The notes under the pieces: generated by a model
What the model was told of the DNA's origin: nothing
Database searches by the model: none
Seen by the model: the letters and a program-made list of their open reading frames with translations, nothing else
Translations under genes and position numbers: made by a program
Shown here: piece after piece, positions 1 through 64,000 of the stretch
How the letters are laid out: each line of letters opens with the position of its first letter
How positions within the stretch are numbered: position 1 is the first letter of the stretch
NCBI GenBank assembly: GCA_963825135.1
Contig: CAWGRW010000009.1
Span: forward strand, 352,001 to 416,000
Origin: an uncultured bacterium
GTDB taxonomy: Bacteria > Desulfobacterota_D > UBA1144 > Nemesobacterales > UBA2774
Reading direction: 5' to 3'
DNA length: 64,000 nt

Positions 1-209
1 GGGGGGAAGACCGCGTAGCCAGGATCGACGCCGGTACTGGACGCGTTACGGGGTGGATCGACCTCAGCGGACTGCTCGGCGATGCCGACAGGAAAACACG
101 CGTCGACGTTCTAAACGGCATAGCCTGCGACAGCAAGACCGGGAAGTTTTACGTAACGGGAAAGCTCTGGCCCAAACTATTCGAGATAAAAATCACTTCA
201 GGGAAATAA
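1..209 (+). CDS. Glutaminyl-peptide cyclotransferase (plant/bacterial type), 3' part only
   Basis: Manual frame-3 translation GEDRVARIDAGTGRVTGWIDLSGLL...DVLNGIA...FYVTGKLWPKLFEI* matches the characteristic QC C-terminus; runs off the window edge. Confidence 0.85.
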   Translation, partial: GEDRVARIDAGTGRVTGWIDLSGLLGDADRKTRVDVLNGIACDSKTGKFYVTGKLWPKLFEIKITSGK

Positions 210-272
210 ATCGACTGAGATCAGGGGACCGTCCGGCTCGATGCTTTCAGGATAGAGCGGCCTCACGCGCGT

Positions 273-500
273 CTATTTAATGAGGGGCTTGTCTTCCATC
301 TCCTCGGTCGCGAGCGGGGCTTCATCCGATTCGATCTCTTCCTCAACCTCGGGATTGTATTTGCTGTCGAGAGACGCGGGCTCTGTCCTGTCCTCGAGAG
401 TATCCGAGGACGCTGGCTCGGAAGGAGCGTCGAGCGTAGCGCAGGAAGAGACCCACATCGGGCACAAAACCAGCAGGAGAGCAAAAAGAATTTCTTTCAT
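273..500 (-). CDS. Small acidic putative lipoprotein
   Basis: MK start, hydrophobic stretch, VSSC lipobox-like motif, acidic tail. Confidence 0.55.
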   Translation of the reverse strand: MKEILFALLLVLCPMWVSSCATLDAPSEPASSDTLEDRTEPASLDSKYNPEVEEEIESDEAPLATEEMEDKPLIK

Positions 501-582
501 GATCCGTTCAACCTCGTTCTGTAATTGTTATTATTCAAACATCCTTCGCATAATATACCATCATTCTGGCATGCCGCACCCA

Positions 583-1506
583 TTAATTTTTCTTGACCGC
601 ACCATGAATGCCGGACATGGCCTCGAGGGCCAGCATGAGCGCCTGGGTGCCCTTCCGTCCGTGTCCCTGCGCCCTGGCGGCGACGTAGAGCTGTCTCACG
701 AGAGATAGTCCGGGGAGAACGAGGTTCATCCTGTCGGCCTCCTTGAGCGCGATCCCCATGTCCTTTATGAAGTGCTCGACGTAGAAGCCGGGGCTGAAGT
801 CCCTTTTCAAGACCCTGGGCGCGAGGTTATCCAGCATCCAGCACGCGGCCGCCCCCCTGCTCACCGACTTGAGCATCGTCTCGGGATCGAGTCCCGATTT
901 ATGAGCGTAGAGCAGAGTCTCGCACATCCCTATCATGAGCGAAGCGGCCATGATCTGGTTGCACATCTTCGCGTGCTGCCCCGACCCGGCCCCTCCCTGA
1001 TACATTATGTTCTTCCCCATGAGCCCCAAGAGCGGCTTTACGGCGTCAAACGTCTTTTTGTCCCCTCCCGCCATGATGGAGAGCTTCCCATCCCTGGCCC
1101 CGATGTCTCCCCCCGAGACGGGCGCGTCTACGGCCGAAGCCCCCGCCTTTTTCGCGGCCGCATATATCTCCTCCGCAAGCAGCGGCTCGGTCGTGGTCAT
1201 ATCCACGAGTATGCTCCCCTTCCGTAGCCCCCCGAAAATACCGTCTTTGCCGAAATAGACCTCCTTCACGTCATGGGGGAAACCGACGATCGTGAAGACG
1301 ACGTCCGACTTCGAGGCCGCGTCCTTGGGGGATTTCGCCCATACGGCCCCGGCTTTGATCAACCCCTCGGCCTTTTTCCTAGTCCTCGTATATACCGTAG
1401 TCCTGTAGCCCGCCTTCACGAGATGCATGCACATGGACGCGCCCATCACTCCCGCGCCTATCCATCCGATCCTTGTCTTCTCCGTACTAACATCGATTAG
1501 AGCCAT
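583..1506 (-). CDS. NAD(P)-dependent beta-hydroxyacid dehydrogenase (3-hydroxyisobutyrate DH / tartronate semialdehyde reductase family)
   Basis: IGWIGAGVMG Rossmann motif, DAPVSGG, KMCNQ; GGAGG upstream of ATG at 1506. Confidence 0.9.
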   Translation of the reverse strand: MALIDVSTEKTRIGWIGAGVMGASMCMHLVKAGYRTTVYTRTRKKAEGLIKAGAVWAKSPKDAASKSDVVFTIVGFPHDVKEVYFGKDGIFGGLRKGSILVDMTTTEPLLAEEIYAAAKKAGASAVDAPVSGGDIGARDGKLSIMAGGDKKTFDAVKPLLGLMGKNIMYQGGAGSGQHAKMCNQIMAASLMIGMCETLLYAHKSGLDPETMLKSVSRGAAACWMLDNLAPRVLKRDFSPGFYVEHFIKDMGIALKEADRMNLVLPGLSLVRQLYVAARAQGHGRKGTQALMLALEAMSGIHGAVKKN

Positions 1507-1637
1507 GCGTGTCCCCTCCATAAGCGAGTGATAATATCGATTCGCCCGCCCGCTGTAAAGGGAGCGGGAGAATTGTTTTTACAGCCTGCGTGTGTAAAAC
1601 TAAAACCGGAGGGAGAGCGCCCCGCGCTTAAACAGAC

Positions 1638-3584
1638 ATGAACGGAATACCCGAACCCACTTCCAAGCAGCAGGAAATACTCGACGCCCCGGGCAACGTA
1701 CTGGTCACGGCCAACCCCGGCACGGGAAAGACGTTCCTCCTCTCCCGTAAATACCTGAAGGCGGTAAGGGACGGTATCCCCCCTGAGGAGATCTTATGCC
1801 TCACGTTCACAGACAAGGCGAAGAGAGAGATGGAAGACAGAATAATCGGGCTCCTTTCCGAGAGCGGCGTAAAACCCGACCTATCGAAGCTAAACATTTA
1901 CACCTTCCACTCCTACGCGCTTGAGAACATTGAGCGGGGGAATATCATCTCATCCAACCTGCTCAGGTTCTCGGTCTACAGATACCTCGCGGACGAGGAG
2001 GTATTCAATTACGGCTCGTCCCATCTCATCGATACCATAGTGCCAAAGGTGGAGAACCTCATACGCTATCTAAAGTCCTTCGGAATAACGCCCGGCATGA
2101 TAAATCTCGAAAAGACACTCCCGCACCTTAAAGGGGACAAAAAGGTGAGCAAGGGAGAGAAGGAATTGTTCGCGCGGGAATTCGTAAAAATCTTCGAGCG
2201 GTACGAGGAGGCCAAACGAGGCGGGGGCATGGACTACGCCGACCTGCTCATCAATTTCCTGAGGCTCGACGAGATACCGGGATACGAGCTCGTCCTGGTC
2301 GACGAGCTCCAGGACGTGAACCGGATGGAAGCGGAGATAGCTATAAGGTCCGGCAAAAGGTTCTTCGCCGTAGGCGACAAGAAACAGGCCATATTCGGGT
2401 TCCAGGGCGGGTCCATACTCAACTTCTCCATGTTCGAGGACTCCTCGCATTTTATATTGTCGGAGAACTGGAGGAGCACCGGCGAGATACTCGCCTACGC
2501 GAGGGAATATTTCGTATCGAAAACGAAAGACGAGTCCCACGGGAGGGAGCTCAGCGAATTAAAAAGCGCAGGGGGCCTCAGGGGTGAAAAACCGGTCATA
2601 TATCACGTCGAGAAGAAGCTGGTCCCCGGCGTCGTAGCGGGGATACTGAAATCGTCAGCGGACGAAAAGGGAAGCACCGCCGTAATCGTGAGGACGAACG
2701 GCCAGATCATGGAGATATCGAGGGAATTGATGAAGGAGAACATTCCCTTCTCCTCCACCTTCCTCACCGCGTCGAACGAGGCGAGGACGAGCATCATTAA
2801 ATATCTGAGGGGGATGCTGAGCAACAATATCGATGAAATAAAAAATGCCCTCGTCACCCCGTTTGCCCCCGTGCCGCTCAGGGACGCGTTCGACATACTG
2901 GACGACCGTGATGTCACTATCGAGACGCTGCGCGGGAAGGCCCCCGCTTTCGTGGCCGAGAGGGAATCACTCAGCTCGATCGAGGACGTGAACAGGCTAT
3001 TCACCGACAGGATTATCCCCGAAGCTTCCCCGTACGGGCGGGAGTATTTCACGGCCGCGATAAATCTGCAGTACGCCTTTCAGGAGGCCCTGGGGTTTAT
3101 AAAAGACATGAACCGCGAGAGCCTTCTCGCGTACCTCCGCACCGCAGACCTCTCATCGGACGAAATCGAAACCGAGGGCGGGGTCACCCTCACGACGGTC
3201 CACAAGGCGAAGGGGAAGGAATACGATACGGTGATCTACGCGCCCTTCACGCCGCCCGACAGGTCGAACTATCAGGACGAGGTCGTCGAGGCGGTTCTCA
3301 GGCTCGAAGGGATAGACGCCAAGGAGGAGCTCGAAGAAGAAACGCTCCGTATAAATTTCGTCGCGTTCACGCGGGCGAAAAGAAAGCTCGTCGTCGTGAC
3401 CGAAAAATTCTCCGAATTCATAAACGATTATGCGGAGGAAGGGACGCTCGATGCGAGCGCGGGGGCGGGGATAGATTACGACGAGTCCCGCAAGAAAGCG
3501 TTCACCTGCTTCGTGAGCGGCGAGTACGAGCGCGCGCAGGGAGCTTACTCGAAAGAAAAGAGAGCTGGCTCACGGACTACGTGA
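1638..3584 (+). CDS. UvrD/Rep-family SF1 helicase (N-terminal part of a probable helicase-nuclease fusion)
   Basis: ANPGTGKT, LTFT, VDELQD, VGDKKQAIFGFQG, ENWRS, TVHKAKGKEY, VAFTRAK. Confidence 0.9.
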   Translation: MNGIPEPTSKQQEILDAPGNVLVTANPGTGKTFLLSRKYLKAVRDGIPPEEILCLTFTDKAKREMEDRIIGLLSESGVKPDLSKLNIYTFHSYALENIERGNIISSNLLRFSVYRYLADEEVFNYGSSHLIDTIVPKVENLIRYLKSFGITPGMINLEKTLPHLKGDKKVSKGEKELFAREFVKIFERYEEAKRGGGMDYADLLINFLRLDEIPGYELVLVDELQDVNRMEAEIAIRSGKRFFAVGDKKQAIFGFQGGSILNFSMFEDSSHFILSENWRSTGEILAYAREYFVSKTKDESHGRELSELKSAGGLRGEKPVIYHVEKKLVPGVVAGILKSSADEKGSTAVIVRTNGQIMEISRELMKENIPFSSTFLTASNEARTSIIKYLRGMLSNNIDEIKNALVTPFAPVPLRDAFDILDDRDVTIETLRGKAPAFVAERESLSSIEDVNRLFTDRIIPEASPYGREYFTAAINLQYAFQEALGFIKDMNRESLLAYLRTADLSSDEIETEGGVTLTTVHKAKGKEYDTVIYAPFTPPDRSNYQDEVVEAVLRLEGIDAKEELEEETLRINFVAFTRAKRKLVVVTEKFSEFINDYAEEGTLDASAGAGIDYDESRKKAFTCFVSGEYERAQGAYSKEKRAGSRTT

Positions 3585-4300
3585 AAAATTTCTTCGGCTC
3601 CCTCGGAAGCGTCTCTTTCTCGTCCGTCAACAACAGCGCCTACGAGTTCCTCGTGAATTACATACTCAGGATAAGGGAAGACACGAAATCCCTTACGACG
3701 GGACTAAGCGTCCACTCCATAGCCGACGAGCTGATAAAGAAAGGCGAATGTGAATGCGCTCCGGAGCTCATGCCGTTTAAGGAAAACATCACGGCGCTCC
3801 TCGCTGCTATAAAGGAGAATTATCCCGAGAGCCACGCGACGGAGATGAGCTTCAGGGTCCCCTTAGGCGGACTCATAGATACTGACGAGCCGATTGTATT
3901 CACGGGCTTTATCGACGCTATATTCAGGAACGGGGACTCGTATCTGATAGTCGACTGGAAGACGGACAAGAATACCGGCAGAGGCTCGGAGCACCGCCAG
4001 CAGCTGGAGACCTACAGGAGGGCGTTTTGCCTGGCGAACAACCTCGACCCGGAAAAGGTAAAGGTCTCGATCGGGTTCGTGGGCCTGAGATCGGCGCTCA
4101 ACACCGGGACTATAGGGTGCGAGCTCGACGAGCAGCAGCCCCGGAAGACCGCGTTTGAAACGTTCGCGAAGAAAGCAGGCAGCATGCTCAGGTGGAAGAA
4201 GGACCCCGAATCGTTCTTCCATGAAATACTCGAAGACGGGACCAACGACCCGCTCTGGCGGAGCATCGTCGAGCAGTACATGAAGGAGAGGAGCACATAA
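3581..4300 (+). CDS. PD-(D/E)XK (RecB/AddA-like) nuclease domain, probably the frameshifted C-terminus of the upstream helicase
   Basis: GFIDAIF...IVDWKT...QLETY motifs; this frame stays open upstream as ...LLERKESWLTDYVKNFF. Confidence 0.8.
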   Translation: MKNFFGSLGSVSFSSVNNSAYEFLVNYILRIREDTKSLTTGLSVHSIADELIKKGECECAPELMPFKENITALLAAIKENYPESHATEMSFRVPLGGLIDTDEPIVFTGFIDAIFRNGDSYLIVDWKTDKNTGRGSEHRQQLETYRRAFCLANNLDPEKVKVSIGFVGLRSALNTGTIGCELDEQQPRKTAFETFAKKAGSMLRWKKDPESFFHEILEDGTNDPLWRSIVEQYMKERST

Positions 4301-4475
4301 TCCGATCCGGTCCTCCTGCCTGTTCCCTCTGCAGTCGATTCAAATTCCGTTAGCTCGTATCTCCATTTTATGTTAGCCTTGATATTAACAAGCAGCATAT
4401 CACCCGAACGCTTACAGAACGATGCCGTTTTGGTCGAGCGGCATATACTCATTTACGGGCGGGGGGGAAGAGGGA

Positions 4476-4997
4476 ATGAGGAATAGGTTCTCAAAAGTCC
4501 TGTTATGGCTTTTTGTAATAGACCTCGGGATCGCACTCGGCGCGGGTCTCTACGAATCCCTGATCGTCGTCCCCAACTGGTTCATCTCCTCGCCCGGGTC
4601 CCCTGCCATTTGGGACGCCGCTGCCGCAGAGCGATACGACACCGGGCAGCACTTCTGGATCTTCGTAACTACGATCCCTCTTTCTTTGCTCACCGTGGTA
4701 AACCTGTGGGCGGCCTGGCGGTCCAAAGGAAAAATACGCACATGGTGGCTGACCGCGTGCCTTTTAGTAGTGGCCGAGAGGTCGTTCACGTTCATCTACT
4801 TCCTTCCGACAATGCTCGAGCTCATGCAGGATCAGGGCATGTCTCAGTCAGACGCTACGGCTATGGCTCTGCAGTGGGCAGACCTCAATTATTTCCGTCA
4901 CGCAATCGTATTTCTGGCATGGGTGGCTGCGCTCCGGGCGCTCTCTATGTCAGGCGGAAGAGAGCTGTTCGTACGCCGCTACGGACCGTACAGGTAA
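4476..4997 (+). CDS. DUF1772/anthrone oxygenase-like membrane protein
   Basis: Four hydrophobic segments; GAGLYE..IVVPNW, FTFIYFLP, W..LNYFRH pattern. Confidence 0.65.
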   Translation: MRNRFSKVLLWLFVIDLGIALGAGLYESLIVVPNWFISSPGSPAIWDAAAAERYDTGQHFWIFVTTIPLSLLTVVNLWAAWRSKGKIRTWWLTACLLVVAERSFTFIYFLPTMLELMQDQGMSQSDATAMALQWADLNYFRHAIVFLAWVAALRALSMSGGRELFVRRYGPYR

Positions 4998-5141
4998 GAG
5001 AGTAAATATACCGGAGCCTGAAGCACTCTATTTATGCATAGGAATATTCCTCCCTGCAATCCTCGCCCCCTAAACTATTCTGATCGGCATAAACACCCAA
5101 ACAGTAGAGAGGCAGTGAGTATCATGCCGAAGTTAGTCCCC

Positions 5142-7664
5142 TCACCCCCTCACCCTCTTGTAAAAAATCCTCTTCGCGACCTCCGCGGTAATCACGTACA
5201 GAACCACGATCACGCCGAGGGCGATGAGGAAGGAAGGCGGGAGCGGGTGCAGGCTGAAGAGACCCGCGAGCCTCGAATAAGGCAGGTACAGGGTCGCGCA
5301 TATAACGAGAAAGATCGCGAGCGCCAGGTATTTCCCGGGCCTGCTCCTGAGAAACGGCCCCCTCGTCCTTATGACGAGCACTATAAGGGTCGCCGAAATG
5401 ACGGACTCGATGAACCACCCCGTCCTGAACTCCTCCGTAGACGCTCGGAATATGAAGAGCAGCACGCCGAACGTCATGTAATCGAATATAGAGCTTATGA
5501 GACCGAATGTCGCCATGAAGTTCCTTATGAAACGTATGTCCCAGCGCCTCGGCTTCTCCACCATCTCGCGGTCGACGCTGTCGCCGGCAATAGTCATCTC
5601 CGGCAGGTCAGTCAAGAGGTTAGTGAGCAGTATCTGCTTCGGGAGGAGCGGCAGAAATGACAGAAAGAGCGACGCCCCCGCCATGCTGAACATATTCCCG
5701 AAGTTGGCGCTCGTCGCCATGAACACGTATTTGAGCGTGTTCGCGAAAGTCACCCTGCCTTCTTTTACACCGTTCACGAGGACGCCCAGGTCCATCTTGA
5801 GGAGCACTATGTCGGCCGCCTGCTTCGCGACGTCGACCGCGCTCTCCACTGATATACCGACGTCCGCCGCGTGGAGAGCGGACGCGTCGTTGATGCCGTC
5901 CCCCATGTACCCGACGACGTTCCCGGCCTTTTTCATGGCGTTGATGATGCGCTCCTTCTGGCTCGGCTCCACCTCGGCGAAGACGTTATAGTGGTTGACC
6001 ATTTTGATGAGCGCGTCGTTACTCATGCTGAGCAGCTCCTTCCCCGTAACGGCCTCGGGCTCGGGGAGCCCGACCTCCCGGCTCACGTAGAGCGCGACCT
6101 CCCTGCTGTCCCCAGTCACGACCTTGAGCTCGATGCCGAGCCTCTCGAGCTCGTCCAGAGTAGCCTTCACCCCTTCCTTCGGAGGGTCAAACAGGGTGAT
6201 AAAACCCAGGAACGTCATGTCCTTTTCAAAGTCCTTCGTTATGAGGTTTTCGCTGATCCCGCTCCTGCTCGCGACGCCCAGCACGCGGAACCCTTCCCTG
6301 CTGAGATTCGCGAAACGCTCCTCTATCTTTCCCCTGACCGATTCTATGTTCTCCGTATCCCCTTCCGAAACCCGTGCGTGCGTGCATACGGATAGTACGT
6401 TTCCGAGCGCGCCCTTCGTGACCATCATGTTCGCGCCTTCTTTAGAGACGAGTATGCTCAACCTCTTGCGGCTGAAATCGTACGGAACTTCGTCGAGCTT
6501 TTTATAGCCCTCGACGTCGAATTTGGCGTGCGCGCGGATCGCCTCGTCGATCGGGTTTCTGAACCCGGTCTCGAAAAAGGCGTTCAGGTACGCGTGGAAG
6601 AGCACGTCCTCGCTCTCTTTGCCGCTCACGTCCTCGGCGGAGTGCAGACGGACCTCCCCCTTGGTGAGCGTGCCGGTCTTGTCGGAGCAGAGCACGTTCA
6701 TGCTGCCGAAGTTCTCTATCGAGCTGAGGCGCTTCACTATGACGCTCTCCCGGGCCATGCGTTTCGCGCCTCTCGCGAGGTTAACGCTGATTATAACGGG
6801 CAGGAGCTGCGGCGTGAGGCCGACGGCGATCGCGAGAGAAAAGAGGAACGAGTCGAGCACCGGCCTCTCGAAATAAACGTTGACCGCGAATATGGCGATC
6901 ACGAGTATGAGGGTGACCTCCATGAGGAAATATCCGAACTGCCTGACGCCGTGCTGGAACTCGGTTTCGGGAGGCCTCAGCTTGAGCTTCTCCGAGATCT
7001 CGCCGAACAGGGTCTCCTTTCCGGTGTGCACAATGACCGCCCTGCCGCTCCCGCTCACGACCGATGTGCCCATGAACAGGGTGTTCGTGCGTTTCCCGAG
7101 GGGAGCGCCGGCGGGAAGCACTCCCGCCGATTTTTCAGCCGGATAAGTCTCTCCCGTCAGCGTTGCCTCGTTCACGAAAAGGTCCTTGGAATCGAGTATC
7201 CTGCAGTCGCCGGGAATTATCCCGCCCGCGGACAGCTGCACTACGTCGCCCGGTACGACGTCCTCGATCGGCTGCTCGACAACAGTCCCGTCCCTCAGCA
7301 CGGAAGCCTTTATCCTCACCATGTTGAGGAGATTCTTCACCGCGTTCGCGGCCCCGTGCTCCTGCCAGAAGCCTAGTAAACCGCTCACGATAACTATCGC
7401 AAGTATGATAGCGGCGTCGGTATGTCCTCCGAGAAATATCGAGAGTACCGCAGCGAAAAGCAGGATTACGATGATAGGGCTCTTGAACTGGGAGAGAAGG
7501 ATTGGAAGCCAAGCGGTGTCGAGAGGCGGCTTCAGAACGTTGCGGCCGTTGCCGGCAAGCCTCCTGAGAGCCTCATCGGTACCGAGACCTCCGGCGGTCG
7601 TCCCGAGCTTTTCAAGGAGACCGCTCTCGGCAACACTCCAGAATTCATCCGTGTGGCGCTGCAT
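5142..7664 (-). CDS. mgtA: Magnesium-translocating P-type ATPase
   Basis: TGET, DKTGTLT phosphorylation site, GDGIND, SANFGNMFS, FRTGWFIES. Confidence 0.9.
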   Translation of the reverse strand: MQRHTDEFWSVAESGLLEKLGTTAGGLGTDEALRRLAGNGRNVLKPPLDTAWLPILLSQFKSPIIVILLFAAVLSIFLGGHTDAAIILAIVIVSGLLGFWQEHGAANAVKNLLNMVRIKASVLRDGTVVEQPIEDVVPGDVVQLSAGGIIPGDCRILDSKDLFVNEATLTGETYPAEKSAGVLPAGAPLGKRTNTLFMGTSVVSGSGRAVIVHTGKETLFGEISEKLKLRPPETEFQHGVRQFGYFLMEVTLILVIAIFAVNVYFERPVLDSFLFSLAIAVGLTPQLLPVIISVNLARGAKRMARESVIVKRLSSIENFGSMNVLCSDKTGTLTKGEVRLHSAEDVSGKESEDVLFHAYLNAFFETGFRNPIDEAIRAHAKFDVEGYKKLDEVPYDFSRKRLSILVSKEGANMMVTKGALGNVLSVCTHARVSEGDTENIESVRGKIEERFANLSREGFRVLGVASRSGISENLITKDFEKDMTFLGFITLFDPPKEGVKATLDELERLGIELKVVTGDSREVALYVSREVGLPEPEAVTGKELLSMSNDALIKMVNHYNVFAEVEPSQKERIINAMKKAGNVVGYMGDGINDASALHAADVGISVESAVDVAKQAADIVLLKMDLGVLVNGVKEGRVTFANTLKYVFMATSANFGNMFSMAGASLFLSFLPLLPKQILLTNLLTDLPEMTIAGDSVDREMVEKPRRWDIRFIRNFMATFGLISSIFDYMTFGVLLFIFRASTEEFRTGWFIESVISATLIVLVIRTRGPFLRSRPGKYLALAIFLVICATLYLPYSRLAGLFSLHPLPPSFLIALGVIVVLYVITAEVAKRIFYKRVRG

Positions 7665-7765
7665 ATCGGAATAACCTCAATATTCGACCGTTACAATAAG
7701 TATCCCGCATTCGGCGGCCATTTCCACGCATTCCGTGCCGCGACCCCGCCGCTGATGAACATTCA

Positions 7766-7957
7766 TCATTTATCGTCCTTCGCCGCCGACCTCTTTCGCC
7801 AGACGAGATAAGCCGCGCTCAGAGCCGTAAAGACGATCGTGTACGGGATTAGGAAGGGGAGCGCCTTATCCGGAGAGAAGTTCAGCTGAGCTATGACGAG
7901 GGCGAATCCGGGGTTCCGTCCCGCGGCTTCGAGCGCCGGCGTCGTCCGTTCGGGAAT
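7766..7957 (-). pseudogene. C-terminal fragment of a bile acid:Na+ symporter (BASS)-like gene
   Basis: ERTTPALEAAGRNPGFALVIAQLNF...YLVWRKR resembles BASS C-termini; no matching start nearby. Confidence 0.5.
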
Positions 7958-8200
7958 ACATATACTAAAACATGAGGGACTGTCAGAGGTAGTGATCGTT
8001 GGTGAGGTCTCTAGTGGCTCGTCGTCCGAGACGAGATAAGATATGGAAGGCTGTGAGATGAGTAGCGTCGCAGTGCAATTGTAGGGTCGAGTAGTTTCGC
8101 AGGATAGAGTTTGAATCGGTAACGATAGATTCATATTATTCGACTTTGTATTGGATTCTGCTACTCAAACTGACAGGCCATGGTTGACAATCTGTAGTAG

Positions 8201-9280
8201 TCAGGTGCCAATCCGTGTATCGTCATTGAGCCATGACAAGAAAAGCTCGTAGCTAAGCGCGAAAACGAATGCTCCAGCGAAGAGACCGGGTAAACCGTAT
8301 GTAATAAAGCCGCCTATTGCACCTATGAAAATGACAATCATTGGAACGTCGACTCCACGGCCCATTAGGAGCGGTTTAAGTATGTTATCACATAGGCCAA
8401 CGATAATACACCAGACCGCAAACACAACAGCGACGATTGTATTGTGAGTGTAGAATACATAGATAATGATAGGACATAGGATCACAATAGTAGGAATCTG
8501 AACCACAGCAACAATTAATACGAGAAGAGCCAATAGCCCCGCCGCGGGCAGGCCGACGACGACAAATCCGACCCCTGCCAGTAGCGCCTGGATCAGTGCG
8601 ACGCCCAGAATACCCAATGCGACACTTCGCACAGTCGCTGCCGCGAGCTTTACAGTATCTCCCCCACGCTCGTATCTCAGCCGCGTGGCCAATGACAGCG
8701 CAGCTTGAGCGCCGGCATCGGATTTCGCGAGCAGGACACCGGCAATAACCATCGAAACCACGAACTTGAGTATCCCGACCCCTATACCGGCCGCTGAGGA
8801 CAACAGTTGAGTACCAAAACTTTTGAAATGTGGGGGGATCTTCATTAGTGCAGTCTCAAGATTGCTTGAGGCAAGGCTCCAGAACTCGTACAAAGGTTTG
8901 CCGATGACCGGCCAGGAAACGATCTTCTCCGACGGCGGTGGTATACTTAACGTCCCCTGTTTAAGATGTATCAAATATTCCTTAGAAGAGCTGATGAGCA
9001 AATCGGAAAGCAAATAGGCCGGTACAATCAGGAGAATCAAAGGAATGAGCGTTATCAGGATTGCCGCTAGAGTATCACGTCCACCTAATACAGATTTGAG
9101 TCGGTCGTATATCGGTTTGATAGTAACGGCAATGATGACTCCCCAGAAAATAATCGGAAGGAACGGATGAGCGATCTTGTAACACCAGTATATGAGCAGA
9201 AGAACGAGTCCTATACGCATGATTGACTCTAGCGCTTTTGCCGTAAACACCTTGTCATCTGGTCGATTAGATGTGTTCAT
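8201..9280 (-). CDS. AI-2E (PerM/YdiK-like) family transporter
   Basis: Multi-TM; DNILKPLLMGRG..VPMIVIFIGAIGG..GLFAG motif; AT-richer than flanks. Confidence 0.9.
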   Translation of the reverse strand: MNTSNRPDDKVFTAKALESIMRIGLVLLLIYWCYKIAHPFLPIIFWGVIIAVTIKPIYDRLKSVLGGRDTLAAILITLIPLILLIVPAYLLSDLLISSSKEYLIHLKQGTLSIPPPSEKIVSWPVIGKPLYEFWSLASSNLETALMKIPPHFKSFGTQLLSSAAGIGVGILKFVVSMVIAGVLLAKSDAGAQAALSLATRLRYERGGDTVKLAAATVRSVALGILGVALIQALLAGVGFVVVGLPAAGLLALLVLIVAVVQIPTIVILCPIIIYVFYTHNTIVAVVFAVWCIIVGLCDNILKPLLMGRGVDVPMIVIFIGAIGGFITYGLPGLFAGAFVFALSYELFLSWLNDDTRIGT

Positions 9281-9399
9281 ACAGATGAGCCCATTCTAAA
9301 CAGATGTTAATATATGTCAAGCTCCCTGAAGGCGGTCCAACTTCTAAGTTAGATTACTTCAGATTTGACCCTAACTCAAAAGCTCTACCGGCAAGTTGC

Positions 9400-9529
9400 C
9401 GAGAAGGTGCCTATCCCTGAAATGCATCAGATGGGGGGCCATCCGGAGCCCCGCTGAAAACATGAGGCACAGCACTGCGGTGAACGTGCCCGCTTTGATT
9501 ATTTCCGGATACAGCTCAGGCGACATCAT
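9400..9529 (-). pseudogene. N-terminal fragment of a BASS-like symporter gene
   Basis: Manual translation MMSPELYPEIIKAGTFTAVLCLMFSAGLRMAPHLMHFRDR followed by an early stop; 'LMFSxGL' is typical of BASS N-termini. Confidence 0.45.
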
Positions 9530-9855
9530 GACCTTTGTCCGCCCTTCGGAAACTGAACATTAAATTGAACCCTCTATCTGGTAAATAGTCTTGATAATAT
9601 ACTTTTTTATAGGACCGATGTCCCCATTTATGACAAACGACACTGAACACCCGGACCTGATTCTTCAATGCCCCGCATAAATTTAGAAAAAAATACAGTC
9701 AAATAGCATGCTATTTGCAACTATAATAAGCTGGTATCATCCATAGTACGCATTCATTATTACTGATAATGACGTAAAATGAGCGAATGTCGTGTTATAA
9801 TCGGAGATAATACGATGAATTTCGACAATTTCATACCAGGCAAGGAGCACAACAT

Positions 9856-10777
9856 ATGAGTAATAAAGACCTGATCAAGAGGGCGCGTAAATTCGCTGCG
9901 CCGTTCCGCATCACGAAAGGCGGCAAGTTCCGCCTGAAACACATAGATCCCGGCGACACGCTGCATCTCCAGTCAGAGGACAAGCCCCGCGCCAGGGAAG
10001 TGCTCGCCATGGGAGTCGAGCTGCTCTCCGAGCTTCAGGATATGCTCTACGCCCAGGACCGCTGGTCTCTGCTGATCATCCTGCAGGCAATGGACGCCGC
10101 GGGAAAGGACGGCACCATAAAGCACATCATGTCCGGGGTGAATCCGCAGGGCTGTCAGGTCCATTCCTTCAAGTCGCCTTCGGAGGAAGAGCTCGACCAC
10201 GACTACCTGTGGCGCTGCATGAAGGCTCTGCCGAACAAAGGCGAAATCGGCATATTCAACCGTTCCTATTACGAGGAAACGCTCGTGGTGAGGGTCCATA
10301 AGGAATATCTCGCCAACGAGAAGCTCCCGCCCGAGCTCGTTACACGCAGCATCTGGAAGGAGCGATTCCAGGATATACGCAGCTTCGAGCGTTACCTTAC
10401 GCGGAACGGGGTGGTAATCCGAAAGTTCTACCTGCACGTTTCAAAGGAGGAGCAGGAGACGCCGTTTCATGGAGCGGATCGACAACCCGGAGAAGAACTG
10501 GAAGTTCTCCTCCAGTGACGTGAAAGAGCGTCAGTACTGGGACGATTACATGGAAGCCTTCGAAGACATGATCCGGAACACCGCCACAAAGGAAGCGCCG
10601 TGGTATGTCGTCCCCGCGGACAACAAATGGTTCACTCGTCTTGTGGTCGCGGCGGCTGTAATCGATGCCCTTGCATCTCTAAACCTGCATTATCCGAAGG
10701 TGGACGAGAAAAAACTAGAAGAACTCGCGGTTGCGAAAAATCTATTAGATGGGAGAAGCGGAAATGGTAACCGATGA
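9856..10777 (+). CDS. ppk2: Polyphosphate kinase 2 family protein (class III-like), split by a frameshift near 10455
   Basis: QAMDAAGKDG Walker A, FNRSYYEE, then KNWKFS..D..ER..WDDY and PWYVVPADNKW in the next frame; removing one G restores EEQRRRFMERID. Confidence 0.9.
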
Positions 10778-11261
10778 AAATAAAACCGGTCGTTTCGTCG
10801 ATAGTGATGCCGGTCAGATGATGCGGATAGTAAGGGAGCACAAGGTATTCTGGACTACCATGCCGATAGAGCTCGCGGGCGGGGAAGGCAGACCCCTTAA
10901 AGTAGGTATGGTTTTAGCGCTCGTAGGAACCGATGCAGACAGCGGAGTTTCCGAAGAAGGGAGCGGTGCCTCGACCGTATACGACAAGCTCTACGAGCTC
11001 GCCCGGTGGCTCACCTCCGGGGATGATACGGACGTCAGGTTCGAGATAAGGAGACATGACAACATCGTCTTCTACCTCCCGGACGACCTCAAAACCAAGA
11101 GGAAGGACTACGTAGTCGTCGTAAGGATTCTCCACGAAGACCAATTCAACCTCCCTCTGGATAAAAGGCAGCTTGAGACCCTGGGCGGATTCGAAAAGAA
11201 GCTCAAGGATATCGGTTCGCCCAAAGACCACTGGAAAAATCACCCCGTCAATCAGATTTAG
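10764..11261 (+). CDS. Hypothetical protein
   Basis: ORF coupled to the end of ppk2 and upstream of ackA; no recognised motif. Confidence 0.6.
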   Translation: MVTDENKTGRFVDSDAGQMMRIVREHKVFWTTMPIELAGGEGRPLKVGMVLALVGTDADSGVSEEGSGASTVYDKLYELARWLTSGDDTDVRFEIRRHDNIVFYLPDDLKTKRKDYVVVVRILHEDQFNLPLDKRQLETLGGFEKKLKDIGSPKDHWKNHPVNQI

Positions 11262-11307
11262 CGGCTTCGAACACTGAGATAAGGCTGCTATGAGTTAAAC
11301 TAAGTTA

Positions 11308-12504
11308 ATGAGAAAACCGGAAGCCATACTCGTCATAAATTCAGGCTCTTCGAGCCTTAAGTTCTCAGCCTTCACCTTGGACGAAGCCCTGAAGCCGTTC
11401 CTCCGCGGTCAGATAGAAGGTTTATTCACAAACCCTCATTTCACCGCGCATGATGGAGACGGAAACCTTATAGGTGAGAAGAGCTGGGCCTCCGGAACGA
11501 ACCTCGGACACGACGGAGCGATAGAATTCTTATTCGACTTCGGCGGGTCGGGCGTCATGGCGGAACACGCTATAGCAAGCGCAGGGCACAGGGTCGTCCA
11601 CGGCGGGACGGTGTTTACGGAGCCCGCGCTCATAGACGATAGCGTAATCGAGGCCCTCGAAAAGCTCGTTCCCTTAGCCCCCCTCCATCAGCCGCACAAC
11701 ATCGCGGCTATCAGAGCCGTGAGGAAAAAAGTGCCGGGCCTGCCTCAGGTCGCTTGCTTCGACACCTCCTTCCACCGCACTCAACCGCGCTTGGAGCGTA
11801 TCTACGCCATACCGAGAACATACACCGAAGAAGGTGTCGTGCGTTACGGGTTCCACGGCCTCTCGTACGAATACATCACATCCGTCCTGCCGGCGTACGA
11901 CAGGAAGCTCGCCTCGGGCCGCGCCGTAATCGCCCACCTAGGCAACGGCGCGAGCATGTGCGCCGTGAAGGACGGACGGAGCGTCGCCACTACGATGGGG
12001 TTCACGGCCGTGTGCGGTCTCCCCATGGGAACCCGCTCCGGGACGATAGACCCCGGCATCCTGATTTACATGATGGACCATTACGGGATGGACGCGCGGG
12101 CCGTGGAAGACCTGATCTATAACCGGTCGGGCCTCCTCGGCGTATCGGGCGTATCGAGCGACATGCGCACACTCCTCGCAAGCCCCGACCCCCTAGCGAA
12201 GGAGGCTGTCGATCTGTTCATATACAGGATAGGCCGGGAGCTAGGCTCGCTCGCCGCCGCATCGGGAGGCATAGACGGAATAGTGTTCACAGGAGGGATA
12301 GGAGAGAACGCCGCATTTATCAGAGAAAAAGTGTGCCTCAACGCGGGATGGCTCGGAATAGAGCTCGATAAAGACGCGAACGACGCCGGGGGGCCGCGGA
12401 TAAGCAAAGCGAACAGCAGGGTTTCCGCGTGGGTCATACCGACGAACGAGGAACTCGTAATTGCCGCTCATACGAAGCGTCTCCTCGGATCAGCGAGAGG
12501 CTAG
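11308..12504 (+). CDS. ackA: Acetate/propionate kinase
   Basis: INSGSSSLKF, GHRVVHGG, APLH, FDTSFH, YGFHGLSY, HLGNGAS, FTGGIGEN, IPTNEE. Confidence 0.95.
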   Translation: MRKPEAILVINSGSSSLKFSAFTLDEALKPFLRGQIEGLFTNPHFTAHDGDGNLIGEKSWASGTNLGHDGAIEFLFDFGGSGVMAEHAIASAGHRVVHGGTVFTEPALIDDSVIEALEKLVPLAPLHQPHNIAAIRAVRKKVPGLPQVACFDTSFHRTQPRLERIYAIPRTYTEEGVVRYGFHGLSYEYITSVLPAYDRKLASGRAVIAHLGNGASMCAVKDGRSVATTMGFTAVCGLPMGTRSGTIDPGILIYMMDHYGMDARAVEDLIYNRSGLLGVSGVSSDMRTLLASPDPLAKEAVDLFIYRIGRELGSLAAASGGIDGIVFTGGIGENAAFIREKVCLNAGWLGIELDKDANDAGGPRISKANSRVSAWVIPTNEELVIAAHTKRLLGSARG

Positions 12505-12648
12505 TAGTCGAAAAAGAAGATTAAATCGAGCGGATAAATGACGGACGGCGATTTTCATTTCCCTGCCAGCATCTTCCCGAGCCGGCGACTATCCCGTTGT
12601 GCCCCGCCCCGATGATAACGGCGTCATAGGCCATTTCAAGTCCGTCCG

Positions 12649-12921
12649 TCAGTACTCGACGTATACTTCATCGGCATAACACCACGCCCATCTTTCACCG
12701 CGCTCGGCCGAAATGACAATCGGATGGCCCGTCTCCCGGTAGTGCTTCGAGGCGTGCTTATTCTTCGATGAATCGCAGCAATGAACACCTCCGCAAGTCT
12801 GGCAGGCCCTCAGATGGAACCACGTATCCCCCATCTCGACGCATTTCTCGCATACGTGTGTTTTGGGAGGGACGGGCTGCCACCCGCTGAAGTGCTCACA
12901 AAGAGCATTATCCGACGACAT
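12649..12921 (-). CDS. UBP-type zinc finger protein
   Basis: CEH...CEKC..W.HLRACQTCG.VHCCDSS..KHA..H....HP...W.WCY. Confidence 0.9.
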   Translation of the reverse strand: MSSDNALCEHFSGWQPVPPKTHVCEKCVEMGDTWFHLRACQTCGGVHCCDSSKNKHASKHYRETGHPIVISAERGERWAWCYADEVYVEY

Positions 12922-12948
12922 ATGATTCTCCGGTCAATACGAGATGGA

Positions 12949-14610
12949 TCATGATCTGTTCATGTACTCGTGTATGAATTTTATAGCCATGGACCCTTCA
13001 CCGACCGCAGAAGCGACGCGGTTCATAGCGCCCGACCTTACGTCTCCGGCCGCGAATATACCGGGGATGCTCGACTCCAAGAGATAAGGAGTGCGCTCAA
13101 GCTTCCAGATCGACTTAAAATTCTCGTAACTAAGAAGGTCCCTGCCTGTCTCTATATACCCTTTTTCATTCTTTATAAGGTCGAGCTTTATCCAGTCCGT
13201 GAAAGGGCGCATACCTATGAATATGAACAATGACTGAGTCTCTACCGTTCTTCTCTCGCCGGTATCCAGATCCTCGATCACCATGCCTTCAAGTCGTCCG
13301 TCCCCCATTACTTCCGCTACCCGTGTTTTGCCCAGTACAAAAATATTTTCTGTACGCGATATCTGCTCTACTAGATATTGGGACATCGAAGAGCCGAGAG
13401 AGTCGCCTCTAATGATAATGGACACCCTCTTTGCGAATTTCGATAAGTACATTGCAGACTGACCCGCCGAATTCCCGCCGCCTGCTATATATACGTCTCT
13501 ACCCTTGCAGGCATGGGCTTCCGTCCTGGAGGACCCGTAATAAATGCCTGACCCGGTAAAGTCATTTACGCGCTCGGCATCCAATCGTCTGTAATCGACG
13601 CCGGACGCGATTATCAGACTGAGCGCGTTTACGTCCTTTCCGTCCGAGAGCTTAAGGATCTTATACATGTCTTTAAGCTGTATATCGACGACTTCCTGGG
13701 GCGTAAGAAATTCGGCTCCCAGTCTTGTAGCCTGCGTAATAGCACGCCGCGTGAGCTCGGCTCCGCTGAGGCCGCTCGGAAACCCGAGATAATTTTCTAT
13801 CATCGAGCTCGTACCCGCCTGTCCGCCCGGGGCTCTCTTCTCGACGAGGAGCGTCTTCAGGCCCTCGGACGCCCCGTACACCGCCGCCGCGAGCCCCGCG
13901 GGCCCTGCTCCGATTATTACGACGTCGTAGATTTCCTGGGAAGCCTCCGATTTCAGACCCAACTTTCGCGCGAGGGACGTGAAATCGGGATTCGTCAGAT
14001 ACGAGCCGTCTTCGAAAAAAGCCGCGGGTAAGTCTTTATTTTCGATCCCTGAAACACCGATCAGCTCCCTGGCTTTATCGTGCAGCTCTACGTCAAGCCA
14101 GAGATACGGGATCAGGTTGCCCGCCAGATACTCCTTTATCGCGTGCGACTGGGGCGACCATTGATAACCGACTAATCTTATCCCGTCAAAGTCAGGCTTG
14201 TAAGACGCATGCCATTCATCCAGGAGGTCGTCCAAAACCGGGTAGAGCTTCTCCTGAGGGGGGTCCCAGGGCTTCATCAGATAGTAGTCGAGCTGAACTT
14301 CGTTTATCGCCTTTATCGCGGAGTCGGTGTCGGAATAGGCCGTAAGCAGCACCCTTTTCGCCTCCGGGTAAATGTCTTTCGCCCGGACCAGGAAATCTAC
14401 CCCCGAGATTCCGGGCATCCTCTGGTCGGAGACGAAAAGCGCGACCACCTCGTTTTTAAGCTTGAGCTTAGTCAGGCTTTCGAGGCTCTCTTCACCGGAT
14501 TGAGCGGTTATGACCCTATACTCTTTTCCATAATACTTTCTAAGGTCCCTCTCGATAGCCCTGATAACGGCGTTGTCGTCATCGATTGCGAATATCATGG
14601 GTTTCTTCAT
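12949..14610 (-). CDS. Receiver domain fused to thioredoxin-reductase-like FAD oxidoreductase
   Basis: N-terminal REC (IDDD, SDQRMP, LTAY, KPW); GAGPAG, IENYLGFP, GGGNSAG, FAAGDVR; canonical TrxB CxxC absent. Confidence 0.9.
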   Translation of the reverse strand: MKKPMIFAIDDDNAVIRAIERDLRKYYGKEYRVITAQSGEESLESLTKLKLKNEVVALFVSDQRMPGISGVDFLVRAKDIYPEAKRVLLTAYSDTDSAIKAINEVQLDYYLMKPWDPPQEKLYPVLDDLLDEWHASYKPDFDGIRLVGYQWSPQSHAIKEYLAGNLIPYLWLDVELHDKARELIGVSGIENKDLPAAFFEDGSYLTNPDFTSLARKLGLKSEASQEIYDVVIIGAGPAGLAAAVYGASEGLKTLLVEKRAPGGQAGTSSMIENYLGFPSGLSGAELTRRAITQATRLGAEFLTPQEVVDIQLKDMYKILKLSDGKDVNALSLIIASGVDYRRLDAERVNDFTGSGIYYGSSRTEAHACKGRDVYIAGGGNSAGQSAMYLSKFAKRVSIIIRGDSLGSSMSQYLVEQISRTENIFVLGKTRVAEVMGDGRLEGMVIEDLDTGERRTVETQSLFIFIGMRPFTDWIKLDLIKNEKGYIETGRDLLSYENFKSIWKLERTPYLLESSIPGIFAAGDVRSGAMNRVASAVGEGSMAIKFIHEYMNRS

Positions 14611-14648
14611 TTTCCGTGCTTCCTCATAGCCGTCTTTCGGGCGCGGGC

Positions 14649-16049
14649 TTATAAATCCACGGGCAGGCAAATGGAAAATTTCGTAAAACCCGGCCTGGAT
14701 TCAAAGCCAATAGTCCCCTTATGCTGATTTACGATAATACGATATGTTATCTCGAGCCCCAGCCCCGAACCCTCGCCGGGCGCCTTGGTAGTAAAAAAAG
14801 GATCAAATATTTTATCCTGTATTTCCTGCGGGATCCCGTTGCCGTTATCGATAATTTCCACGTTCACCGTATCGGACCCGTTGCCGTTCATTCCCGTCCT
14901 TATCGTGATCATCCCCTTCTCGGGAACTGCGTCGATCGCGTTGTCGATCATATTAGTCCATACCTGATTGAGCTCGCCGCCGTATGCGGATATCGCGGGA
15001 ATTTTGTAGTCGAATTCTTTTTTCAGGGTTACGTTCTTTTTTTTAAGTTTGTGGTTCAGGATGATTATAGTATTTTCTATGCCTTCATGCAGATCGATCT
15101 TTCTTTTCTCATGCGCTTTGTCCATATAAGCGTAAGATTTCATTGCCGATACGAGCTCCGAAATCCTGGACGTGCTTTCGACGAGCTCCCTCACGAGCTT
15201 CCTCATTTCAACGTCCCTCGGGAGCCAATTCAAAAAATTCGTGACCTGGTCCGGTTTTAATTTCTCTGAAAAATCACTGAGTATTTTCTTGGTAAATCCG
15301 ACGGAGACAAGTGCCGATGCAAGCTCCCACGGCTCTCCGACGCCCTGCTCTTCCATCCAGCCTGTCAATTCATCTTCAAGCTCGTTTCGCTCTACCGCGT
15401 CGAGCTCCACACCGTCCACGTCTATGACATCTTCAATCGGCTGAAACGGATAACCGCTCTTATCGACTTCGTCTTTGAACATGTAGTATTTCAGTATCTC
15501 GGAGGAGAAGATGTCGAATTCGTATACAGTATTCGCCAGATTCTCCGCCGTCCTCTTTGAGGCCGATGCCGGGTTATTCAATTCATGGGCGAGGCCGGCC
15601 GCCATCGTTCCGAGCGAGGCCAGCTTTTCCCTTTGAAACGAGAGGTGCGTTAATTCAAACATCCTGCTCGACATATTGGACAATATTTTTCCTCTCACCG
15701 TCGAGCAGTTACCCAGCATGTACCAGAAATCATTCTCGTCCACGCTGAATATTCTCATATCCGTAACAGCTATCCCGTTTGCCATATGCGTCATTCCCGA
15801 GAGCAGAGGCACCTCGCCGCCGGACATCCCTTTTGTGAACCGGCCGATCTGGAGCTTTTCTCCCTTGATTATCCTGTAAATTTCGAGTGTGCCCTCGAGA
15901 AAGATATAAAAACGCCTGGCGTGATCCCCCTCGCAAAAAAGATGTTCGCCTTTTTTCAATTCCACAATTACGCCCTTTACGTCCTCGTCCAACTCTTCGT
16001 CGGTAATTTCCGAGAACAGGTCCATATCCTTCAATTCTCTTATAAACAT
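14649..16049 (-). CDS. Cyclic-nucleotide-binding domain sensor histidine kinase
   Basis: N-terminal cNMP fold (LFCEGD..GEVPLL); H-box LAHELNNP, N-box NQVWTNMIDNA, DNGNG, FFTTK, GSGLGL. Confidence 0.9.
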   Translation of the reverse strand: MFIRELKDMDLFSEITDEELDEDVKGVIVELKKGEHLFCEGDHARRFYIFLEGTLEIYRIIKGEKLQIGRFTKGMSGGEVPLLSGMTHMANGIAVTDMRIFSVDENDFWYMLGNCSTVRGKILSNMSSRMFELTHLSFQREKLASLGTMAAGLAHELNNPASASKRTAENLANTVYEFDIFSSEILKYYMFKDEVDKSGYPFQPIEDVIDVDGVELDAVERNELEDELTGWMEEQGVGEPWELASALVSVGFTKKILSDFSEKLKPDQVTNFLNWLPRDVEMRKLVRELVESTSRISELVSAMKSYAYMDKAHEKRKIDLHEGIENTIIILNHKLKKKNVTLKKEFDYKIPAISAYGGELNQVWTNMIDNAIDAVPEKGMITIRTGMNGNGSDTVNVEIIDNGNGIPQEIQDKIFDPFFTTKAPGEGSGLGLEITYRIIVNQHKGTIGFESRPGFTKFSICLPVDL

Positions 16050-16256
16050 TGTATGGCACCCACTATAGAGTTAGATAATCCGGATGTCACAATCGCGCGC
16101 TCCCGACAGGTGAACACTTAAAAGGTATTCTGATATAATATGTCAAGAAAATATAAAAAATCCAAGTCTTTATGTTTTTTTACGAATAAAACTATTGATG
16201 GACGGTACAAAGTCTGTTATAGATATAAGCGTTTACGTTAACCCTGAAACATTCAC

Positions 16257-16330
16257 GTCCCCGTAGCTCAGAAGGATAGAGCGCAGGATTCCTAATCCTG
16301 AGGCCGGAGGTTCGAATCCTCTCGGGGACG
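16257..16330 (+). tRNA. tRNA-Arg (anticodon CCT); CCA not encoded (followed by CAA)
   Basis: Cloverleaf: GTCCCCG/CGGGGAC acceptor, GCTC/GAGC D-stem, CAGGA-TTCCTAA-TCCTG anticodon arm, GGAGG-TTCGAAT-CCTCT T-arm. Confidence 0.97.
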
Positions 16331-17240
16331 CAACCATACAGATCTTCAATCGGTTCTTGCGCCGGAAGCTGGACGCATATCAGTCGGAGAATAGACATTG
16401 TTGCAATTAACCTATGGCGTCCGATTCCTCCTATTCGTCGAAATCGTTCTCTCGGGGACGCAAAACTTTCCCTAAGCATAGTGGCTCTATTGCATTCTTC
16501 CAAAGGCGTCCGGTTCTTGCGCATCGCTCAGAAACCGTTCTCTCGGGGACGCAATAACTCAGTCCGGAGAATCAGTAACATTGTTGCAATTAACCTATGG
16601 CGTCCGATTCCTCCTATTCGTCGAAATCGTTCTCTCGGGGACGCATAACTCAGTCCGGAGAAAGAAGTGAATAACATGGCGTCCGATTTCCTATCTCTGT
16701 ACCATTCAGTCCGGTTAACATGGCAAAGTCGACTAGTCGAAACGTCCGGGACGCATAACTCAGTCCGGAGAATAGAACATTGTTGCAATTAACCTATGGC
16801 GTCCGATTCCTCCATTCGTCGAAATCGTTCTCGGGGACGCATAACTCAGTCGGAATAGAACAGCTGGATCTATTCGTCGAAATCGGGGACGCATAACAGT
16901 CCGGAGAATAGTAACATTGTTGCAATTAACCTATGGCGTCCGATTCCTCCTATTCGTCGAAATCGTTCTCTCGGGGACGCATAACTCAGTCCGAAGAATA
17001 GTAACATTGTTGCAATCAACCTAAGGCGTCCAATTGCTCACTTGTTCGCAATTGTTTCTCGGGGACGCAGCAATTTACCAAAGTACAGTGACCATGTTGC
17101 ATTCTTTCAAAGGCGTCCAATTTAGTTTGGTTTCAGTAGATCATCCCGAGAACATTGGCATTGTTGCAATTAGCATAGGGCGACCGGTTTCTCACTTGCT
17201 CGAAACCGTTACTTGTTCGCAATTGTTTCTCGGGGACGCA
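16321..17240 (+). repeat. Tandem array of ten ~88-92 nt units, each ending in a copy of the tRNA-Arg 3' end (CTCTCGGGGACGCA)
   Basis: GGACGC at 16326 (tRNA), 16371, 16456, 16547, 16639, 16749, 16835, 16887, 16975, 17063, 17234; intact unit = GGACGCA-~43 nt-GGCGTCC-hairpin-GTT-CTCTCGG; some units truncated or noisy. Confidence 0.9.
17123..17210 (+). mobile_element. 88-nt element nested in the hairpin of the last array unit
   Basis: TAGTTTGGTTTCAG...GACC-GGTTTC(TCACTTGCTC)GAAACC-GTT interrupts AATT[GCTC]ACTTGTTCGCAATT. Confidence 0.7.
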
Positions 17241-17298
17241 CACACAATGTATGCTCATAGAGGTTTCCTATGAAACTCTTCCTATTTCCCAGGTAGCC

Positions 17299-17328
17299 TA
17301 GGAGCGGCTTCCAGCCGCAACCTTTTTT
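17299..17328 (+). terminator. REP-like hairpin with T-tract; candidate terminator of the tRNA-array transcript
   Basis: TAGGA-GCGGCT-TCC-AGCCGC-AACC-TTTTTT. Confidence 0.45.
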
Positions 17329-17501
17329 CGAAGTGCTGAGTCAGGGTTGCCAATTGACAATGTCCTCCAATTGTTCATTATCCCGGAATCGTTAATGCAC
17401 ATTATATAAGATGGGGGACGCGGCCGGCAGGATGCACCGATATTTTCAATTTCTTAAAAAATTAGTCTGTCATAATCAAAAAATATCATTATAATTCGGG
17501 G

Positions 17502-19281
17502 ATGATGAAATCCGTTCTACCCATTCTGTTGATACTTCTGTTTGCACTTTCCTGCGACTCCTCAGGTCCCGGAAACTCGGCGAACGTTTTCGGAGACAAT
17601 GTGCCCGATCCGGATGCAGTCGCCGAGGGCCCTGTCGAGAGCGACGTAGTCCTGGACATCGTACTCGGGCTCGCGCGCTCTCAGGATAGTCTCGCCGAGA
17701 GAGTCGATGAGCTCCACGATCCGGGCTCCCCTCATTATCACGATTTCAGGAGCGTTCCGGAGATCGCCGAGGAGTTCGGGGCCGACGATTCGGCAATAAA
17801 GACAGTGCAGGAATACCTGGACGGGCTTGGCATTTCCTTGACCGCCGATGCCACAAAGGGATTTCTTCACGGCCGGGCGACGGCTGCGCAGCTGGATCAG
17901 CTTTTCGACACGGAGCTTTTTTATTACAAGATAGACGAAGGCACTTTTATTGCGCCCTCGATAGCGCCTTCGCTCCCCGCGGCGCTTAACGGACTTGTGA
18001 CGGAGGTTCTGGGTTTAAGCACCGAGCCTTCTCTCTGGGAAATCTCCCCATCCGACAGATTCCGAGACCGCTCTCGGCCCATCCGTTGCAATCGACACGC
18101 CGGGCTCCCCGACAGTCACGGGGACCCGCGAGGGGTGCGCCGACGCCCTCAAGCAAAAAGGCTTCACCCCGAACCAGTTTCGAACGGCTTACGGGATCGA
18201 TGACCTTCACGAGCTCGGTTTCGAAGGGCAGGGCATCACAATGGCCCTCGTCGAGGGAACCAGTTTCGAGCAATCGAATATCGATAAGTTCACATCCTGT
18301 TTCGGAATTTCCAATCCCGTCGTTCCGACGGTCGTCCAGCTGGGAAGCGACGAGCTCAAACCCGACGGAGAACCGTTTCTCGATATTGAAACAGCTCTAA
18401 TGATCGCCCCCAAGCTCTCGGGGCTTTACGTTTTTCAAGAGAAACTCAATTCCCTGGCCGACTGGATCACGCTCTTCTCCGCGCCGCTCAACACCAAGCA
18501 CACGGCGGGGGTTCCCGTGCAGATAATGTCGGGGAGTCTCGGAAACTGCGAGGTCAAATGGGGGTTTGCGGCAATTAGTACGCTGGAATTCGTATTCATG
18601 AACGCGGCAGCTTCAGGGGTGCACGTGTTTATCTCCGCGGGAGACAGCGGCTCGTCCACATGTTTCCACCACGATAAAAAGACCAAGACCAAGTCCGCCG
18701 AGTATCCCGCGTCGTCGCAATACGTCACAGGCGTCGGCGGGACTAACCTTGCGCTCAATGAGGACAACACGATCAAGGGAGAGGGCGTATGGAACGACCA
18801 GGATTTCCCCGCTCCCTACAACAAAAAGTTTGGAGCCGGCGGCGGCGGCAAAAGCATGTTCCTCTCGAGACCTCTCTGGCAGAAGGGAACGAAAATAAAG
18901 GGCTTCAGGAGGACGACGCCCGACGTGGCATTCTTCGCCGATCCTTTTCCGGGCTACGTCATAAACGACTCGCTGAAAGGCTGGTTCGATAACGGGGGCA
19001 CGAGCGCCGCGACGCCGTTTTTCGCCGCGTCCATGGCCCTCGTGCTCCAGGCCGCGAAGGAAAACGACGTAACCCTCGACCTCACTTACGAGCTAATCTA
19101 CAAGCTCGCGAACAGCGACGCCTACGACGGGGTTTTTCAGGACGTGGTCATAGGGAATAACGACCTCTTCGACGTCGGCTGCTGCACTGCGGGACCGCGT
19201 TACGATATGGCAAGCGGGTGGGGATCGCTCAACATCAATTCCCTGGCCGAAGTCTTGATCCCGGGGTTGGGGAACCGATAG
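17502..19281 (+). CDS. S53 (sedolisin/kumamolisin) serine protease lipoprotein with pro-domain, split by a frameshift near 18055
   Basis: LFALSC lipobox, pro-kumamolisin-like region, GFTPNQFRTAYGI in the shifted frame, catalytic EPFLD, SAGDSG, GGTSAATP, Ca-site DVVIGNN..YDMASGWG. Confidence 0.85.
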
Positions 19282-19303
19282 TTTAGGTTATTAAGGTTTT
19301 ATT

Positions 19304-22174
19304 CTAAGACGCATCAAGCAATTCCCGAACCTTTCGAAGAAAGGTCCGGGGCGTGAAAGGCTTCCCGAGGTATCCGAAACCCCGCTCCTGTTCTCCGGAT
19401 TGAAAAATGGACTCCCTCGTGTAACCGGATATATACAGCACCTTCATCTCAGGATGGATATCCAGGAGTTCTTTCACAAGCTCCGGACCGTTCATGCCGG
19501 GCATTACCACGTCGGTTACCAGCAGATGAATCGGATCGGCGTACTTGTCGCAGATTTGAAGCGCTTCGATACAGTCCCGCGATTCCATTGCCTTATAACC
19601 GCTGTCCTTCAGCACCATGCTGAGAATATTCCGGACCGTGCCTTCATCTTCGACAAGGAGCACGGTCTCGCTGCCTCCCAGCGGTTTCTCCGCTGCAGGC
19701 TCTTCTTTCCCGGCGGGTTCGGCGCCCGAATCCGCTCGCGGCAGGTATATCCTGAACGTCGAGCCCTTGCCGACCTCGCTCATGACCGTAATATGTCCCT
19801 TGCTCTGACTCACGATCCCGAAAGTGGTAGCCAGCCCCAGCCCCGTGCCCTGGCCTATGTCCTTGGTCGTGAAGAAGGGCTCGAAGATGCGGGATATGGT
19901 CGGCTCATCCATCCCGCGCCCGGTGTCGCTGGCGCTTATAACGGCATACTCGCCCGGTTTAACCTCATCGCGCCGATCCGTGTTATTCTCGTCCAGATAG
20001 ACGTTCGTCGTGCTTAGAGTAAGCCTGCCCCCCTCCGGCATCGCGTCTCTGGCATTAATAAGGAGGTTCATGATAGCCTGCTCGAGCTGTCCCCTGTCGG
20101 CTTTTACATGCCAGAGCTCCGGACGCAGGTCGGTTATGAACTCTATATTCGCCGGAAGCAGTCTCCCGAACATCTTCCCCAGGTCGGAAATTACATGGTT
20201 CAGGTTCAGAACCGTTAATTGGAAGACCTGTCTGCGTCCGAGGGCCAGGAGCCGATTGGTCAGCGCAGCGGCGCGTTCGCCTGCCTTTTGTATCTCCATG
20301 ATGTTCGCCCGGAGCCCGTCGTCGATGCTCTCCTGCTCCAGTACGAGGTCGCTATAAGACGCTATGACCGTCAGCAGGTTGTTGAAGTCGTGTGCGACCC
20401 CGCCTGCCAGGTTCCCTATCGCCTCCATTTTCTGCACCCTGCGGAGCTGCTCCTCGAGTCTTTTCCTTTCGGTTATGTCCGTAACGAAGCCCTCGATGTA
20501 AGGAGGCCCACCGTCTTCCGGATAAATGCCTCTGCCCTTGTCCCAGACCCATTTCTCCTCTCTCGCTTTAGTAATAATCCTGTAAACCAGGTCGAACTGC
20601 TGGCGCTTTCCGAGTGCGGTCAGGGCATCCTCCCACACGCGTCCCCGGTCGTCAGGGTGTATTAGATTGGAGTACTTGACCTCCCTCGTAACAACAAATT
20701 CTTCAGGGGCGTAGCCTGTTAGCGCGGATACCCCTTCGCTGATGAAATCAAGCGTCCAGTATTTGTCGTATTTGCAGCGGTAAGAGCATCCCGGGAGGTT
20801 GCCGAGGAGCGTCGACAACATCCGCTCGTTCTCCCTGAGGGCTTCTTCGGCCTGCTTACGGTCCGTGATGTCCTCAACGACTCCCATACCGCCGATAACC
20901 GTCCCTCCGGCATCGAGCAGGGGAGAGTAGTGAAGAGACAGCCACAGCTTGACTGGAGATGTCGTAGCTTCATAAACACCTTCGTGATAGGAAGGCGTTC
21001 CTTCAGTAGCGGTTTTCATCGCATTTAAAAAACTCTTGTCCTTTAACGTATTCATATCGAGGCCGATAATCTTTTCAAGTGACGATTGCAGTATGTCGCT
21101 CAGGCGTTCATTACATTGTGTTATCCTCAGTTCCTTATCAAATATAAAAACTCCTACGGGCGACTGGTCGAAGAGGATGCGGTACCGCTCTTCCGAACGC
21201 CTGAGCGCCTCTGCCACCTGAGCCTTTTGTATCGCTCTCACCACCATTTGCGAAACGATCCCCAGCATTTTTAACTCTTCGTCGTCAAACGCGTCTTTCT
21301 TGAGAGAATCTATCTTTATCACGCCGGTTACGCTGCCGTCGGTGCGGATCGGCATCGAGACGATGCTCTTCGTTCCCAATTTCCTCCCGGCGGGTCCGAG
21401 GACGGAATCCAGGTCCGCGTCCTCACAGTACAATATGGGATTTCCGTCGAGAATCGCCTTCCACGTAAAGCCCTTCGGGTACGGGATCCTCCCGGCGCGC
21501 TCGATGAACCATCCGGGATAACCCCTCTCGGCCATCATGACGGCGTCGTTACCCTCAACGAAATAAATCGAAACGAAGTCGCAGCCCTTGATGTTCTTGT
21601 TTATCATCTCAACCGTGACTTCGAGTATGTCACCCACGCGGGCGTACTCCGATATGCTCCTGTTAATTTCGTTGATTATCGTCTCGTGGCTGCTCTTCTT
21701 CGACAGCCGCGCGATGCTCCTGTTGAGCTCATCGACCATGCGCCTGCTCTCCGTGACGTCACGGAAGCTGCACACTATTCCGACAACTTCGCCTTCGGAT
21801 AACCGGGGGTTACAGTGTTGCTCGAAGACCCTCCCGTCCTTGAGCTCGATAACGTCGCTGCCGGGTTGCCCGGGGTTCTCTTCCATTTGCCTCAGTTTCT
21901 TGAGTACCGCATCCGGGTCTTTCACGACCGAAAGGACGAAAGCGAACACGCGGTTGAAATCCCCGCCCTCCAGCTCGGACTCGGGTATCCCCCACATGTC
22001 TATCAGCTTCCTGTTAATGTAGGTTATATTTCCCGACCTTCCTCTGGCGATAATACCGTCCGCTGTCGCCTCCAGTGTCGCGTGGACGAGGGAAGGCGCT
22101 TCCTCGAGATTAGCCTTCGTCAGATCCCGAGGGTCGTCATTGAGCTGTTTTTTTGTTTTAGTTCCGTCTTTCAA
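19304..22174 (-). CDS. Hybrid PAS/GAF/PAS/PAS sensor histidine kinase-receiver (CckA-like)
   Basis: AHDFNNLL H-box, NARDAM, FFTTK, GTGLGL, C-terminal REC (VEDE, TDVVMP, KPF). Confidence 0.9.
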   Translation of the reverse strand: MKDGTKTKKQLNDDPRDLTKANLEEAPSLVHATLEATADGIIARGRSGNITYINRKLIDMWGIPESELEGGDFNRVFAFVLSVVKDPDAVLKKLRQMEENPGQPGSDVIELKDGRVFEQHCNPRLSEGEVVGIVCSFRDVTESRRMVDELNRSIARLSKKSSHETIINEINRSISEYARVGDILEVTVEMINKNIKGCDFVSIYFVEGNDAVMMAERGYPGWFIERAGRIPYPKGFTWKAILDGNPILYCEDADLDSVLGPAGRKLGTKSIVSMPIRTDGSVTGVIKIDSLKKDAFDDEELKMLGIVSQMVVRAIQKAQVAEALRRSEERYRILFDQSPVGVFIFDKELRITQCNERLSDILQSSLEKIIGLDMNTLKDKSFLNAMKTATEGTPSYHEGVYEATTSPVKLWLSLHYSPLLDAGGTVIGGMGVVEDITDRKQAEEALRENERMLSTLLGNLPGCSYRCKYDKYWTLDFISEGVSALTGYAPEEFVVTREVKYSNLIHPDDRGRVWEDALTALGKRQQFDLVYRIITKAREEKWVWDKGRGIYPEDGGPPYIEGFVTDITERKRLEEQLRRVQKMEAIGNLAGGVAHDFNNLLTVIASYSDLVLEQESIDDGLRANIMEIQKAGERAAALTNRLLALGRRQVFQLTVLNLNHVISDLGKMFGRLLPANIEFITDLRPELWHVKADRGQLEQAIMNLLINARDAMPEGGRLTLSTTNVYLDENNTDRRDEVKPGEYAVISASDTGRGMDEPTISRIFEPFFTTKDIGQGTGLGLATTFGIVSQSKGHITVMSEVGKGSTFRIYLPRADSGAEPAGKEEPAAEKPLGGSETVLLVEDEGTVRNILSMVLKDSGYKAMESRDCIEALQICDKYADPIHLLVTDVVMPGMNGPELVKELLDIHPEMKVLYISGYTRESIFQSGEQERGFGYLGKPFTPRTFLRKVRELLDAS

Positions 22175-22531
22175 CCGTAGCCGCCTTTATATGGACCCCG
22201 CACGCATCAAAACCGCTTCCATTTTCCAAATACAGCAAGATGAATTTGCGGGTTATTGTTAACCGTACAAAACAAACGTCGATACATTAAGGATATGATA
22301 TCCGTATCCGCATCCAAACTCATTAAGGACGGAAAAAACGATCGACGCCTTCCGGCAGCGATCAATTATGTGCACACTTTACGGTAAATTGTATCGGGTT
22401 AAACACGAAGCGACCCGGAATTGACGGACTTGACGGACTACGCATGGAATAACCGCAGCACTTATGACGAAACCCTGTAATTATGACGCGCTCGAGATAA
22501 TGAGCATCCTCGAATCAATGGGAACGAGGGG

Positions 22532-25030
22532 CTACGCATTTTTCATCAATGCCGGATTCAGAAATTCGTGCACGCGCGATCTGAATAATTCCACCCTGAA
22601 CGGCTTTGTAATATACTCGTTTCCCGTATTGGTGAGGAACTCCATGGTTTCGCTGCTCGGGTCGCCGGTAATAAAAATCACTTTCCCGGCGAGACCGGGG
22701 TTGGCCGCTTTTACCTCGTTGTAAAAAGAGATCCCGCTCATTTTCGGCATTTTTATGTCGCATATGATAAGGTCGTAGGCGTTGGAGAGGATTTTTTTGA
22801 GGGCTTCCTCTCCGTCACATGCAACGTCCATAGTGAGGTTCTCATCCTCGAGCACCCCTTTAATCAGATCGACTACCAGCTCTTCGTCCTCCACGATAAT
22901 AATCCTCTTCCGGTTTATCTTCCCCACGCTCGGCGATTCGTCTTTCTCGCTGCGGAGGCCCGGAGTCGTAATCCGCGAAATTACCGGCAGCTCCACAATA
23001 ATGGCGGCCCCCGTCCCCTCTCCGTCCCGGTTTTCCGCGCGTATCTCGCCTCCGTGCTCGTTTACGATGCCGTAGGCAACCGCAAGGCCGAGTCCCGTCC
23101 CTTTCCCGGGTTCCTTCGTGGTGAAGAACGGATCGAATATTTTTCCGACGATATCCTGCGGAATCCCCGGGCCGTCGTCTCTGAAAGCGATTTCGATTAC
23201 CCCGTTTTTGATCACTCTCGTGGTCACCGTCAGACGCCCCCGGTCGCTCAGTGCGCTGATCGCCTGCTCGGCATTGAGTATGATGTTCGTAAATACCTGT
23301 TGTATCCGGTTTGAATCGACCATCGTTTTAGGGATCCCCCTGTCCAGGTCCAGCACGACCTCTATGTTCTCGAGCCTGAGCTGGTACTCCCTGAATTCGA
23401 GCGACTGCTCGATGATCGCGTTGATGTCCTCATAGGTCCTGAGAGGCCTGTATTTCCGGGAGAACGACAACAGCTTCTCGATAATCTTCGCGACCCGAAG
23501 CCCGGAAGAGTTGATAATCTCGAGGGGCTTCTTCTCCTTGTCATCGAGCCCGGGCCGCATGAGGAGCCTCTGTGAATAACCGATTATCGGCGTGAGGGGG
23601 TTGTTTATCTCATGCGCAATGCTCGATATCAGCTGCCCGAGAGAAGCGAGCTTCTCCGACTGGACGAGCTTCTCCTGGGCTGACTCGATCTCCTCCAGCA
23701 TCTTCGCTTTCGCTACGGCGATCGCTATCTGATCCCCCATAGCCGAAAGCAGGCGCACTTCGCTTTCGCTGAACTTACGCTCCTTATAGCTCAGGAACCA
23801 GATAACTCCGATAACTTCGTTCCCCTGAAATATCGGTATCCCGAGCAGGCTGTGGTGTCCGAGCTCCCTGCCGGCCTCGCCGATATCCTTGTCTTTCTGC
23901 GCGTCTTCGATGTTTACCACCGCCCCGCTGTCGATGACCTTCCAGGTAAGCCCCTTGGGACTCGGGACTCTTCCCGCCCGATGCATATAAAATTCGGGGA
24001 AGTTCCTGCTCGCCTGGGCCACCGCCTCATTCTTTTCCTTATCCACAAGGTAGATCAAGGCCATGTCCACGTTTTCCATATCCATTATCGTGTCCAGCGC
24101 GACGTTATAAACCTCGTTCAGGTCGAGGAACCTGTGCACGGCCTTCATCAGCGTATTCAGGGCCAGGAGCTCCTCCTCCGTCCTTTTACGCTCCGTAATG
24201 TCCCTCGTGATAATAACGCCCCGTATCTCTCCCGAAGCCGTCGTAAAGGGGTTCCCTATGCATTCGAGCCACTGGTACTCGCCGGATTTGTGAAGGGCCC
24301 TGAACGTAACCCTCTCCGAGGTGCGGTTCATCACCGCGCGCATGAAGACTGTCATGACCATGGGCAGGTCGTCGGGGTGCATGAAATCGAAGGCCCTTTT
24401 GCCCATAAGCTCCGACTCCATATAACCCGTAAGCTCGAAGCAGGACGGATTCACGTACAGTATCCTTCCCCCGGTATCCACCTCGTAAATAAGATCGTAG
24501 CTGTTCTCCACTATGGTCCGGTATTTGTTTTCACTCTCTATGAGCCCCTCTTCCGTTTCCCTGAGCCTGGTAATGTCGCGGAACACGACGACCACTCCCC
24601 TGAAGTCCGTCTCCTCGTACTGTACGGGGGCGATGCTCGCGGAGACGTACCGTGTCGCCCCGTCCCGGGCGACGAGGACCGTGTCCCTCTGCAAACCGAG
24701 CGTCTCTCCCGTTTCAAGGACAGCGCTCGCGGGCTCGAGCGGACTCTCCCGTCGTTTATCGTTGAAGAGACGGAGCACATCCTCGACGGGCCTCCCTATA
24801 GCCTCCTCATATGTCCAGCCCGTCAACTCCTCCGCTTTATAGTTGATCAGAATGGTCCTGCCGTCTTCGCCCGCGATTATCACGCCGTCGCCGATGCTCC
24901 GGAAACATACCGAGAGCTCCTCCATCCGGCGTGAAAGGGCCTTTTCCCTTTCCTCATGGCGGGAAATTCCGAGACGGAGTTCTTCAATCTCGCTGATCAG
25001 CTGTTTCTTCGTCTTACTCTCGTCCTTCAT
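22532..25030 (-). CDS. Hybrid PAS/PAS/GAF sensor histidine kinase-receiver
   Basis: [24 protein letters not shown]-terminal REC (VEDEE, CDIKMP, KPF). Confidence 0.9.
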
Positions 25031-25558
25031 TTCTGCCCTCGGACTCCTGACGAATAACCTGGCGGTTCATGCACGGCCGCATGAGGCATTTAGAATGAAG
25101 CACCCTGAAATTAACTGGCATTGCAGATAGTTACAACCACACATCCCTGCGGGATACCTGCCGCTTCCGGTAAATTCGACCCATAGCCCTTCCGTTTGAA
25201 TTATTAATGCACATCGCCTGAATTGTAAATAGAGAAGGTCAGATATGATTAAGAATAAAGATTAGCGGGGATAATCTCGACCCCGGTCGATACTTCGACC
25301 CGGACGGGACCGAACCCCCTTCACCCGCCCCGGTTACATATTATGCGGACTCCGATCGGGGCGTCAGGGAATGGCGGGTACCGTTAATCCCAATTTGCAG
25401 ATTTGATAACAGAACATGACCGCCGTCAACTCCGCACTCTTAATATTAATTTCATGTTAATCCGGAAATTCAGGGATGACACGGAACGGATATTGATATA
25501 TCCTTCTACTAAAATAATATATTTTTGTTTAGATATTATCGGTAAAGGAGAGCGCAAG

Positions 25559-25783
25559 ATGGCGACTAAAAAAGAAGCAGCCCCCAAAAAGACTGCGGGC
25601 AAAAAGGCGGCTACCCCCAAGACCTCGAGCAAAAAAACTTCATCTGCCAAGGGATCCGTTCAGGACAAAATCGCGAGAGTCGCATACGAGCTTTTTGAAA
25701 AGAGCGGACGCATCCACGGAAGAGACGTCGAGCACTGGCTCGAAGCAGAGGTAATAGTCTTCGGCAAGAAGAAGAAAAAGTAA
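25559..25783 (+). CDS. DUF2934-domain protein with Lys/Ala-rich N-terminus
   Basis: IARVAYELFEKSGRIHGRDVEHWLEAE motif; AAGGAG RBS. Confidence 0.8.
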   Translation: MATKKEAAPKKTAGKKAATPKTSSKKTSSAKGSVQDKIARVAYELFEKSGRIHGRDVEHWLEAEVIVFGKKKKK

Positions 25784-26202
25784 ATACAGCTTCTCCCGCT
25801 GAATGTCAGGCGTTGTTCCCGGATACGTCCATATCCATGTCTGGGAACCCTTACCTGAACTCCCAAACGTTACTGATCCGCCCCCGCTCCGCATCTCGAA
25901 TTCCCGCTCATATTGAAATATTAACAAGAATCACAGATAGCGGCATATGCTGATATAGCCTGTGCCGCTTCATTTTATCCGCTTTTATTAAGCGCGCCCT
26001 TGTACGCTGCAAAGTCCGGCCGCCGGACAGTGATAAATAATCGGCTATTCATCCCTGACTCTCTCCGCTGTACAATATAGCAGCGTCATATGGAATCGGT
26101 CTTCGTCCGCCCGCCCGGCGGCAGGCCGAAATAAGAGAGGAGGATATAAGGGCTTTAACGACCGCTCGCCCCCGCTGCGCGCGGGGAGCCCCCCCGAACA
26201 AC

Positions 26203-28881
26203 ATGAATACAGGAATAAAGCTCACAGAGGAAGAGAAGAGACTTAGAGGGGACAGGGAGAAAAAAACATACTGGAAAAAATGGGGGCCGTACCTGAGCGA
26301 GAGGCAGTGGGGGACCGTCAGGGAGGACTACAGCCCCGGAGGCACCGCGTGGGAATACCTGCCCCACGACCACGCCCGCTCGCGCGCCTACAGGTGGGGA
26401 GAGGACGGCATCGCGGGCATATCCGACAACCATCAGAAGCTCTGTTTCGCGGTCGCGCTCTGGAACGGTCATGACCCTATACTGAAGGAAAGGCTCTTCG
26501 GTCTTACAGGCACCGAGGGCAATCACGGCGAGGACGTAAAGGAATACTACTACTATCTGGACAACACGCCGTCCCACGCCTACATGAAGTGCCTTTACAA
26601 GTACCCGCAGAAGGCCTATCCGTATGACGACCTGGTCGAGGTCAATAAAAATAGGGGCCGCCACGAGCCCGAGTACGAGCTCATCGACACGGGCGTCTTC
26701 GACGAAGACCGATATTTCGACGTATTCGTCGAGTACGCGAAGAAATCGCCCGAGGACATACTCGTCCTCATCACGGTCGCGAACAGGGGGCCCGCCGAGG
26801 CGGCGCTCCACCTGCTCCCCACGCTCTGGTTCAGGAACACGTGGTCGTGGAAGGGAGGGGAAAAACCCTCTCTCCGGTACGCTGAGTCGGAGGAGAAGTT
26901 AAAAGTCATCGAAGCCTCGCACCCGGAGCTCGGCAAGAGGTGGCTCTACTGCGACAACCCCGGCGGGCTTCTCTTTACGGATAACGAAACAAATTTCGAG
27001 AGGGTCTTCGGCTCCCCGAACGAGACGACTTACGTCAAGGACGGCATCAACGACTACATAGTCGGGGGCAGGGAGAGCGCCGTCAACAGCAAGGGCGCGG
27101 GGACGAAGGTGTCGGCCCATTACACGCTCACGATACCCGCCGGAAAATCCGTAACGGTCAAGCTCAGGCTCTCGGACACGATTAATCTCATAGACCCGTT
27201 CGGCAAGCTATACGACGCAGTCTTCGCGAAACGAAAAAAAGAGGCGGACGAGTTTTATAAAAGGATGTGCCCGTACACGCTCCCCGAGGACCTCTCGAAC
27301 ATACAGCGCCAGGCCTTCGCGGGAATGCTGTGGACGAAGCAGTTTTTCTATTACATCGTCGAGGAATGGCTCAACGGCGACCCCCTCTGCCCCCCTCCCC
27401 CCGAATCGAGGAAACAGGGGCGGAACCACAACTGGATTCACGTTTATAACGAGGACATACTCTCAATGCCGGACAAGTGGGAATACCCATGGTTCGCGGC
27501 GTGGGACCTCGCCTTTCACACCGTAAATTACTCCCTCATCGACCCCGACTTCGCGAAGCGCCAGCTGATGCTGCTCACGAGGGAATGGTACATGCACCCG
27601 AACGGCCAGATGCCGGCATACGAATGGGCGTTCGGCGACGTGAACCCGCCCGTACACGCCTGGGCCGCCTGGAGGGTCTACAACATAGAGCACAAGATGT
27701 ACGGCAGGAAGGACATCCATTTCCTGGAAAGGGTCTTCCAAAAACTCCTCCTCAATTTCACCTGGTGGGTCAACAGGAAGGACGCCGAAGGAAAAAACGT
27801 ATTCGAGGGAGGGTTTCTGGGGCTCGACAACATAGGCGTATTCGACAGGAACGCGAAGCTCCCGTCGGGCGTGATACTCGAGCAGGCGGACGGCACGAGC
27901 TGGATGGGGATGTACTGCCTCAACATGCTCGCGATAGCCATAGAGCTGGCGAAGCACAATACGAGCTACGAGGACATAGCGAGCAAGTTCTTCGAGCACT
28001 TCCTCTACATCGCGAGGGCAATAAACTTGCCCGAAAGGGGCCACGACGGCCTCTGGGACGAGGAAGACCAGTTCTACTACGACGTGCTCCACCTGCCTAA
28101 CGGAAATCACCTGCCGCTCAAGGTGCGCTCCATGGTGGGGCTCATTCCGCTCTACGCCATAGAGACTATCGAGCCCGACGTGCTCGAGAAGCTCAGGGGG
28201 TTCAGTCAGAGGATGGAATGGTTCATAGAGAACAGGCCCGACCTCGGGCAGAACGTGGCCTCCATGGTGGAAAGGGGCGTGGGCGAGAGGAGGCTCCTGT
28301 CGATAGTCGATCAGGACAAGCTGAGGCAGGTGCTTAAGAAAATGCTCGACGAGAACGAGTTCCTGAGCCCCTACGGGATACGCTCGGTCTCGAAATTCCA
28401 CAGGGACCACCCTTATGAGTTCCGCGTGGCCGGGTATGACTATACGGTCGCGTACGAGCCCGCGGAATCTACGAGCGGGCTCTTCGGAGGGAATTCCAAC
28501 TGGAGGGGCCCCGTCTGGTACCCGGTCAATTTCCTCCTCATCGAATCGCTCCAGAAGTTCCACTACTACCTCGGGGACAGCTTCAAGGTCGAATGCCCCA
28601 CCGGCTCGGGCAAATATATGACCCTCTGGGAAGTGGCGAAGGAAATATCCCACAGGCTCGTCAGAATATTCAAGAAGGACGCCTCCGGGAGGAGACCCGT
28701 TTACGGGGGCGAAGAGAAATTCCAGACCGACCCCTACTGGAGCTGCTATATTAATTTCTACGAGTATTTCCACGGCGATAACGGCGCCGGCATCGGCGCG
28801 AGCCACCAGACAGGCTGGACGGGACTCGTCGGAAAGCTCATACGCCAGTCGGGCGAATACGGGACAATAGACGAAATTTAA
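26203..28881 (+). CDS. GH63-like glucosidase (MGH1-like glycoside hydrolase)
   Basis: [57 protein letters not shown]. Confidence 0.9.
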
Positions 28882-28898
28882 GAATGGAAATATTTCGC

Positions 28899-28927
28899 TT
28901 GACAAATTAAGACGCATGCTTTATATT
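28899..28927 (+). promoter_or_regulatory. Sigma70-type promoter
   Basis: TTGACA (28899-28904), 17-nt spacer, TATATT (28922-28927). Confidence 0.7.
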
Positions 28928-28933
28928 AATAAC

Positions 28934-29025
28934 TAATATTAAGTAGCGCGCTTAAAGTCATCCTCCATCCTCCTTTAAGAAAAGAGGGAACATTCCGGAA
29001 ACGGATGTTCCCTCTTTTTGTTTTT
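28934..29025 (+). ncRNA. Candidate ~90-nt sRNA with anti-Shine-Dalgarno loop
   Basis: Lies between the promoter and an intrinsic terminator; CTTAAAG/CTTTAAG stem presenting a C-rich loop with CCTCC motifs. Confidence 0.55.
28980..29025 (+). terminator. Intrinsic terminator
   Basis: AAAAGAGGGAACAT(T)CCG-GAAA-CGGATGTTCCCTCTTTT followed by TGTTTTT. Confidence 0.8.
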
Positions 29026-29226
29026 ACAGCAACGCCTGAAGCCCGCAAAGGGTATCTATTCCCTCTCATCCGCTTTCCTCGTCCCCAATCGCTCACGCCG
29101 TATATCTCCAATAAACACCTGATTTGTGAAGATATTTCTCACGAATTTGATATATTCCGATACGCATCATATAATATCCGTAGTTCTGTAGTAAGGAAGT
29201 AATAAGAAGCAGGGGGTTCGTGAACC

Positions 29227-29487
29227 ATGGCAGAGAGCGTCAACGTTAGAATCACGGGAAAGCTCATCAAATTCGTGAAGGACCAGACAGGCCCGGAGGG
29301 AATGTATGAATCGGTAAGCGAGTATGTCCGAGCCCTGATCAGGCAGGATTATGAGCGGCTTGAAGAGCACAGATGGCAACGGCTCTATGGGGAGCTCGAG
29401 CCAGGAATGAACGCCGGAGAGAGCGAATTTATCGAGGTCGGGGCCGAGGACGTAATCGCCAGAAACCGCGGCAATCAAAAATTATGA
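29227..29487 (+). CDS. ParD-like ribbon-helix-helix antitoxin
   Basis: SVNVRI...GMYESVSEYVRALIR pattern; ATGA overlap with toxin. Confidence 0.8.
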   Translation: MAESVNVRITGKLIKFVKDQTGPEGMYESVSEYVRALIRQDYERLEEHRWQRLYGELEPGMNAGESEFIEVGAEDVIARNRGNQKL

Positions 29488-29828
29488 TGCGGTATCGTTT
29501 TTTTCCCGCCGCGGACAGGCGCCAGGACGAAATATGGGATTACACGCTCGAGAAATGGGGCGAGCAGAAGGCAGTTGAATACATACGCGGCATGCACGAC
29601 GCGGTCTCGAAGGCCGCTGAAAATCCGCAGCTGCGGCGGAGGATGGAGCGCAAGGGGTTCGAAAAGGTTTTCTACATACGTTATGAGAAACACCTCATAT
29701 TCTTTCGCCTCCTCTCGGGAGGGGTACTGGGTATAATCAGCATGCTGCACGAGCGGATGGACATTCCCGCCCGCCTGAGAGAAGACATCAAAGAAAACAT
29801 TAAAACTCGAAAACGAGAGAATGAATAA
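29484..29828 (+). CDS. RelE/ParE-family toxin
   Basis: YRFFPAADRRQDEIWDYT...WG..KA..YI, HLIFFR, IISMLHERMD. Confidence 0.85.
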   Translation: MMRYRFFPAADRRQDEIWDYTLEKWGEQKAVEYIRGMHDAVSKAAENPQLRRRMERKGFEKVFYIRYEKHLIFFRLLSGGVLGIISMLHERMDIPARLREDIKENIKTRKRENE

Positions 29829-30732
29829 TTTCCTTATAATACTCTTCTACAAATTCGCCGAAATTGCCGACCCGGAGGGGTTTGCCGCCGGGCAGAGGGA
29901 ATTCTGCAGTAAAGAAGGGCTCCTCGGCAAGTTACTCGTCGCGCGGGAAGGGATAAACGGCTCTTTTTCGGGGACAAGGAAGCAGATCGAAAGGTATCAG
30001 CGCTACCTCACGGGCATAGACGGGTTCTCGGATGTTAACTTCAAGGAAGAGACCGCCTTATTCCGCCCGTTCAAAAAGCTCATTGTGCGCGTGAAGAAGG
30101 AGATAATACGCATGGAGCGGGAGCTCGACATGAGCAGGAGGGGGAAGTACATCACACCCGAAGAGCTGCTGGCCTTATACGAGAGCGGCGAGGAGTTCAT
30201 AATCCTCGACACCAGGAACAAATACGAATCGGACGTCGGCAGGTTCAGGAACGCCCTGACCGCGGACATCGATTCGTTCAGGGAATTCCCGGAAGCGCTC
30301 GAAGGGCTCCGCGATAAGAAGGACAGGAAGATCGTGACATACTGCACGGGCGGGATCAGGTGCGAAAAGGCCACGGCCTACATGATAAGCCTCGGATTCG
30401 AGGACGTGTATCAGCTGAAGGACGGTATCATCAGCTTCTGTCAGCAATACCCCGACACGCTCTGGGAAGGCAAGTGTTTCGTCTTCGACGAGAGGCTCGT
30501 CTCGGACGTCGAGGCCGGGGGCGAGGTCATTTCGAGGTGCGCCCTCTGCGGAGAGAGCTCAGACCGCTACCAGAACTGCAGGAACACGGCCTGCGACGAG
30601 CTCGTGATTTTGTGTCAAGAATGCAGCGACGCGAACGAAGGGTGCTGCTCCGGGGAATGCCTGGAAGAGTACAGGGCCTACAACCGCTTGAAGACACGCG
30701 AGAAGCAGGGGCGGAAATCGAGGACGGGCTGA
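29821..30732 (+). CDS. trhO: Rhodanese-domain tRNA U34 hydroxylase (UPF0176)
   Basis: LFYKF, EGINGS, DTRNKYE..GRF, YCTGGIRCEK, WEGKCFVFDER, Cys-rich C-terminus. Confidence 0.85.
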   Translation: MNNFLIILFYKFAEIADPEGFAAGQREFCSKEGLLGKLLVAREGINGSFSGTRKQIERYQRYLTGIDGFSDVNFKEETALFRPFKKLIVRVKKEIIRMERELDMSRRGKYITPEELLALYESGEEFIILDTRNKYESDVGRFRNALTADIDSFREFPEALEGLRDKKDRKIVTYCTGGIRCEKATAYMISLGFEDVYQLKDGIISFCQQYPDTLWEGKCFVFDERLVSDVEAGGEVISRCALCGESSDRYQNCRNTACDELVILCQECSDANEGCCSGECLEEYRAYNRLKTREKQGRKSRTG

Positions 30733-30870
30733 CGATACTCGGAACAAATCATCATCAAGCGGCTCGACATACTGTAAAACCCGGGACCGTCCGAATTTGA
30801 GTTTAGCAGGTTCGGAGGTTACAGGACGTACGCCCGCTCGTATACCCGCGGGCGCCCACCCGCCGCCCGC

Positions 30871-30972
30871 TCAGTCCTCTATGTTCCTCGCCTTCAAAAG
30901 AAGAAGCACGACGAACGCCAGAAGAAATACCGCATATAAAAAAGGCGGAAGCAGATCCATGTGTGACTGCAT
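30871..30972 (-). CDS. 33-aa single-pass membrane microprotein (not in ORF track)
   Basis: MQSHMDLLPPFLYAVFLLAFVVLLLLKARNIED*, preceded by GGAGG RBS. Confidence 0.55.
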   Translation of the reverse strand: MQSHMDLLPPFLYAVFLLAFVVLLLLKARNIED

Positions 30973-31052
30973 AATCCCTCCGTCGGAACCGGAATAAAAC
31001 CCGGAGACCCTCTATCTTAAAGGGCCTCCGTACCCGTTGATCTTTCTGCCCG

Positions 31053-34000
31053 TTATTTTTCTTTCCTCTTTCCCTTGGGCTTCGACTTTTTCGCGATGAA
31101 ATTCTTCAGCTCCGCGAGGTCGGGCGCGAGCAGGTCCTTCACCCTCTCGGTGTTGACCCTGGCCACGATGATGTGGCCGATCTCGGTGTTGACCTCGTCG
31201 TATATCCCCATTGCTTTCATCCCCTGAGCCTGCTTCTGGTTGTCGTCGGTCGGGCTCACGTAGTGTACGGAGACCGCCTTGTACCTGTGTATCAGGAATA
31301 TATGGATGAGAGCCATGAGCCTCTTCTTGCGGAACTTGTCTTCGAAGGTATTCTGGTCCCTGATGGAAACGAAGTTGTTCCCCCAGCGGTCGTGTATGGT
31401 CGTGAAAATCGCGTCGGCCACCTTGTTCCCGGCCTCATCGGATACCGTAAGCTCGAGGAGCTCCGAGCCCGAGGTATGCGGCCGGAGCTTTACGCTCAGG
31501 CGTCCCGGTATGCCGTAGTGCTCCGACCAGAGCTCGAACCAGTCCTCCAGAAGCCTGGGCGGGACCTCGGTTTCGACCAGGTGCTGCACCTGTGTCGAGC
31601 CCTTGCCCATCGCGACCGTGGTCGCCGTACGCCCGGAAGAAGCGGCGAGCGCTCCGTCCAGACGGGGCCCTCCGACGAGCGTCTGGGGGGTCCTGTACGG
31701 GGAGTCGAGCAGCCTCAGCTTCCTCTGGAGCCTCGCGAGTGCGAGCATGCCGTCCTGCTTGAGAGCCGTGGCGAACTCCTCAGCGGCGAGACCGTCTATC
31801 TGGTGGCCGCCGTAGGTGATGAAGTCGAAAACATATCCGAGCTTACCGATTTCCTTCGGGAAGTTCCTCATCTCTTCCTCGCTCATGCCCGTCGTGTCCC
31901 AGTTAAAGGACGGCGACAGGTTGTAGGCGAGCATCTTGTCGGGAAACTCCGCGTGTACGGCTTCCGCGAATTCCCTGGCTTCCTCGTAGTTTGCCGTTTT
32001 GGTTTCCATCCATATTAAATCGGCGTAAGGGGCCACGGCGAGCGACTTCGCTATCGCGTATTCTATGCCGCCCTTTACCTGATAGTAGCCCTCGGGCGTC
32101 CTCGACAGCTCGCAGTCCCAGGGCGCCTCTATGCCCATATGCTTCGCCTTGTCCCTCGCGTGCTGGTAGGAGGCGTGTTTCGCGAATTCGAACCACTCCT
32201 CTATGGTCATCCCGAGGTTCCTGCCCTCTTCTATCGCGAACTCCATCTGCTCGGCGACCGCCTGGTCGTACGTCATAAGCCCGGATTCTACTTCCCAGGT
32301 CTCGACGAACTTGCTGGCCGCGTTCTCGAGCGGCTTGGTGATGCTCCTCTCCTTCCCTTCCTTGAGCGCCTGTATGCTCTTGTCGATAATAGGCGTGAGG
32401 CCCACCTTGTCGAACCACTCGTAGACCTCGTCGTACTCGGCGTCGGAGATATTGTAGAGCATAAAGCCGTTCACGTCCGTGATGCCCTTGTCGTAAAACC
32501 TCTTAAGAATCGCGAGATAACAGTTCTTGTATCCGGGTACGGTCGTGACGGTCGCTCCCAATATGAACGGCTGGTCGCGCTCGTCTCCCCTTCCGTCGAG
32601 GAGGTTTGCGGCCTCGGCGTCCGTACGGGCGACGATGATCCCCGGCACTTTCATAATGTCGAGCTGGAACCTCGCCGCGTTCAACCTCTTTATCTGCTCG
32701 TCAACAGGCACGAGCGCCTTCCCTCCCTGGTGGCCGCATTTCTTCGTGCCGGGCTTCTGGTCCTCTATGTGATACCCCGTCACGCCCGCTTCGACGAACC
32801 TCTTTATGAGGTTCCTGACGTGGGCGTCTCCTCCGTGCCCCGTGTCGGCGTCGGCTATTATGAACGGCCTGTAATCGACCTTGGGAGTGGCCTTCCTCTC
32901 CTTCTCCGACATGCGCGACCTCATGAACTTCTGGTTCCGGTCGGCCGTGAGGAGCGCGCGGACGAGCCCTGCAGCCTCATCGGGCACCTGGCTCAGCGGA
33001 TAGCTCGCGAGGTCCGGGCCCGGGTCTTCCGAGAGAGACCCTTTCGCGGACGTAGCCCATCCGCCGAGATATATCCCTTCTATGCCTATGCGCTTCATCG
33101 TCACTATCTGGCCCGGAGAATAGGGCCCGAACGTCGTTATCTGCTCGCCCCGGGCGAAGAGCTCCCGGAGCCTGGTGTAGAATTCCTCGGAATATTTCCT
33201 TGCCACCGTGTAGTCGTTTTCGATAGTGCCCGCCTGCTGCACGACCTGGCGCGCGGAGTAAAGACGCCTTATGCCCTTGAACCTCGGCCTCGCGAACCAG
33301 TCCTTCATCTCCCTCACCTCCCTTTCGAAGGAGTCGAGCTCGTCCTCGAGCGTGGTGTCGAGCCTCGAGTCGGGGAGGAAGTCGAGGTTCTCGGTGATCC
33401 TCGTGCCGTCCTTTTTGAACGCGTCCATGTACTGCTTTATCCTGATTTTCGCCGTCGAGAGGTCGTGGTTGTTGAGGTTCATGTTGAGGAGGTCGATGTA
33501 CCAGGGCGTCTTGATGTTATCGAGCACGTACGTCTCGACGATCTCCCTCGCTATCGGCAGAGTGGTGGGCTTGGAGTCGTCGTGGACGTCCTTGTCCTTC
33601 GCCTGGAGGAGCTTGTCGTATTCCTCGGCGAGGAGCCTCTCGAAGAGGTCCGAGGTGTATATGTCCCCCGCCTTTACACCGGTCTCGCTATCGTCCTCGG
33701 TCAGTACCGCGCCCTTGTCCACCCATTCCCAGAGAATGCTCAGGCGTATCTCGCCCGTAGCCATGTCTTCCATCAAGTACAGTATGTCGTCGTTGCCGAA
33801 GAAATCGGCCGGCTTGAGCGCCGCCGCCTGAAAACCCTGTCCGAAAGCGTTCCCGTACTGAAGGGCGACCGACATCAGGTTCCTTGCCCCCCTTATAGTC
33901 CGGGGCGCCGGCTCGAGCAGAGTGAGCCCGTCCGCGTCTTCGTCGGTATAGGTGAGCGGCGGGAATTTCCTTCCCATCTGGTTTTCCTGCCCCGCTTCTT

Positions 34001-35300
34001 CCCATACGGGCCTGATTATATGCACCATCTTCCAGTGCGCGACCCACTTCCCGCTCGCCCCCTCCTGCTGCTCACGCTTGGCCCCTTCGACCGCTTTCTT
34101 CATGCTTTCTTTTACGCCTTTATCCGAGCCTACGGGGATGTTGGGCTCCATGCCGCCCTGCCACAGCGCGTAGTTGTGGTTGACTCCGGGCGTGTTTACT
34201 GCTCTCCTGACCCGGTCCTCGTAATTCCTCATATAGCCGTACGTCATCGTTATCGATTCTATGTTCGGGTTAATGAACGACTGGTCCCACGCCATGGCGT
34301 CGGACACGCTGTTTATGTAATCCCACCTGCCGGTGTTGAACCCCACAAAATGTCTGCCCAGGGCCGCGCGTATCTCCATCAGCTGGAACGTGGCTTCGAG
34401 CTGCTCGATGAGGACGTACACCTTGATCGTGCCTAACGGGATGCTCAGGTGGTCCTCGAGCGCCGAAAGGAGCTCGTTCCAAAAGGCGGCCTCTTCAGCC
34501 GTCTGTATTTTGGGAAGGTACAGCACCACCGACGAGCCCGACTTATCGAGCTCCTGATAGTTATTTACGACGTAAAGGACGACGTCCACGATGGATGCCG
34601 AAAGCATGAGCCCGTTCTCGTCCCTGATGTGCCTGTCGTCGAGGTGGAGCCCCCTGGCCCTGAATATCTTGGTCGTGAAGTCGAGCTGTTTTCTCCAGTC
34701 TATGATTATGTCCCGCCCCAGAAACCCCTTCGCCCATTCGTTCATCTCGCGGGAGACCTGCTCGGCGACGTTCATGAACATGGGGTCTTTCCTGATGGCA
34801 AGCTTCAGATTCCTCTGGTTGTCGAGCGACATGGTGTTGATCTGACCGAGGGCGTCCTCGCCGTCGAACATCCAGCCGTCAGCGCCCGACAGCAGCGCGT
34901 ATGCGACGTTGCGTATGCTCTTGTCTATGGACGTATTCGGCTTGGCGGCCGGGCCCGTGCCCTGTACCCACTGCCTTTGGAGGTCGTGCGGCACTTCGGA
35001 GCCCACGAACTTGCCGTCCCGCGCGTCCTGCACCTTTATATTGGTGCGGGGAATGAAATCCGCCGGGTTGAGGAACCTTATCCTCTCCCTGTTGCGGTTG
35101 CGCTGCGCGCGCCTCGCGTACCGCTTTTCCATCAGCATCTTCTGGTCTTTATTGAATACCGAAAGCGCCTTTAGGGCTTCGAGTACCTGCGGCGTGTATA
35201 CGTCCGCATATTCGCTCTCGAGGTTGTTCCTTATCTGCAGATTCCTCGGGGCGGATACTGCCTTGAACGGCTGTTTAGAAATATCACGAACGGTGCTCAT
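31053..35300 (-). CDS. Bifunctional malate synthase - isocitrate lyase (ICL2-type) fusion
   Basis: N-half: [35 protein letters not shown] (malate synthase). C-half: [37 protein letters not shown] (ICL) plus ICL2-like C-terminal extension. Confidence 0.9.
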
Positions 35301-35633
35301 GTCGCTCCTTCTCCTTGGTTGACTTTGTGCTGTGCAAAAATATTATAAAAGGGAACCATCATTATAATACACCCGGTCTTCAAATCAAACAAAAACGAAC
35401 TATCTAGCCGTATTTATTGAATATTAATTCGTGCTCGACAATATTTACGCCCGGGTGGGAACTTTCGAATTGTTGTGCGCCGCACAATACATACCGTGTA
35501 AGTATATAATACCGAACCCTGCCCCTTAAAAACATTTTACCCGTTTTTAAGCCCTTGTGAATCGCCCGGGGATAATTTTTCGATTTCTGGGTTGATCTCG
35601 ATATTACGACCATTGCCCTATCTAAATCCCCCT

Positions 35634-35725
35634 TAATCTGGTTTCAAATACCCTGTCGCTTCGATCAAGGGATTTCTTTGCTTTTAATCATCTCCGACCA
35701 ATTCCTCCGATTTGTCGGAATTGTT
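35634..35725 (+). mobile_element. Solo 92-nt hairpin-GTT element inside a REP-like palindrome
   Basis: TAATCTGGTTTCA...GACC-AATTCC(TCCGATTTGTC)GGAATT-GTT between AAATCCCCCT and CCCCTTTTCCAAAGGGGGA. Confidence 0.65.
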
Positions 35726-35816
35726 CCCCTTTTCCAAAGGGGGAAAGTAATTTTTGATTCCCTCCTTAGAAATAGGAGGGTTAGGGAGGATTTAATTATT
35801 CCTTTAAAAAATAGAC

Positions 35817-35879
35817 CATGGGACAGATGGGACATACGCGCGGAGTATATACCCGGATCATGTGTCCCAATGTCCCATG
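35817..35879. repeat. ~63-bp palindromic element, copy 1 (TGGGACA..TGGGACA-core-TGTCCC..TGTCCCA)
   Basis: Doubled terminal inverted repeats; core GTATATACCCGGAT shared with the copy at 43065. Confidence 0.7.
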
Positions 35880-36067
35880 TGATTCGGGAGGGACGTCCTT
35901 AGACAGGCTCAGGACGAACGGGGCAGGCATAGGAGTATGGAGGGGACCGCGCATGAGCAGACATTGTCTGCCGGCAGTTTTATTTTAGTATTAATTTGAT
36001 CTAAAATACTTTTGTCCCGATTGACGGCAATCCTGATTCATTAATCAATAATCAAAGGAGGCTCTTC

Positions 36068-37534
36068 ATGGGTTTATCCAAGGACATGAGCACAGGCTTC
36101 CGGGCCGGACGCCCGGCCGGAAGAGGGAAACACGTGAGGAGCGGGGCGCATGCGGCGCTTGCGCCCCTCCCCTGCCGGATTCATCATTTTATCATGTCCC
36201 TATTCCTGGCCCTGTCGGTCTTTCCATACGCAGTCCAGGCGGCGGGCGGAGACGAGGAAACCGTCAAACCGGGGGGGATACTAACGCTCGAAGACGCCCT
36301 ATCGACCGCGCTTGAGGACAACCTGTCGATAGATAACGCCATACTGCAGGTAGAAAAGGCGGAGGAGGCGGTCAAGGCCGCCCGCACGAAGCTCTACCCG
36401 GAATTCAACGTAAGCGCGTTTGAATCCTACCACCTGACGGACGAGGCGTTCACGTTCAAGAAGGGGGCTTTCGGCGACTTCCCCGGCATAGGCCCTATTC
36501 CCGCCGAGACTACCAAGATCGCGACCGCGCCCAATTTTACGACGTTCCTTAACGCGACCGTGGCGCAGCCCATCACGCAGCTCTACGAAATATCCCTTTT
36601 CATAAAACAGCGCCAGGTGGAGCAGTCCCTCTTCGGCCAGGAGCTCCGGTCAAAGCAGCAGGAGGTCGCCGAGAACGTCAAAAAAGAGTACTACAACATA
36701 TTGAAACTGGAGAGCGAGCTTGCGGCGGAGAGGGAAAAAATAGTCTTCCTCAAGGAGCTCTACGAGCTCGTCAACAGGTACGTCGCCGTAGGCAGGGCTC
36801 TTGAGAGCGAAAGCCTCGACGTGAAAGCGAGACTCGGAAAGGCGGAGTACGACGAGTTCAAGCTCAAAAACGAGACGGCGACCGAGAAGGAGAAAATGAA
36901 CAAGCTCCTCGGGCGGGATGTCGAGACGGAGTTCAGCGTTACGCCCGTGTCCGGGGCGGAGCCTATTACCGTGAGTCCCAAGCGCGCCGAAGAGCTTGCG
37001 CTCGAGCAGCGCCCCGAGGTGAACGCCGCCAGGCTCAACATCAAATTCGCCGAGAACGACGTTAATCTGAAAAAGGCCAAGTACATCCCCGAGGTCGGCG
37101 TACAGCTCCAGTACACGGCCAACTTCAACATAGACCTGCTGCCCGAGAATACATCGACCGTGGCGCTGTTCGCCAAGTGGGATTTTTTCGACTGGGGGCG
37201 GAGACAGACGGAGATTGCGGAGAAAAGGAAGGCCGTCATACAGGCGAAGAACCTGCTGGAAGAGTCCGAATCCGACGTCGTTATTGACGTCAACACAAAG
37301 ATACGTAAGCTTGAGGAGTCGGCCGCGCTGATAGACGTCACGGAGCTCGAGCAGGCGGCCGCGAAAGAGCGTCTCCGCGTCACCATGGACAAGTACAAGC
37401 AGGACTCAGCGATACTCCAGGAGGTGCTGGAGGCCGAGTCGTCTCTCGAAGAAAAGGACAAGGACTATCAGGAAGCCGTGCTTGGGTACTGGACCTCCCG
37501 CGCGGAGCTCGAAAAAGCGATGGGGGAAGAGTAA
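36068..37534 (+). CDS. TolC-family outer membrane efflux protein
   Basis: LTLEDALSTALEDN, two OEP coiled repeats, WDFFDWG; AAGGAGG RBS. Confidence 0.85.
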   Translation: MGLSKDMSTGFRAGRPAGRGKHVRSGAHAALAPLPCRIHHFIMSLFLALSVFPYAVQAAGGDEETVKPGGILTLEDALSTALEDNLSIDNAILQVEKAEEAVKAARTKLYPEFNVSAFESYHLTDEAFTFKKGAFGDFPGIGPIPAETTKIATAPNFTTFLNATVAQPITQLYEISLFIKQRQVEQSLFGQELRSKQQEVAENVKKEYYNILKLESELAAEREKIVFLKELYELVNRYVAVGRALESESLDVKARLGKAEYDEFKLKNETATEKEKMNKLLGRDVETEFSVTPVSGAEPITVSPKRAEELALEQRPEVNAARLNIKFAENDVNLKKAKYIPEVGVQLQYTANFNIDLLPENTSTVALFAKWDFFDWGRRQTEIAEKRKAVIQAKNLLEESESDVVIDVNTKIRKLEESAALIDVTELEQAAAKERLRVTMDKYKQDSAILQEVLEAESSLEEKDKDYQEAVLGYWTSRAELEKAMGEE

Positions 37535-38653
37535 ATGAACATGAACCGGGCTTACATATACTTTGCTCTGATCGCGGCGGCGGCTTTATGCGCGTGCGGG
37601 GGCGGATACGAAAAGACCGTGACTCCAGTACGGGTCAAGACCGTAAAGCCCGGCGGAACGGACGGCCCCCTCAGGTACACAGCCACCGTAAACCCCTACA
37701 GCCAGGTGAACCTCGACTTCAAGGTAGACGGCTACGTCAGGGAGATACATCAGGTCACGGGCGCCGACGGGCGCGAAAGGGACATACAGGAAGGGGACGA
37801 GGTTGTGAAGGGAGAGGCGCTCGCCTCGATAGACGATACCGAATACCTGTCGAAGCTGATCGAGGCCAAGTCCCAGCTGGGAGAGGCCCAGGCGTCATAC
37901 GCAAAGGACAAGGCCGAGTACGACAGGGCGACGATCCTCTACTCCACCAAGAGCATAACGGTGAACGACTACGACCTCGCGGTGAAGAACTATCAGACCT
38001 CGACCGCACAGGTGGAGGGCGGGAAGGCCCAGGTCATAGGCGCGCAGCAGAACCTCGACTACTGCACGCTGAGGTCGCCTTCGAACGGCGTCATCCTCGA
38101 GCGCGACATAGAGGTCGGGAGCTACGTGAGGCCCGGCTCGACCGGGTTCGTGATCGCTGACGTGACGTCCGTAAAGGTGCTCTTCGCCGTACCCGACGTA
38201 ATACTCGGCGACGTGAAGCTCGGGGAGGAGATGAAGGTCGCGACAGAATCCGTAAAGGACACGTTCTTCAAAGGCAGGGTGACCGCGATTTCCCCCGAGG
38301 CCGGCTCCAGGTCGAGGGTGTTCAACATAGAAATCACCATACCCAATCCCGATAACGTCCTGAAGCCCGGCATGATAGCCTCCCTCGCTCTCGACACGGG
38401 GGGGAAGAGCGCGCCTGTAATCCTGCTCCCGCTCGGCTCGATCGTGCGCTCGTCGTCCGACGGGCGCGAATTCGCCGTGTTCGTTATCGGGGAACGGGAC
38501 GGGAAATCCCTCGCCGCGAAGAGAGACGTGCTGCTCGGAAGCGTATTCGGGAACAGCGTCGCAGTAATCGAGGGGCTCGCCCCGGGCGAGCAGGTGGTGG
38601 TGATGGGGTCGCAGTTAATCCGCGACGGCGAAGAGGTCAGAATAATCCCGTGA
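37535..38653 (+). CDS. RND periplasmic adaptor (MFP) lipoprotein
   Basis: ALCAC lipobox, FKVDGYV, LRSP.NGVI, LKPGM, GL..GEQVV. Confidence 0.9.
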   Translation: MNMNRAYIYFALIAAAALCACGGGYEKTVTPVRVKTVKPGGTDGPLRYTATVNPYSQVNLDFKVDGYVREIHQVTGADGRERDIQEGDEVVKGEALASIDDTEYLSKLIEAKSQLGEAQASYAKDKAEYDRATILYSTKSITVNDYDLAVKNYQTSTAQVEGGKAQVIGAQQNLDYCTLRSPSNGVILERDIEVGSYVRPGSTGFVIADVTSVKVLFAVPDVILGDVKLGEEMKVATESVKDTFFKGRVTAISPEAGSRSRVFNIEITIPNPDNVLKPGMIASLALDTGGKSAPVILLPLGSIVRSSSDGREFAVFVIGERDGKSLAAKRDVLLGSVFGNSVAVIEGLAPGEQVVVMGSQLIRDGEEVRIIP

Positions 38654-38713
38654 TTTTAGAGACGGCGCGCAGTCAGTATTCATAGAGCACCGCAAAAACA
38701 ATAACGACCGCAC

Positions 38714-41700
38714 ATGGCGCACAGAGACGACAACGACATAATCGCCAACACGCACAACACGGCCCGCTTCTTCACCGAGAAGCGGCACATATCCTGGGTG
38801 CTGCTCATAGCGGTATTCGCGTGGGGCGTCTACGGCTGGATCAATATGCCCAAGCGGAAGGACCCGGACATTCCGGTTCTCATAGCGCTCGCGACATGTC
38901 CCTGGCCGGGGGCCGACGCCGTAAAGGTCGAGCAGCTCGTAACGAAGCCCATGGAGGAGACCATAGCCCAGAACTCCTACCTCCACGAGCCGGACGCGGG
39001 AAACGAATTCGCGATAAAGTCCATGTCGCTCCCCGGGATGGCCGTAGTCCAGGTGCAGCTCTCGGAAAACCTTAAAGACACGACCCAACAGTTCAACGAC
39101 ATCAACCTCAGGCTCGAATACCTGAACAACAACCTCCCCAAAGGGGCGGGCCCCATAAAATTCAACAGCGGGTTCGGCAATACCGCCGCCATGATGCTCA
39201 CGGTGGCGAGCCCCAGGGAGAGCGGAGTCGAAATCGCCGTGCGCGCCCGGACTATCAATAAGGCCATAGAGTCCGTGCGCTCGCAATTCCCCCCGGACGA
39301 GGCGAGGAGACGCATGACGATGGTAGTCGCGCTTCCGGGCTCCGTCGACCCCGCGAGCCTGGGCACGGTATTCGAGACGCTATCCGCATCGCTCGCTGAG
39401 GACGGCATAGCGAAAGACCCGCGCGTAATCAGCGGGCCCGGATTCATCGCGCTCGACGCCCTGCCCGAAACCGGCCCCGAGGAACTCCTCGAATACGCGC
39501 GCACGTTCTCTTACGAGAAGCTCTCCCTCTCGAGCTTCCACGTGGACGCCTGGGAGCCGGTTCTGATCGGAGACACCGGGGAGACGGAAAAGAAACTCGA
39601 CGACGACGCCGGGGACAAGTACAGCTACAGCGACCTCGAGGACTACACGGAGCTCATAACCGAGGTGCTGCAGTCCGTGGACGAGGTCTCCATAATACAG
39701 CGCTCGGGCGTGCTGCCCCAGCGCGTTTACCTCGACTACTCGCAGGAGGAGCTCGCCTCGTACGGCATCCTGCCCGCAGATATAAAAAAGGCGGTCAACG
39801 CCCGGAACACCGACCTCCCCGGAGGGGAGTTCGCTATCGGCGGCTCGGACGTGCTCGTATATCCGTCGGGAGAGTTCAAGAACGTCAGCGAGATCGGGAG
39901 CGTCGTGATTTCGAAGACCCCCGCGGGCGTGCCCGTTTACCTGAGGGACCTGTTCGAGATCGTAAGGGGCTACGAGAGCCCGCCCACATTTCTCAACTAC
40001 TACTCGCACAGGGACGAAAGCGGGAAATGGCAGAGGTCGAGGGCGGTAACGCTCGCGGTCCAGATGAGGAAGGGGGACCAGATAGCGAAATTCGGCGCTG
40101 CATTGGATCAGGCCAGGGCCGAGCTTGAGCACGTCATCCCTTCGGACCTCATCATAGCCAAGACCTCCGACCAGCCCGAGCAGGTCGAGGACAACATGAG
40201 CCTCTTCCTCGAGGCCCTCTTCGAGGCGATCGTGCTCGTCGTGCTCGTCGCGTGGTTCGGGTTCCGCGAATGGCGCTCCGCCATGCTCATGGCGCTCTCC
40301 ATCCCGATCACGCTTTCGATGACGTTCGGGTTCATGTATCTGCTCGGCATAGATCTGCAGCAGGTCTCTATCGCGACGCTCATCATCGCGCTCGGGCTCC
40401 TCGTGGACGACCCGGTAGTAGCTAACGACGCCATAAAGAGCAACCTCGCGATCGGCCACCCGCCGGCCGTAGCCTCGTGGCTCGGCCCTACGAAGCTCGC
40501 CCGCGCGATAATGTTCGCGACCCTGACCAATATCGTCGCATACCTGCCCTACCTCATGCTCACCGGCACGACGGGGGAGTTCCTCTTCAGCCTCCCGGTC
40601 GTCATGGCGTGCGCCCTGGTATCGTCGAGGCTCGTCTCGATGACGTTCATACCGCTCCTCGGCTACTACCTGCTGAGAGCGGGGACGAAGCCCGAAGAAA
40701 CGATAGAGCAAAAGAGGAGCACCGGGTTTTACGGCTTCTATCACAGGGTCTGCAAAAATGCGATAGAGCACAGGAAGAAGGTGCTCGTATTCTCGCTCCT
40801 CTTCTTCGCGCTGGGGGGTATCGTCGCCTCGCGCCTCGCGTCCTCGTTCTTCCCGGAGGACGTCGAGTACCTCTCCTACGTAGACGTGTGGCTACCGAAC
40901 GAGGCCTCTCTTTCGCGGACGAACGACATCGCGTCCAGGGCCGAGGAGGTCATAAGGGAGACCGCCCGCGCATATGGGGAGAAGGAGCACGGGAAGGGCG
41001 AGGTGCTCGAATCCGTGACGACATTCGTCGGCGGAGGCGGCCCCAGGTTCTGGTACACCCTCGCCCCCCAGCAGCAGCAGACTAACTACGCCCAGATAAT
41101 CATGAAGGTGAGCGACAAGAACGACACGCCCGCGCTCACGCCCTTAATACAGAAGGCCCTTTCGGGCGGCATCCCCGGCGCTGTCTTCGAGGTAAGGCAG
41201 CTCCAGTTAAACCCGGTCGACTACCCGGTGCAGATACACATCTCCGGCAGATCAGATATTAACTCCGGATACGCGCAGGAGGCCGGGGACATACGCACGC
41301 TCAGGAGGCTCGCCGGAGAGCTCGAGGACATACTGAGGAACGTCCCCGAGACCGCGAGCGTGAGGGACGACTGGTTCGAGGACAGCTTCCGCGTGAGGCT
41401 CGACATAGACCCCGACCGCGCGAACCTGTCGGGCATTACGAACGAGGACGTCGCCGTATCGTCGGCTGCCGGGCTGAGCGGCGCCGAAGTCACCGTGTTT
41501 CAGGAGGGCGACAAGCAGATACCGGTGCTCGCGAGGCTCAGGGCCGACGAGAGGGCGGAGCTCTCGGACCTCCGGAACCTCTACGTCTACGCCTCCGACA
41601 ACGAGCAGAAGATACCGCTCCTCGAAGTGTCTTCGGTGAACTACGGGATGGAGGTTTCGAGGATAATGAGGCGCGAGCATTTCAGGACCATTTCGGTCAT

Positions 41701-42343
41701 AGCCTTCCCCGAGCCCGGAGCGTACCCGTCAACTATACTCGCCAAGGCCGGGGATAAGATAAATGCGTTCATAGAATCGCTCCCGCCCGGCTACCAGGTC
41801 GTGTGGGGAGGAGAAAAGGCGAAGCAGATACAGGGGTTCAGGAACCTCACCATAGTCCTTATGATTTCGGTCCTGGCAATATTCATCGCGCTCGTGCTTC
41901 AGTTCAATAACGCGATAAAGCCTTTCCTTGTATTCGCCGCGGTGCCCTACGGGGTGGTGGGGTCCCTCATTGCGCTTACCGTCATGAGGGAGCCCTTCGG
42001 CTTCATGGCTTTCCTCGGCATAGCGAGCCTCGTGGGCGTAATCGTGAGCCACGTCATAGTGCTCTTCGATTTCATAGAGGTGAAGCACGAGGAAGGGGAA
42101 CCGTTCGAGGACTCGCTCCTCGACGCGGGCATAGCGCGTCTGAGGCCGGTGCTGATAACCGTAGGCGCGACGATACTCGCCCTCTTCCCGCTCGCGCTCC
42201 ACGGGGGCCCGCTCTGGCAGCCCCTCTGCTACGCGCAGGTGGGAGGGCTCGCGCTCGCGACTGTGATAGAGCTCGTGCTCGTGCCGGTGTTCTACGCCGT
42301 ATTCGTTCTCGACTTGAAGATTATAAAGTGGGGGAAAGATTAA
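38714..42343 (+). CDS. RND efflux permease (AcrB/AcrD/AcrF family)
   Basis: WPGA, ALGLLVDD, RLRPVLIT; two 6-TM halves. Confidence 0.9.
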   Translation: MAHRDDNDIIANTHNTARFFTEKRHISWVLLIAVFAWGVYGWINMPKRKDPDIPVLIALATCPWPGADAVKVEQLVTKPMEETIAQNSYLHEPDAGNEFAIKSMSLPGMAVVQVQLSENLKDTTQQFNDINLRLEYLNNNLPKGAGPIKFNSGFGNTAAMMLTVASPRESGVEIAVRARTINKAIESVRSQFPPDEARRRMTMVVALPGSVDPASLGTVFETLSASLAEDGIAKDPRVISGPGFIALDALPETGPEELLEYARTFSYEKLSLSSFHVDAWEPVLIGDTGETEKKLDDDAGDKYSYSDLEDYTELITEVLQSVDEVSIIQRSGVLPQRVYLDYSQEELASYGILPADIKKAVNARNTDLPGGEFAIGGSDVLVYPSGEFKNVSEIGSVVISKTPAGVPVYLRDLFEIVRGYESPPTFLNYYSHRDESGKWQRSRAVTLAVQMRKGDQIAKFGAALDQARAELEHVIPSDLIIAKTSDQPEQVEDNMSLFLEALFEAIVLVVLVAWFGFREWRSAMLMALSIPITLSMTFGFMYLLGIDLQQVSIATLIIALGLLVDDPVVANDAIKSNLAIGHPPAVASWLGPTKLARAIMFATLTNIVAYLPYLMLTGTTGEFLFSLPVVMACALVSSRLVSMTFIPLLGYYLLRAGTKPEETIEQKRSTGFYGFYHRVCKNAIEHRKKVLVFSLLFFALGGIVASRLASSFFPEDVEYLSYVDVWLPNEASLSRTNDIASRAEEVIRETARAYGEKEHGKGEVLESVTTFVGGGGPRFWYTLAPQQQQTNYAQIIMKVSDKNDTPALTPLIQKALSGGIPGAVFEVRQLQLNPVDYPVQIHISGRSDINSGYAQEAGDIRTLRRLAGELEDILRNVPETASVRDDWFEDSFRVRLDIDPDRANLSGITNEDVAVSSAAGLSGAEVTVFQEGDKQIPVLARLRADERAELSDLRNLYVYASDNEQKIPLLEVSSVNYGMEVSRIMRREHFRTISVIAFPEPGAYPSTILAKAGDKINAFIESLPPGYQVVWGGEKAKQIQGFRNLTIVLMISVLAIFIALVLQFNNAIKPFLVFAAVPYGVVGSLIALTVMREPFGFMAFLGIASLVGVIVSHVIVLFDFIEVKHEEGEPFEDSLLDAGIARLRPVLITVGATILALFPLALHGGPLWQPLCYAQVGGLALATVIELVLVPVFYAVFVLDLKIIKWGKD

Positions 42344-42425
42344 ATCTTCATCCTCCCTCCTTTATAAAAAGACGGAGTTAAAAGCATTTTCCCCCTTTAG
42401 CAAAGGGGGATTCAGGGGGATTTAT
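42343..42425. repeat. REP-like palindrome cluster
   Basis: CCCCCTTTAGCAAAGGGGGATTCAGGGGGATTT; same type at 35758-35794 and 57881-57918. Confidence 0.65.
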
Positions 42426-42545
42426 CTTTTCCGAAATTTCGGTACAAATATTCCCGGTAGTGTTGTGGGATTCGGTTATCAGAGTGGGATCTTTTGGGTT
42501 ATATTATAAAGTTAATATGAACCTAAAAAACTTATAGGAGCATTA

Positions 42546-43040
42546 ATGGGATCGAATCAAACAATTATAGCACCCTTAGTAAACGCTAATATTAGACCCT
42601 ATGCATTTCAATTTTATGCAAGAGACTTCTATAAGGCGTATAAGAAACACAAAGACGGTCTTCCTTTTTCTCCAGCGAGATTTTTTTTGCTTTCCCGAAG
42701 CATAGAGCTTGCAGCAAAAAGCCTTTATCTTGCTGATGGAATGCCGGCGGAAGATTTAAATAATATCAATCACGACCTCAGCAAAGCATGTGATCCTGAT
42801 ATTCTTAAAAAATTCGGCGTAAGTTTATCATCGGACCAAATAAGTGAATTATTGAAGGCTAATGACTATTATAAGCATAAAGGATTTGAGTATTTTTTAT
42901 ATAAGTATGGTAACTGGAAAAGTAGTGACTTCGGGAGCTCTGGGCCACAAATGGCGTTAACAGGTTGGCCGAATCTTCCGGATGTAAACATTCTTGAGTC
43001 TATAGTTGATTTGCTTCTGTCAATAAAACTGCCGGATTAA
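42546..43040 (+). CDS. AT-rich hypothetical protein, HEPN-like fold suspected
   Basis: FLLSRSIELAAKSL...G......HDL pattern; TAGGAG RBS. Confidence 0.55.
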   Translation: MGSNQTIIAPLVNANIRPYAFQFYARDFYKAYKKHKDGLPFSPARFFLLSRSIELAAKSLYLADGMPAEDLNNINHDLSKACDPDILKKFGVSLSSDQISELLKANDYYKHKGFEYFLYKYGNWKSSDFGSSGPQMALTGWPNLPDVNILESIVDLLLSIKLPD

Positions 43041-43064
43041 TCTTATTACATCGTATTCATATAT

Positions 43065-43122
43065 TGGGACAATGGGACAGACGGGCAGGGTATATACCCG
43101 GATATTGTGTCCCGATGTCCCA
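43065..43122. repeat. ~58-bp palindromic element, copy 2
   Basis: TGGGACAATGGGACA...GTATATACCCGGAT...TGTCCCGATGTCCCA. Confidence 0.7.
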
Positions 43123-43165
43123 TGGGAGAATAACAGGGATATTAATGTACACCCCCCACCCTACC

Positions 43166-43255
43166 TAATTTGGCTCAGGCATCAATGAGCCGGAATTGAG
43201 CACAATGACGCTTTCGTTTTCACAGCGACCTGCTTCTCGCTCGCTCGAAGCAGTT
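43166..43255 (+). mobile_element. Solo 90-nt hairpin-GTT element inside a REP-like palindrome
   Basis: TAATTTGG...GACC-TGCTTC(TCGCTCGCTC)GAAGCA-GTT between CCCCACCCTACC and CCCCTCCAATAGAGGGAGAGGG. Confidence 0.65.
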
Positions 43256-43329
43256 CCCCTCCAATAGAGGGAGAGGGAAAGAAAACTGTGTCGCATCTGT
43301 CGGATTCTACCGCGATCTGGCACGCCGCA

Positions 43330-43359
43330 TTGACATAACCCCCCGTTAGGAAATATAAT
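43330..43359 (+). promoter_or_regulatory. Sigma70-type promoter for the IPTL-CTERM gene
   Basis: TTGACA-18 nt-TATAAT; AAGGAGG RBS downstream. Confidence 0.65.
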
Positions 43360-43392
43360 CATCGGGAAAGAGCATTAATTAAAGGAGGATGT

Positions 43393-44082
43393 ATGATGAG
43401 AAACGGAATTAATATCCTGCCGTTGATTATTTTCCTGTGTATGTCGATAGCCTTTTTCAGCCGCGAAGCCGACGCCCAGACTTACCTGCCCGTCGGGCCG
43501 CAGGTGGACGTTCCCGTCTCCGTCGTCTCCACGGGCGGATGGACGGAGTGTTACAGGGATACCTATGACAACCAACTGAACGCGGAAACCGTGCTTGAGC
43601 AATGTCCCGGCGAGCTCCTCATGTTGTCCTGCCGGCCGACCGGGAGCAGTACGCTGACCCTCCTCGCCCAGGGCGCGCGGGAGGATGTGACTTTCGATAC
43701 GGGCGCGAATTTGGATGTTACTCATATCGCAAACGGCGTCGGCTGGTATTTCAACATATCGGCTCCAGGTGAAAATAATCAAGGCCAGAACGCCTGGGGA
43801 TTCGTAAGGGCGGGGGACAGCGTGAACAAGAACAATTGCGATACCCTTGAGAGCGGCGCTAACGATGAAAGGCTATGCTGGCACCTGCTAATAGGCGAAG
43901 GCGGATACAGGTGCGGCGAGACAGAGGACCTGAACGAATCTACGGCGTTCGAGCGCGTCGTCTATACTCCGGCTGTGTCGAAGCCTATTCCCACTCTTTC
44001 CCAATGGGGCCTGATCGCTATGGCCGGCATTCTGGGTCTCGCCGGACTTCTGATCGCGAGAAGAAGGAAAGCGGCCGCGTAA
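43393..44082 (+). CDS. Secreted Cys-containing protein with IPTL-CTERM sorting signal
   Basis: Signal peptide; C-terminal PIPTLSQWGLIAMAGILGLAGLLIARRRK. Confidence 0.85.
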   Translation: MMRNGINILPLIIFLCMSIAFFSREADAQTYLPVGPQVDVPVSVVSTGGWTECYRDTYDNQLNAETVLEQCPGELLMLSCRPTGSSTLTLLAQGAREDVTFDTGANLDVTHIANGVGWYFNISAPGENNQGQNAWGFVRAGDSVNKNNCDTLESGANDERLCWHLLIGEGGYRCGETEDLNESTAFERVVYTPAVSKPIPTLSQWGLIAMAGILGLAGLLIARRRKAAA

Positions 44083-44110
44083 GGTCAAGCGGCATTAAAA
44101 ACTAAATACC

Positions 44111-44136
44111 AAAAGGGAGCTTCGGCTCCCTTTTTT
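44111..44136. terminator. Bidirectional intrinsic terminator
   Basis: AAAAGGGAGC-TTCG-GCTCCCTTTTTT between convergent genes. Confidence 0.85.
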
Positions 44137-44212
44137 ATTTCGGCTCGCAATGACAGAGTAGGTTGTGCAGAGGAATAGCGGAAGGATCGTTTATGAGCAC
44201 ACATTGTCCGCC

Positions 44213-45607
44213 TTACTTAAGCTCGTTCAGCTCTTTCGTGATATTCCCCACGACGGTCTTGGCGTCGCCGAACACCATCATGGTCCTGTCGTTGAAGTAG
44301 AGCTCGTTCTCTATACCCGCGAAACCGGGGTTCATGCTCCGCTTGATGACCATTATGTGCTTCGCCTTATCCACGTCGAGTATCGGCATCCCGTAAATCG
44401 GGCTCGCCGCGTCGTGACGCGCCGCCGGGTTCGTTACGTCGTTCGCCCCTATAACGAGCGCTACGTCGGCGTCCGGGAACTCGGGGTTTATGTCGTCCAT
44501 GTCTATGAGCACGTCGTAGGGCACGTTCGCCTCGGCCAGGAGCACGTTCATGTGGCCCGGCATCCTTCCTGCTACCGGGTGTATGGCGTATTTAACGGAA
44601 GTGCCCTGCGTTTTGAGCAGGTCTGCCAGCTCCCTCACGCCGTGCTGGGCCTGGGCGGCCGCCATTCCGTATCCGGGGACGATGATGACGGACTTCGCGT
44701 CCTTGAATATCTCCGCGGCCTCTTTCGGCGTCCCCGAGCGCGCCTGTTTATTGCTCGTGTCTTCATGCGGAGCGGCCCCGTCCGCGGGCGGGGTTACCTT
44801 TCCGAATGCCCCGAAGAGCACGTTCGTGAACGAGCGGTTCATGGCCCTGCACATGATGATCGAAAGGACGAAACCGGAAGCGCCGTCGAGCGCGCCGCCG
44901 ATGATGAGTATCTTGTTATTGAGCGCGAACCCGAGGAGCGCGGCTGAAATACCCGCGTAGGAGTTCAATATCGAAATCACGGTCGGCATGTCGGCCGCGC
45001 CTATGGGCAGTATGAGCATCACGCCGAACGTGAGGGCGAGCACGAGGCCCAGATAAAATAGGAACCCGGCCGACGGAAAGAACACGAGTATGATTACGAT
45101 GAGCGCGATCACCCCGAGGAGTGATACGTTGAAAACGTTCTGGCCTTTATACGTCCAGGGCGACCCCGGCAGGATACCCTGCAGCTTGCCGAAGGCCATC
45201 ATGCTGCCCGTGAATGTGAGGCTCCCGAGCATCACTTCAGACCCTATGGCGCTCATTCTCACCGTGCTCAGGTCCTGGCCGTGATAGTATTCCGCTATAC
45301 CCACGAGCGCCGCGGCGAGAGCGCCGAACGCGTGCGAGAGCGCAGTCCGCTCTGGCATCTTGGTCATAGGCGTCCACGCCGCAATGCCTATGCCGGCTAT
45401 GGATCCGATTACGAGCCCGACTACTATCCATTCGTAGGTAATTACCTCGTGCTGGATAAGGGTCCCGATGATGGCCATGGCCATACCGAGGGCGGCCATC
45501 CTCTGTCCGCGGCGGGCCGTTTCGGGCGAGTTCAGGCCCTTCAGTCCGAGAATGAACAGTACGGCCGATATCAGGTATACAAGGTTAGTGAATATATTGC
45601 TCGTCAT
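44213..45607 (-). CDS. pntB: NAD(P) transhydrogenase beta subunit
   Basis: IGAADMP..ISILNSY, VPGYGMA, HPVAGRMPGHMNVLLAEA, GANDVTNP. Confidence 0.95.
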   Translation of the reverse strand: MTSNIFTNLVYLISAVLFILGLKGLNSPETARRGQRMAALGMAMAIIGTLIQHEVITYEWIVVGLVIGSIAGIGIAAWTPMTKMPERTALSHAFGALAAALVGIAEYYHGQDLSTVRMSAIGSEVMLGSLTFTGSMMAFGKLQGILPGSPWTYKGQNVFNVSLLGVIALIVIILVFFPSAGFLFYLGLVLALTFGVMLILPIGAADMPTVISILNSYAGISAALLGFALNNKILIIGGALDGASGFVLSIIMCRAMNRSFTNVLFGAFGKVTPPADGAAPHEDTSNKQARSGTPKEAAEIFKDAKSVIIVPGYGMAAAQAQHGVRELADLLKTQGTSVKYAIHPVAGRMPGHMNVLLAEANVPYDVLIDMDDINPEFPDADVALVIGANDVTNPAARHDAASPIYGMPILDVDKAKHIMVIKRSMNPGFAGIENELYFNDRTMMVFGDAKTVVGNITKELNELK

Positions 45608-45906
45608 TTCTCGCTCTTACCGTCCCCTTTTTTGAACATTTTAAGCATGCGCTCGGTTATCATGAAACCGCCCACGACGTTACACATGGCGCAGGCGACC
45701 GCTATGGTCCCGAGCACCGTGACGACCGCGCCGTGCCTGCTGCCGGCGACCAGGATGGCCGCGACCACCGATATAGCGGAAATCGCGTTCGTGGCCGACA
45801 TGAGCGGCGTATGAAGGAGCGGGGGAACCCGCGATATAACAAGAAAGCCCAGGAATGCTGCGAGGATGAAAATGTATAATCCGGCGACTAACAGAGCTCC
45901 GTCCAT
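45604..45906 (-). CDS. pntA: NAD(P) transhydrogenase alpha subunit, membrane part (alpha2)
   Basis: VPPLLHTPLMSATNAIS, NVVGGF.IT.RML.MF. Confidence 0.95.
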   Translation of the reverse strand: MDGALLVAGLYIFILAAFLGFLVISRVPPLLHTPLMSATNAISAISVVAAILVAGSRHGAVVTVLGTIAVACAMCNVVGGFMITERMLKMFKKGDGKSEK

Positions 45907-45925
45907 GAGACGTTCCCTCCCTTGT

Positions 45926-47059
45926 TTATTTCACGGCGTCTTTTATAAGCGGATGTACGATCCCGCCGCCGTGCGTGATGAGCGACCCCTTTATGATATC
46001 GTCTGCCAGGTCTATTTTGGCCGACTTCCCGTCGGGCGCGATCAGGTTGACGAACGCGAGCACGTTCCGGGCGTAGAGCAGGCTCGCGTGTACGGGCATC
46101 GTGCCCGGTATGTTAAAGAGCCCGATGATCGTAACCCCGTGTTTTATGACTTCCCTGCCCGGCTCCGAGAGCGTACAGTTCCCGCCCTGCTCGACGGCCA
46201 TGTCGACGATAACCGACCCCGGCTTCATCTCTCTCACCATCTCTTCCGTGATGAGTATGGGGGCGCGTTTTCCGGGTATGAGCGCCGTGCTGATAATGAC
46301 GTCCGTGTCTTTCGAGTATTTGCGTATCAGGTCCTGCTCGTTCTTGTAGAACTCCGGCGAAAGCTCCTTCGCGTACCCGCCCGTGTCCTCCGCCTGCTCG
46401 TGGGGGACCTCGAGCGATACGAATTCCGCGCCCAGGCTCTTTACCTGCTCGCCCGCCGCGGGCCTCACGTCAAACGCGGTCACTACCGCCCCGAGGCGCC
46501 TGGCCGTGGCTATGGCCTGAAGCCCGGCGACACCCGCCCCGATGATCATCACCTTGCCCGGCTGTATAGTCCCGGCCGCGGTGGAGAGCATCGGGAAGAA
46601 CCTGCCGCAGGCGTTTGCGGCCATGAGCACCACCTTGTAGCCCGCGACGGTGCTCATCGTCGAGAGCGCGTCCATGCGCTGGGCGCGCGTGATCCTCGGC
46701 ACCATCTCCATGGAGAGGGCGGAGATTTTCCTTTCGGCGAGTTTCTTTATTTCTTCGTGGTTCGAGAACGGCTGGAGGAATGAAATGACTATAGCCCCTT
46801 CTTTTAATTTTCCGATTTCGTCGAGCGTGGGCTTGTTTACCTTTAATAACAGATCGACCCCGGAGAGGAGCGCGTCTTTGGAGGGCTCTATGACGCCCCC
46901 CGCTTCCTCGAACTCCCTGTCGCTTATGAAGGACGCTGAGCCCGCGCCCGCTTCCACGACGACCTCCGCGCCCGCCTTGGTCATCTTGCTCACGGTCTCC
47001 GGCACTGCCGCAATGCGGCGCTCGCCTTCCATTGTCTCTTTTATTACCCCTACGCGCAC
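45926..47059 (-). CDS. pntA: NAD(P) transhydrogenase alpha subunit, soluble part (alpha1)
   Basis: KE...GERR, PRITRAQ.MDALS, GAGVAGL, GGYAKE, TALIPG. Confidence 0.95.
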   Translation of the reverse strand: MRVGVIKETMEGERRIAAVPETVSKMTKAGAEVVVEAGAGSASFISDREFEEAGGVIEPSKDALLSGVDLLLKVNKPTLDEIGKLKEGAIVISFLQPFSNHEEIKKLAERKISALSMEMVPRITRAQRMDALSTMSTVAGYKVVLMAANACGRFFPMLSTAAGTIQPGKVMIIGAGVAGLQAIATARRLGAVVTAFDVRPAAGEQVKSLGAEFVSLEVPHEQAEDTGGYAKELSPEFYKNEQDLIRKYSKDTDVIISTALIPGKRAPILITEEMVREMKPGSVIVDMAVEQGGNCTLSEPGREVIKHGVTIIGLFNIPGTMPVHASLLYARNVLAFVNLIAPDGKSAKIDLADDIIKGSLITHGGGIVHPLIKDAVK

Positions 47060-47320
47060 TATTATCTCCGCCTTCTTGATAAAATGGGGACTAGAAGTTA
47101 CCTCACCTCAAGCCCGGCGTCAATACCGAAATCTACCATAAAACCGGCGCCCGATACCAATCCTTATTGTCCCTTCCGGGAAATAAGCGCTTTAAGATTC
47201 TATTAATATTTTCCGATCAGTCAAGGTTAGGAGACCTAAACAATAAAAAATTAATCCAGGAGGTCCCGGTGAGGGTATCACGGATCGACGAAGCCCCGGT
47301 TTGAACCCGACGCGTCCCGG

Positions 47321-47665
47321 TCAATCGTCCTTCCCGCCCTTCTTCCCGCCCGTGCCCCGGAAGAGCCGCCCGAAGCCCAGAAAGTTGAGCAGGGTTTCGA
47401 TGGGGCTTTCCCCGCCTCCGTCGTCCCCCCGGCGCTCGTCCTCGAACCGCGCGTCCTCCCTGACGCTCCTGATCAGGTCCCTGGCGTCCTCGTAAATATC
47501 GTCGGGGACCATTATCGTCTTCGCGTTTAACGAACTCATGTACGCGCCCGAGTACATGGAGCCGAAGTGCTCGTTCTGGACGTAATAAGGCATCCCCGAG
47601 GCCTCGAACATGCTTTTCAGGAACACCAGTTCCGATTCGTCTGAAGGCGTGTATAGTCTTTTCAT
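47321..47665 (-). CDS. DUF2007-like putative signal-transducing protein
   Basis: MKRLYTP..ESELVFLKSMFEASG.PYYVQNEHF...IMVP....EDARDLI. Confidence 0.65.
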   Translation of the reverse strand: MKRLYTPSDESELVFLKSMFEASGMPYYVQNEHFGSMYSGAYMSSLNAKTIMVPDDIYEDARDLIRSVREDARFEDERRGDDGGGESPIETLLNFLGFGRLFRGTGGKKGGKDD

Positions 47666-47865
47666 ATTCCCACCGTGGTCCGTGAACCTCGCCGCATAAG
47701 TCAATAATGTACCAGAATATTTCCGAATGGACCCGCCGGGACGGAGACCGGTCCCCCTTACCGGAGCGTCCGGAGGGAGATATCCGTCATACCCCGCACT
47801 ATATCGGGCCTCTAAACATGATATAATTATCCGGTACATTCGTCTATCTCCGGGAGAAGGCCGCA

Positions 47866-48336
47866 ATGCAGACACTCGAATCGATATTAAGCGAGCACTA
47901 CTGCTTCAAGGGACTCGAAAAGAGGTACCTGGACATGATCGTCAACAAGGCTTCCGATGCCGCCTACGAGGAAGGGGAGTTCATCTTCCACGAGAGCGAC
48001 AAGGCGGACAAGCTCTATATCATCAGGGAAGGGATAGTGGCGCTCGAGACGAGGCTCGCCCCCGACAGGGACCCCATAACCATACAGATGATAGGAGAGG
48101 GCGACGTGCTCGGGTGGGGGTGGCTCTTCCCCCCGTACCTCTGTCACTTCGACGCCAAGGCCGTAGCGCCCACGAGGGCGGTCGTGCTCGACGGCACGTT
48201 CATACGCACGAAGTGCGAGGAAGACCACGAACTGGGCTACGAGCTATTGAAGAGGTTCGCTTCTCTCATACAGCAGAGGCTCCAGGCCGTCAGGCGGCAG
48301 AACCCCAACATGTACGTCGTCAGACCGAAGTCCTGA
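47866..48336 (+). CDS. Stand-alone cyclic nucleotide-binding domain protein
   Basis: IFHESD.ADKLYII.EG.V, GDVLGWGWLFPPY; no HTH. Confidence 0.85.
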   Translation: MQTLESILSEHYCFKGLEKRYLDMIVNKASDAAYEEGEFIFHESDKADKLYIIREGIVALETRLAPDRDPITIQMIGEGDVLGWGWLFPPYLCHFDAKAVAPTRAVVLDGTFIRTKCEEDHELGYELLKRFASLIQQRLQAVRRQNPNMYVVRPKS

Positions 48337-48369
48337 CAGCAATACGGAGCGGCAGGAGAAGTAAAAAAT

Positions 48370-48777
48370 TCAGTCCCCGCCTTTCGGGGTATCGGGGTTG
48401 CCGGCCCTTAACTTCATCGCCGCGAGCTTGAGCGTATTGAACCCGAGGTTTGCGCAGCCGGGCCTCGTGGCTACGAGTCTTTTGCCCAGTATTCCGGTCA
48501 CGATGCTGTGAGGCATCCCTTCGATCTCGGACAGCGTCTTCCCCTCCGCCTTCTCCAGAATGATGGAAGTACCCGCCTGGCTGACCATGCACCCCTCCCC
48601 TTCGAAGCCGAGCCCGCGCACTATTCCGTCATCGTCCGCGTCGATGTATATGGTGACGACGTCCCCGCACCCGGGGTTTCCGCCCTTTTGAACGACTCGC
48701 GCGTTATCTATAGCGCCTGCATGCCTGGGGTTCTTGTAGTGGTCGAGTATAAGCTCCATTAATTCGTCGTGGTCCAT
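48370..48777 (-). CDS. SufU/IscU-like Fe-S scaffold or sulfur-transfer protein
   Basis: ILDHYKNPRH.G, NPGCGD, GEGCMVSQA, RPGCA. Confidence 0.85.
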   Translation of the reverse strand: MDHDELMELILDHYKNPRHAGAIDNARVVQKGGNPGCGDVVTIYIDADDDGIVRGLGFEGEGCMVSQAGTSIILEKAEGKTLSEIEGMPHSIVTGILGKRLVATRPGCANLGFNTLKLAAMKLRAGNPDTPKGGD

Positions 48778-48844
48778 TCGGGTTTCTCCCGCGATAGTGG
48801 ATTTGCTGCGGATTTTACGGAGTACTTCTGAAAAACAGGTCATT

Positions 48845-49270
48845 CTAGTTGACCGTGACCGCCTTTTTAACCTCGCTCCTGATGCGGTTATACACCGCGG
48901 AGAGGCCGAACATGCGTCTCGTCCCGAGTTTTTGGTCGAGGCTCAGGCTGTTTATGAGGTTCTCCGGAGCGGATACGACCTCTTCAGGCGGGACGCCCGC
49001 GAAAGCGTCCACGAGGAGCGATACGAACCCCCTCACGGTCGGCGATTCCCTTGGAACGTCGGCGTAAAGATTCACCTTCCCGTCCTTCACGTCTATGAAT
49101 ATGAACACCGGGGTCTCGCACTCGGGCACGCGGTTGTAACCGGCGTCCCTCGCCTCCCTGTACTCGTCCGGGAGCGGGGGCAGGGTCTCCGAGTAATCGA
49201 GGAGCATGGCGAGCGTCTCCTGGTAGTCGGCGTCCCGGAACTGTCCGATTATTTCTTCTATCCTGTTCAT
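48845..49270 (-). CDS. sufE: SufE-family sulfur acceptor
   Basis: RVPECETPVF, ESPTVRGF, R..GL. Confidence 0.8.
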   Translation of the reverse strand: MNRIEEIIGQFRDADYQETLAMLLDYSETLPPLPDEYREARDAGYNRVPECETPVFIFIDVKDGKVNLYADVPRESPTVRGFVSLLVDAFAGVPPEEVVSAPENLINSLSLDQKLGTRRMFGLSAVYNRIRSEVKKAVTVN

Positions 49271-49375
49271 GAAAGTCTCTATATATAATAATCCGCCAAA
49301 ATAAAAACGGGATGCGTCGGTTATTCCCGGCACACCCCGGCGTATTTATATAGCTGCGTTATTGTACCCCGCGTC

Positions 49376-50221
49376 TCAGGGTTTCTCTATCGGAGCCTTT
49401 ACGAGGTTTCCCCACTCGGTCCAGGAGCCGTCGTAGTTCCTCACCCTGTCGAAGCCCAGCAGGTACGTGAGCACGAACCACGTGTGGGAGGACCTCTCCC
49501 CTATCCTGCAGTAGGCAATGATGTCGTCCCCTTTCTTGAGTCCCTTGTCGTCCATGTAAATCGACTTGAGGTCATCAGCCGACTTGAACGTCCCGTCTTC
49601 CTTCACGGCCGTAGCCCAGGGAACGTTCTTCGCCCCCGGTATGTGCCCCCCCCTGAGAGCGCCTTCCTGCGGGTACGCCTCCATGTGCAGGAGCTCCCCG
49701 GTAAACTCTTTCGGCGAGCGCACGTCGATGAGCGGCTTCTTCTCGCCCATGTGCTTCACTACGTCGTCCCTGAAAGCCCTTATGGATTCGTCCACTTTCG
49801 AGACCTTGTAGGTCGTCTTCGGGTAACCGGGCACATCTTTCGTAAGCGGGCGCTTCTCCTCGACCCACTTCTGCCTCCCGCCGTTCATGACGAGGGCTTT
49901 CTCGTGCCCGAAGAGCTTGAATACCCAGTACGCGTAGCAGGCCCACCAGTTGTTCTTGTCCCCGTAGAAGACGACGGTGGTGTCGTTCGCTATGCCCTTG
50001 TCCGACAGCAGCTTCTCGAACTTCGCCTTGTCTATATAGTCCCTTATGAGCTGGTCCTGGAGGTCCGTCTGCCAGTCTATCTTGACCGCGCCCTCGATGT
50101 GGCCGACCTCGTACAAGAGCACGTCCTCGTCCGACTCTACAATCTTTACCTTCGGATCGTTAGCGTGCGCTGCAACCCATTCCGTGCTCACGATAACGTC
50201 CGGATGTGTATAATCTGCCAT
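49376..50221 (-). CDS. Tandem-rhodanese thiosulfate sulfurtransferase (SseA/CysA-like)
   Basis: [36 protein letters not shown]. Confidence 0.9.
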
Positions 50222-50576
50222 CTATAATCTCCTTCAACGAGAATTTGGTATTGTTTATAACAGGACGAATCTTAAATAACCCACCCGCCTATTATCTATT
50301 TTATTGGTTGCAATTCATTTATTCAAGTGAGTGAAGCCTTATTAACACCCCATTAATATTGCAATATTTAATCCGCTATATCCGCTCGTGCGCGGAAACG
50401 GCGCAAATCACGTCATTATCGCCCGGAAAAAAGCGCCGCAGGGCGTAAAAATTATATATTCCTTTGACGTATCGTTTTGTGCTATTATGTAATTAGATGG
50501 GCATGTAAGGTGTTTTGATTCCTTTGAGGGCGATTTGACTCGGGTGTAAAGAATCTGCAACAGGGGGTGAGCATCC

Positions 50577-51020
50577 ATGTTGGAAGAATTAAAAGTCCGC
50601 GATTTGATCGGCGAGAGAGACAGGGTTTATTTTGTGGATGCTGAAGACACAGCCGATGTCGCCGCGCTCAAGCTCAGGAACTTCAAGGTGAGGACGACCG
50701 GGGTCATGAAGGGGGGCAGCATCGTGGGGGTCGTCGGTCATTCCGATTTCTCCACCAAGATCGTCGCGCTCGGGAAAAAGCCGTCCGAGGTCAGGATAGC
50801 GGAAATAATGAGCGAAAACCTTCACACGGTCACGCTCGACACGTCTTTCTACGAATGCCTCGATCTCATGAACGAGCACGGCATATCGCACCTCTTCATT
50901 CTCGACTCGGAAGGGGAGTATTACGGCATGCTAGCGTGGACCGACCTGCAGCGGATTCTCGTAAGGGAGCTCAAATACCAGCTCAAGCTGGCGCAGGAAT
51001 ACGCGTTCGGACCCTTATAA
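50577..51020 (+). CDS. CBS-domain protein
   Basis: Pair of CBS repeats (KVRDLI..., IAEIMS..., ISHL). Confidence 0.8.
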   Translation: MLEELKVRDLIGERDRVYFVDAEDTADVAALKLRNFKVRTTGVMKGGSIVGVVGHSDFSTKIVALGKKPSEVRIAEIMSENLHTVTLDTSFYECLDLMNEHGISHLFILDSEGEYYGMLAWTDLQRILVRELKYQLKLAQEYAFGPL

Positions 51021-51094
51021 TCCCTCGCGCGGGCGGGGCATACGGGCGGATTGAAACCCTTACGAATAAATAGAAGCTCCGACGGAAAATAATA

Positions 51095-51361
51095 ATGACT
51101 GAAGAAGAACGCACCGAAGAAATCAGGGAGAAGGCCGAGGCCGTAGAGGAAATGGTGGAGGCCAGGGAAGCGGAGCGAGCCCGCAAGCCCGGAACCCGCG
51201 GCCGCAACGGAAAAGGGCTCATGGAAAGGAGGGAGAGCTTCGAGCAGTCGAGCGTCCCCAACGCCCACAGGGGCTACAACAGCAAGACGCCCCGCATCAT
51301 GATGGTCATCATAGCGGCCATGTTCATACTGAGCTTCATCCTCGCCGCGATCACCGGCTGA
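51095..51361 (+). CDS. Small tail-anchored hypothetical protein
   Basis: Charged N-terminus and a C-terminal TM helix. Confidence 0.6.
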   Translation: MTEEERTEEIREKAEAVEEMVEAREAERARKPGTRGRNGKGLMERRESFEQSSVPNAHRGYNSKTPRIMMVIIAAMFILSFILAAITG

Positions 51362-51465
51362 CCGAAATTCCCCCGAAGCGCTACCCCGCGCGATAGATTC
51401 CATACACCTTCCATTTTCGTAACAATGTCAGTTAATCGGACCCGCCGGTTTGTCTGCTGTAACGA

Positions 51466-53292
51466 CTACGCGGGCTCGCTCACGCTCGTGCCTGCCGCGA
51501 TTTCGATGACGAGCGCAACGAGACAGTGGCCCGGCTGCGGAGCGGGCGGGTTATCGTTCGCGAAGGCGAGGAGGTCCCCGTTCTCCTTTATAAGGAATAG
51601 CGGAATCGCATTATCCCCGTAACGGCCGCTGAACGCGCTGAAGTCGAACTCGGGCGTCATATACGTCTTCTTCACCACGCCCCCGGAACCGAACTTTGCG
51701 GAGATATTCTCGTAGGTCGCTTCCGGACGGAACAAAAACCTCCCCGAAAGCTCGGACACGTAATGCTCTTCATCCGGATTTTGCCAGCCCGACCGCCTCG
51801 GAAGCTGATAGACCTGGGACCTGCCGAAGGGCTCGGCGAAGCTTAGCGCCGCGAGGGAATTCACCTCGTCGTTCGACGTGATAGCGAGGAGCTTTCCTAT
51901 GCCCTCGCAGTCTATGTACTCGGCTACGTCGTCGAGAAGGATATTTTTATAATAGGCGTTCAGTCCTTCCCTGCGCGCGGAGGATACGTTCTCCCAGTGT
52001 GAATCGACGAGGGACACCTTGAAACCGTCGTCCTGGAGGAATTTCGCTATCGCCCTGGCCCAGTCGTGCGCGCCCACGAAGAGTACGCCCTGGGGGTCGG
52101 GCTTCGCTATGCCGAGCTTCTTCGCAATAACGGGCGCGGTCAGGCCGTAAACGAGTACCGTCGCCGTGATCACGAGAAACGTAATGCTGACGAGGTGACC
52201 CGCCTGCGTGAACCCGCTGCCCACAAGCTTCAGACCGAAGACCGAGGCTACGGCCGCCGCCACGATGCCGCGCGGGGCCATACACGAAAGAAACAGCTTC
52301 TCCTTTAACTGCAGGCCGCTCCCCCGTGTGGACAGGAATACGGAAAGCGGCCTCGCGATAAAGATCAACACCCCGAGGAAAAGCGCGCTCTTGTACGTAA
52401 ATATAAAATCCAGATCTTTAAGCGTGAGCCTCGAAGCCAGGATAATAAAGAGGCTCGAAATGAAGAGCACCCGGAGCGTCTCCTTGAATTCCATGATGCG
52501 CTTCACGCTCACCGTCTTCTGGTTCGCGAGAACGATGCCCATTATCGTGACGGTGACGAAACCCGATTCCCGCTGTATATAGTCCGAGAGCACGAAAGAG
52601 GCGATTAGTATCATGAGCGTGACCGGGTTCTGGAGGTAGTCGGGGACCCAGTATTTCCTCAATACGGTTATTAGCGCCCGCGCCCCGGCTACGCCGACCG
52701 CGCCTCCCACGATTACGGTCTTGAGCACGCTGAAAGCGACCTGCTCCGACGCCTCTATGACGCCGCCCGCTATGACCGACTGGAATACCAGGACCGCGAG
52801 CACCGCCCCGATAGGATCGATCACTATCCCCTCCCATTTCATTATCGAGTCCATCCTCCCGGACGCCCTTATGTTCCGCAGGAGCGGCATGATAACGGTG
52901 GGACCGGTCACGACGAGGATGGCCCCGAGGAGTACCGCAATCTGGTGGTCGAACCCGAAAAGAAAGTATGCAGCTGCGGCGGTTACGGCCCAGGTGACCA
53001 GGACCCCGACAGTTACGAGGCTTACGACCACCCTCCTTATCTCCCTCAGCTCGGAGAACTTGAGGTTCATGCCGCCCTCGAACAATATCACGGCGACACA
53101 GACCGAGACCACCGGCAGGAGTATGCGCCCGAATATCTTGTCCGGGTCTATCAGCCCCGTAACCGGGCCCGCGACGAAGCCCGAGGCCAGGAGCAGAAGG
53201 ATTGCAGGTATCCTGAGCCGCCAGGAGACCCAGTAGGCGCCTATGCCGAGCACTATTATCGCGGCCAATCCGATTAGAAAGCTTTCGCCCAT
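51466..53292 (-). CDS. CPA1 (NhaP-type) cation:proton antiporter with C-terminal Rossmann/RCK-like domain
   Basis: ILFEGG, VTGPTVI, WEGIVIDP, APRGIVAA. Confidence 0.9.
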   Translation of the reverse strand: MGESFLIGLAAIIVLGIGAYWVSWRLRIPAILLLLASGFVAGPVTGLIDPDKIFGRILLPVVSVCVAVILFEGGMNLKFSELREIRRVVVSLVTVGVLVTWAVTAAAAYFLFGFDHQIAVLLGAILVVTGPTVIMPLLRNIRASGRMDSIMKWEGIVIDPIGAVLAVLVFQSVIAGGVIEASEQVAFSVLKTVIVGGAVGVAGARALITVLRKYWVPDYLQNPVTLMILIASFVLSDYIQRESGFVTVTIMGIVLANQKTVSVKRIMEFKETLRVLFISSLFIILASRLTLKDLDFIFTYKSALFLGVLIFIARPLSVFLSTRGSGLQLKEKLFLSCMAPRGIVAAAVASVFGLKLVGSGFTQAGHLVSITFLVITATVLVYGLTAPVIAKKLGIAKPDPQGVLFVGAHDWARAIAKFLQDDGFKVSLVDSHWENVSSARREGLNAYYKNILLDDVAEYIDCEGIGKLLAITSNDEVNSLAALSFAEPFGRSQVYQLPRRSGWQNPDEEHYVSELSGRFLFRPEATYENISAKFGSGGVVKKTYMTPEFDFSAFSGRYGDNAIPLFLIKENGDLLAFANDNPPAPQPGHCLVALVIEIAAGTSVSEPA

Positions 53293-53523
53293 ACAGAGTC
53301 CCCGGGAATCCCCGTCTTTTATCGTTCCTTATCTATATCGATGAGTTATACATTCCTCGCGGCCCGCCCGGCAGTCGCCCGGCGGACATACCTGTCTTAA
53401 TTGTATGAACTTTCCGGTATTTAATCCAGAGGTATTCGGGCGCGGACGCAGAATCGGTAAAATTTCGCGGCGGAATGTAACTTGATTTCTGAATTCCCCG
53501 GCCGTCAGGGATACTAAAGGTAT

Positions 53524-54879
53524 ATGGCTGTGTCGAGCGAAAGCGGTCATGAACATCACGTAGTCATACTCGGGGGAGGTTTCGGGGGGCTCTATGCCTC
53601 AAAGGAGCTTTCCCGCGCGGGGATCGGGGTAACCCTCATCGACAGGAGGAACTTCCACCTCTTCCAGCCGCTCCTCTATCAGGTAGCCGCGGGCTGGCTC
53701 TCGCCGGGGGAGATAGCGTCCCCGCTCCGGATGGTGCTGAGCAGGTACAAAAACACGCGGGTATATCAGGCTGAGGTGACCGACATACTGCCCGACGAAA
53801 AGGCTGTCGTGCTCAGGGACGGCATAGTCACTTACGACACGCTCGTAGTCGCAACCGGGTCAAGCCACCACTACTTCGGACACGAGGAGTGGGCGAGGAC
53901 CGCGCCGGGGCTGAAAACAGTCGAGGACGCTCTCGAAATGAGGAGAAAGATACTCCTCTCTTTCGAGGCGGCCGAGCGGGAGCCCGACCCCGAAATACAA
54001 AAAGAGTGGATGACTTTCCTGATAATCGGAGCGGGGCCGACGGGCGTGGAATTGGCGGGGACCCTGGGCGAGCTGTCGCGCACGACGCTCAGACGCGATT
54101 TCAGGAACATCGATACGGCGAAGGCCGAAATAATCCTGGTCGAAGGCCGGGACCAGGTCCTCCCCTCCTACCCCGGGGACTTGTCTGAAAAAGCGGCCGA
54201 ATCGCTCCGCAGGCTGGGGGTCACCATAAGACTCGACACAATGGTCACGGGGATTGAGGGGAATAAGGCGGTCCTCGTCAGGGGCGGCGTACGGGAAGAG
54301 ATAGTGTCGAGGACCATACTCTGGACGGCCGGAGTGAAGGCCTCGCCCCTCGGCAGGGTGCTTGCAAATAGAGCGGGCGCTGCGCTCGACCCCGGCGGGA
54401 GGGTCATCGTCGGGCCCGACCTCACAATCCCGGGCCGACCGGACATTTTCGTTATAGGAGACCTCGCAAGTTTCTCGCCCGAGGGCGGGAAACCCCTCCC
54501 CGGCGTAGCACCCGTCGCGATGCAGGAAGGCAGGTACGTGGCGGAGCTTATCAGTAACAGGCTCTCGGGAAAAGAGACCAGGCCCTTCAGGTACGTCGAT
54601 AAGGGGAGCCTCGCTGTGATAGGACGGAACGCAGCCGTGGCCGACCTCGGCAGGATAAGGCTTTCCGGCCTGCCCGCGTGGCTCATATGGGCCTTCGTCC
54701 ACATCAGCTACCTCATCGAGTTCGACAACAAGGTGCTGGTGCTCTTCCGGTGGGCGTGGAACTACTTCACGAGGAAAAGGGGAGTGAGGCTGATAACGGG
54801 CGAGTACCCGTCGTCTCTCGTCGGCAATAAAAACGGCGGGCCCGGCGAAAAGCGTGATAACGCTCCGTACAAAGGCTGA
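53524..54879 (+). CDS. ndh: Type II NADH:quinone oxidoreductase
   Basis: GGGFGG, FQPLLYQVA, GAGPTGVE, WTAGV, APVAMQEG. Confidence 0.9.
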   Translation: MAVSSESGHEHHVVILGGGFGGLYASKELSRAGIGVTLIDRRNFHLFQPLLYQVAAGWLSPGEIASPLRMVLSRYKNTRVYQAEVTDILPDEKAVVLRDGIVTYDTLVVATGSSHHYFGHEEWARTAPGLKTVEDALEMRRKILLSFEAAEREPDPEIQKEWMTFLIIGAGPTGVELAGTLGELSRTTLRRDFRNIDTAKAEIILVEGRDQVLPSYPGDLSEKAAESLRRLGVTIRLDTMVTGIEGNKAVLVRGGVREEIVSRTILWTAGVKASPLGRVLANRAGAALDPGGRVIVGPDLTIPGRPDIFVIGDLASFSPEGGKPLPGVAPVAMQEGRYVAELISNRLSGKETRPFRYVDKGSLAVIGRNAAVADLGRIRLSGLPAWLIWAFVHISYLIEFDNKVLVLFRWAWNYFTRKRGVRLITGEYPSSLVGNKNGGPGEKRDNAPYKG

Positions 54880-54880
54880 C

Positions 54881-55366
54881 TCAAAATTCCTGCCTCCCGA
54901 AACCGAGCTTCCTTTCCAGGTAAACGACCCCACGGAGCGTCGCGAGCGTAATGATGGTCACGCCCACTGCAAGAAGGAGCTTGGATAGGGCGACGCAAAT
55001 TCCGACCGAGGCGACGAAGAGCAGCGCCGCCGCGGTCGTAAGACCCTTGACCCTGTCCTCCGAGCCTCGCCTGATTATCGTACCCGCCCCGAGAAAGCTC
55101 ACGCCCGTGATTATCGCGCCTATGATCCTGAGCGGGTCCGAGCCTAAAGCGACGTCGCTCAGGCCGAAGTCCGGGACCATGATCTTGCCTAGCGATACGA
55201 GGAGCGTCGCCGACCCGGCCACGAGCATGTGAGTGCGGATACCGGCGGGCTTGTCGGCGAGCTCCCGGTCGAAGCCCACGGCCGCACCCAGGAGCATGGA
55301 TATCAGGACGTACAGGAGTATCTTGAGCTCGAGCGGGAGGGAATTGATGATCTGCATGAAATCCAT
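54881..55366 (-). CDS. MgtC/SapB family protein
   Basis: KPAGIRTHMLV, DPLRI...IITGVSFLGAG, GLTTAA. Confidence 0.9.
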   Translation of the reverse strand: MDFMQIINSLPLELKILLYVLISMLLGAAVGFDRELADKPAGIRTHMLVAGSATLLVSLGKIMVPDFGLSDVALGSDPLRIIGAIITGVSFLGAGTIIRRGSEDRVKGLTTAAALLFVASVGICVALSKLLLAVGVTIITLATLRGVVYLERKLGFGRQEF

Positions 55367-55409
55367 TCTGCGAACCCCCCGGAATTAAGCGATTTTAAGA
55401 ATTGCGGCC

Positions 55410-55727
55410 CTATTCGCGGTCCATAAGCTTTCCCGCGAGCACGCCTATGAGGAAAGCGATCAATACGCTCAGCAGCGGTTTCCGGGTGATCCGGCTCTCG
55501 ACGGCGTCGATACCGCTGCCCCCCATCCTGCGCGCGCTTGCGAGTCCTCCGCCGAGCTCCGCGTGGAGCCTCTTCGCTTCGTGCCCGAGCCTCTTGTTCC
55601 CCGACTTGTAAGCCTTTCGGCTGATATCGAGTATGTTGTCGGAAACGTTCGAGAATTCGTGTCTCAGCCTCTGCACTTCGTCCTTTAGCGTATCGATGTT
55701 CTCTTTGACCCGTCCGTTATCTTTCAT
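55410..55727 (-). CDS. DUF883/ElaB-YqjD-like protein
   Basis: Helical N-terminus; I..KPL.SVLIAF..G.L.G C-terminal anchor. Confidence 0.65.
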   Translation of the reverse strand: MKDNGRVKENIDTLKDEVQRLRHEFSNVSDNILDISRKAYKSGNKRLGHEAKRLHAELGGGLASARRMGGSGIDAVESRITRKPLLSVLIAFLIGVLAGKLMDRE

Positions 55728-55872
55728 GTCCGTCTCCCTGTTGTTTTAAGTATGGAACTTGCGCTTATGGGTGTCAAGGAATATTTCACGAGGCGCGGTG
55801 GCACACATTGTGTGCTGATATACGGTTCTTCCGAACCCTCTTCCGCTAAATCAAGCGGAGGCGGCCCGCCGT

Positions 55873-55933
55873 CCCGTTTCGTCCCGGGCAGGAGCCTGTC
55901 CCGAGCTTGTCGAAGGCTCGAAGGATGAACGGG
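55873..55933. repeat. REP-like element (CCGTT(T)CGTCC..GAGCTTGTCGAAGG..GAACGGG type)
   Basis: Related inverted half at ~35897-35922 (CCTTAGACAGGCTCAGGACGAACGG). Confidence 0.55.
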
Positions 55934-55968
55934 TAAGATTATGCAGGGACGCCCCGGAGGGATTATAA

Positions 55969-55997
55969 TTGACATTGACCCGGAACATCTGTACTTT
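55969..55997 (+). promoter_or_regulatory. Sigma70-type promoter for tatA
   Basis: TTGACA-17 nt-TACTTT. Confidence 0.55.
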
Positions 55998-56017
55998 ATA
56001 TGTGGAGAGGTAACAGC

Positions 56018-56260
56018 ATGTTTGGACATTTAGGGCTACCAGAGCTTTTAATATTATTGGTGATTCTGCTATTAGTCTTCGGCCCCAGCAGGTTGGGTGA
56101 CCTCGGCTCTTCCCTGGGCAAGGGGATTAAGGGGTTCAGGAAATCCATGAAGGACGACGAGATAGACGTCACCCCCGGGAAGGAAGAATCGAAGAAGATC
56201 AACGACCCCAACCTCGAGACCACCGGCACTCCTTCCGAGAGCAAAAAGAACGTCCAGTAA
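56018..56260 (+). CDS. tatA: Twin-arginine translocase TatA/E subunit
   Basis: MFGHLGLPELLIILVILLLVFGPSRL..LG..LGKGIKGFRK. Confidence 0.9.
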   Translation: MFGHLGLPELLILLVILLLVFGPSRLGDLGSSLGKGIKGFRKSMKDDEIDVTPGKEESKKINDPNLETTGTPSESKKNVQ

Positions 56261-56391
56261 ATCCCCCGCCGTCAGTATCTAAAGTAAACCGGACCCGGCA
56301 GAACAACGGCACGGGAAAGTCTTATATACCGGACCAAACGCCCGAAGCAAAGGGATCGCGAAGAGTTAGCGCGCGAGCGCGGCCCCCCGGC

Positions 56392-57681
56392 CTACGCCCA
56401 CTCGCCCAGGGTCTTCCTCTCGAACGGGCATCCGCCCAGGCGCACATGGTCCTCGAACTCGTGACGGAATTTCTTGACTATAGATTCGATGGGCATGGCG
56501 CACCCGTCGGCGAGCGCGCAGATAGTGGTCCCCCTCATCTGAAAGCACGCGTCGAGCAGCGTGTCTATGTGCTCCATCCTCCCCTTCCCCTGCTCTATGT
56601 CCGTGAGCATCTTCTCAAGCCACCATGTGCCTTCCCTGCACTGAACGCACTGCCCGCAGGACTCGTCCCTGTAAAAATGGGCCAGGTTCTGGGCGACCCT
56701 CACCATGCACGTGGTGTCGTCCATCACCGTTACGCCCGCCGTCCCGAGCATCGATCCGACGGCGGCGAGGGAATCGAAATCCATCGTTATGTCGAGCTCG
56801 TCGGCCGAGAGCACGGCCGCCGAAGAGCCTCCGGGAGATACGGCTTTGACGCTCCTCCCGCCGGGTACGCCTTCCCCGTACTCGTTGATAAGACTGCGGA
56901 GCGTGATACCGAGAGGCAGCTCGTAGAGACCGGGCTTGTTAATATTGCCGCATAGGCCGTAGATCTTGGTGCCCGTGTTCTTGGGTATGCCTATGGAAGA
57001 GAACCACTCGGAGCCCCTGTTGATAATATGAGGGACGCACGCGAGCGTCTCCACGTTGTTTATGATGGTCGGGCATCCGAAGAGCCCTATCTGGGCGGGG
57101 AACGGCGGCTTCGGCCTGGGCTCTCCGTTCTTTCCTTCTATGGATTCGAGGAGCCCCGTCTCCTCTCCGCATATGTACGCGCCCGCGCCCCTGAAGAGCA
57201 CGATGTCGAGGTCGAATCCTGAATTGAGAATGTTCTTTCCGAGATAGCCCTTTTCGTACGCCTCCCTGATCGCGCCCTCTACAATCCCGGCGCCGTAGGG
57301 CATCTCTCCCCTTATATATATGTAAGACTTGTGCGAATTTATCGTGTAGCAGCCGATGATGATGCCTTCGAGCATCTGATGAGGGTCGCGCTCGAGTATC
57401 TCCCTGTCCTTGAAGCTCCCGGGCTCGCTCTCGTCGGCGTTGCAGCAGAGGTATATCGGTTTTTTGGAATCCCTCTGTATGAACCCCCACTTCACCCCGG
57501 TCGGGAACCCCGCGCCTCCCCTCCCCCTGAGGCCCGCCTTCTTTATCTCCTCTATTATTTCATCGGGTTTCATCCCGAGCGCCTTCGGGAGCGCCGTATA
57601 GCCGCCCCGGGATATGTACGAGCCTATGGTGTGCGAGTCGGGCACATCGACGTACGTGCGTAGTATTCTCAATTCGGGCAT
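56392..57681 (-). CDS. nuoF: NADH-quinone oxidoreductase subunit F
   Basis: GLRGRGGAGFP, NADESEPG, GAGAYICGEET, ESCGQCVQCREG, TICAL. Confidence 0.9.
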   Translation of the reverse strand: MPELRILRTYVDVPDSHTIGSYISRGGYTALPKALGMKPDEIIEEIKKAGLRGRGGAGFPTGVKWGFIQRDSKKPIYLCCNADESEPGSFKDREILERDPHQMLEGIIIGCYTINSHKSYIYIRGEMPYGAGIVEGAIREAYEKGYLGKNILNSGFDLDIVLFRGAGAYICGEETGLLESIEGKNGEPRPKPPFPAQIGLFGCPTIINNVETLACVPHIINRGSEWFSSIGIPKNTGTKIYGLCGNINKPGLYELPLGITLRSLINEYGEGVPGGRSVKAVSPGGSSAAVLSADELDITMDFDSLAAVGSMLGTAGVTVMDDTTCMVRVAQNLAHFYRDESCGQCVQCREGTWWLEKMLTDIEQGKGRMEHIDTLLDACFQMRGTTICALADGCAMPIESIVKKFRHEFEDHVRLGGCPFERKTLGEWA

Positions 57682-57990
57682 TTCATACCTCGGACACACA
57701 GGTGTGTTTTATGATTTCTTTGTGATCTCTCTGCAATCCCTGATATCGTCACCCTGAACTTGTTTCAGGGCCACATCTTTAAACCAACCCCAAAGAACCC
57801 CAGTAATTTTATATGGGTTTTACGAAGCATCAAGTTTGGATTAGCTTGCACTCCAGCGCACAAGAAGGTACGAAATAGATCTTCCCCCTTAGAAAAAGGG
57901 GGATTGAGGGGGATTTAAATTCATATTTTTGAGAGAAAAAATTAAGTGAAAGGAAATGAATAAAAGATAAATCCACCCTCACCCTGACCC

Positions 57991-58081
57991 TAATTTGGTT
58001 TTGGCAGCGTTGAGTCGGAAGTTAAGGTGCTTCTGTGTCTCTGATCTGGGTCAACCGAATGCTCACTTGCTCACATTCGTT
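57991..58081 (+). mobile_element. Solo 91-nt hairpin-GTT element inside a REP-like palindrome
   Basis: TAATTTGG...AACC-GAATG(CTCACTTGCTCA)CATTC-GTT between CCCTCACCCTGACCC and CCCTCAAGGGAGAGGG. Confidence 0.65.
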
Positions 58082-58154
58082 CCCTCAAGGGAGAGGGAAA
58101 CAACTTCATAGAGTTGGCCGGGCAGTAGAGAAACGCAGCAACCGTAAAACCACG

Positions 58155-59366
58155 CTATGTGTAGCCCAGGAGCGTATCGACCGTGTACCTCGCGAAGGCC
58201 ATCGAGCAGGTGAAGGCGGGGGATATCGCGTTCAGTATGTGAATCGAGTCTCCGTCCCTTATCACGACGAAATCAGTCACGAGCTTTTTCGTATCCCAGT
58301 CGACGAGCTGGGGGCGTATGCCGCTCTTGGGCGTGTCCTCCATGTCGTCGATCCCGATTTCGGGAAGAAGCCCCCTCGCCTCTTTCCAGAGATTCCGCGC
58401 CGAATACTTCCTTATTTCCGTAAGGGCCGCGCCCCTGAAGGCGTCGTTCGCGAAGAAGAGCACGCCGTCCCGGAAGAGTATCGAGAGCGATTCAAGAGAG
58501 AGGTCGTCCATGAACCCGTATTCCTCCCTGCCGAGGACGGGGATCGCCGTCGGGCCTATGTACACGTCGTCCCTGACGCTCCTAGTGAAGTGCACCCCCA
58601 GGAACGGGTTCCTCAGGTCGGGGACCGGGTATATGTTCCCCCTCACGAGATATGATTTTTCTTTTTTGAGTTTTTTGTACGTGCCCTTGAACGGGAGCAC
58701 CCTGTAGTTCCCGCCTATGCCGAACGCCGCGGCCACCCTGTCGGCGAACGTACCCGCCGCGTTGACGAGCCTTGCGAACCTGATGTTCCCCGCGCTCGTG
58801 ACGGCCGTGCCCGTGCCCGCGAGCGAGACAAAAGAAGTCCCGAAGAGGAACCTGACCCTTCCCCCATCTTCGAGCTCTCTTTTCAACTCACCGAGGATTT
58901 GTATCGGGTCTACGACGGCGGTGTCCGGGGAATAAAGCGCGCTCTCTCTCGGCGCGGCGTGGGGTTCGAGGTCAAGGAGCTCTTTCGTGTCTATGAGATA
59001 CGACCTCGCCCCCGAGGAGTCCGCCCTCCGTTTGAGCTCGTCGAGCGCCCATTCCTTTTCGTCCGTATCGGGCACTATCACCTTTCCGGTCTCTTTGAGC
59101 GTGAGCCCCCTCTCCCTGCAGTACTCCTTCATGAGCCGGTTCCCCTCGACGCAGAACCTGGCCCTGTTCGTGCCGGGGGAGTAGTAGATGCCCGCGTGGA
59201 GCACCCCGCTGTTCCTCCCGCTCGCGTGCGCGCCCAACCCCTGCTCCTTCTCGATGACGAGGATATCGTCCGCCCCGCGGCCGACGAGCTCCCTCGCCGC
59301 GGCCAACCCCGTTATCCCCGCGCCCACGATGAGTATGTCACAGCCGTCTTTATTACGCGCGCTCAT
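58155..59366 (-). CDS. lhgO: L-2-hydroxyglutarate oxidase-like FAD oxidoreductase
   Basis: GAGITG, HASGRNSGVLHAGIYY, IYPVPD..NPFLGVHFT, GIRPQ, NAISPAFT. Confidence 0.85.
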   Translation of the reverse strand: MSARNKDGCDILIVGAGITGLAAARELVGRGADDILVIEKEQGLGAHASGRNSGVLHAGIYYSPGTNRARFCVEGNRLMKEYCRERGLTLKETGKVIVPDTDEKEWALDELKRRADSSGARSYLIDTKELLDLEPHAAPRESALYSPDTAVVDPIQILGELKRELEDGGRVRFLFGTSFVSLAGTGTAVTSAGNIRFARLVNAAGTFADRVAAAFGIGGNYRVLPFKGTYKKLKKEKSYLVRGNIYPVPDLRNPFLGVHFTRSVRDDVYIGPTAIPVLGREEYGFMDDLSLESLSILFRDGVLFFANDAFRGAALTEIRKYSARNLWKEARGLLPEIGIDDMEDTPKSGIRPQLVDWDTKKLVTDFVVIRDGDSIHILNAISPAFTCSMAFARYTVDTLLGYT

Positions 59367-59435
59367 ATACGATTCTTCCATAATTCATCTAGCAGGACAA
59401 CAGCCGAAATCCGCCCCGGTATCCGTCTTTTTCTT

Positions 59436-59556
59436 TCCGACATTACAGAATTTGCGTTAAGAAAATCGCGTGTTTAAGCGTTAAGAAATCTTTGAGCAGT
59501 CCAATTGAAAGATTTTAGCTTAAACACAAGATTTTTAGCGTAATTCTGTAGTCGGA
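59436..59556. repeat. ~120-bp AT-rich imperfect palindrome
   Basis: TCCGAC(AT)TACAGAATT...GTGTTTAAGC...AAATCTTT arm pairs with AAAGATTT...GCTTAAACAC...AATTCTGTAGTCGGA. Confidence 0.75.
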
Positions 59557-59668
59557 TGATTTTTGCTTCTTTTCATCTAGGAAAAGAAGTATACAAAAAA
59601 CATCCTTTCACCGTTCTTTGTCTTTTCGTCTAGGAAAAGAGGAAATAAATATCCTGCCTTTCTCTTTC

Positions 59669-60583
59669 TCAATCCTTCTTCTTCCGCCCGCTCCCGGACT
59701 TCATTATCCATTCGACGACCGTATCGACGGTGAAGGACGGGTTCTCCATGCAGTCGTGCTTTGCGCCGGGAATGAACCTGAGCTCGGCCTTCCTGTTCCC
59801 CGCTTTCTTCAGTATGCCGAGCAGCTCACGGACCTCATCGGCCGCAACGACGTCGTCACTCTCCCCGTGGATGAAGAGGACGGGGACCTTCACCCCTGCG
59901 ATTATCTCGTTCGTCTTCGCGTTCTGCGCCTCGGGGCTCCTCATGTACCACCACGTCCTGTACGTGAACATCTCGCAGTCCGAAGGTCCGAACGAAGGCC
60001 CCCACGCCCTGTACACGATGAAGACCCTGTCGTTCTTCGTCTCGGCGGGGTCAGGCTTCAGCACCTTCTTCGCGATCTCGTATATGTGCTCGTACGACGG
60101 GATGCTCTGCCACCTGTCGAGCCTCCGCTTGTGCGAGAGCGGCAGGGACGAAGAGCACCCTTCGAGTATGAGCCCTTTTATGTTCTTGTGGGCGCCGCGG
60201 ACGGCGTAATAGACGCTTATGTTAGCCCCAAGGCTCCAGCCGAGGACGTAGATTTTTTTGAACCCTTCATTCACGAGCGCGTCGACCGCCGCGTCTATGT
60301 CGAGCACGGACTCGTCGAACACGCCCCCACCGAATATCTGTCCCGTGAACGCGAGCCTGGTGTTTATCGAGAGAGAGCTTATCCCCCGCTCGACGAGCGC
60401 ATTCGGCAGGAGCCTCGGCGTACCCCTCGCGAGGAAGTGGCCGAGCACCCCGTGGACGATGAGCACTATGGGCGTGTTATAGAGCTCTTTTTCATTTTTG
60501 AATTCGCCCGATACGAGGACGGCGTTTATAAGGAAACCGTCCGGGGCGCTGAAGTCGAAAAGCTTTCTCTGTCTCGGAACCAT
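59669..60583 (-). CDS. Alpha/beta hydrolase
   Basis: VHG, GWSLG nucleophile elbow, IHGESDDVV, GAKH. Confidence 0.85.
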   Translation of the reverse strand: MVPRQRKLFDFSAPDGFLINAVLVSGEFKNEKELYNTPIVLIVHGVLGHFLARGTPRLLPNALVERGISSLSINTRLAFTGQIFGGGVFDESVLDIDAAVDALVNEGFKKIYVLGWSLGANISVYYAVRGAHKNIKGLILEGCSSSLPLSHKRRLDRWQSIPSYEHIYEIAKKVLKPDPAETKNDRVFIVYRAWGPSFGPSDCEMFTYRTWWYMRSPEAQNAKTNEIIAGVKVPVLFIHGESDDVVAADEVRELLGILKKAGNRKAELRFIPGAKHDCMENPSFTVDTVVEWIMKSGSGRKKKD

Positions 60584-60597
60584 ATAAGACCGTCCGT

Positions 60598-61500
60598 TTA
60601 GTCTCTGAATCTCTTGTCGAGCCATCTGACAATGATTTCCCCGAGCTCTTCCTCTTTCCCCTCGAACGTATGCCCGGCGTTCACGTAGAAAGCGGAGACT
60701 TCATTGTTCCCGGCCTGTATCGCGATCTCGGCCAGGCTGTGCGTCTCTTCGGGCCTGACGACCTCGTCGTACCATCCCTGGATCAGCAGCAGCGGGAGCT
60801 TTATCCTCTCCATCTTGAGGTAAGCCTTCGCGGTGTCGGCCTCGGGCCCTGCCAGGAACCACCATGTCTTGTAGGTGTAGATCTCCGTGTGCCAGGGGAG
60901 GTACGTATTCCCGCGGGCCTTGTAAATGAGGATGGTCCTGTCGTGCTGCGTATTGTAAGGGTCGGGCTTCAGTATCTCTTTCGATTCCTCATAGACCTCT
61001 TCGTACGAGGGCTCGCTCCCCCACCTGTTCCACCGCTTCCGTATGGATTCCGGCATGGAGTAGGGCGTCGCGAGCGACATTATCCCCTTTATGTGCGGGT
61101 AGCGTTGAGGGTCGTTCCTGAGCGAGGCGTATCTCAGCACTATGCATGTGCCGAGGCTGTATCCGGAGATTATGACGTTCTTGTACCCGAGCCTCACCAA
61201 GTAATCGACGGCGCTGTCTATCTGAGGCATTACGTCGTCTATGATCCCGTATCCGAAGAAGAGGCCGAAATTCGCCATGCGCGTGTTTATCGCGAGCGAG
61301 GAATACCCGGCCTCGGCGAGTATCGGGGGGAGGAAGCGCTGGCTCCCGTCGAGGAAGTTCCCGAGGAAACCGTGGACGTGGACGATGGCGGTGTCCTTCT
61401 CGGGCAGCCGGTCGTCCTTGACGGTGCTGTGGTAATAAAGGCCGTCGATCTTGCCCTCGCCCGAGGGTATGGAGACGAGCTCCTGTTCCATGTATTTCAT
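60598..61500 (-). CDS. Alpha/beta hydrolase (paralog of the downstream gene)
   Basis: VHG, GYSLG, IQGWYDEVV, AGH. Confidence 0.85.
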   Translation of the reverse strand: MKYMEQELVSIPSGEGKIDGLYYHSTVKDDRLPEKDTAIVHVHGFLGNFLDGSQRFLPPILAEAGYSSLAINTRMANFGLFFGYGIIDDVMPQIDSAVDYLVRLGYKNVIISGYSLGTCIVLRYASLRNDPQRYPHIKGIMSLATPYSMPESIRKRWNRWGSEPSYEEVYEESKEILKPDPYNTQHDRTILIYKARGNTYLPWHTEIYTYKTWWFLAGPEADTAKAYLKMERIKLPLLLIQGWYDEVVRPEETHSLAEIAIQAGNNEVSAFYVNAGHTFEGKEEELGEIIVRWLDKRFRD

Positions 61501-61662
61501 TCGTCCGTCCGTGCGCACGCAGTATGTAGTGTGAGGAGAGTATATGCCCCGCCCCGGATCAGCGCGCAAAATCGCCAGATAATCTGCAGGATTCTATTTT
61601 AGCAGAGATTATGTTCGGAGAATAGCTAAGGTATAAATCGGGAAAAAGTTTGACGTATGAAT

Positions 61663-61881
61663 TCATGCAGGATCGGAAAAATAACCCCCCGGCTCGCTGA
61701 TAACAGCGTCGGCGAAGCGCTTGGCGTCTTCCCACGTGGGGGACTCCCCGAGCCTAAGCACCTTCTTCGACAATGCGCCCAGGGCGAAAACAGTCTTAGT
61801 CTTCGGGTCCCAGATAATCTGCCAGTTGTCGCTGCCCTCTCCCCTCACCCAGCCGAAGGGGAACGTTCCGACCTCGCCCAC
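61663..61881 (-). CDS. Small hypothetical protein
   Basis: GTG start with AGGAG upstream; plausible globular composition. Confidence 0.5.
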   Translation of the reverse strand: MGEVGTFPFGWVRGEGSDNWQIIWDPKTKTVFALGALSKKVLRLGESPTWEDAKRFADAVISEPGGYFSDPA

Positions 61882-61970
61882 GGGTTATGCTCCTGCTATG
61901 AAGTATTCGCGCCTGGAACCGCCGGGCGCAAGAGTAAATTATTCTCAAACCGCCGTTTGTCAAGCCGCGG

Positions 61971-62705
61971 CTAGCGCACTTCCCTGACGACTTCCCTCGT
62001 GCCCATGGGGTTGGTGAAGACTACCTCGGTGAAGCCGCAATCCTTCATCCTCTCCATCGCGGTCCTGCCGTCGGATACCGTGAGCAGGAAGGGCGCGATG
62101 AAGGACTTCTGGAACGGACAGTTGAGGCAGGAGAAAACGATTGCCTCGTTTAGCTCGCCCCTCGACGAGATGTGTATCGTCGGATAGTTCTTCTGATATT
62201 CCCTGCTCCAGTCGTTAACGCATACGAGCCTGTTCGGGTCGGGGAATACGCGCGGCACGTCGACTACTATCGTCTCGGTCCCCCTCATGCCCTTGAACAC
62301 CGCCTTCGTGAAGCCGCATTTGTGGAGCCTCGTGAGCCCGGTCTCGCCCCTGTACTCGGTCTCGAGGAACGGCTTTACGTAGTGCTCGGCGAGGCTGCAG
62401 TCCGGGCAGCTGAACACCGCTATCTGGTTGTACTGCCCCCGCGTCGTGACGGTTATGCCGGCCTTCTGTCCCTTGTACAGCTGAGTCCATTGCTCGGCGC
62501 AGTAGAGGCGCTGGGGCTCGGGCTCGACGTCGTCCGCCTCGACCCGGTGCGCGTTTTGGAGAGTCTCGACCTGATCTGGGCTTACGGTGTCCGATTCCAT
62601 GTGCGTATCGACGGCATGGGAATATGGAAAACCCGCAATCCCATAAACGAGAGCTGTTGATAAGACTATTAGTGCAAGACGGGTGAAGTACCTCATTCCG
62701 GTCAT
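61971..62705 (-). CDS. Exported protein with two tandem Cys-containing domains
   Basis: Signal peptide; RLxC...W...RG..N...VFSCxxC...PFL...CGFT.xVF repeated twice. Confidence 0.7.
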   Translation of the reverse strand: MTGMRYFTRLALIVLSTALVYGIAGFPYSHAVDTHMESDTVSPDQVETLQNAHRVEADDVEPEPQRLYCAEQWTQLYKGQKAGITVTTRGQYNQIAVFSCPDCSLAEHYVKPFLETEYRGETGLTRLHKCGFTKAVFKGMRGTETIVVDVPRVFPDPNRLVCVNDWSREYQKNYPTIHISSRGELNEAIVFSCLNCPFQKSFIAPFLLTVSDGRTAMERMKDCGFTEVVFTNPMGTREVVREVR

Positions 62706-62863
62706 CCTCCTCTGTTTTACTTATTTTACAGCAATTCGAGGATATATGGAATACCTTTAGTAACACATTAATTTCGCCATAAAAACGACGGGGGATATTG
62801 AGTAGTTACCTCGGCCAAAAAGCGATTGACGCGGGCTCGTTATCGGGAGTCCTCCGGAAGCCC

Positions 62864-63478
62864 TCAGACCGTCCCCTCGTTAAATTCCCCGAGGTCCCTC
62901 GCAATCTCCCTCGACTCCGATCTGAACTCCTCAAGCCCGGACGAGATTCCCGGGTCGTCATTGCCGCGTCTCTTACCGAACAAAGGAAAACGTATAAGGC
63001 ACACGCCCAGGCCGAGCCACGCCCCCCAGAAGACCGCCGCCAGCAACAAAGAGCCGAGAAAAACCATTATCGCGGCGCCAAGGAACTCTCCCGACGTTAT
63101 TACCAGAGGAATGATTATCATACCCTTGAGAGTCGAGATAATCCCGTTGAGAAGACCCCCGAACCTGCCCCCTCCGGGAGAGAGCCCTCCGCCGAGACAC
63201 GCCCCCACGAGTATGGATGCGAAGAGAGGGAACATGGGCGAGACCAGGAGGTATATGAACCCCGATACAAGCCCCGTTATCCCCGCCCGCGCGTACGACA
63301 TGCCCCCCGGCCTTCCGGCGCTCGCAGCGACTGCTACCCCCGTGAGGAGCATAGGATAGAAGAACATGTATCCGAGCGGGACGTTATTCAGAAAGACATA
63401 TCCCAGGAGCAGCGTTACCGCCCCCCACGCTCCCGAGAGCAGCACCGGCGCTATGAATGATTTTATCGTCGCCTTCAT
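62864..63478 (-). CDS. Hypothetical multi-pass membrane protein
   Basis: About six Gly-rich TM segments; AAGGAG RBS. Confidence 0.7.
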   Translation of the reverse strand: MKATIKSFIAPVLLSGAWGAVTLLLGYVFLNNVPLGYMFFYPMLLTGVAVAASAGRPGGMSYARAGITGLVSGFIYLLVSPMFPLFASILVGACLGGGLSPGGGRFGGLLNGIISTLKGMIIIPLVITSGEFLGAAIMVFLGSLLLAAVFWGAWLGLGVCLIRFPLFGKRRGNDDPGISSGLEEFRSESREIARDLGEFNEGTV

Positions 63479-63523
63479 TTGAATCTCCTTGGTAATTTCC
63501 AGTCTATCCGTCGCCAATAAATT

Positions 63524-63562
63524 CCTTCCCCCTTGAGGGGGGAAGGTCAGGATGGGGGTGAA
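63524..63562. repeat. REP-like palindrome
   Basis: CCTTCCCCC-TTGA-GGGGGGAAGG-TCAGGATGGGGGTG. Confidence 0.65.
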
Positions 63563-63621
63563 CCGTCAGACTTGTAATACGCCGAGGCAGAACCACTCTC
63601 ACACCCCCGCTATGCTTCTTT

Positions 63622-64000
63622 TTACTTCTGCGCCTCCCTCGCGCTCGCCTTCTGCTCTTTTATCAAAGCCTTTCCCTCACCCGACAAGGGCGCGGGGGCG
63701 GCGGGGGAAGACATGTTATCGAGCGCGTCCCTGAGCTCGGCCTCCTGCTCCATGGTCCTGGCGTTCTTGTAGGGACTCATGTTGAGGCCGGCGATGCTCT
63801 CATACGCCCTCTTGATTTTGGAGATCGCGCTGTCCTTATCACCCTGTTCGTAGGCCGTCGTCGCCTGGTAATACGCGCCCGACGCGTCGACCGATACCCA
63901 TCTCGCGGTAACGTCCTTGTTCTCGTTCCGGGCGACCTTGCCGGCGTCGTCCGTCACCTGATAGGAGAGCGGGGATGTCAGGTCCGCCGGCTTCTCGTTA
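63622..64000 (-). CDS. Hypothetical protein, 3' part only
   Basis: Frame open to the window edge; helical C-terminal region. Confidence 0.6.
   Translation of the reverse strand, partial: NEKPADLTSPLSYQVTDDAGKVARNENKDVTARWVSVDASGAYYQATTAYEQGDKDSAISKIKRAYESIAGLNMSPYKNARTMEQEAELRDALDNMSSPAAPAPLSGEGKALIKEQKASAREAQK

Follow-up and report, generated by a model that had tools for sequence, protein, structure and literature searches.

The tyrT/RtT repeats of Escherichia coli (1978) have, to our knowledge, long been an isolated and poorly understood case; the RtT family presumably corresponds to Rfam RF00391. Downstream of tyrV in E. coli K-12 there are three units of 178 nt, each of which terminates with the last 19 nt of tRNA-Tyr, and the annotated 171-nt small RNA RttR stops exactly at the first repeated CCA. 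The units contain an internal 10-nt exact complement to their own tRNA-end copy, and the sequence past the last of these copies resembles the start of a unit. Several other systems share individual features with such arrays. The sRNA sponge 3'ETS-leuZ is an Hfq-dependent RNA present in a single copy, without regeneration of the tRNA end. REP/BIME elements are short intergenic hairpins with covarying stems that sometimes form tandem clusters and are co-transcribed with their neighbors; in type III toxin-antitoxin systems (ToxI-like), tandem RNA repeats are processed to single units; and attC sites of integrons, which come with an IntI integrase, have ends of the consensus RYYYAAC ... GTTRRRY. 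The RtT RNAs themselves are described in one report (PMC4986893) as being freed from tRNA operon transcripts in the course of tRNA processing.

The array described here is, judging by its sequence, of the same design as E. coli tyrT/RttR but unrelated to it in sequence, and resides in a distant, uncultured lineage. It lies within a 64-kb stretch of DNA that was analyzed as a whole (hereinafter, the window). An earlier note on this DNA had invoked E. coli tyrT, and the comparison proved apt in that the K-12 tyrV-RttR architecture matches that of the array: in both, tandem units on the strand of the tRNA end in the tRNA 3' terminus (13 nt here, 19 nt in E. coli), the units include a complement to the end copy (partial and in the 5' segment here, exact over 10 nt in E. 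coli), and the function is poorly defined. Same-strand adjacency to a tRNA and tandem units with the tRNA 3' end are thus shared with RtT, but there is no similarity to it in sequence or by covariance model. Furthermore, the units here are 88 nt long and number 2-10, as opposed to three of 178 nt; the tRNA is tRNA-Arg(CCT) without an encoded CCA rather than tRNA-Tyr; the modules are heterogeneous (A, B and C types, with hairpin variants); and the last end copy is followed by a palindrome, not by another unit start.

The array likewise resembles 3'ETS-leuZ, where a functional RNA is cut from the trailer of a tRNA precursor, as is proposed here. Two solitary hairpins of one design in the 64 kb are reminiscent of REP/BIME; on the other hand, all hairpins have one orientation, there is no RAYT gene in the window, and REP elements are not characterized by linkage to a tRNA end. 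Direct repeats of the 3' part of a tRNA bound the inserted DNA at the att sites of tyrosine integrases as well as here, where the repeat is an exact 13 nt; the difference is that the inserts here are geneless and 75 nt long, that the window lacks an integrase and that 13 nt compare with ~48 nt. Island accretion by an integrase is not supported, considering that the window has no recombinase and that bodies of ~75 nt are too small to circularize or carry genes. An integron cassette (attC) array was rejected given the lack of an integrase in the window and the module end GTTCTCT, which mismatches GTTRRRY, and a CRISPR array because the sequences between the repeats are homologous to each other and there is no cas gene in the window. 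Type III toxin-antitoxin systems have units of ~36 nt, a terminator and an endoribonuclease toxin gene; here the array is followed by genes for a pro-kumamolisin activation domain and an S8/S53-like peptidase, so this assignment was rejected as well. A full-text literature search for described tRNA-linked arrays yielded nothing relevant, and the multicopy sequences of Geobacter metallireducens (PMC2700814) and Pelobacter (PMC3543383) differ from the modules.

Organization of the tRNA-Arg(CCT) locus

The only tRNA that ARAGORN identifies in the window is tRNA-Arg(CCT), on the plus strand (16257-16331), and the Rfam tRNA model scores 69.8 bits over 16257-16330, the extent adopted here, with CCA not encoded. 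The final 13 nt of the tRNA region, TCTCGGGGACGCA (16320-16332, plus strand), hereinafter denoted E, comprise the 3' strands of the T and acceptor stems together with the discriminator and CA. Beginning at the last base of the tRNA, the array continues on the same strand to 17240 and is divided into ten intervals by the hexamer GGACGC. The sequence contains this hexamer at all 11 positions listed in the earlier note (16326, 16371, 16456, 16547, 16639, 16749, 16835, 16887, 16975, 17063 and 17234), with spacings of 45, 85, 91, 92, 110, 86, 52, 88, 88 and 171 nt. The ten units counted there hold as intervals, but intact modules of 85-92 nt make up six of the ten, the remainder being a 45-nt partial, a 110-nt degenerate, a 52-nt truncated and a 171-nt composite module. 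The claim that the units regenerate the tRNA 3' end is borne out by eight exact copies of TCTCGGGGACGCA on the plus strand between 16320 and 17240, that is, the tRNA's own and those of seven modules; one more copy within the array (in u6) has two mismatches. In the whole window, E with at most two mismatches is found 11 times against 2.96 expected, a count reached in none of 100 shuffles, and a 28-mer of subtype A is present in five copies with three or fewer mismatches, four of them exact, against zero expected. Two-module blocks are duplicated within the array with a period of 183 nt (repeat families D1 and D2).

All modules are on the plus strand and are delimited by the GGACGC spacing. The partial module u0 (16333-16377, 45 nt), also recovered as repeat family D10, retains the 5' half of a B-type hairpin (CGGTTCTTGCGC) and, of E, only GGACGCA. 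Next come u1 (A-type, 16378-16462, 85 nt), u2 (B-type, 16463-16553, 91 nt), with the hairpin CGGTTCT..AGAAACCG, and u3 (A-type, 16554-16645, 92 nt), all supported by the module alignment; u2 and u3 together match the two modules of the related locus L041 (see below). The 110-nt u4 (16646-16755) is a degenerate A-type module in which the hairpin is gone and E has shrunk to TCCGGGACGCA. The aligned A-type module u5 (16756-16841, 86 nt) precedes u6 (16842-16893), an A-type module with an internal deletion that leaves 52 nt, including the copy of E with mismatches. Of the two 88-nt modules that follow, u7 (16894-16981) is A-type (111.7 bits), and u8 (16982-17069) combines, according to the alignment and the hairpin scan, an A-type 5' part with the hairpin variant CAATTGC..GCAATTG. 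The terminal u9 (17070-17240, 171 nt) is a composite that opens with a C-type 5' part lacking an E of its own and goes on with a second module (hairpin CGGTTTC..GAAACCG), an extra half hairpin and E; its identity to the first unit of the related locus L013 is 86%.

Module anatomy, conservation and folding

Intact modules have the layout GGACGCA-(32-45 nt)-GGCGTCC-hairpin-GTTCTCTCGG, the order of elements that had been read from the letters before, with a middle of 32-45 nt. Four parts can be distinguished. The 5' segment, which contains a small hairpin tolerant of G-U pairs, is followed by GGCGTCC, by a hairpin of 7 bp whose loop (TC....TC) is conserved, and by an exact E. A typical module of ~88 nt adds 75 nt to the 13 nt of the end copy, and the lengths of the modules are not divisible by 3. 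The previously proposed subtypes A and B/C are real and, in the module alignment, homologous to one another, and 5' parts and hairpin types are combined in the modules as in mosaics.

In comparisons between genomes, identity amounts to 97.5% for the E region and 93.2% for GGCGTCC, with the remaining segments at 54-80%. The 7-bp hairpin shows changes on both sides at five of the seven pairs (18 cells), and 94.9% of its cells pair compared to 81.6% in shuffles, none of 500 of which reached this value; a smaller set agrees, and no control with the hairpin slid along the alignment exceeds 50.5% pairing. Six cells of the small 5' hairpin retain pairing via A-U to G-U changes, which fit only an RNA of the plus strand. 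Folding of single modules against 200 shuffles gave no thermodynamic signal (z-scores from -2.14 to +0.99), only one of nine modules being beaten by three or fewer shuffles, and the A-type modules, the amplified type, lack a stable predicted fold. Pairing of the 5' segment with E into a tRNA-like closing stem is no better than in shuffles, with an excess in none of ten modules. RNAalifold chose, instead of this stem, a pairing of GGACGC with the downstream GCGTCC that is not assessable by covariation because the columns hardly vary; locus L016 reads GGCATCC at the GGCGTCC motif, which would break one of these pairs.

None of the families in Rfam matches the module: at an E-value of 10 or lower, neither RtT nor any other family besides the tRNA was detected in the window between 15500 and 18000 or in the related loci L096, L041 and L013, and at the gathering score the whole window yields the tRNA only. 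Two modules compared with phage and plasmid collections by blastn in distant mode gave no match.

Related loci and inheritance of the array

Genomes were scanned with the exact end of this tRNA as the pattern, which covers arrays behind tRNAs with that 3' end only. The scan returned 108 loci, 28 of these with only about 300 nt per side, including 23 complete tRNA-Arg genes that have this 3' end; the anticodon is CCT in 18 of these genes. In three of the 18 (L041, L013 and L096, from three other species), two or three modules are located directly 3' of a tRNA that is 99-100% identical to the one in the window; no modules were found in the other 15 tRNA-Arg(CCT) loci. In addition, the contig of L016 begins inside a module (56.2 bits, E-value 7.6e-11). 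The records closest to the host of the array carry the names Thermodesulfobacteriota, delta proteobacterium or Dadabacteria, and both E and GGCGTCC are also kept in a Dadabacteria contig.

In its flanks, L041 is 95.6% (upstream) and 90.8% (downstream) identical to the window; the upstream flank of L013 reaches 89.8%, and L096 is at about 72%. The two modules of L041 are 90% identical to u2+u3 over 199 nt, and the 138 nt immediately 3' of the array in the window have no BLAST match to L041 at an E-value of 1e-5 or lower. The array has been passed on vertically. A pair of modules, one C/B-type followed by one A-type, is common to species with only ~72% identity in the flanks, and in the genome studied here a two-module block and the A type have been amplified. 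The comparison with relatives that the earlier note had suggested thus locates modules at L041, L013, L096 and L016 and reveals numbers that vary from 2 to 10 across genomes. Such a copy number, which is not conserved, suggests a dosage without tight selection. The extra modules of the window flank the pair shared with L041 on both sides, and the old composite module, which is distal in the window, occupies a proximal position in L013; the array therefore has no polarity.

Flanking signals and neighboring genes

A promoter-like block (16192-16246, plus strand), with TGGACG and GATATA separated by 17 nt at 16199-16227, is conserved upstream of the tRNA in L041, L013 and L096; BLAST matches to the window from L040, L084, L063 and L096 begin at 16192. 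The promoter scan flags the block in L041 and L096 (TGGACA-17-GATATT); in the window, it flagged another site, at 16111-16139, and not the one at 16199-16227. A scan for promoter-like and terminator-like sites found none inside the array, nor any terminator-like site that would separate it from the tRNA. Right after the last E, there is a palindrome, CACACAATGTATG (17241-17253, plus strand), which follows the last E in all four arrays and is flagged as terminator-like, weakly, in L096 only. Further 3' of the array, the terminator scan detected a hairpin, GCGGCTTCCAGCCGC, followed by a T run (17304-17330, plus strand). After the arrays of L013 and L041, the scan gave no flag; in L041, a hairpin with a run of seven T is readable from the sequence at this place.

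The open reading frames that span the array (16192-16524 and 16528-16788 on the minus strand, 17034-17273 on the plus strand) have no Pfam or PADLOC match. There is no integrase, transposase, recombinase or cas gene in the entire 64-kb window, which extends to its full length what had been noticed for the adjacent genes. Among the neighbors of the array, PADLOC produced a single weak match, of residues 17-135 of a sensor kinase to an effector model (18.5 bits, E-value 0.00018); this was discounted as weak, and no defense system was otherwise found by PADLOC. An island of 11.6 kb 3' of the array that would be bounded by E was rejected as there is no E-like sequence near 28.9 kb. The downstream open reading frame tested in L013 encodes a family-20 glycosyltransferase. 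The reading frame of the same peptidase gene is broken in both the window and L041, at differing places, and PPK2 is split as well.

A scan of the window for the hairpin design of the modules gave nine matches against 0.09 expected, two of which are solitary and intergenic, with matching flanks. Both are on the plus strand, preceded by CGAC and followed by TTCCCC. The first, CAATTCC-TCCGATTTGTC-GGAATTG (35699-35723; 24.4 bits, E-value 0.002), is without E; the second, CTGCTTC-TCGCTCGCTC-GAAGCAG (43230-43253), was found by the hairpin scan.

Origin and possible function of the array

We tentatively regard the array as an RtT-like trailer that is co-transcribed with the tRNA, processed to hairpin RNAs of ~88 nt by cuts at the tRNA-end copies, and altered in size through unequal recombination. 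Under this scenario, the transcription unit of tRNA-Arg(CCT) would have the ~88-nt modules in tandem as its 3' trailer, and the array would be transcribed together with the tRNA from the conserved promoter-like block. The tRNA 3'-end machinery would then cut at every copy of E; for a precursor without CCA, RNase Z is the expected 3' processor. The predicted products are ~88-nt hairpin RNAs, in parallel with the release of RttR from the E. coli tyrT-tyrV operon, and the array could be resized by unequal recombination or slippage between modules. The RNAs might serve as a sponge or decoy for a factor that binds hairpins or tRNA ends, or as a buffer of tRNA processing. At the level of the sequence, co-transcription is favored by the shared strand, the conserved promoter-like block, the lack of an intervening terminator-like site, inheritance, the covariation of the hairpin and the tyrV-RttR architecture. 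The covariation of the hairpin and the exact conservation of E would be equally expected under DNA mobility. Also counting against the scenario are the folding of single modules and the tRNA-like pairing, neither of which surpasses shuffles, the lack of an Rfam match, the variable copy number and the missing terminator flag after the arrays of L013 and L041. Of the two interpretations put forward in the earlier note, the co-transcribed, processed array is accordingly the favored one, and the serial insertion of a tiny element is unsupported.

A tandem duplication of the tRNA 3' end and trailer that has no function, is homogenized by unequal crossing-over and gene conversion and yields transcripts that are degraded is a rather unlikely origin of the array. 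A copy number free to vary from 2 to 10 between species, the persistence of degenerate, truncated and fused modules (u0, u4, u6 and u9), the mosaics of 5' parts and hairpins, as expected from recombination, and a fold without a thermodynamic signal all are compatible with such an origin. However, compensatory changes at five of the seven hairpin pairs are unexpected in neutral DNA, and E and GGCGTCC are 93-98% identical despite flanks at ~72%, with adjacent module segments at only 54-66%. The survival of the C/B-A module pair through this ~72% flank divergence, too, argues against neutrality, and simple duplication of E plus trailer would leave a module start after the last E, where none is found.

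Insertion of the modules as miniature, non-autonomous elements at the tRNA 3' end by a recombinase encoded elsewhere, with the array being a record of serial insertion, is also unlikely. The enzyme could be a tyrosine integrase with E as the core site or a single-strand HUH/Y1 enzyme, as in IS200/IS605 or REP-RAYT systems, that reads the hairpin, and a covarying stem with a conserved loop is indeed typical of single-stranded hairpins recognized by proteins. In all four genomes, a copy of E borders the array at either end and the distinct conserved palindrome comes next, so that the first module must have brought an E along or created a target duplication of 13 nt; moreover, the C-type junction TCGGGGA-9 nt-TTCCCGA is an inverted repeat across the joint. 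The two solitary hairpins of module design in other intergenic regions of the window point in the same direction, but they lack E. Elsewhere, tRNA-Arg(CCT) is used for integration: in L092, a tyrosine integrase adjoins it, and L007 is a 3' tRNA fragment near an integrase and defense genes. However, the true integrase remnants at this tRNA in other lineages (L007 and L030) are ~48 nt long and start from the anticodon stem, in contrast to 13 nt here. The 64-kb window is without a recombinase or transposase, 88 bp are too short for a double-stranded circle, and the phage and plasmid collections gave no similar DNA. The duplication of two-module blocks at a 183-nt period and the lack of polarity in the comparisons with L041 and L013 also argue against serial insertion.

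Quite unlikely, in turn, is a new class of mini-elements that depend on the tRNA end, in which the hairpin and E jointly would be a signal for insertion or processing by a hairpin-binding enzyme, so that modules add themselves behind tRNA-Arg(CCT), or whose RNAs would mimic tRNA ends and titrate a factor that acts on this tRNA. If such a class exists, the solitary hairpins would be part of one system with the modules.

Less likely still is that the modules are decayed tRNA-Arg pseudogenes that arose when the whole gene was duplicated in tandem. The E-to-E spacing of about 88 nt is near that of a tRNA with a short spacer, the C-type module start TTCCCGAAGTACAG compares with GTCCCCGTAGCTCAG in the tRNA, and three C-type modules fold in a cloverleaf-like manner with a 7-bp closing stem that involves the tRNA-end copy. 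Four of 11 module bodies align to the tRNA body at a nominal p<0.05, but these values are uncorrected and the other seven give p of 0.07-0.93 in the shuffle test. Furthermore, the Rfam tRNA model is silent on all modules at an E-value of 10 or lower, ARAGORN reports one tRNA per locus, and the tRNA-like closing stem does not surpass that of shuffles.

Finally, it is highly improbable that the repeat number is an assembly artifact, as the contig of L016, which breaks within the array, might indicate, given that independent assemblies of four other species contain a similar array at the same tRNA and that module type and order vary in a way that collapse or expansion would not create. The broken peptidase frames in the window and L041 and the split PPK2 gene make indel errors possible, so that some of the 1-2-nt differences between modules may be errors.

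Implications for tRNA-linked arrays

The co-transcribed trailer that we tentatively favor has the design of the E. coli repeats in unrelated sequence and, with its exactly conserved end copy and covarying hairpin, bears clear signs of selection, which suggests repeated evolution and a purpose. The tandem trailer design thus appears to have evolved more than once, and its purpose could concern the processing of tRNA 3' ends or small RNAs derived from tRNA precursors. With an 88-nt module, one hairpin and natural variants of 2 to 10 copies, the array provides a compact, testable model. For genome annotation, it is a caution that arrays of this kind behind tRNAs are neither CRISPRs nor the scars of islands.

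Architecture of the tRNA-Arg(CCT) array

The only tRNA gene in the window is a tRNA-Arg(CCT) on the plus strand (16257-16330/1; ARAGORN; Rfam tRNA, 69.8 bits), in which no CCA is encoded and CA follows the discriminator G. The array behind this gene, described in an earlier note, is confirmed, with GGACGC present at all 11 positions listed there. The intervals between successive GGACGC motifs are 45, 85, 91, 92, 110, 86, 52, 88, 88 and 171 nt. The repeated copy of the tRNA 3' end, here denoted E, is the 13-mer TCTCGGGGACGCA; it takes in the 3' strands of both the T stem and the acceptor stem, together with the discriminator and CA. Exact E occurs eight times within 16320-17240: the tRNA has one copy, and seven modules, the repeat units of ~88 nt that close with E, have one each; an additional copy in this region has two mismatches. 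With up to two mismatches allowed, the whole window contains 11 matches versus 2.96 expected, and none of 100 shuffles reaches 11. Intact modules consist of a 5' part of 38-45 nt, GGCGTCC, a hairpin with a 7-bp stem and a 10-12-nt loop, GTTC and E. Types A and B/C align with each other over their full length and therefore represent one family. The ten consecutive intervals (u0 to u9, ending at 17240) are a partial B-type, A, B, A, degenerate A, A, truncated A, A, A with a different hairpin and a 171-nt composite. This anatomy is a matter of direct observation.

Distribution and evolution of the modules

Species-representative genomes were scanned for E with the left context of either the tRNA or the modules, which yielded 108 loci (~139 chance matches had been estimated beforehand). 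tRNA 3' ends account for 25 of these loci: 23 whole tRNA-Arg genes (18 with anticodon CCT, 5 other isoacceptors) and two 3' tRNA fragments that start in the anticodon stem (L007 and L030). Modules directly follow the tRNA in three of the 18 tRNA-Arg(CCT) loci, whose tRNAs are 99-100% identical to that of the window. Locus L041 carries modules of 89 and 92 nt between flanks that are 95.6% (upstream) and 90.8% (downstream) identical to the window; L013 has a 172-nt composite and an 89-nt module, with 89.8% identity upstream and unlike sequence downstream; L096 has modules of 87 and 88 nt and flank identity of ~72%. A covariance model made from 11 modules identified a module at the extreme start of a Dadabacteria contig (L016; 56.2 bits, E-value 7.6e-11). 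Relatives including L105, L040, L084 and L063 share an upstream block with the window but lack modules, and L104 and L066 have a near-identical tRNA without modules. In L108, from a candidate-phylum genome, a degenerate second tRNA 3' end (GGTTTGAATCCTGTCGAGGACGC) lies ~25-50 nt after a tRNA-Arg(GCG).

The module order [C/B-type][A-type] is common to L041 and L096, and the same pair occurs twice in the window, as u0+u1 (with u0 damaged) and u2+u3, with a repeat period of 183 nt; u2+u3 matches the L041 pair at 90% over 199 nt (BLAST). A-type modules are 89-94% identical to each other within the window, 88-93% between the window and L041, and 77-81% between the window and L096. Unit u9 is 86% identical to the first unit of L013, so that the composite is last in the window and first in L013. 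Given the module order, the shared pair and the identities across genomes, the array is therefore old and vertically inherited. Its changes are duplications and losses of blocks, which can fall anywhere along the array, and no polarity is visible.

Selective conservation and covariation

A scan for the hairpin design gave nine matches in the window versus 0.09 expected. Two solitary hairpins of module design are located on the plus strand (35699-35723 and 43230-43253), each flanked by CGAC on its 5' side and TTCCCC on its 3' side and devoid of E; the former is also recovered by the module covariance model (E-value 0.002). An extra match on the minus strand, within a gene, is probably due to chance. 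A second repeat (GGGACAnnTGGGACA ... TATATACCCGGAT) is found near both solitary hairpins (35810-35860 and 43066-43125, plus strand), and therefore more than one repeat is common to these two intergenic regions.

Conservation of the modules is selective: identity between genomes is 97.5% in the E region and 93.2% in GGCGTCC, compared with 54-80% for the remaining segments, and the 138 nt 3' of the window's array have no BLAST match to L041 at E-value <=1e-5 while the modules match at 90%. The hairpin also covaries. In an alignment of 16 copies (14 distinct), comprising 13 modules from five genomes (seven from the window), the L016 module and the two solitary hairpins, both sides have changed at 5 of 7 pairs (18 cells); 94.9% of the cells pair versus 81.6% in shuffles, with 0 of 500 shuffles reaching 94.9% and slid controls at most at 50.5%. 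TC is retained at both ends of the loop. In the small hairpin of the 5' part, pairing is retained in six cells via A-U to G-U changes, which fits a plus-strand RNA. Both sides of a possible GGCGTCC-GGACGC pairing are nearly invariant; the variants GGCGACC and GGCATCC would break it and GGTGTCC would retain it. Single modules fold no better than shuffles (z -2.14 to +0.99). Duplication without function is an unlikely explanation of the array.

Genomic context and alternative origins

The upstream neighbor of the tRNA is a minus-strand cNMP-binding histidine kinase; downstream of the array are a pro-kumamolisin-like peptidase, in two ORFs, and more sensor kinases. Genes for integrases, transposases, Cas proteins or known defence systems were not found anywhere in the 64-kb window. 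A palindrome, CACACA(A/T)(T/A)GT(G/A)TG, stands right after the last E in all four genomes. Other lineages have classical islands at this tRNA: in L092 (2-271) a tyrosine integrase gene adjoins tRNA-Arg, and L007 (2222-6280) combines a ~48-nt 3' tRNA fragment with a tyrosine integrase, an AbiU2-like HEPN protein and an MmeI-like methylase. The window array is unlike these integrase insertions. A mini-element mobilised in trans appears slightly less probable than functionless duplication.

Between the array and an sRNA-like element (28898-29025, plus strand) lies a block of ~11.6 kb (17241-28890) that encodes the peptidase, two large sensor kinases, a DUF2934 protein and a GH63-like protein, and is not bounded by an E copy. 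At least its first 2 kb are also present in L041; the block is missing from L104, L016 and L030, and different DNA is found there in L013. The sRNA-like element consists of promoter-like TTGACA..TATATT, ~60 nt including CATCCTCCATCCTCCTTT, and a hairpin with a T run; it matches no Rfam family at gathering score and, at 83-84% identity, directly follows a tRNA-Arg, module or tRNA fragment in L104, L016 and L030. Just past it, a ParE-like toxin ORF (Pfam ParE_toxin, E-value 1.8e-10) and a short preceding ORF (29200-29828, plus strand) are probably a ParDE pair. A 1415-aa ORF (31053-35300, minus strand) unites both glyoxylate-shunt enzymes in a single protein, malate synthase A-like at residues 36-594 and isocitrate lyase from residue 664; related genes are present in the same neighborhood of L016 and L030.

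Three C-type modules are predicted to adopt a cloverleaf-like fold with the closing stem UUCCCGA/UCGGGGA. This closing pairing beats shuffles in none of 10 modules, the modules are undetected by tRNA models (ARAGORN, Rfam tRNA), and only four of the 11 module bodies align with the tRNA body at a nominal p<0.05. That the modules are decayed tRNA pseudogenes is improbable.

The peptidase is split in the window (17502-18203 and 18241-19281, plus strand) and broken elsewhere in L041 (1938-3410, minus strand), which points to either parallel decay or indel errors in the two assemblies. A PPK2-family polyphosphate kinase likewise appears frameshifted into two overlapping ORFs (9856-10518 and 10469-10777, plus strand). 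Assembly errors may therefore account for some of the 1-2-nt differences between modules; that the array itself is an assembly artefact is highly improbable.

Relation to the tyrT-tyrV trailer of E. coli

Inspection of the E. coli K-12 sequence reveals three 178-nt units after tyrV, each closing with the last 19 nt of tRNA-Tyr and containing a 10-nt exact complement of its own tRNA-end copy. The annotated 171-nt sRNA RttR begins 8 nt past tyrV, and its 3' end coincides exactly with the first repeated CCA. tRNA processing is reported to release RtT RNAs from tRNA operon transcripts, and these RNAs have been linked to the stringent response (PMC4986893). The window array shares this design but shows similarity to it neither in sequence nor in model searches; it has more units, which are shorter and vary more, and it follows a different tRNA.

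A promoter-like block ~30 nt 5' of tRNA-Arg(CCT) is conserved in relatives; sequence scans detected no promoter-like or terminator-like sites inside the array; 3' of it, at 17304-17330, they flagged a hairpin that resembles a terminator and is followed by a T run. Transcription, processing and any function of the array are what we infer. Tentatively, the array is most likely an RtT-like trailer that would be co-transcribed with tRNA-Arg(CCT), cleaved at every tRNA-end copy into hairpin RNAs of ~88 nt, and altered in size by unequal recombination.

Follow-up and report, generated by a model that had tools for sequence, protein, structure and literature searches.

The 64-kb stretch of DNA analysed here, which we call the window, contains non-coding, hairpin-ended elements of about 90 bases that form a real family. 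The family has apparently not been described before: a literature search for hairpin-ended ~90-nt elements found no description, and Rfam, whose use the original prediction had advised, gave no match either at the gathering threshold or at E<=1. We propose that these are non-autonomous DNA elements that depend on their hairpin and are mobilised in trans, a reading to which we give about an even chance of being correct.

Structure and distribution of the family

Four copies in the window stand alone (87-92 nt), and about nine more units follow a tRNA-Arg(CCT) gene. R1 denotes the covariance model used to score the copies. The solo copies and one relic are as follows.

17123..17210, + strand: solo copy c1, 88 nt (R1 53.7 bits)
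17351..17393, + strand: doubtful relic of a 3' module, then a ..GGAATCGTT fragment (R1 15.7 bits, E=0.13)
35634..35725, + strand: solo copy c2, 92 nt, flanked by the two C-boxes of a REP-like element (sequence, R1)
43166..43255, + strand: solo copy c3, 90 nt, within a C-rich/G-rich REP-like palindrome (sequence, R1)
57991..58081, + strand: solo copy c4, 91 nt, within a REP-like palindrome, CCCTCACCCT...AGGGAGAGGG (sequence, R1)

Solo copies and array units share a 3' module made of RGG-CGWCC, a 7-bp stem closed by an invariant C-G pair, a loop of 10-12 nt and TT. The G-TT at the 3' junction is also invariant, structure being kept rather than sequence. The complete element, 87-92 nt long and without coding capacity, would read from 5' to 3' as a head of ~14 nt, a subfamily-specific body of ~40 nt and this module, RGG-CGWCC, hairpin and terminal TT. 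The original prediction had placed the four solo copies, with their layout, exactly where we found them. Its stems do pair, but they measure 7 bp, and the array units, to which it gave the length of the solo copies, consist of 77 nt plus a 14-nt tRNA end. The TARTYTGG head that it included in the shared layout is not universal in the family, and its notion of variable cargo was wrong, as the interiors fall into a few subfamilies kept across genomes at ~75-85% identity. The supposed invisibility to sequence search is partial: blastn matched c2 to L022 (84.7% over 124 nt). The c2 subfamily has relatives in L022, L030 and L038, and c4 shares 82.5% identity with L016 over 126 nt. Within the window, none of the dispersed copies is nearly identical to another, so that recent transposition is not in evidence there.

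A strict scan of the 64 kb (C, a perfect stem of 6-7 bp, a loop of 8-14, G, TT, with C before) returned six sites on the + strand and none on the - strand; five are family copies and the sixth is the doubtful relic at 17351. From the window, R1 recovers ten modules at E<=3.9e-5, every one of them on the + strand, the relic being an extra at E=0.13. When the model was applied to relatives, as had been suggested, it scored 85 matches with E<0.001 across the family loci (195.5 kb), whereas the control loci (454 kb) contained nothing better than E=0.098. Reference genomes scanned with a pattern that specified the loop alone yielded 117 matches. Of these, 34 have a complementary stem (5/6 or 6/6), where a random rate of 0.46% per match predicts about 0.5; they belong without exception to 13 MAGs with labels such as Dadabacteria or Thermodesulfobacteriota. 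No fewer than 12 distinct stems occur, all paired, and changes are seen on both sides in 5 of 7 stem pairs; these compensatory changes bear out the view that the family is defined by structure. Its copies occupy unrelated intergenic sites in the 13 MAGs, and this presence of non-coding copies at unrelated loci in several genomes agrees with the original prediction.

One could imagine that the copies are functional small RNAs or regulatory DNA sites that benefit the host and arose by ordinary duplication. The conservation of the interiors between genomes and the covarying hairpin would fit, and the array could share a transcript with the tRNA. We nevertheless consider this very unlikely. Besides the lack of an Rfam match, RNAalifold supports the 3' hairpin only, and the folds of entire units have no clear stability advantage over shuffled sequences (z from -2.5 to +0.3). 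The window copies have no fixed orientation toward neighbouring genes, and copies are nested in each other and in other repeats. Moreover, stem mismatches comprise 27 C.A/A.C against 6 G.T among 476 positions, an asymmetry that partly reflects inherited variants (roughly 8 against 4 independent types). Read on the opposite strand, which in the array is antisense to the tRNA, the mismatches would thus be wobble pairs, and this is a hint of the single-stranded DNA stage in the reading that we favour. A second such hint comes from orientation: of 14 pairs of neighbouring copies separated by more than 400 nt, 13 have both copies on the same strand. In most loci, however, intact REPs point the same way as the elements, and the shared orientation may thus be a property of the host repeats. 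The GC skew, whose sign is inconsistent, counts against the favoured reading: the element lies on the G-rich strand in 16 of 22 loci and on the C-rich strand in the window.

Insertion junctions and the tRNA-Arg array

Related sites do differ by the presence or absence of an element, as the original prediction had anticipated. The window itself contains empty repeats.

35759..35793, - strand: intact REP-like element of a related type, AAATCCTCCC...GGAGGGA (sequence)
42390..42423, - strand: second intact REP-like element of the c2-host type (sequence)
57883..57916, - strand: intact REP-like element of the c2-host type (sequence)
59425..59627, - strand: empty palindrome-ended repeat of ~200 nt (comparison with other genomes)

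Between paralogous empty and filled sites, 87-91 nt are gained in place of ~4 nt (CCTC, TCTC, ATTC, CAGC), junctions being assigned to within about 1 nt. The insertions sit in the apical part of REP-like hairpins or in the hairpin of the element itself. For example, within one MAG, the locus L058 carries empty and filled copies of one repeat with matching flanks, and 91 nt replaces CAGC. A repeat of ~280 nt has an intact hairpin in four copies (L058, L092, L085, L038), and in its L114 and L066 copies an insert of 87-88 nt replaces CCTC. Likewise, c2 stands where intact copies of its host REP have CAAT or GAAT, the ~200-nt repeat that is empty in the window has a family member at its apex in other genomes, and each filled REP type lacks 3-4 nt at the junction relative to the intact type. 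Self-nesting and placement inside REP-like palindromes had both been proposed correctly, and the nesting position turned out to be fixed, with a shared geometry in 6 of 6 nested cases. In the window, c1 lies between nt 5 of the host unit's 5' arm and the last 8 nt of the loop, and replaces 4 nt, GCTC, as judged from the neighbouring unit.

A small and roughly constant target deletion, together with a structured 3' end conserved more precisely than the heads and short units that retain the 3' module alone, could also be produced by a SINE-type retro-element. Its hairpin-ended transcript would serve as template for a reverse transcriptase that is primed from a nick in the target, the deletion resulting from staggered cleavage of the second strand. 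This is the least probable of the readings that we considered. In the six nested cases the left junctions are as exact as the right ones, and the mismatch asymmetry suggests that the strand which folds is the one opposite to the supposed transcript. No reverse transcriptase was found in the window and 22 loci, and we know of no such element class in bacteria.

The array begins at the tRNA gene, whose last 14 nt, CTCTCGGGGACGCA (T below), are repeated after every unit. Nine intervals follow up to 17240, each closed by the repeated 3' terminus of the tRNA, (C)TCTCGGGGACGCA; their lengths in order are 130, 91, 92, 110, 86, 52, 88, 88 and 171 nt, and TRF gives periods of 91 and 90.

16257..16331, + strand: tRNA-Arg, anticodon CCT (ARAGORN; Rfam tRNA 69.8 bits)
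16333..16462, + strand: degraded unit fragment, A-type unit (3' module 16412-16448) and T (R1 40.3 bits)
16463..16553, + strand: B-type unit (77 nt) and T; 3' module 16501-16539 (R1 E=3.9e-5)
16554..16645, + strand: A-type unit and T; 3' module 16595-16631 (sequence, R1)
16646..16755, + strand: rearranged or degenerate interval of unit fragments with a partial T at its end and without an intact 3' module (no R1 match)
16756..16841, + strand: A-type unit and shortened T; 3' module 16794-16829 (sequence, R1)
16842..16893, + strand: 52-nt unit with an internal deletion, and partial T (sequence)
16894..16981, + strand: A-type unit and T; 3' module 16931-16967 (sequence, R1)
16982..17069, + strand: A-type body with another hairpin (stem AATTGC/GCAATT) and T; 3' module 17021-17056 (R1 55.7 bits)
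17070..17240, + strand: last unit, B-type, and T; hairpin split by the nested c1 (sequence; L015 comparison)

The 5' head of the array units is the tRNA 3' end. Solo copies can be aligned over their whole length with T plus a unit, as c1 can with array units and the tRNA end. In L015, a syntenic locus, the orthologous array has 2 units, compared with 9 in the window. The nested pair formed by the last unit and c1 is present in both (window 17057-17240 against L015 3877-4061, 86.5% identity), tRNA-proximal in L015 and distal in the window.

Another explanation, unlikely in our view, is that these are recombination-driven repeat arrays resembling the neisserial NIMEs, spread among copies of one repeat without transposition. 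A site-specific recombinase or nuclease, perhaps an IS110/Piv-type enzyme or the small GIY-YIG nuclease beside two arrays, would then bind or cleave the hairpins and REP-like palindromes, acting through recombination or nuclease-stimulated gene conversion (homing). Indeed, each copy sits in a repeated context, and subfamily, hairpin stem and type of host repeat go together. T-unit-T arrays have periods of 88-102 nt, and the aligned bases of the array A units are all identical, the differences being indels only. The junction oddities are constant per context, as expected for copies of a founder. Two small GIY-YIG genes, 95% identical and on one contig (L020, L104), are each followed by the palindrome REP2 next to unit arrays. 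However, GIY-YIG adjoins only 2 of the roughly 10 REP2-context sites seen, and no IS110-type gene was seen in the window or 22 loci. The loop diversity in the right flanks of filled REPs equals that of empty REPs, which suggests independent insertions, and a similar loss of ~4 nt in at least five unrelated contexts favours a mechanism over founder accidents. Passive conversion also leaves the constant length of ~90 nt and the conserved covarying hairpin unexplained.

Finally, a small circular, probably single-stranded unit may have been integrated site-specifically by a tyrosine- or integron-like recombinase, as in tRNA-targeting islands and integron cassettes. The hairpin-GTT would be the recombinase site and the adjoining head or T the crossover region. 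The choice of the tRNA 3' end as target, the restoration of the end of the gene, tandem accretion, the invariant G-TT at a junction conserved in structure rather than sequence, and the short direct repeats around many copies (CCCCCT, CCCTAAT, the 10-11 nt GGGAATGACA, the 14-nt tRNA end) are consistent with such a route. It seems improbable, since the flanking repeats vary from 0 to 14 nt, most sites lose target bases (the exceptions being the T-unit-T arrangements of the tRNA and of some REP2 arrays, which lose none), the 5' and 3' ends show no inverse-core pairing, the element as a whole is not a palindrome, and no integrase gene was found in about 260 kb.

Candidate enzymes and comparison with known systems

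The original prediction had named an HUH/Y1 enzyme, an IS110-family recombinase or a reverse transcriptase as candidate mobilisers; none was seen in the 64-kb window and 22 flanking loci (~260 kb in total). Pfam searches of 38 window ORFs and 116 ORFs of the 22 loci, and NCBIfam searches of 28 unassigned ORFs, revealed no transposase, integrase or reverse transcriptase, which counts against the reading that we favour.

The account of Neisseria (PMC1797815) describes dRS3, ATTCCC-N8-GGGAAT, flanking RS elements of 50-150 bp in dynamic arrays, and reports NIME arrays as not seen outside Neisseria. Both systems have intergenic arrays of 50-150 nt units with short inverted-repeat separators, array length varies between related genomes in both, and a recombinase is proposed in both, its role in array formation not being established; REP2, which reads ATTCCCG, 9-11 nt, CGGGAAT, resembles dRS3. 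In contrast, the present units each have a conserved covarying hairpin end, a near-constant length and sequence-variable stems, occur also singly inside other palindromes, nested in themselves and at a tRNA end, and are hosted by MAGs of the Dadabacteria lineage.

REP, BIME and REPIN sequences are likewise short interspersed repeats that do not code for protein, form hairpins and keep a conserved motif where the stem begins on its 5' side. They are presumed to be mobilised in trans by an enzyme acting on single-stranded DNA, for REPs the HUH Y1 protein RAYT, and they pass vertically through a lineage (PMC3116915, PMC3337134). A REPIN consists of two inverted REPs making one long hairpin, whereas here one hairpin of 24-26 nt terminates a 90-nt unit on one side, and the body of the unit is conserved but not palindromic; no RAYT gene was seen in the DNA examined, and the elements sit inside REP-like palindromes.

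Like IS200/IS605 elements and PATEs, the family has neither terminal inverted repeats nor target duplication, and it shares with them a subterminal hairpin, a short conserved stretch at its 5' foot and local co-orientation on one strand. In copies at the tRNA, the GCGTCC of the hairpin foot is the complement of a GGACGC located 10 nt beyond the hairpin on its 3' side, which recalls the pairing of guide and cleavage site in IS200/IS605. Unlike in IS200/IS605, there is one conserved hairpin rather than one per end, target bases are replaced instead of being retained as a constant motif on the left flank, covariation between foot motif and flanks is absent except at the tRNA, and no Y1 transposase was seen in the DNA examined. 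Integron attC sites and cassettes offer structure recognition, a G-TT junction and tandem arrays at about 60-140 nt, whereas our elements have unpaired ends without an inverse core, no integrase or cassette ORFs, and copies within other repeats. Tandem accretion and insertion at a tRNA 3' end are shared with tRNA-targeting integrative elements, and in both systems the carried copy of the tRNA 3' end keeps the gene intact; the present units, however, are 91 nt long, lack an integrase and also use non-tRNA targets. Replacement of ~4 target nt is not known for IS200/IS605, IS91, IS110, integron or DDE mechanisms, which likewise counts against the favoured reading.

What the data show directly is that the copies belong to one family with a conserved structure, where they have inserted, how they nest and how the array has changed. 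Under the trans-mobilisation that we favour, an enzyme encoded elsewhere would read the hairpin end as folded single-stranded DNA and insert the element at the exposed apices of other hairpin-forming DNA. As a first guess, this enzyme could be of the HUH/Y1 type or another hairpin-specific nuclease or recombinase. Its targets would be REP-like palindromes, the T-arm and 3' end of tRNA-Arg and the hairpins of fellow family members, the insertion point being a short pyrimidine-rich core, mostly YCTC, of which ~4 nt would be replaced. As every copy lies in a repeated context, spread through recombination between repeats is also possible. The array may have been built, in a direction of growth that we infer, from repeated insertions at the tRNA together with local duplication. 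There, the survivors would be only those elements that carry a copy of the tRNA 3' end as their head, because such elements rebuild the gene.

The 3' module, its hosts and its strand

The four solo copies put forward in the original prediction, members of a family of ~90-nt hairpin-ended non-coding elements, were confirmed as described in the window sequence:

17123-17210 (+), solo copy c1
35634-35725 (+), solo copy c2
43166-43255 (+), solo copy c3
57991-58081 (+), solo copy c4

All copies carry the same 3' module, which consists of RGG-CGWCC, a 7-bp stem with an invariant C-G closing pair, a loop of 10-12 nt (typically TC...TC) and a final TT. In a strict hairpin scan of the window, module sites appeared solely on the + strand; the - strand gave none. 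Reference genomes were searched with a pattern that specified the foot motif, a single loop type and GTT but placed no constraint on the stem. Among the 117 matches listed, the stem positions were complementary at 6/6 in 27 cases and at 5/6 in 7; with a chance of 0.46% per match, about 0.5 paired stems were expected against the 34 found among those listed. These 34 were traced to 13 MAGs, six of them under the label Candidatus Dadabacteria, three under Thermodesulfobacteriota and the rest under 'delta proteobacterium', 'uncultured bacterium' and 'uncultured Spirochaetia' (2). The remaining listed matches, mainly from Micromonospora and Duganella, had unpaired stems and were discarded as chance or gene-internal. 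The host genomes are all MAGs, and both census and host range are lower bounds, as they come from a single genome scan seeded by one loop type. In a 40-module alignment, pairing reached 96%, with compensatory changes in 5/7 pairs; because its rows from other genomes were preselected for pairing, the unbiased test is the count of 34 among the 117 matches listed.

The covariance-model scan proposed with the original prediction was also productive. The model of the 3' module (R1) gave 98 hits at E<=1, 85 of them at E<0.001, in 195.5 kb comprising the window and 35 family loci, and loop types other than the seed were common among these hits. On 454 kb from 58 non-family loci, its best hit was no better than E=0.098. 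Rfam returned only the tRNA, both for the window at the gathering threshold and for 15 loci plus window 16200-17500 at E<=1, and blastn against plasmid and phage collections gave no match for c4 or for an A-type unit of the tRNA array. Synteny with the window at ~86-87% nucleotide identity was found for loci L015 (12.7-17.3 kb), L066 (52-56 kb) and L022 (61.9-64 kb). This places the window in the same Dadabacteria-related lineage, but outside these particular MAGs.

The interiors had been thought to be variable cargo; they instead form a small number of subfamilies that are conserved from one genome to another:

c3 and c4
c2
copies with the core GAGCGGTACYGGAT
c1, the A and B array units and every nested copy
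apical copies in a palindrome-ended repeat of roughly 280 nt

RNAalifold, run on 15 members of one subfamily, supports the 3' hairpin alone, and when whole units were folded as DNA their two ends did not pair. The c1-subfamily solo copies (86-90 nt) can be aligned end to end with an array unit preceded by T, the repeated tRNA 3' end (91 nt together). By this alignment, the 14-nt head is the tRNA end in array units and a TAGTTTGGTTTCA-like sequence in solo copies. A loop-to-body pseudoknot was rejected: in 67 copies, the longest complementary stretch between a copy's loop and its own body averaged 4.15 nt, and shuffled loops gave 4.05 +/- 0.10. Body and right flank did show excess complementarity (5.29 versus 4.72 +/- 0.11); the foot motif was nevertheless rejected as a general programmable guide, since the excess is explained by REP arms and by GCGTCC/GGACGC in the tRNA context, and the W of CGWCC does not track the flank. 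Mini-units of ~45 nt, made of GGGAATGACAG, 8-10 nt, the hairpin and GTT and devoid of body and CGWCC foot, recur in arrays beside the REP2 palindrome:

L002 ~3950-4000 (-), mini-unit
L104 331-376 (+), mini-unit
L014 ~1525-1580 (-), mini-unit
L010 ~4228-4282 (-), mini-unit

The 476 stem positions of 68 distinct modules comprise 440 Watson-Crick pairs, 27 C.A or A.C, 6 G.T and 3 other. The complement may be the folding strand, because a C.A here corresponds to a G.T wobble there; the mismatch excess, which rests on roughly 8 versus 4 independent variants, is a hint only. In the array, the complement runs antisense to the tRNA, an argument for single-stranded DNA over RNA. The family may alternatively be a functional RNA. 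Adjacent copies more than 400 nt apart lie on the same strand in 13/14 pairs (p=0.002), and intact host REPs are likewise mostly co-oriented. The window has three filled REPs on the + strand and four empty ones on the - strand, while elsewhere filled and empty REPs mostly share an orientation. Replication strand as read from GC skew was tried and rejected: 16/22 loci (>=2 kb) had one sign, the window and five others the opposite.

Host hairpins, junctions and the tRNA-Arg array

All copies examined lie within repeated hairpin-forming surroundings, as follows:

Hosts and the bases replaced in them
Several C-box/G-box REP-like palindromes
REP1a (type hosting c2): CAAT / GAAT replaced
REP1b: TCTC (or CTC) replaced
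REP2 (ATTCCCG, 9-11 nt, CGGGAAT and a GACAG tail): ATTC replaced
REP3 (GATTGCCGCG...CTCGCAATGAC palindrome): CCTC replaced
REP4 (apex of the roughly 280-nt repeat): CAGC replaced
Hairpin of another family member: CCTC / GCTC replaced
tRNA-Arg end

In every context of replacement, 3-4 nt are exchanged for 87-92 nt that start with T(A/G/C/T)nTT and end with CGTT, with junctions placed to within about 1 nt. The comparison of empty and filled REPs, suggested at the outset as a way to define the ends, yielded both intact and filled versions of the hosts. The two cleanest cases are L058, where one MAG has both an empty copy and a filled one whose flanks match, and the ~280-nt repeat, whose hairpin is intact in L058, L092, L085 and L038 and carries an 87-88 nt insert between CCGATT and ACTT in L114 and L066. 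When the host is a family member, the position is fixed: in all six nested cases (window c1, L015, L003, L111, L114 and L066), the left junction follows nucleotide 5 in the 5' arm of the host, and the right junction lies 8 nt ahead of the 3' arm. No target duplication was found at the nested sites or at the L058 site, and flanking direct repeats, where there are any, range from 4 to 14 nt. L066 and the window at 55.8 kb were rejected as an empty/filled pair, their ~230-nt difference including another palindrome. Empty hosts in the window are:

57883-57916, empty host
42390-42423, empty host
35759-35793, empty host
59425-59627, empty host

The last of these is a copy of a ~200-nt repeat bounded by terminal inverted repeats of roughly 17 nt (CCGACTACAGAATTTGC... 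/ ...GCAAATTCTGTAATGTCGG) and containing an inner palindrome; in some copies of the repeat, a 91-nt family member occupies the apex. Identity to the window copy is mostly 88-92%, and 80-83% for L038 and one L058 copy:

window 59425-59627 (-), ~200-nt repeat, empty
L003 3484-3685 and 7295-7493, ~200-nt repeat
L058 4999-5161 and 6764-6965, ~200-nt repeat
L008 1701-1822, ~200-nt repeat
L038 2705-2863, ~200-nt repeat

A second layout, in which no bases are lost, consists of T-unit-T arrays at the tRNA and beside REP2, with periods of 88-91 and 100-102 nt; in the REP2 arrays only the 3' half of REP2 stands between units. The array in the window lies behind the following gene:

16257-16331, tRNA-Arg(CCT)

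The interval 16333-17240 is divided into nine, each of which ends by repeating the final 12-14 nt of the tRNA (T = CTCTCGGGGACGCA). A regular unit has 77 nt plus T, that is 91 nt (periods 91 and 90 by TRF), and part of the nine intervals are deleted or rearranged. Four A-type units are identical at all aligned bases and differ only by indels; the two B-type units have an interior unlike that of the A-type. The orthologous array in L015 has two units only. A c1-like nested copy sits in a B-type unit that is the first in L015 and the ninth, and last, in the window, and both arrays finish with T followed by an identical palindromic flank. The two arrays fit a growth in which new units were added beside the intact tRNA and A units were also duplicated locally; such growth would further require that the window lost a distal unit, so that the polarity is suggested rather than proven. 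The T-arm region of the tRNA-Arg (...GAAT CCTC TCGG...) includes the commonest target core, and the tRNA-Ala of L003, a single negative case, has neither this arrangement nor an array.

Several motifs were noticed in the neighbourhood. The near-palindrome GCACACAATGTGTGC lies directly 3' of the tRNA-Arg array in the window and L015 and recurs intergenically elsewhere; the interspersed motif ...CCTTCGACAAGCTCAGGAC...GAACGG is often directly 3' of family copies; and GGGACA(N)ATGGGAC motifs stand beside c2 and c3. In L103, a short family unit is flanked on both sides by a related motif, ATTCGTCCCAT. A 1415-aa ORF with malate synthase and isocitrate lyase domains, a fused glyoxylate-shunt enzyme, occupies window 31053-35300 (-).

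window 17241-17253 (+) and 55802-55814 (-), GCACACAATGTGTGC
L015 4151-4163 and 4252-4264, GCACACAATGTGTGC
L066 359-371, GCACACAATGTGTGC
L058 6706-6718 and 7160-7172, GCACACAATGTGTGC
window 55900-55914 (-), CCTTCGACAAGCTCAGGAC motif
L066 277-291, CCTTCGACAAGCTCAGGAC motif
L017 3041-3055, CCTTCGACAAGCTCAGGAC motif
L019 1786-1800, CCTTCGACAAGCTCAGGAC motif
L058 4111-4125 and 5432-5446, CCTTCGACAAGCTCAGGAC motif
window 35820-35833 (+), 35864-35876 (-) and 43066-43078 (+), GGGACA(N)ATGGGAC

Known systems and the search for a mobiliser

REPINs are two inverted REPs in one long hairpin, with a linked RAYT (Y1 HUH) gene flanked by repeats, whereas the family has a single 7-bp hairpin at its 3' end. 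PATEs derived from IS200/IS605 have a subterminal hairpin at each end, lack terminal inverted repeats and target duplication, and insert 3' of a short, fixed target, which they retain without base loss. The family likewise has neither terminal inverted repeats (its ends are TAnTT... and ...CGTT) nor target duplication, but it conserves the 3' hairpin only and replaces ~4 nt in the self, REP1a, REP1b, REP2, REP3 and REP4 contexts. The terminal inverted repeats and fixed-length target duplication of MITEs of DDE transposons are both absent. An integron attC site has paired core and inverse core at its ends and is an imperfect palindrome over its whole length; in the family only the terminal G-TT resembles a core, and the ends are unpaired. 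The ~4-nt replacement, the single hairpin and the tRNA-mimicking head set the family apart from REPINs, IS200/IS605 derivatives, MITEs and attC sites. Elements that target tRNA genes integrate at the tRNA 3' end, regenerate that end and encode their own integrase. Insertion with a regenerated end is present here; in contrast, the units are non-coding, 91 nt long and without their own integrase. For the arrays, the closest analogue is probably the neisserial NIME, whose repeat units form arrays and are flanked by the 20-bp dRS3 inverted repeat (PMC1797815). REP2 resembles dRS3, with the same 6-nt arms and a longer spacer, and the way in which NIMEs form is likewise unsettled.

Pfam assigned only housekeeping functions in the window (38 ORFs), with no transposase, integrase or reverse transcriptase, and found no recombinase of any class among 116 ORFs of 22 loci, nor did NCBIfam among 28 unassigned ORFs. 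No Y1 transposase domain was present among the 38 and 116 ORFs, and no integrase domain, as of an integron integrase, in the window or the 22 loci. Regeneration of the tRNA end may also reflect a small circle integrated by a tyrosine-type recombinase, and the family may be a retro-element; the window and loci searched revealed no gene for the former, and the window none for the latter. A protein family recurrent in the flanks (L006, L056, L058) was rejected as mobiliser, since it consists of IPTL-CTERM secreted proteins. Such proteins adjoin family copies in four genomes, one directly downstream of c3, a proximity of which long intergenic regions may be the sole cause:

window 43393-44082 (+), IPTL-CTERM protein
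L056 1281-2624, IPTL-CTERM protein
L006 1332-1940, IPTL-CTERM protein
L058 2-2566, four tandem IPTL-CTERM ORFs

The one suggestive neighbour is a gene for a small GIY-YIG nuclease (Pfam E=1.4e-15; 120 aa as called, ~97 aa from the likely start), of which the Dadabacteria contig JADLGH010000099.1 has two copies of 95% identity:

L020 4161-4451 (+), GIY-YIG gene
L104 1-198 (+), GIY-YIG gene

Both have the REP2 palindrome ATTCCCG...CGGGAATGAC directly 3' and adjoining unit arrays. RAYT genes sit between REPs, and the L020 gene, flanked by inverted REP2 copies, resembles them in this respect. The link may be to REP2 and not to the 90-nt family, because such a gene is missing from the vicinity of most REP2-context sites. 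With the copies lying in repeats, nuclease-stimulated gene conversion among repeats may also be considered. Literature searches on GIY-YIG with REP, YhbQ and non-autonomous, hairpin or tRNA elements, and on Dadabacteria repeats and non-autonomous REP, tRNA and tandem elements, returned nothing relevant.

Interpretation and significance

The family is best fitted by a non-autonomous DNA element mobilised in trans. The hairpin end of the element would be the recognition signal, and the apical region of other DNA hairpins would be the target. A bolder reading, which we regard as unlikely, is a new transposition chemistry, in which a 90-nt single-hairpin element enters specifically the exposed apices of folded DNA hairpins (REP-like palindromes, a tRNA T-arm and its own hairpin), a 4-nt YCTC core is replaced, and lineages that target tRNA carry a gene-restoring head. 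The mobiliser would then belong to an enzyme class so far unconnected with elements of this kind, for example a small stand-alone GIY-YIG nuclease with inverted REP flanks or a target-primed reverse transcriptase.

The family offers a practical marker in MAGs of the Dadabacteria lineage and is an annotation hazard, with spurious ORFs and contig breaks possible. Bacterial genomes commonly carry small non-autonomous repeats, among them REPs, REPINs and NIMEs, and to our knowledge how these move is mostly unknown. The present family provides unusually clean handles: its hairpin end covaries, its empty and filled sites are exact, its self-nesting occurs at one fixed position, and the growth of its tRNA array can be traced between relatives. 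If the ~4-nt apex replacement is enzyme chemistry, it defines a testable mechanism and may hint at a new class of DNA-inserting enzymes specific for hairpins.
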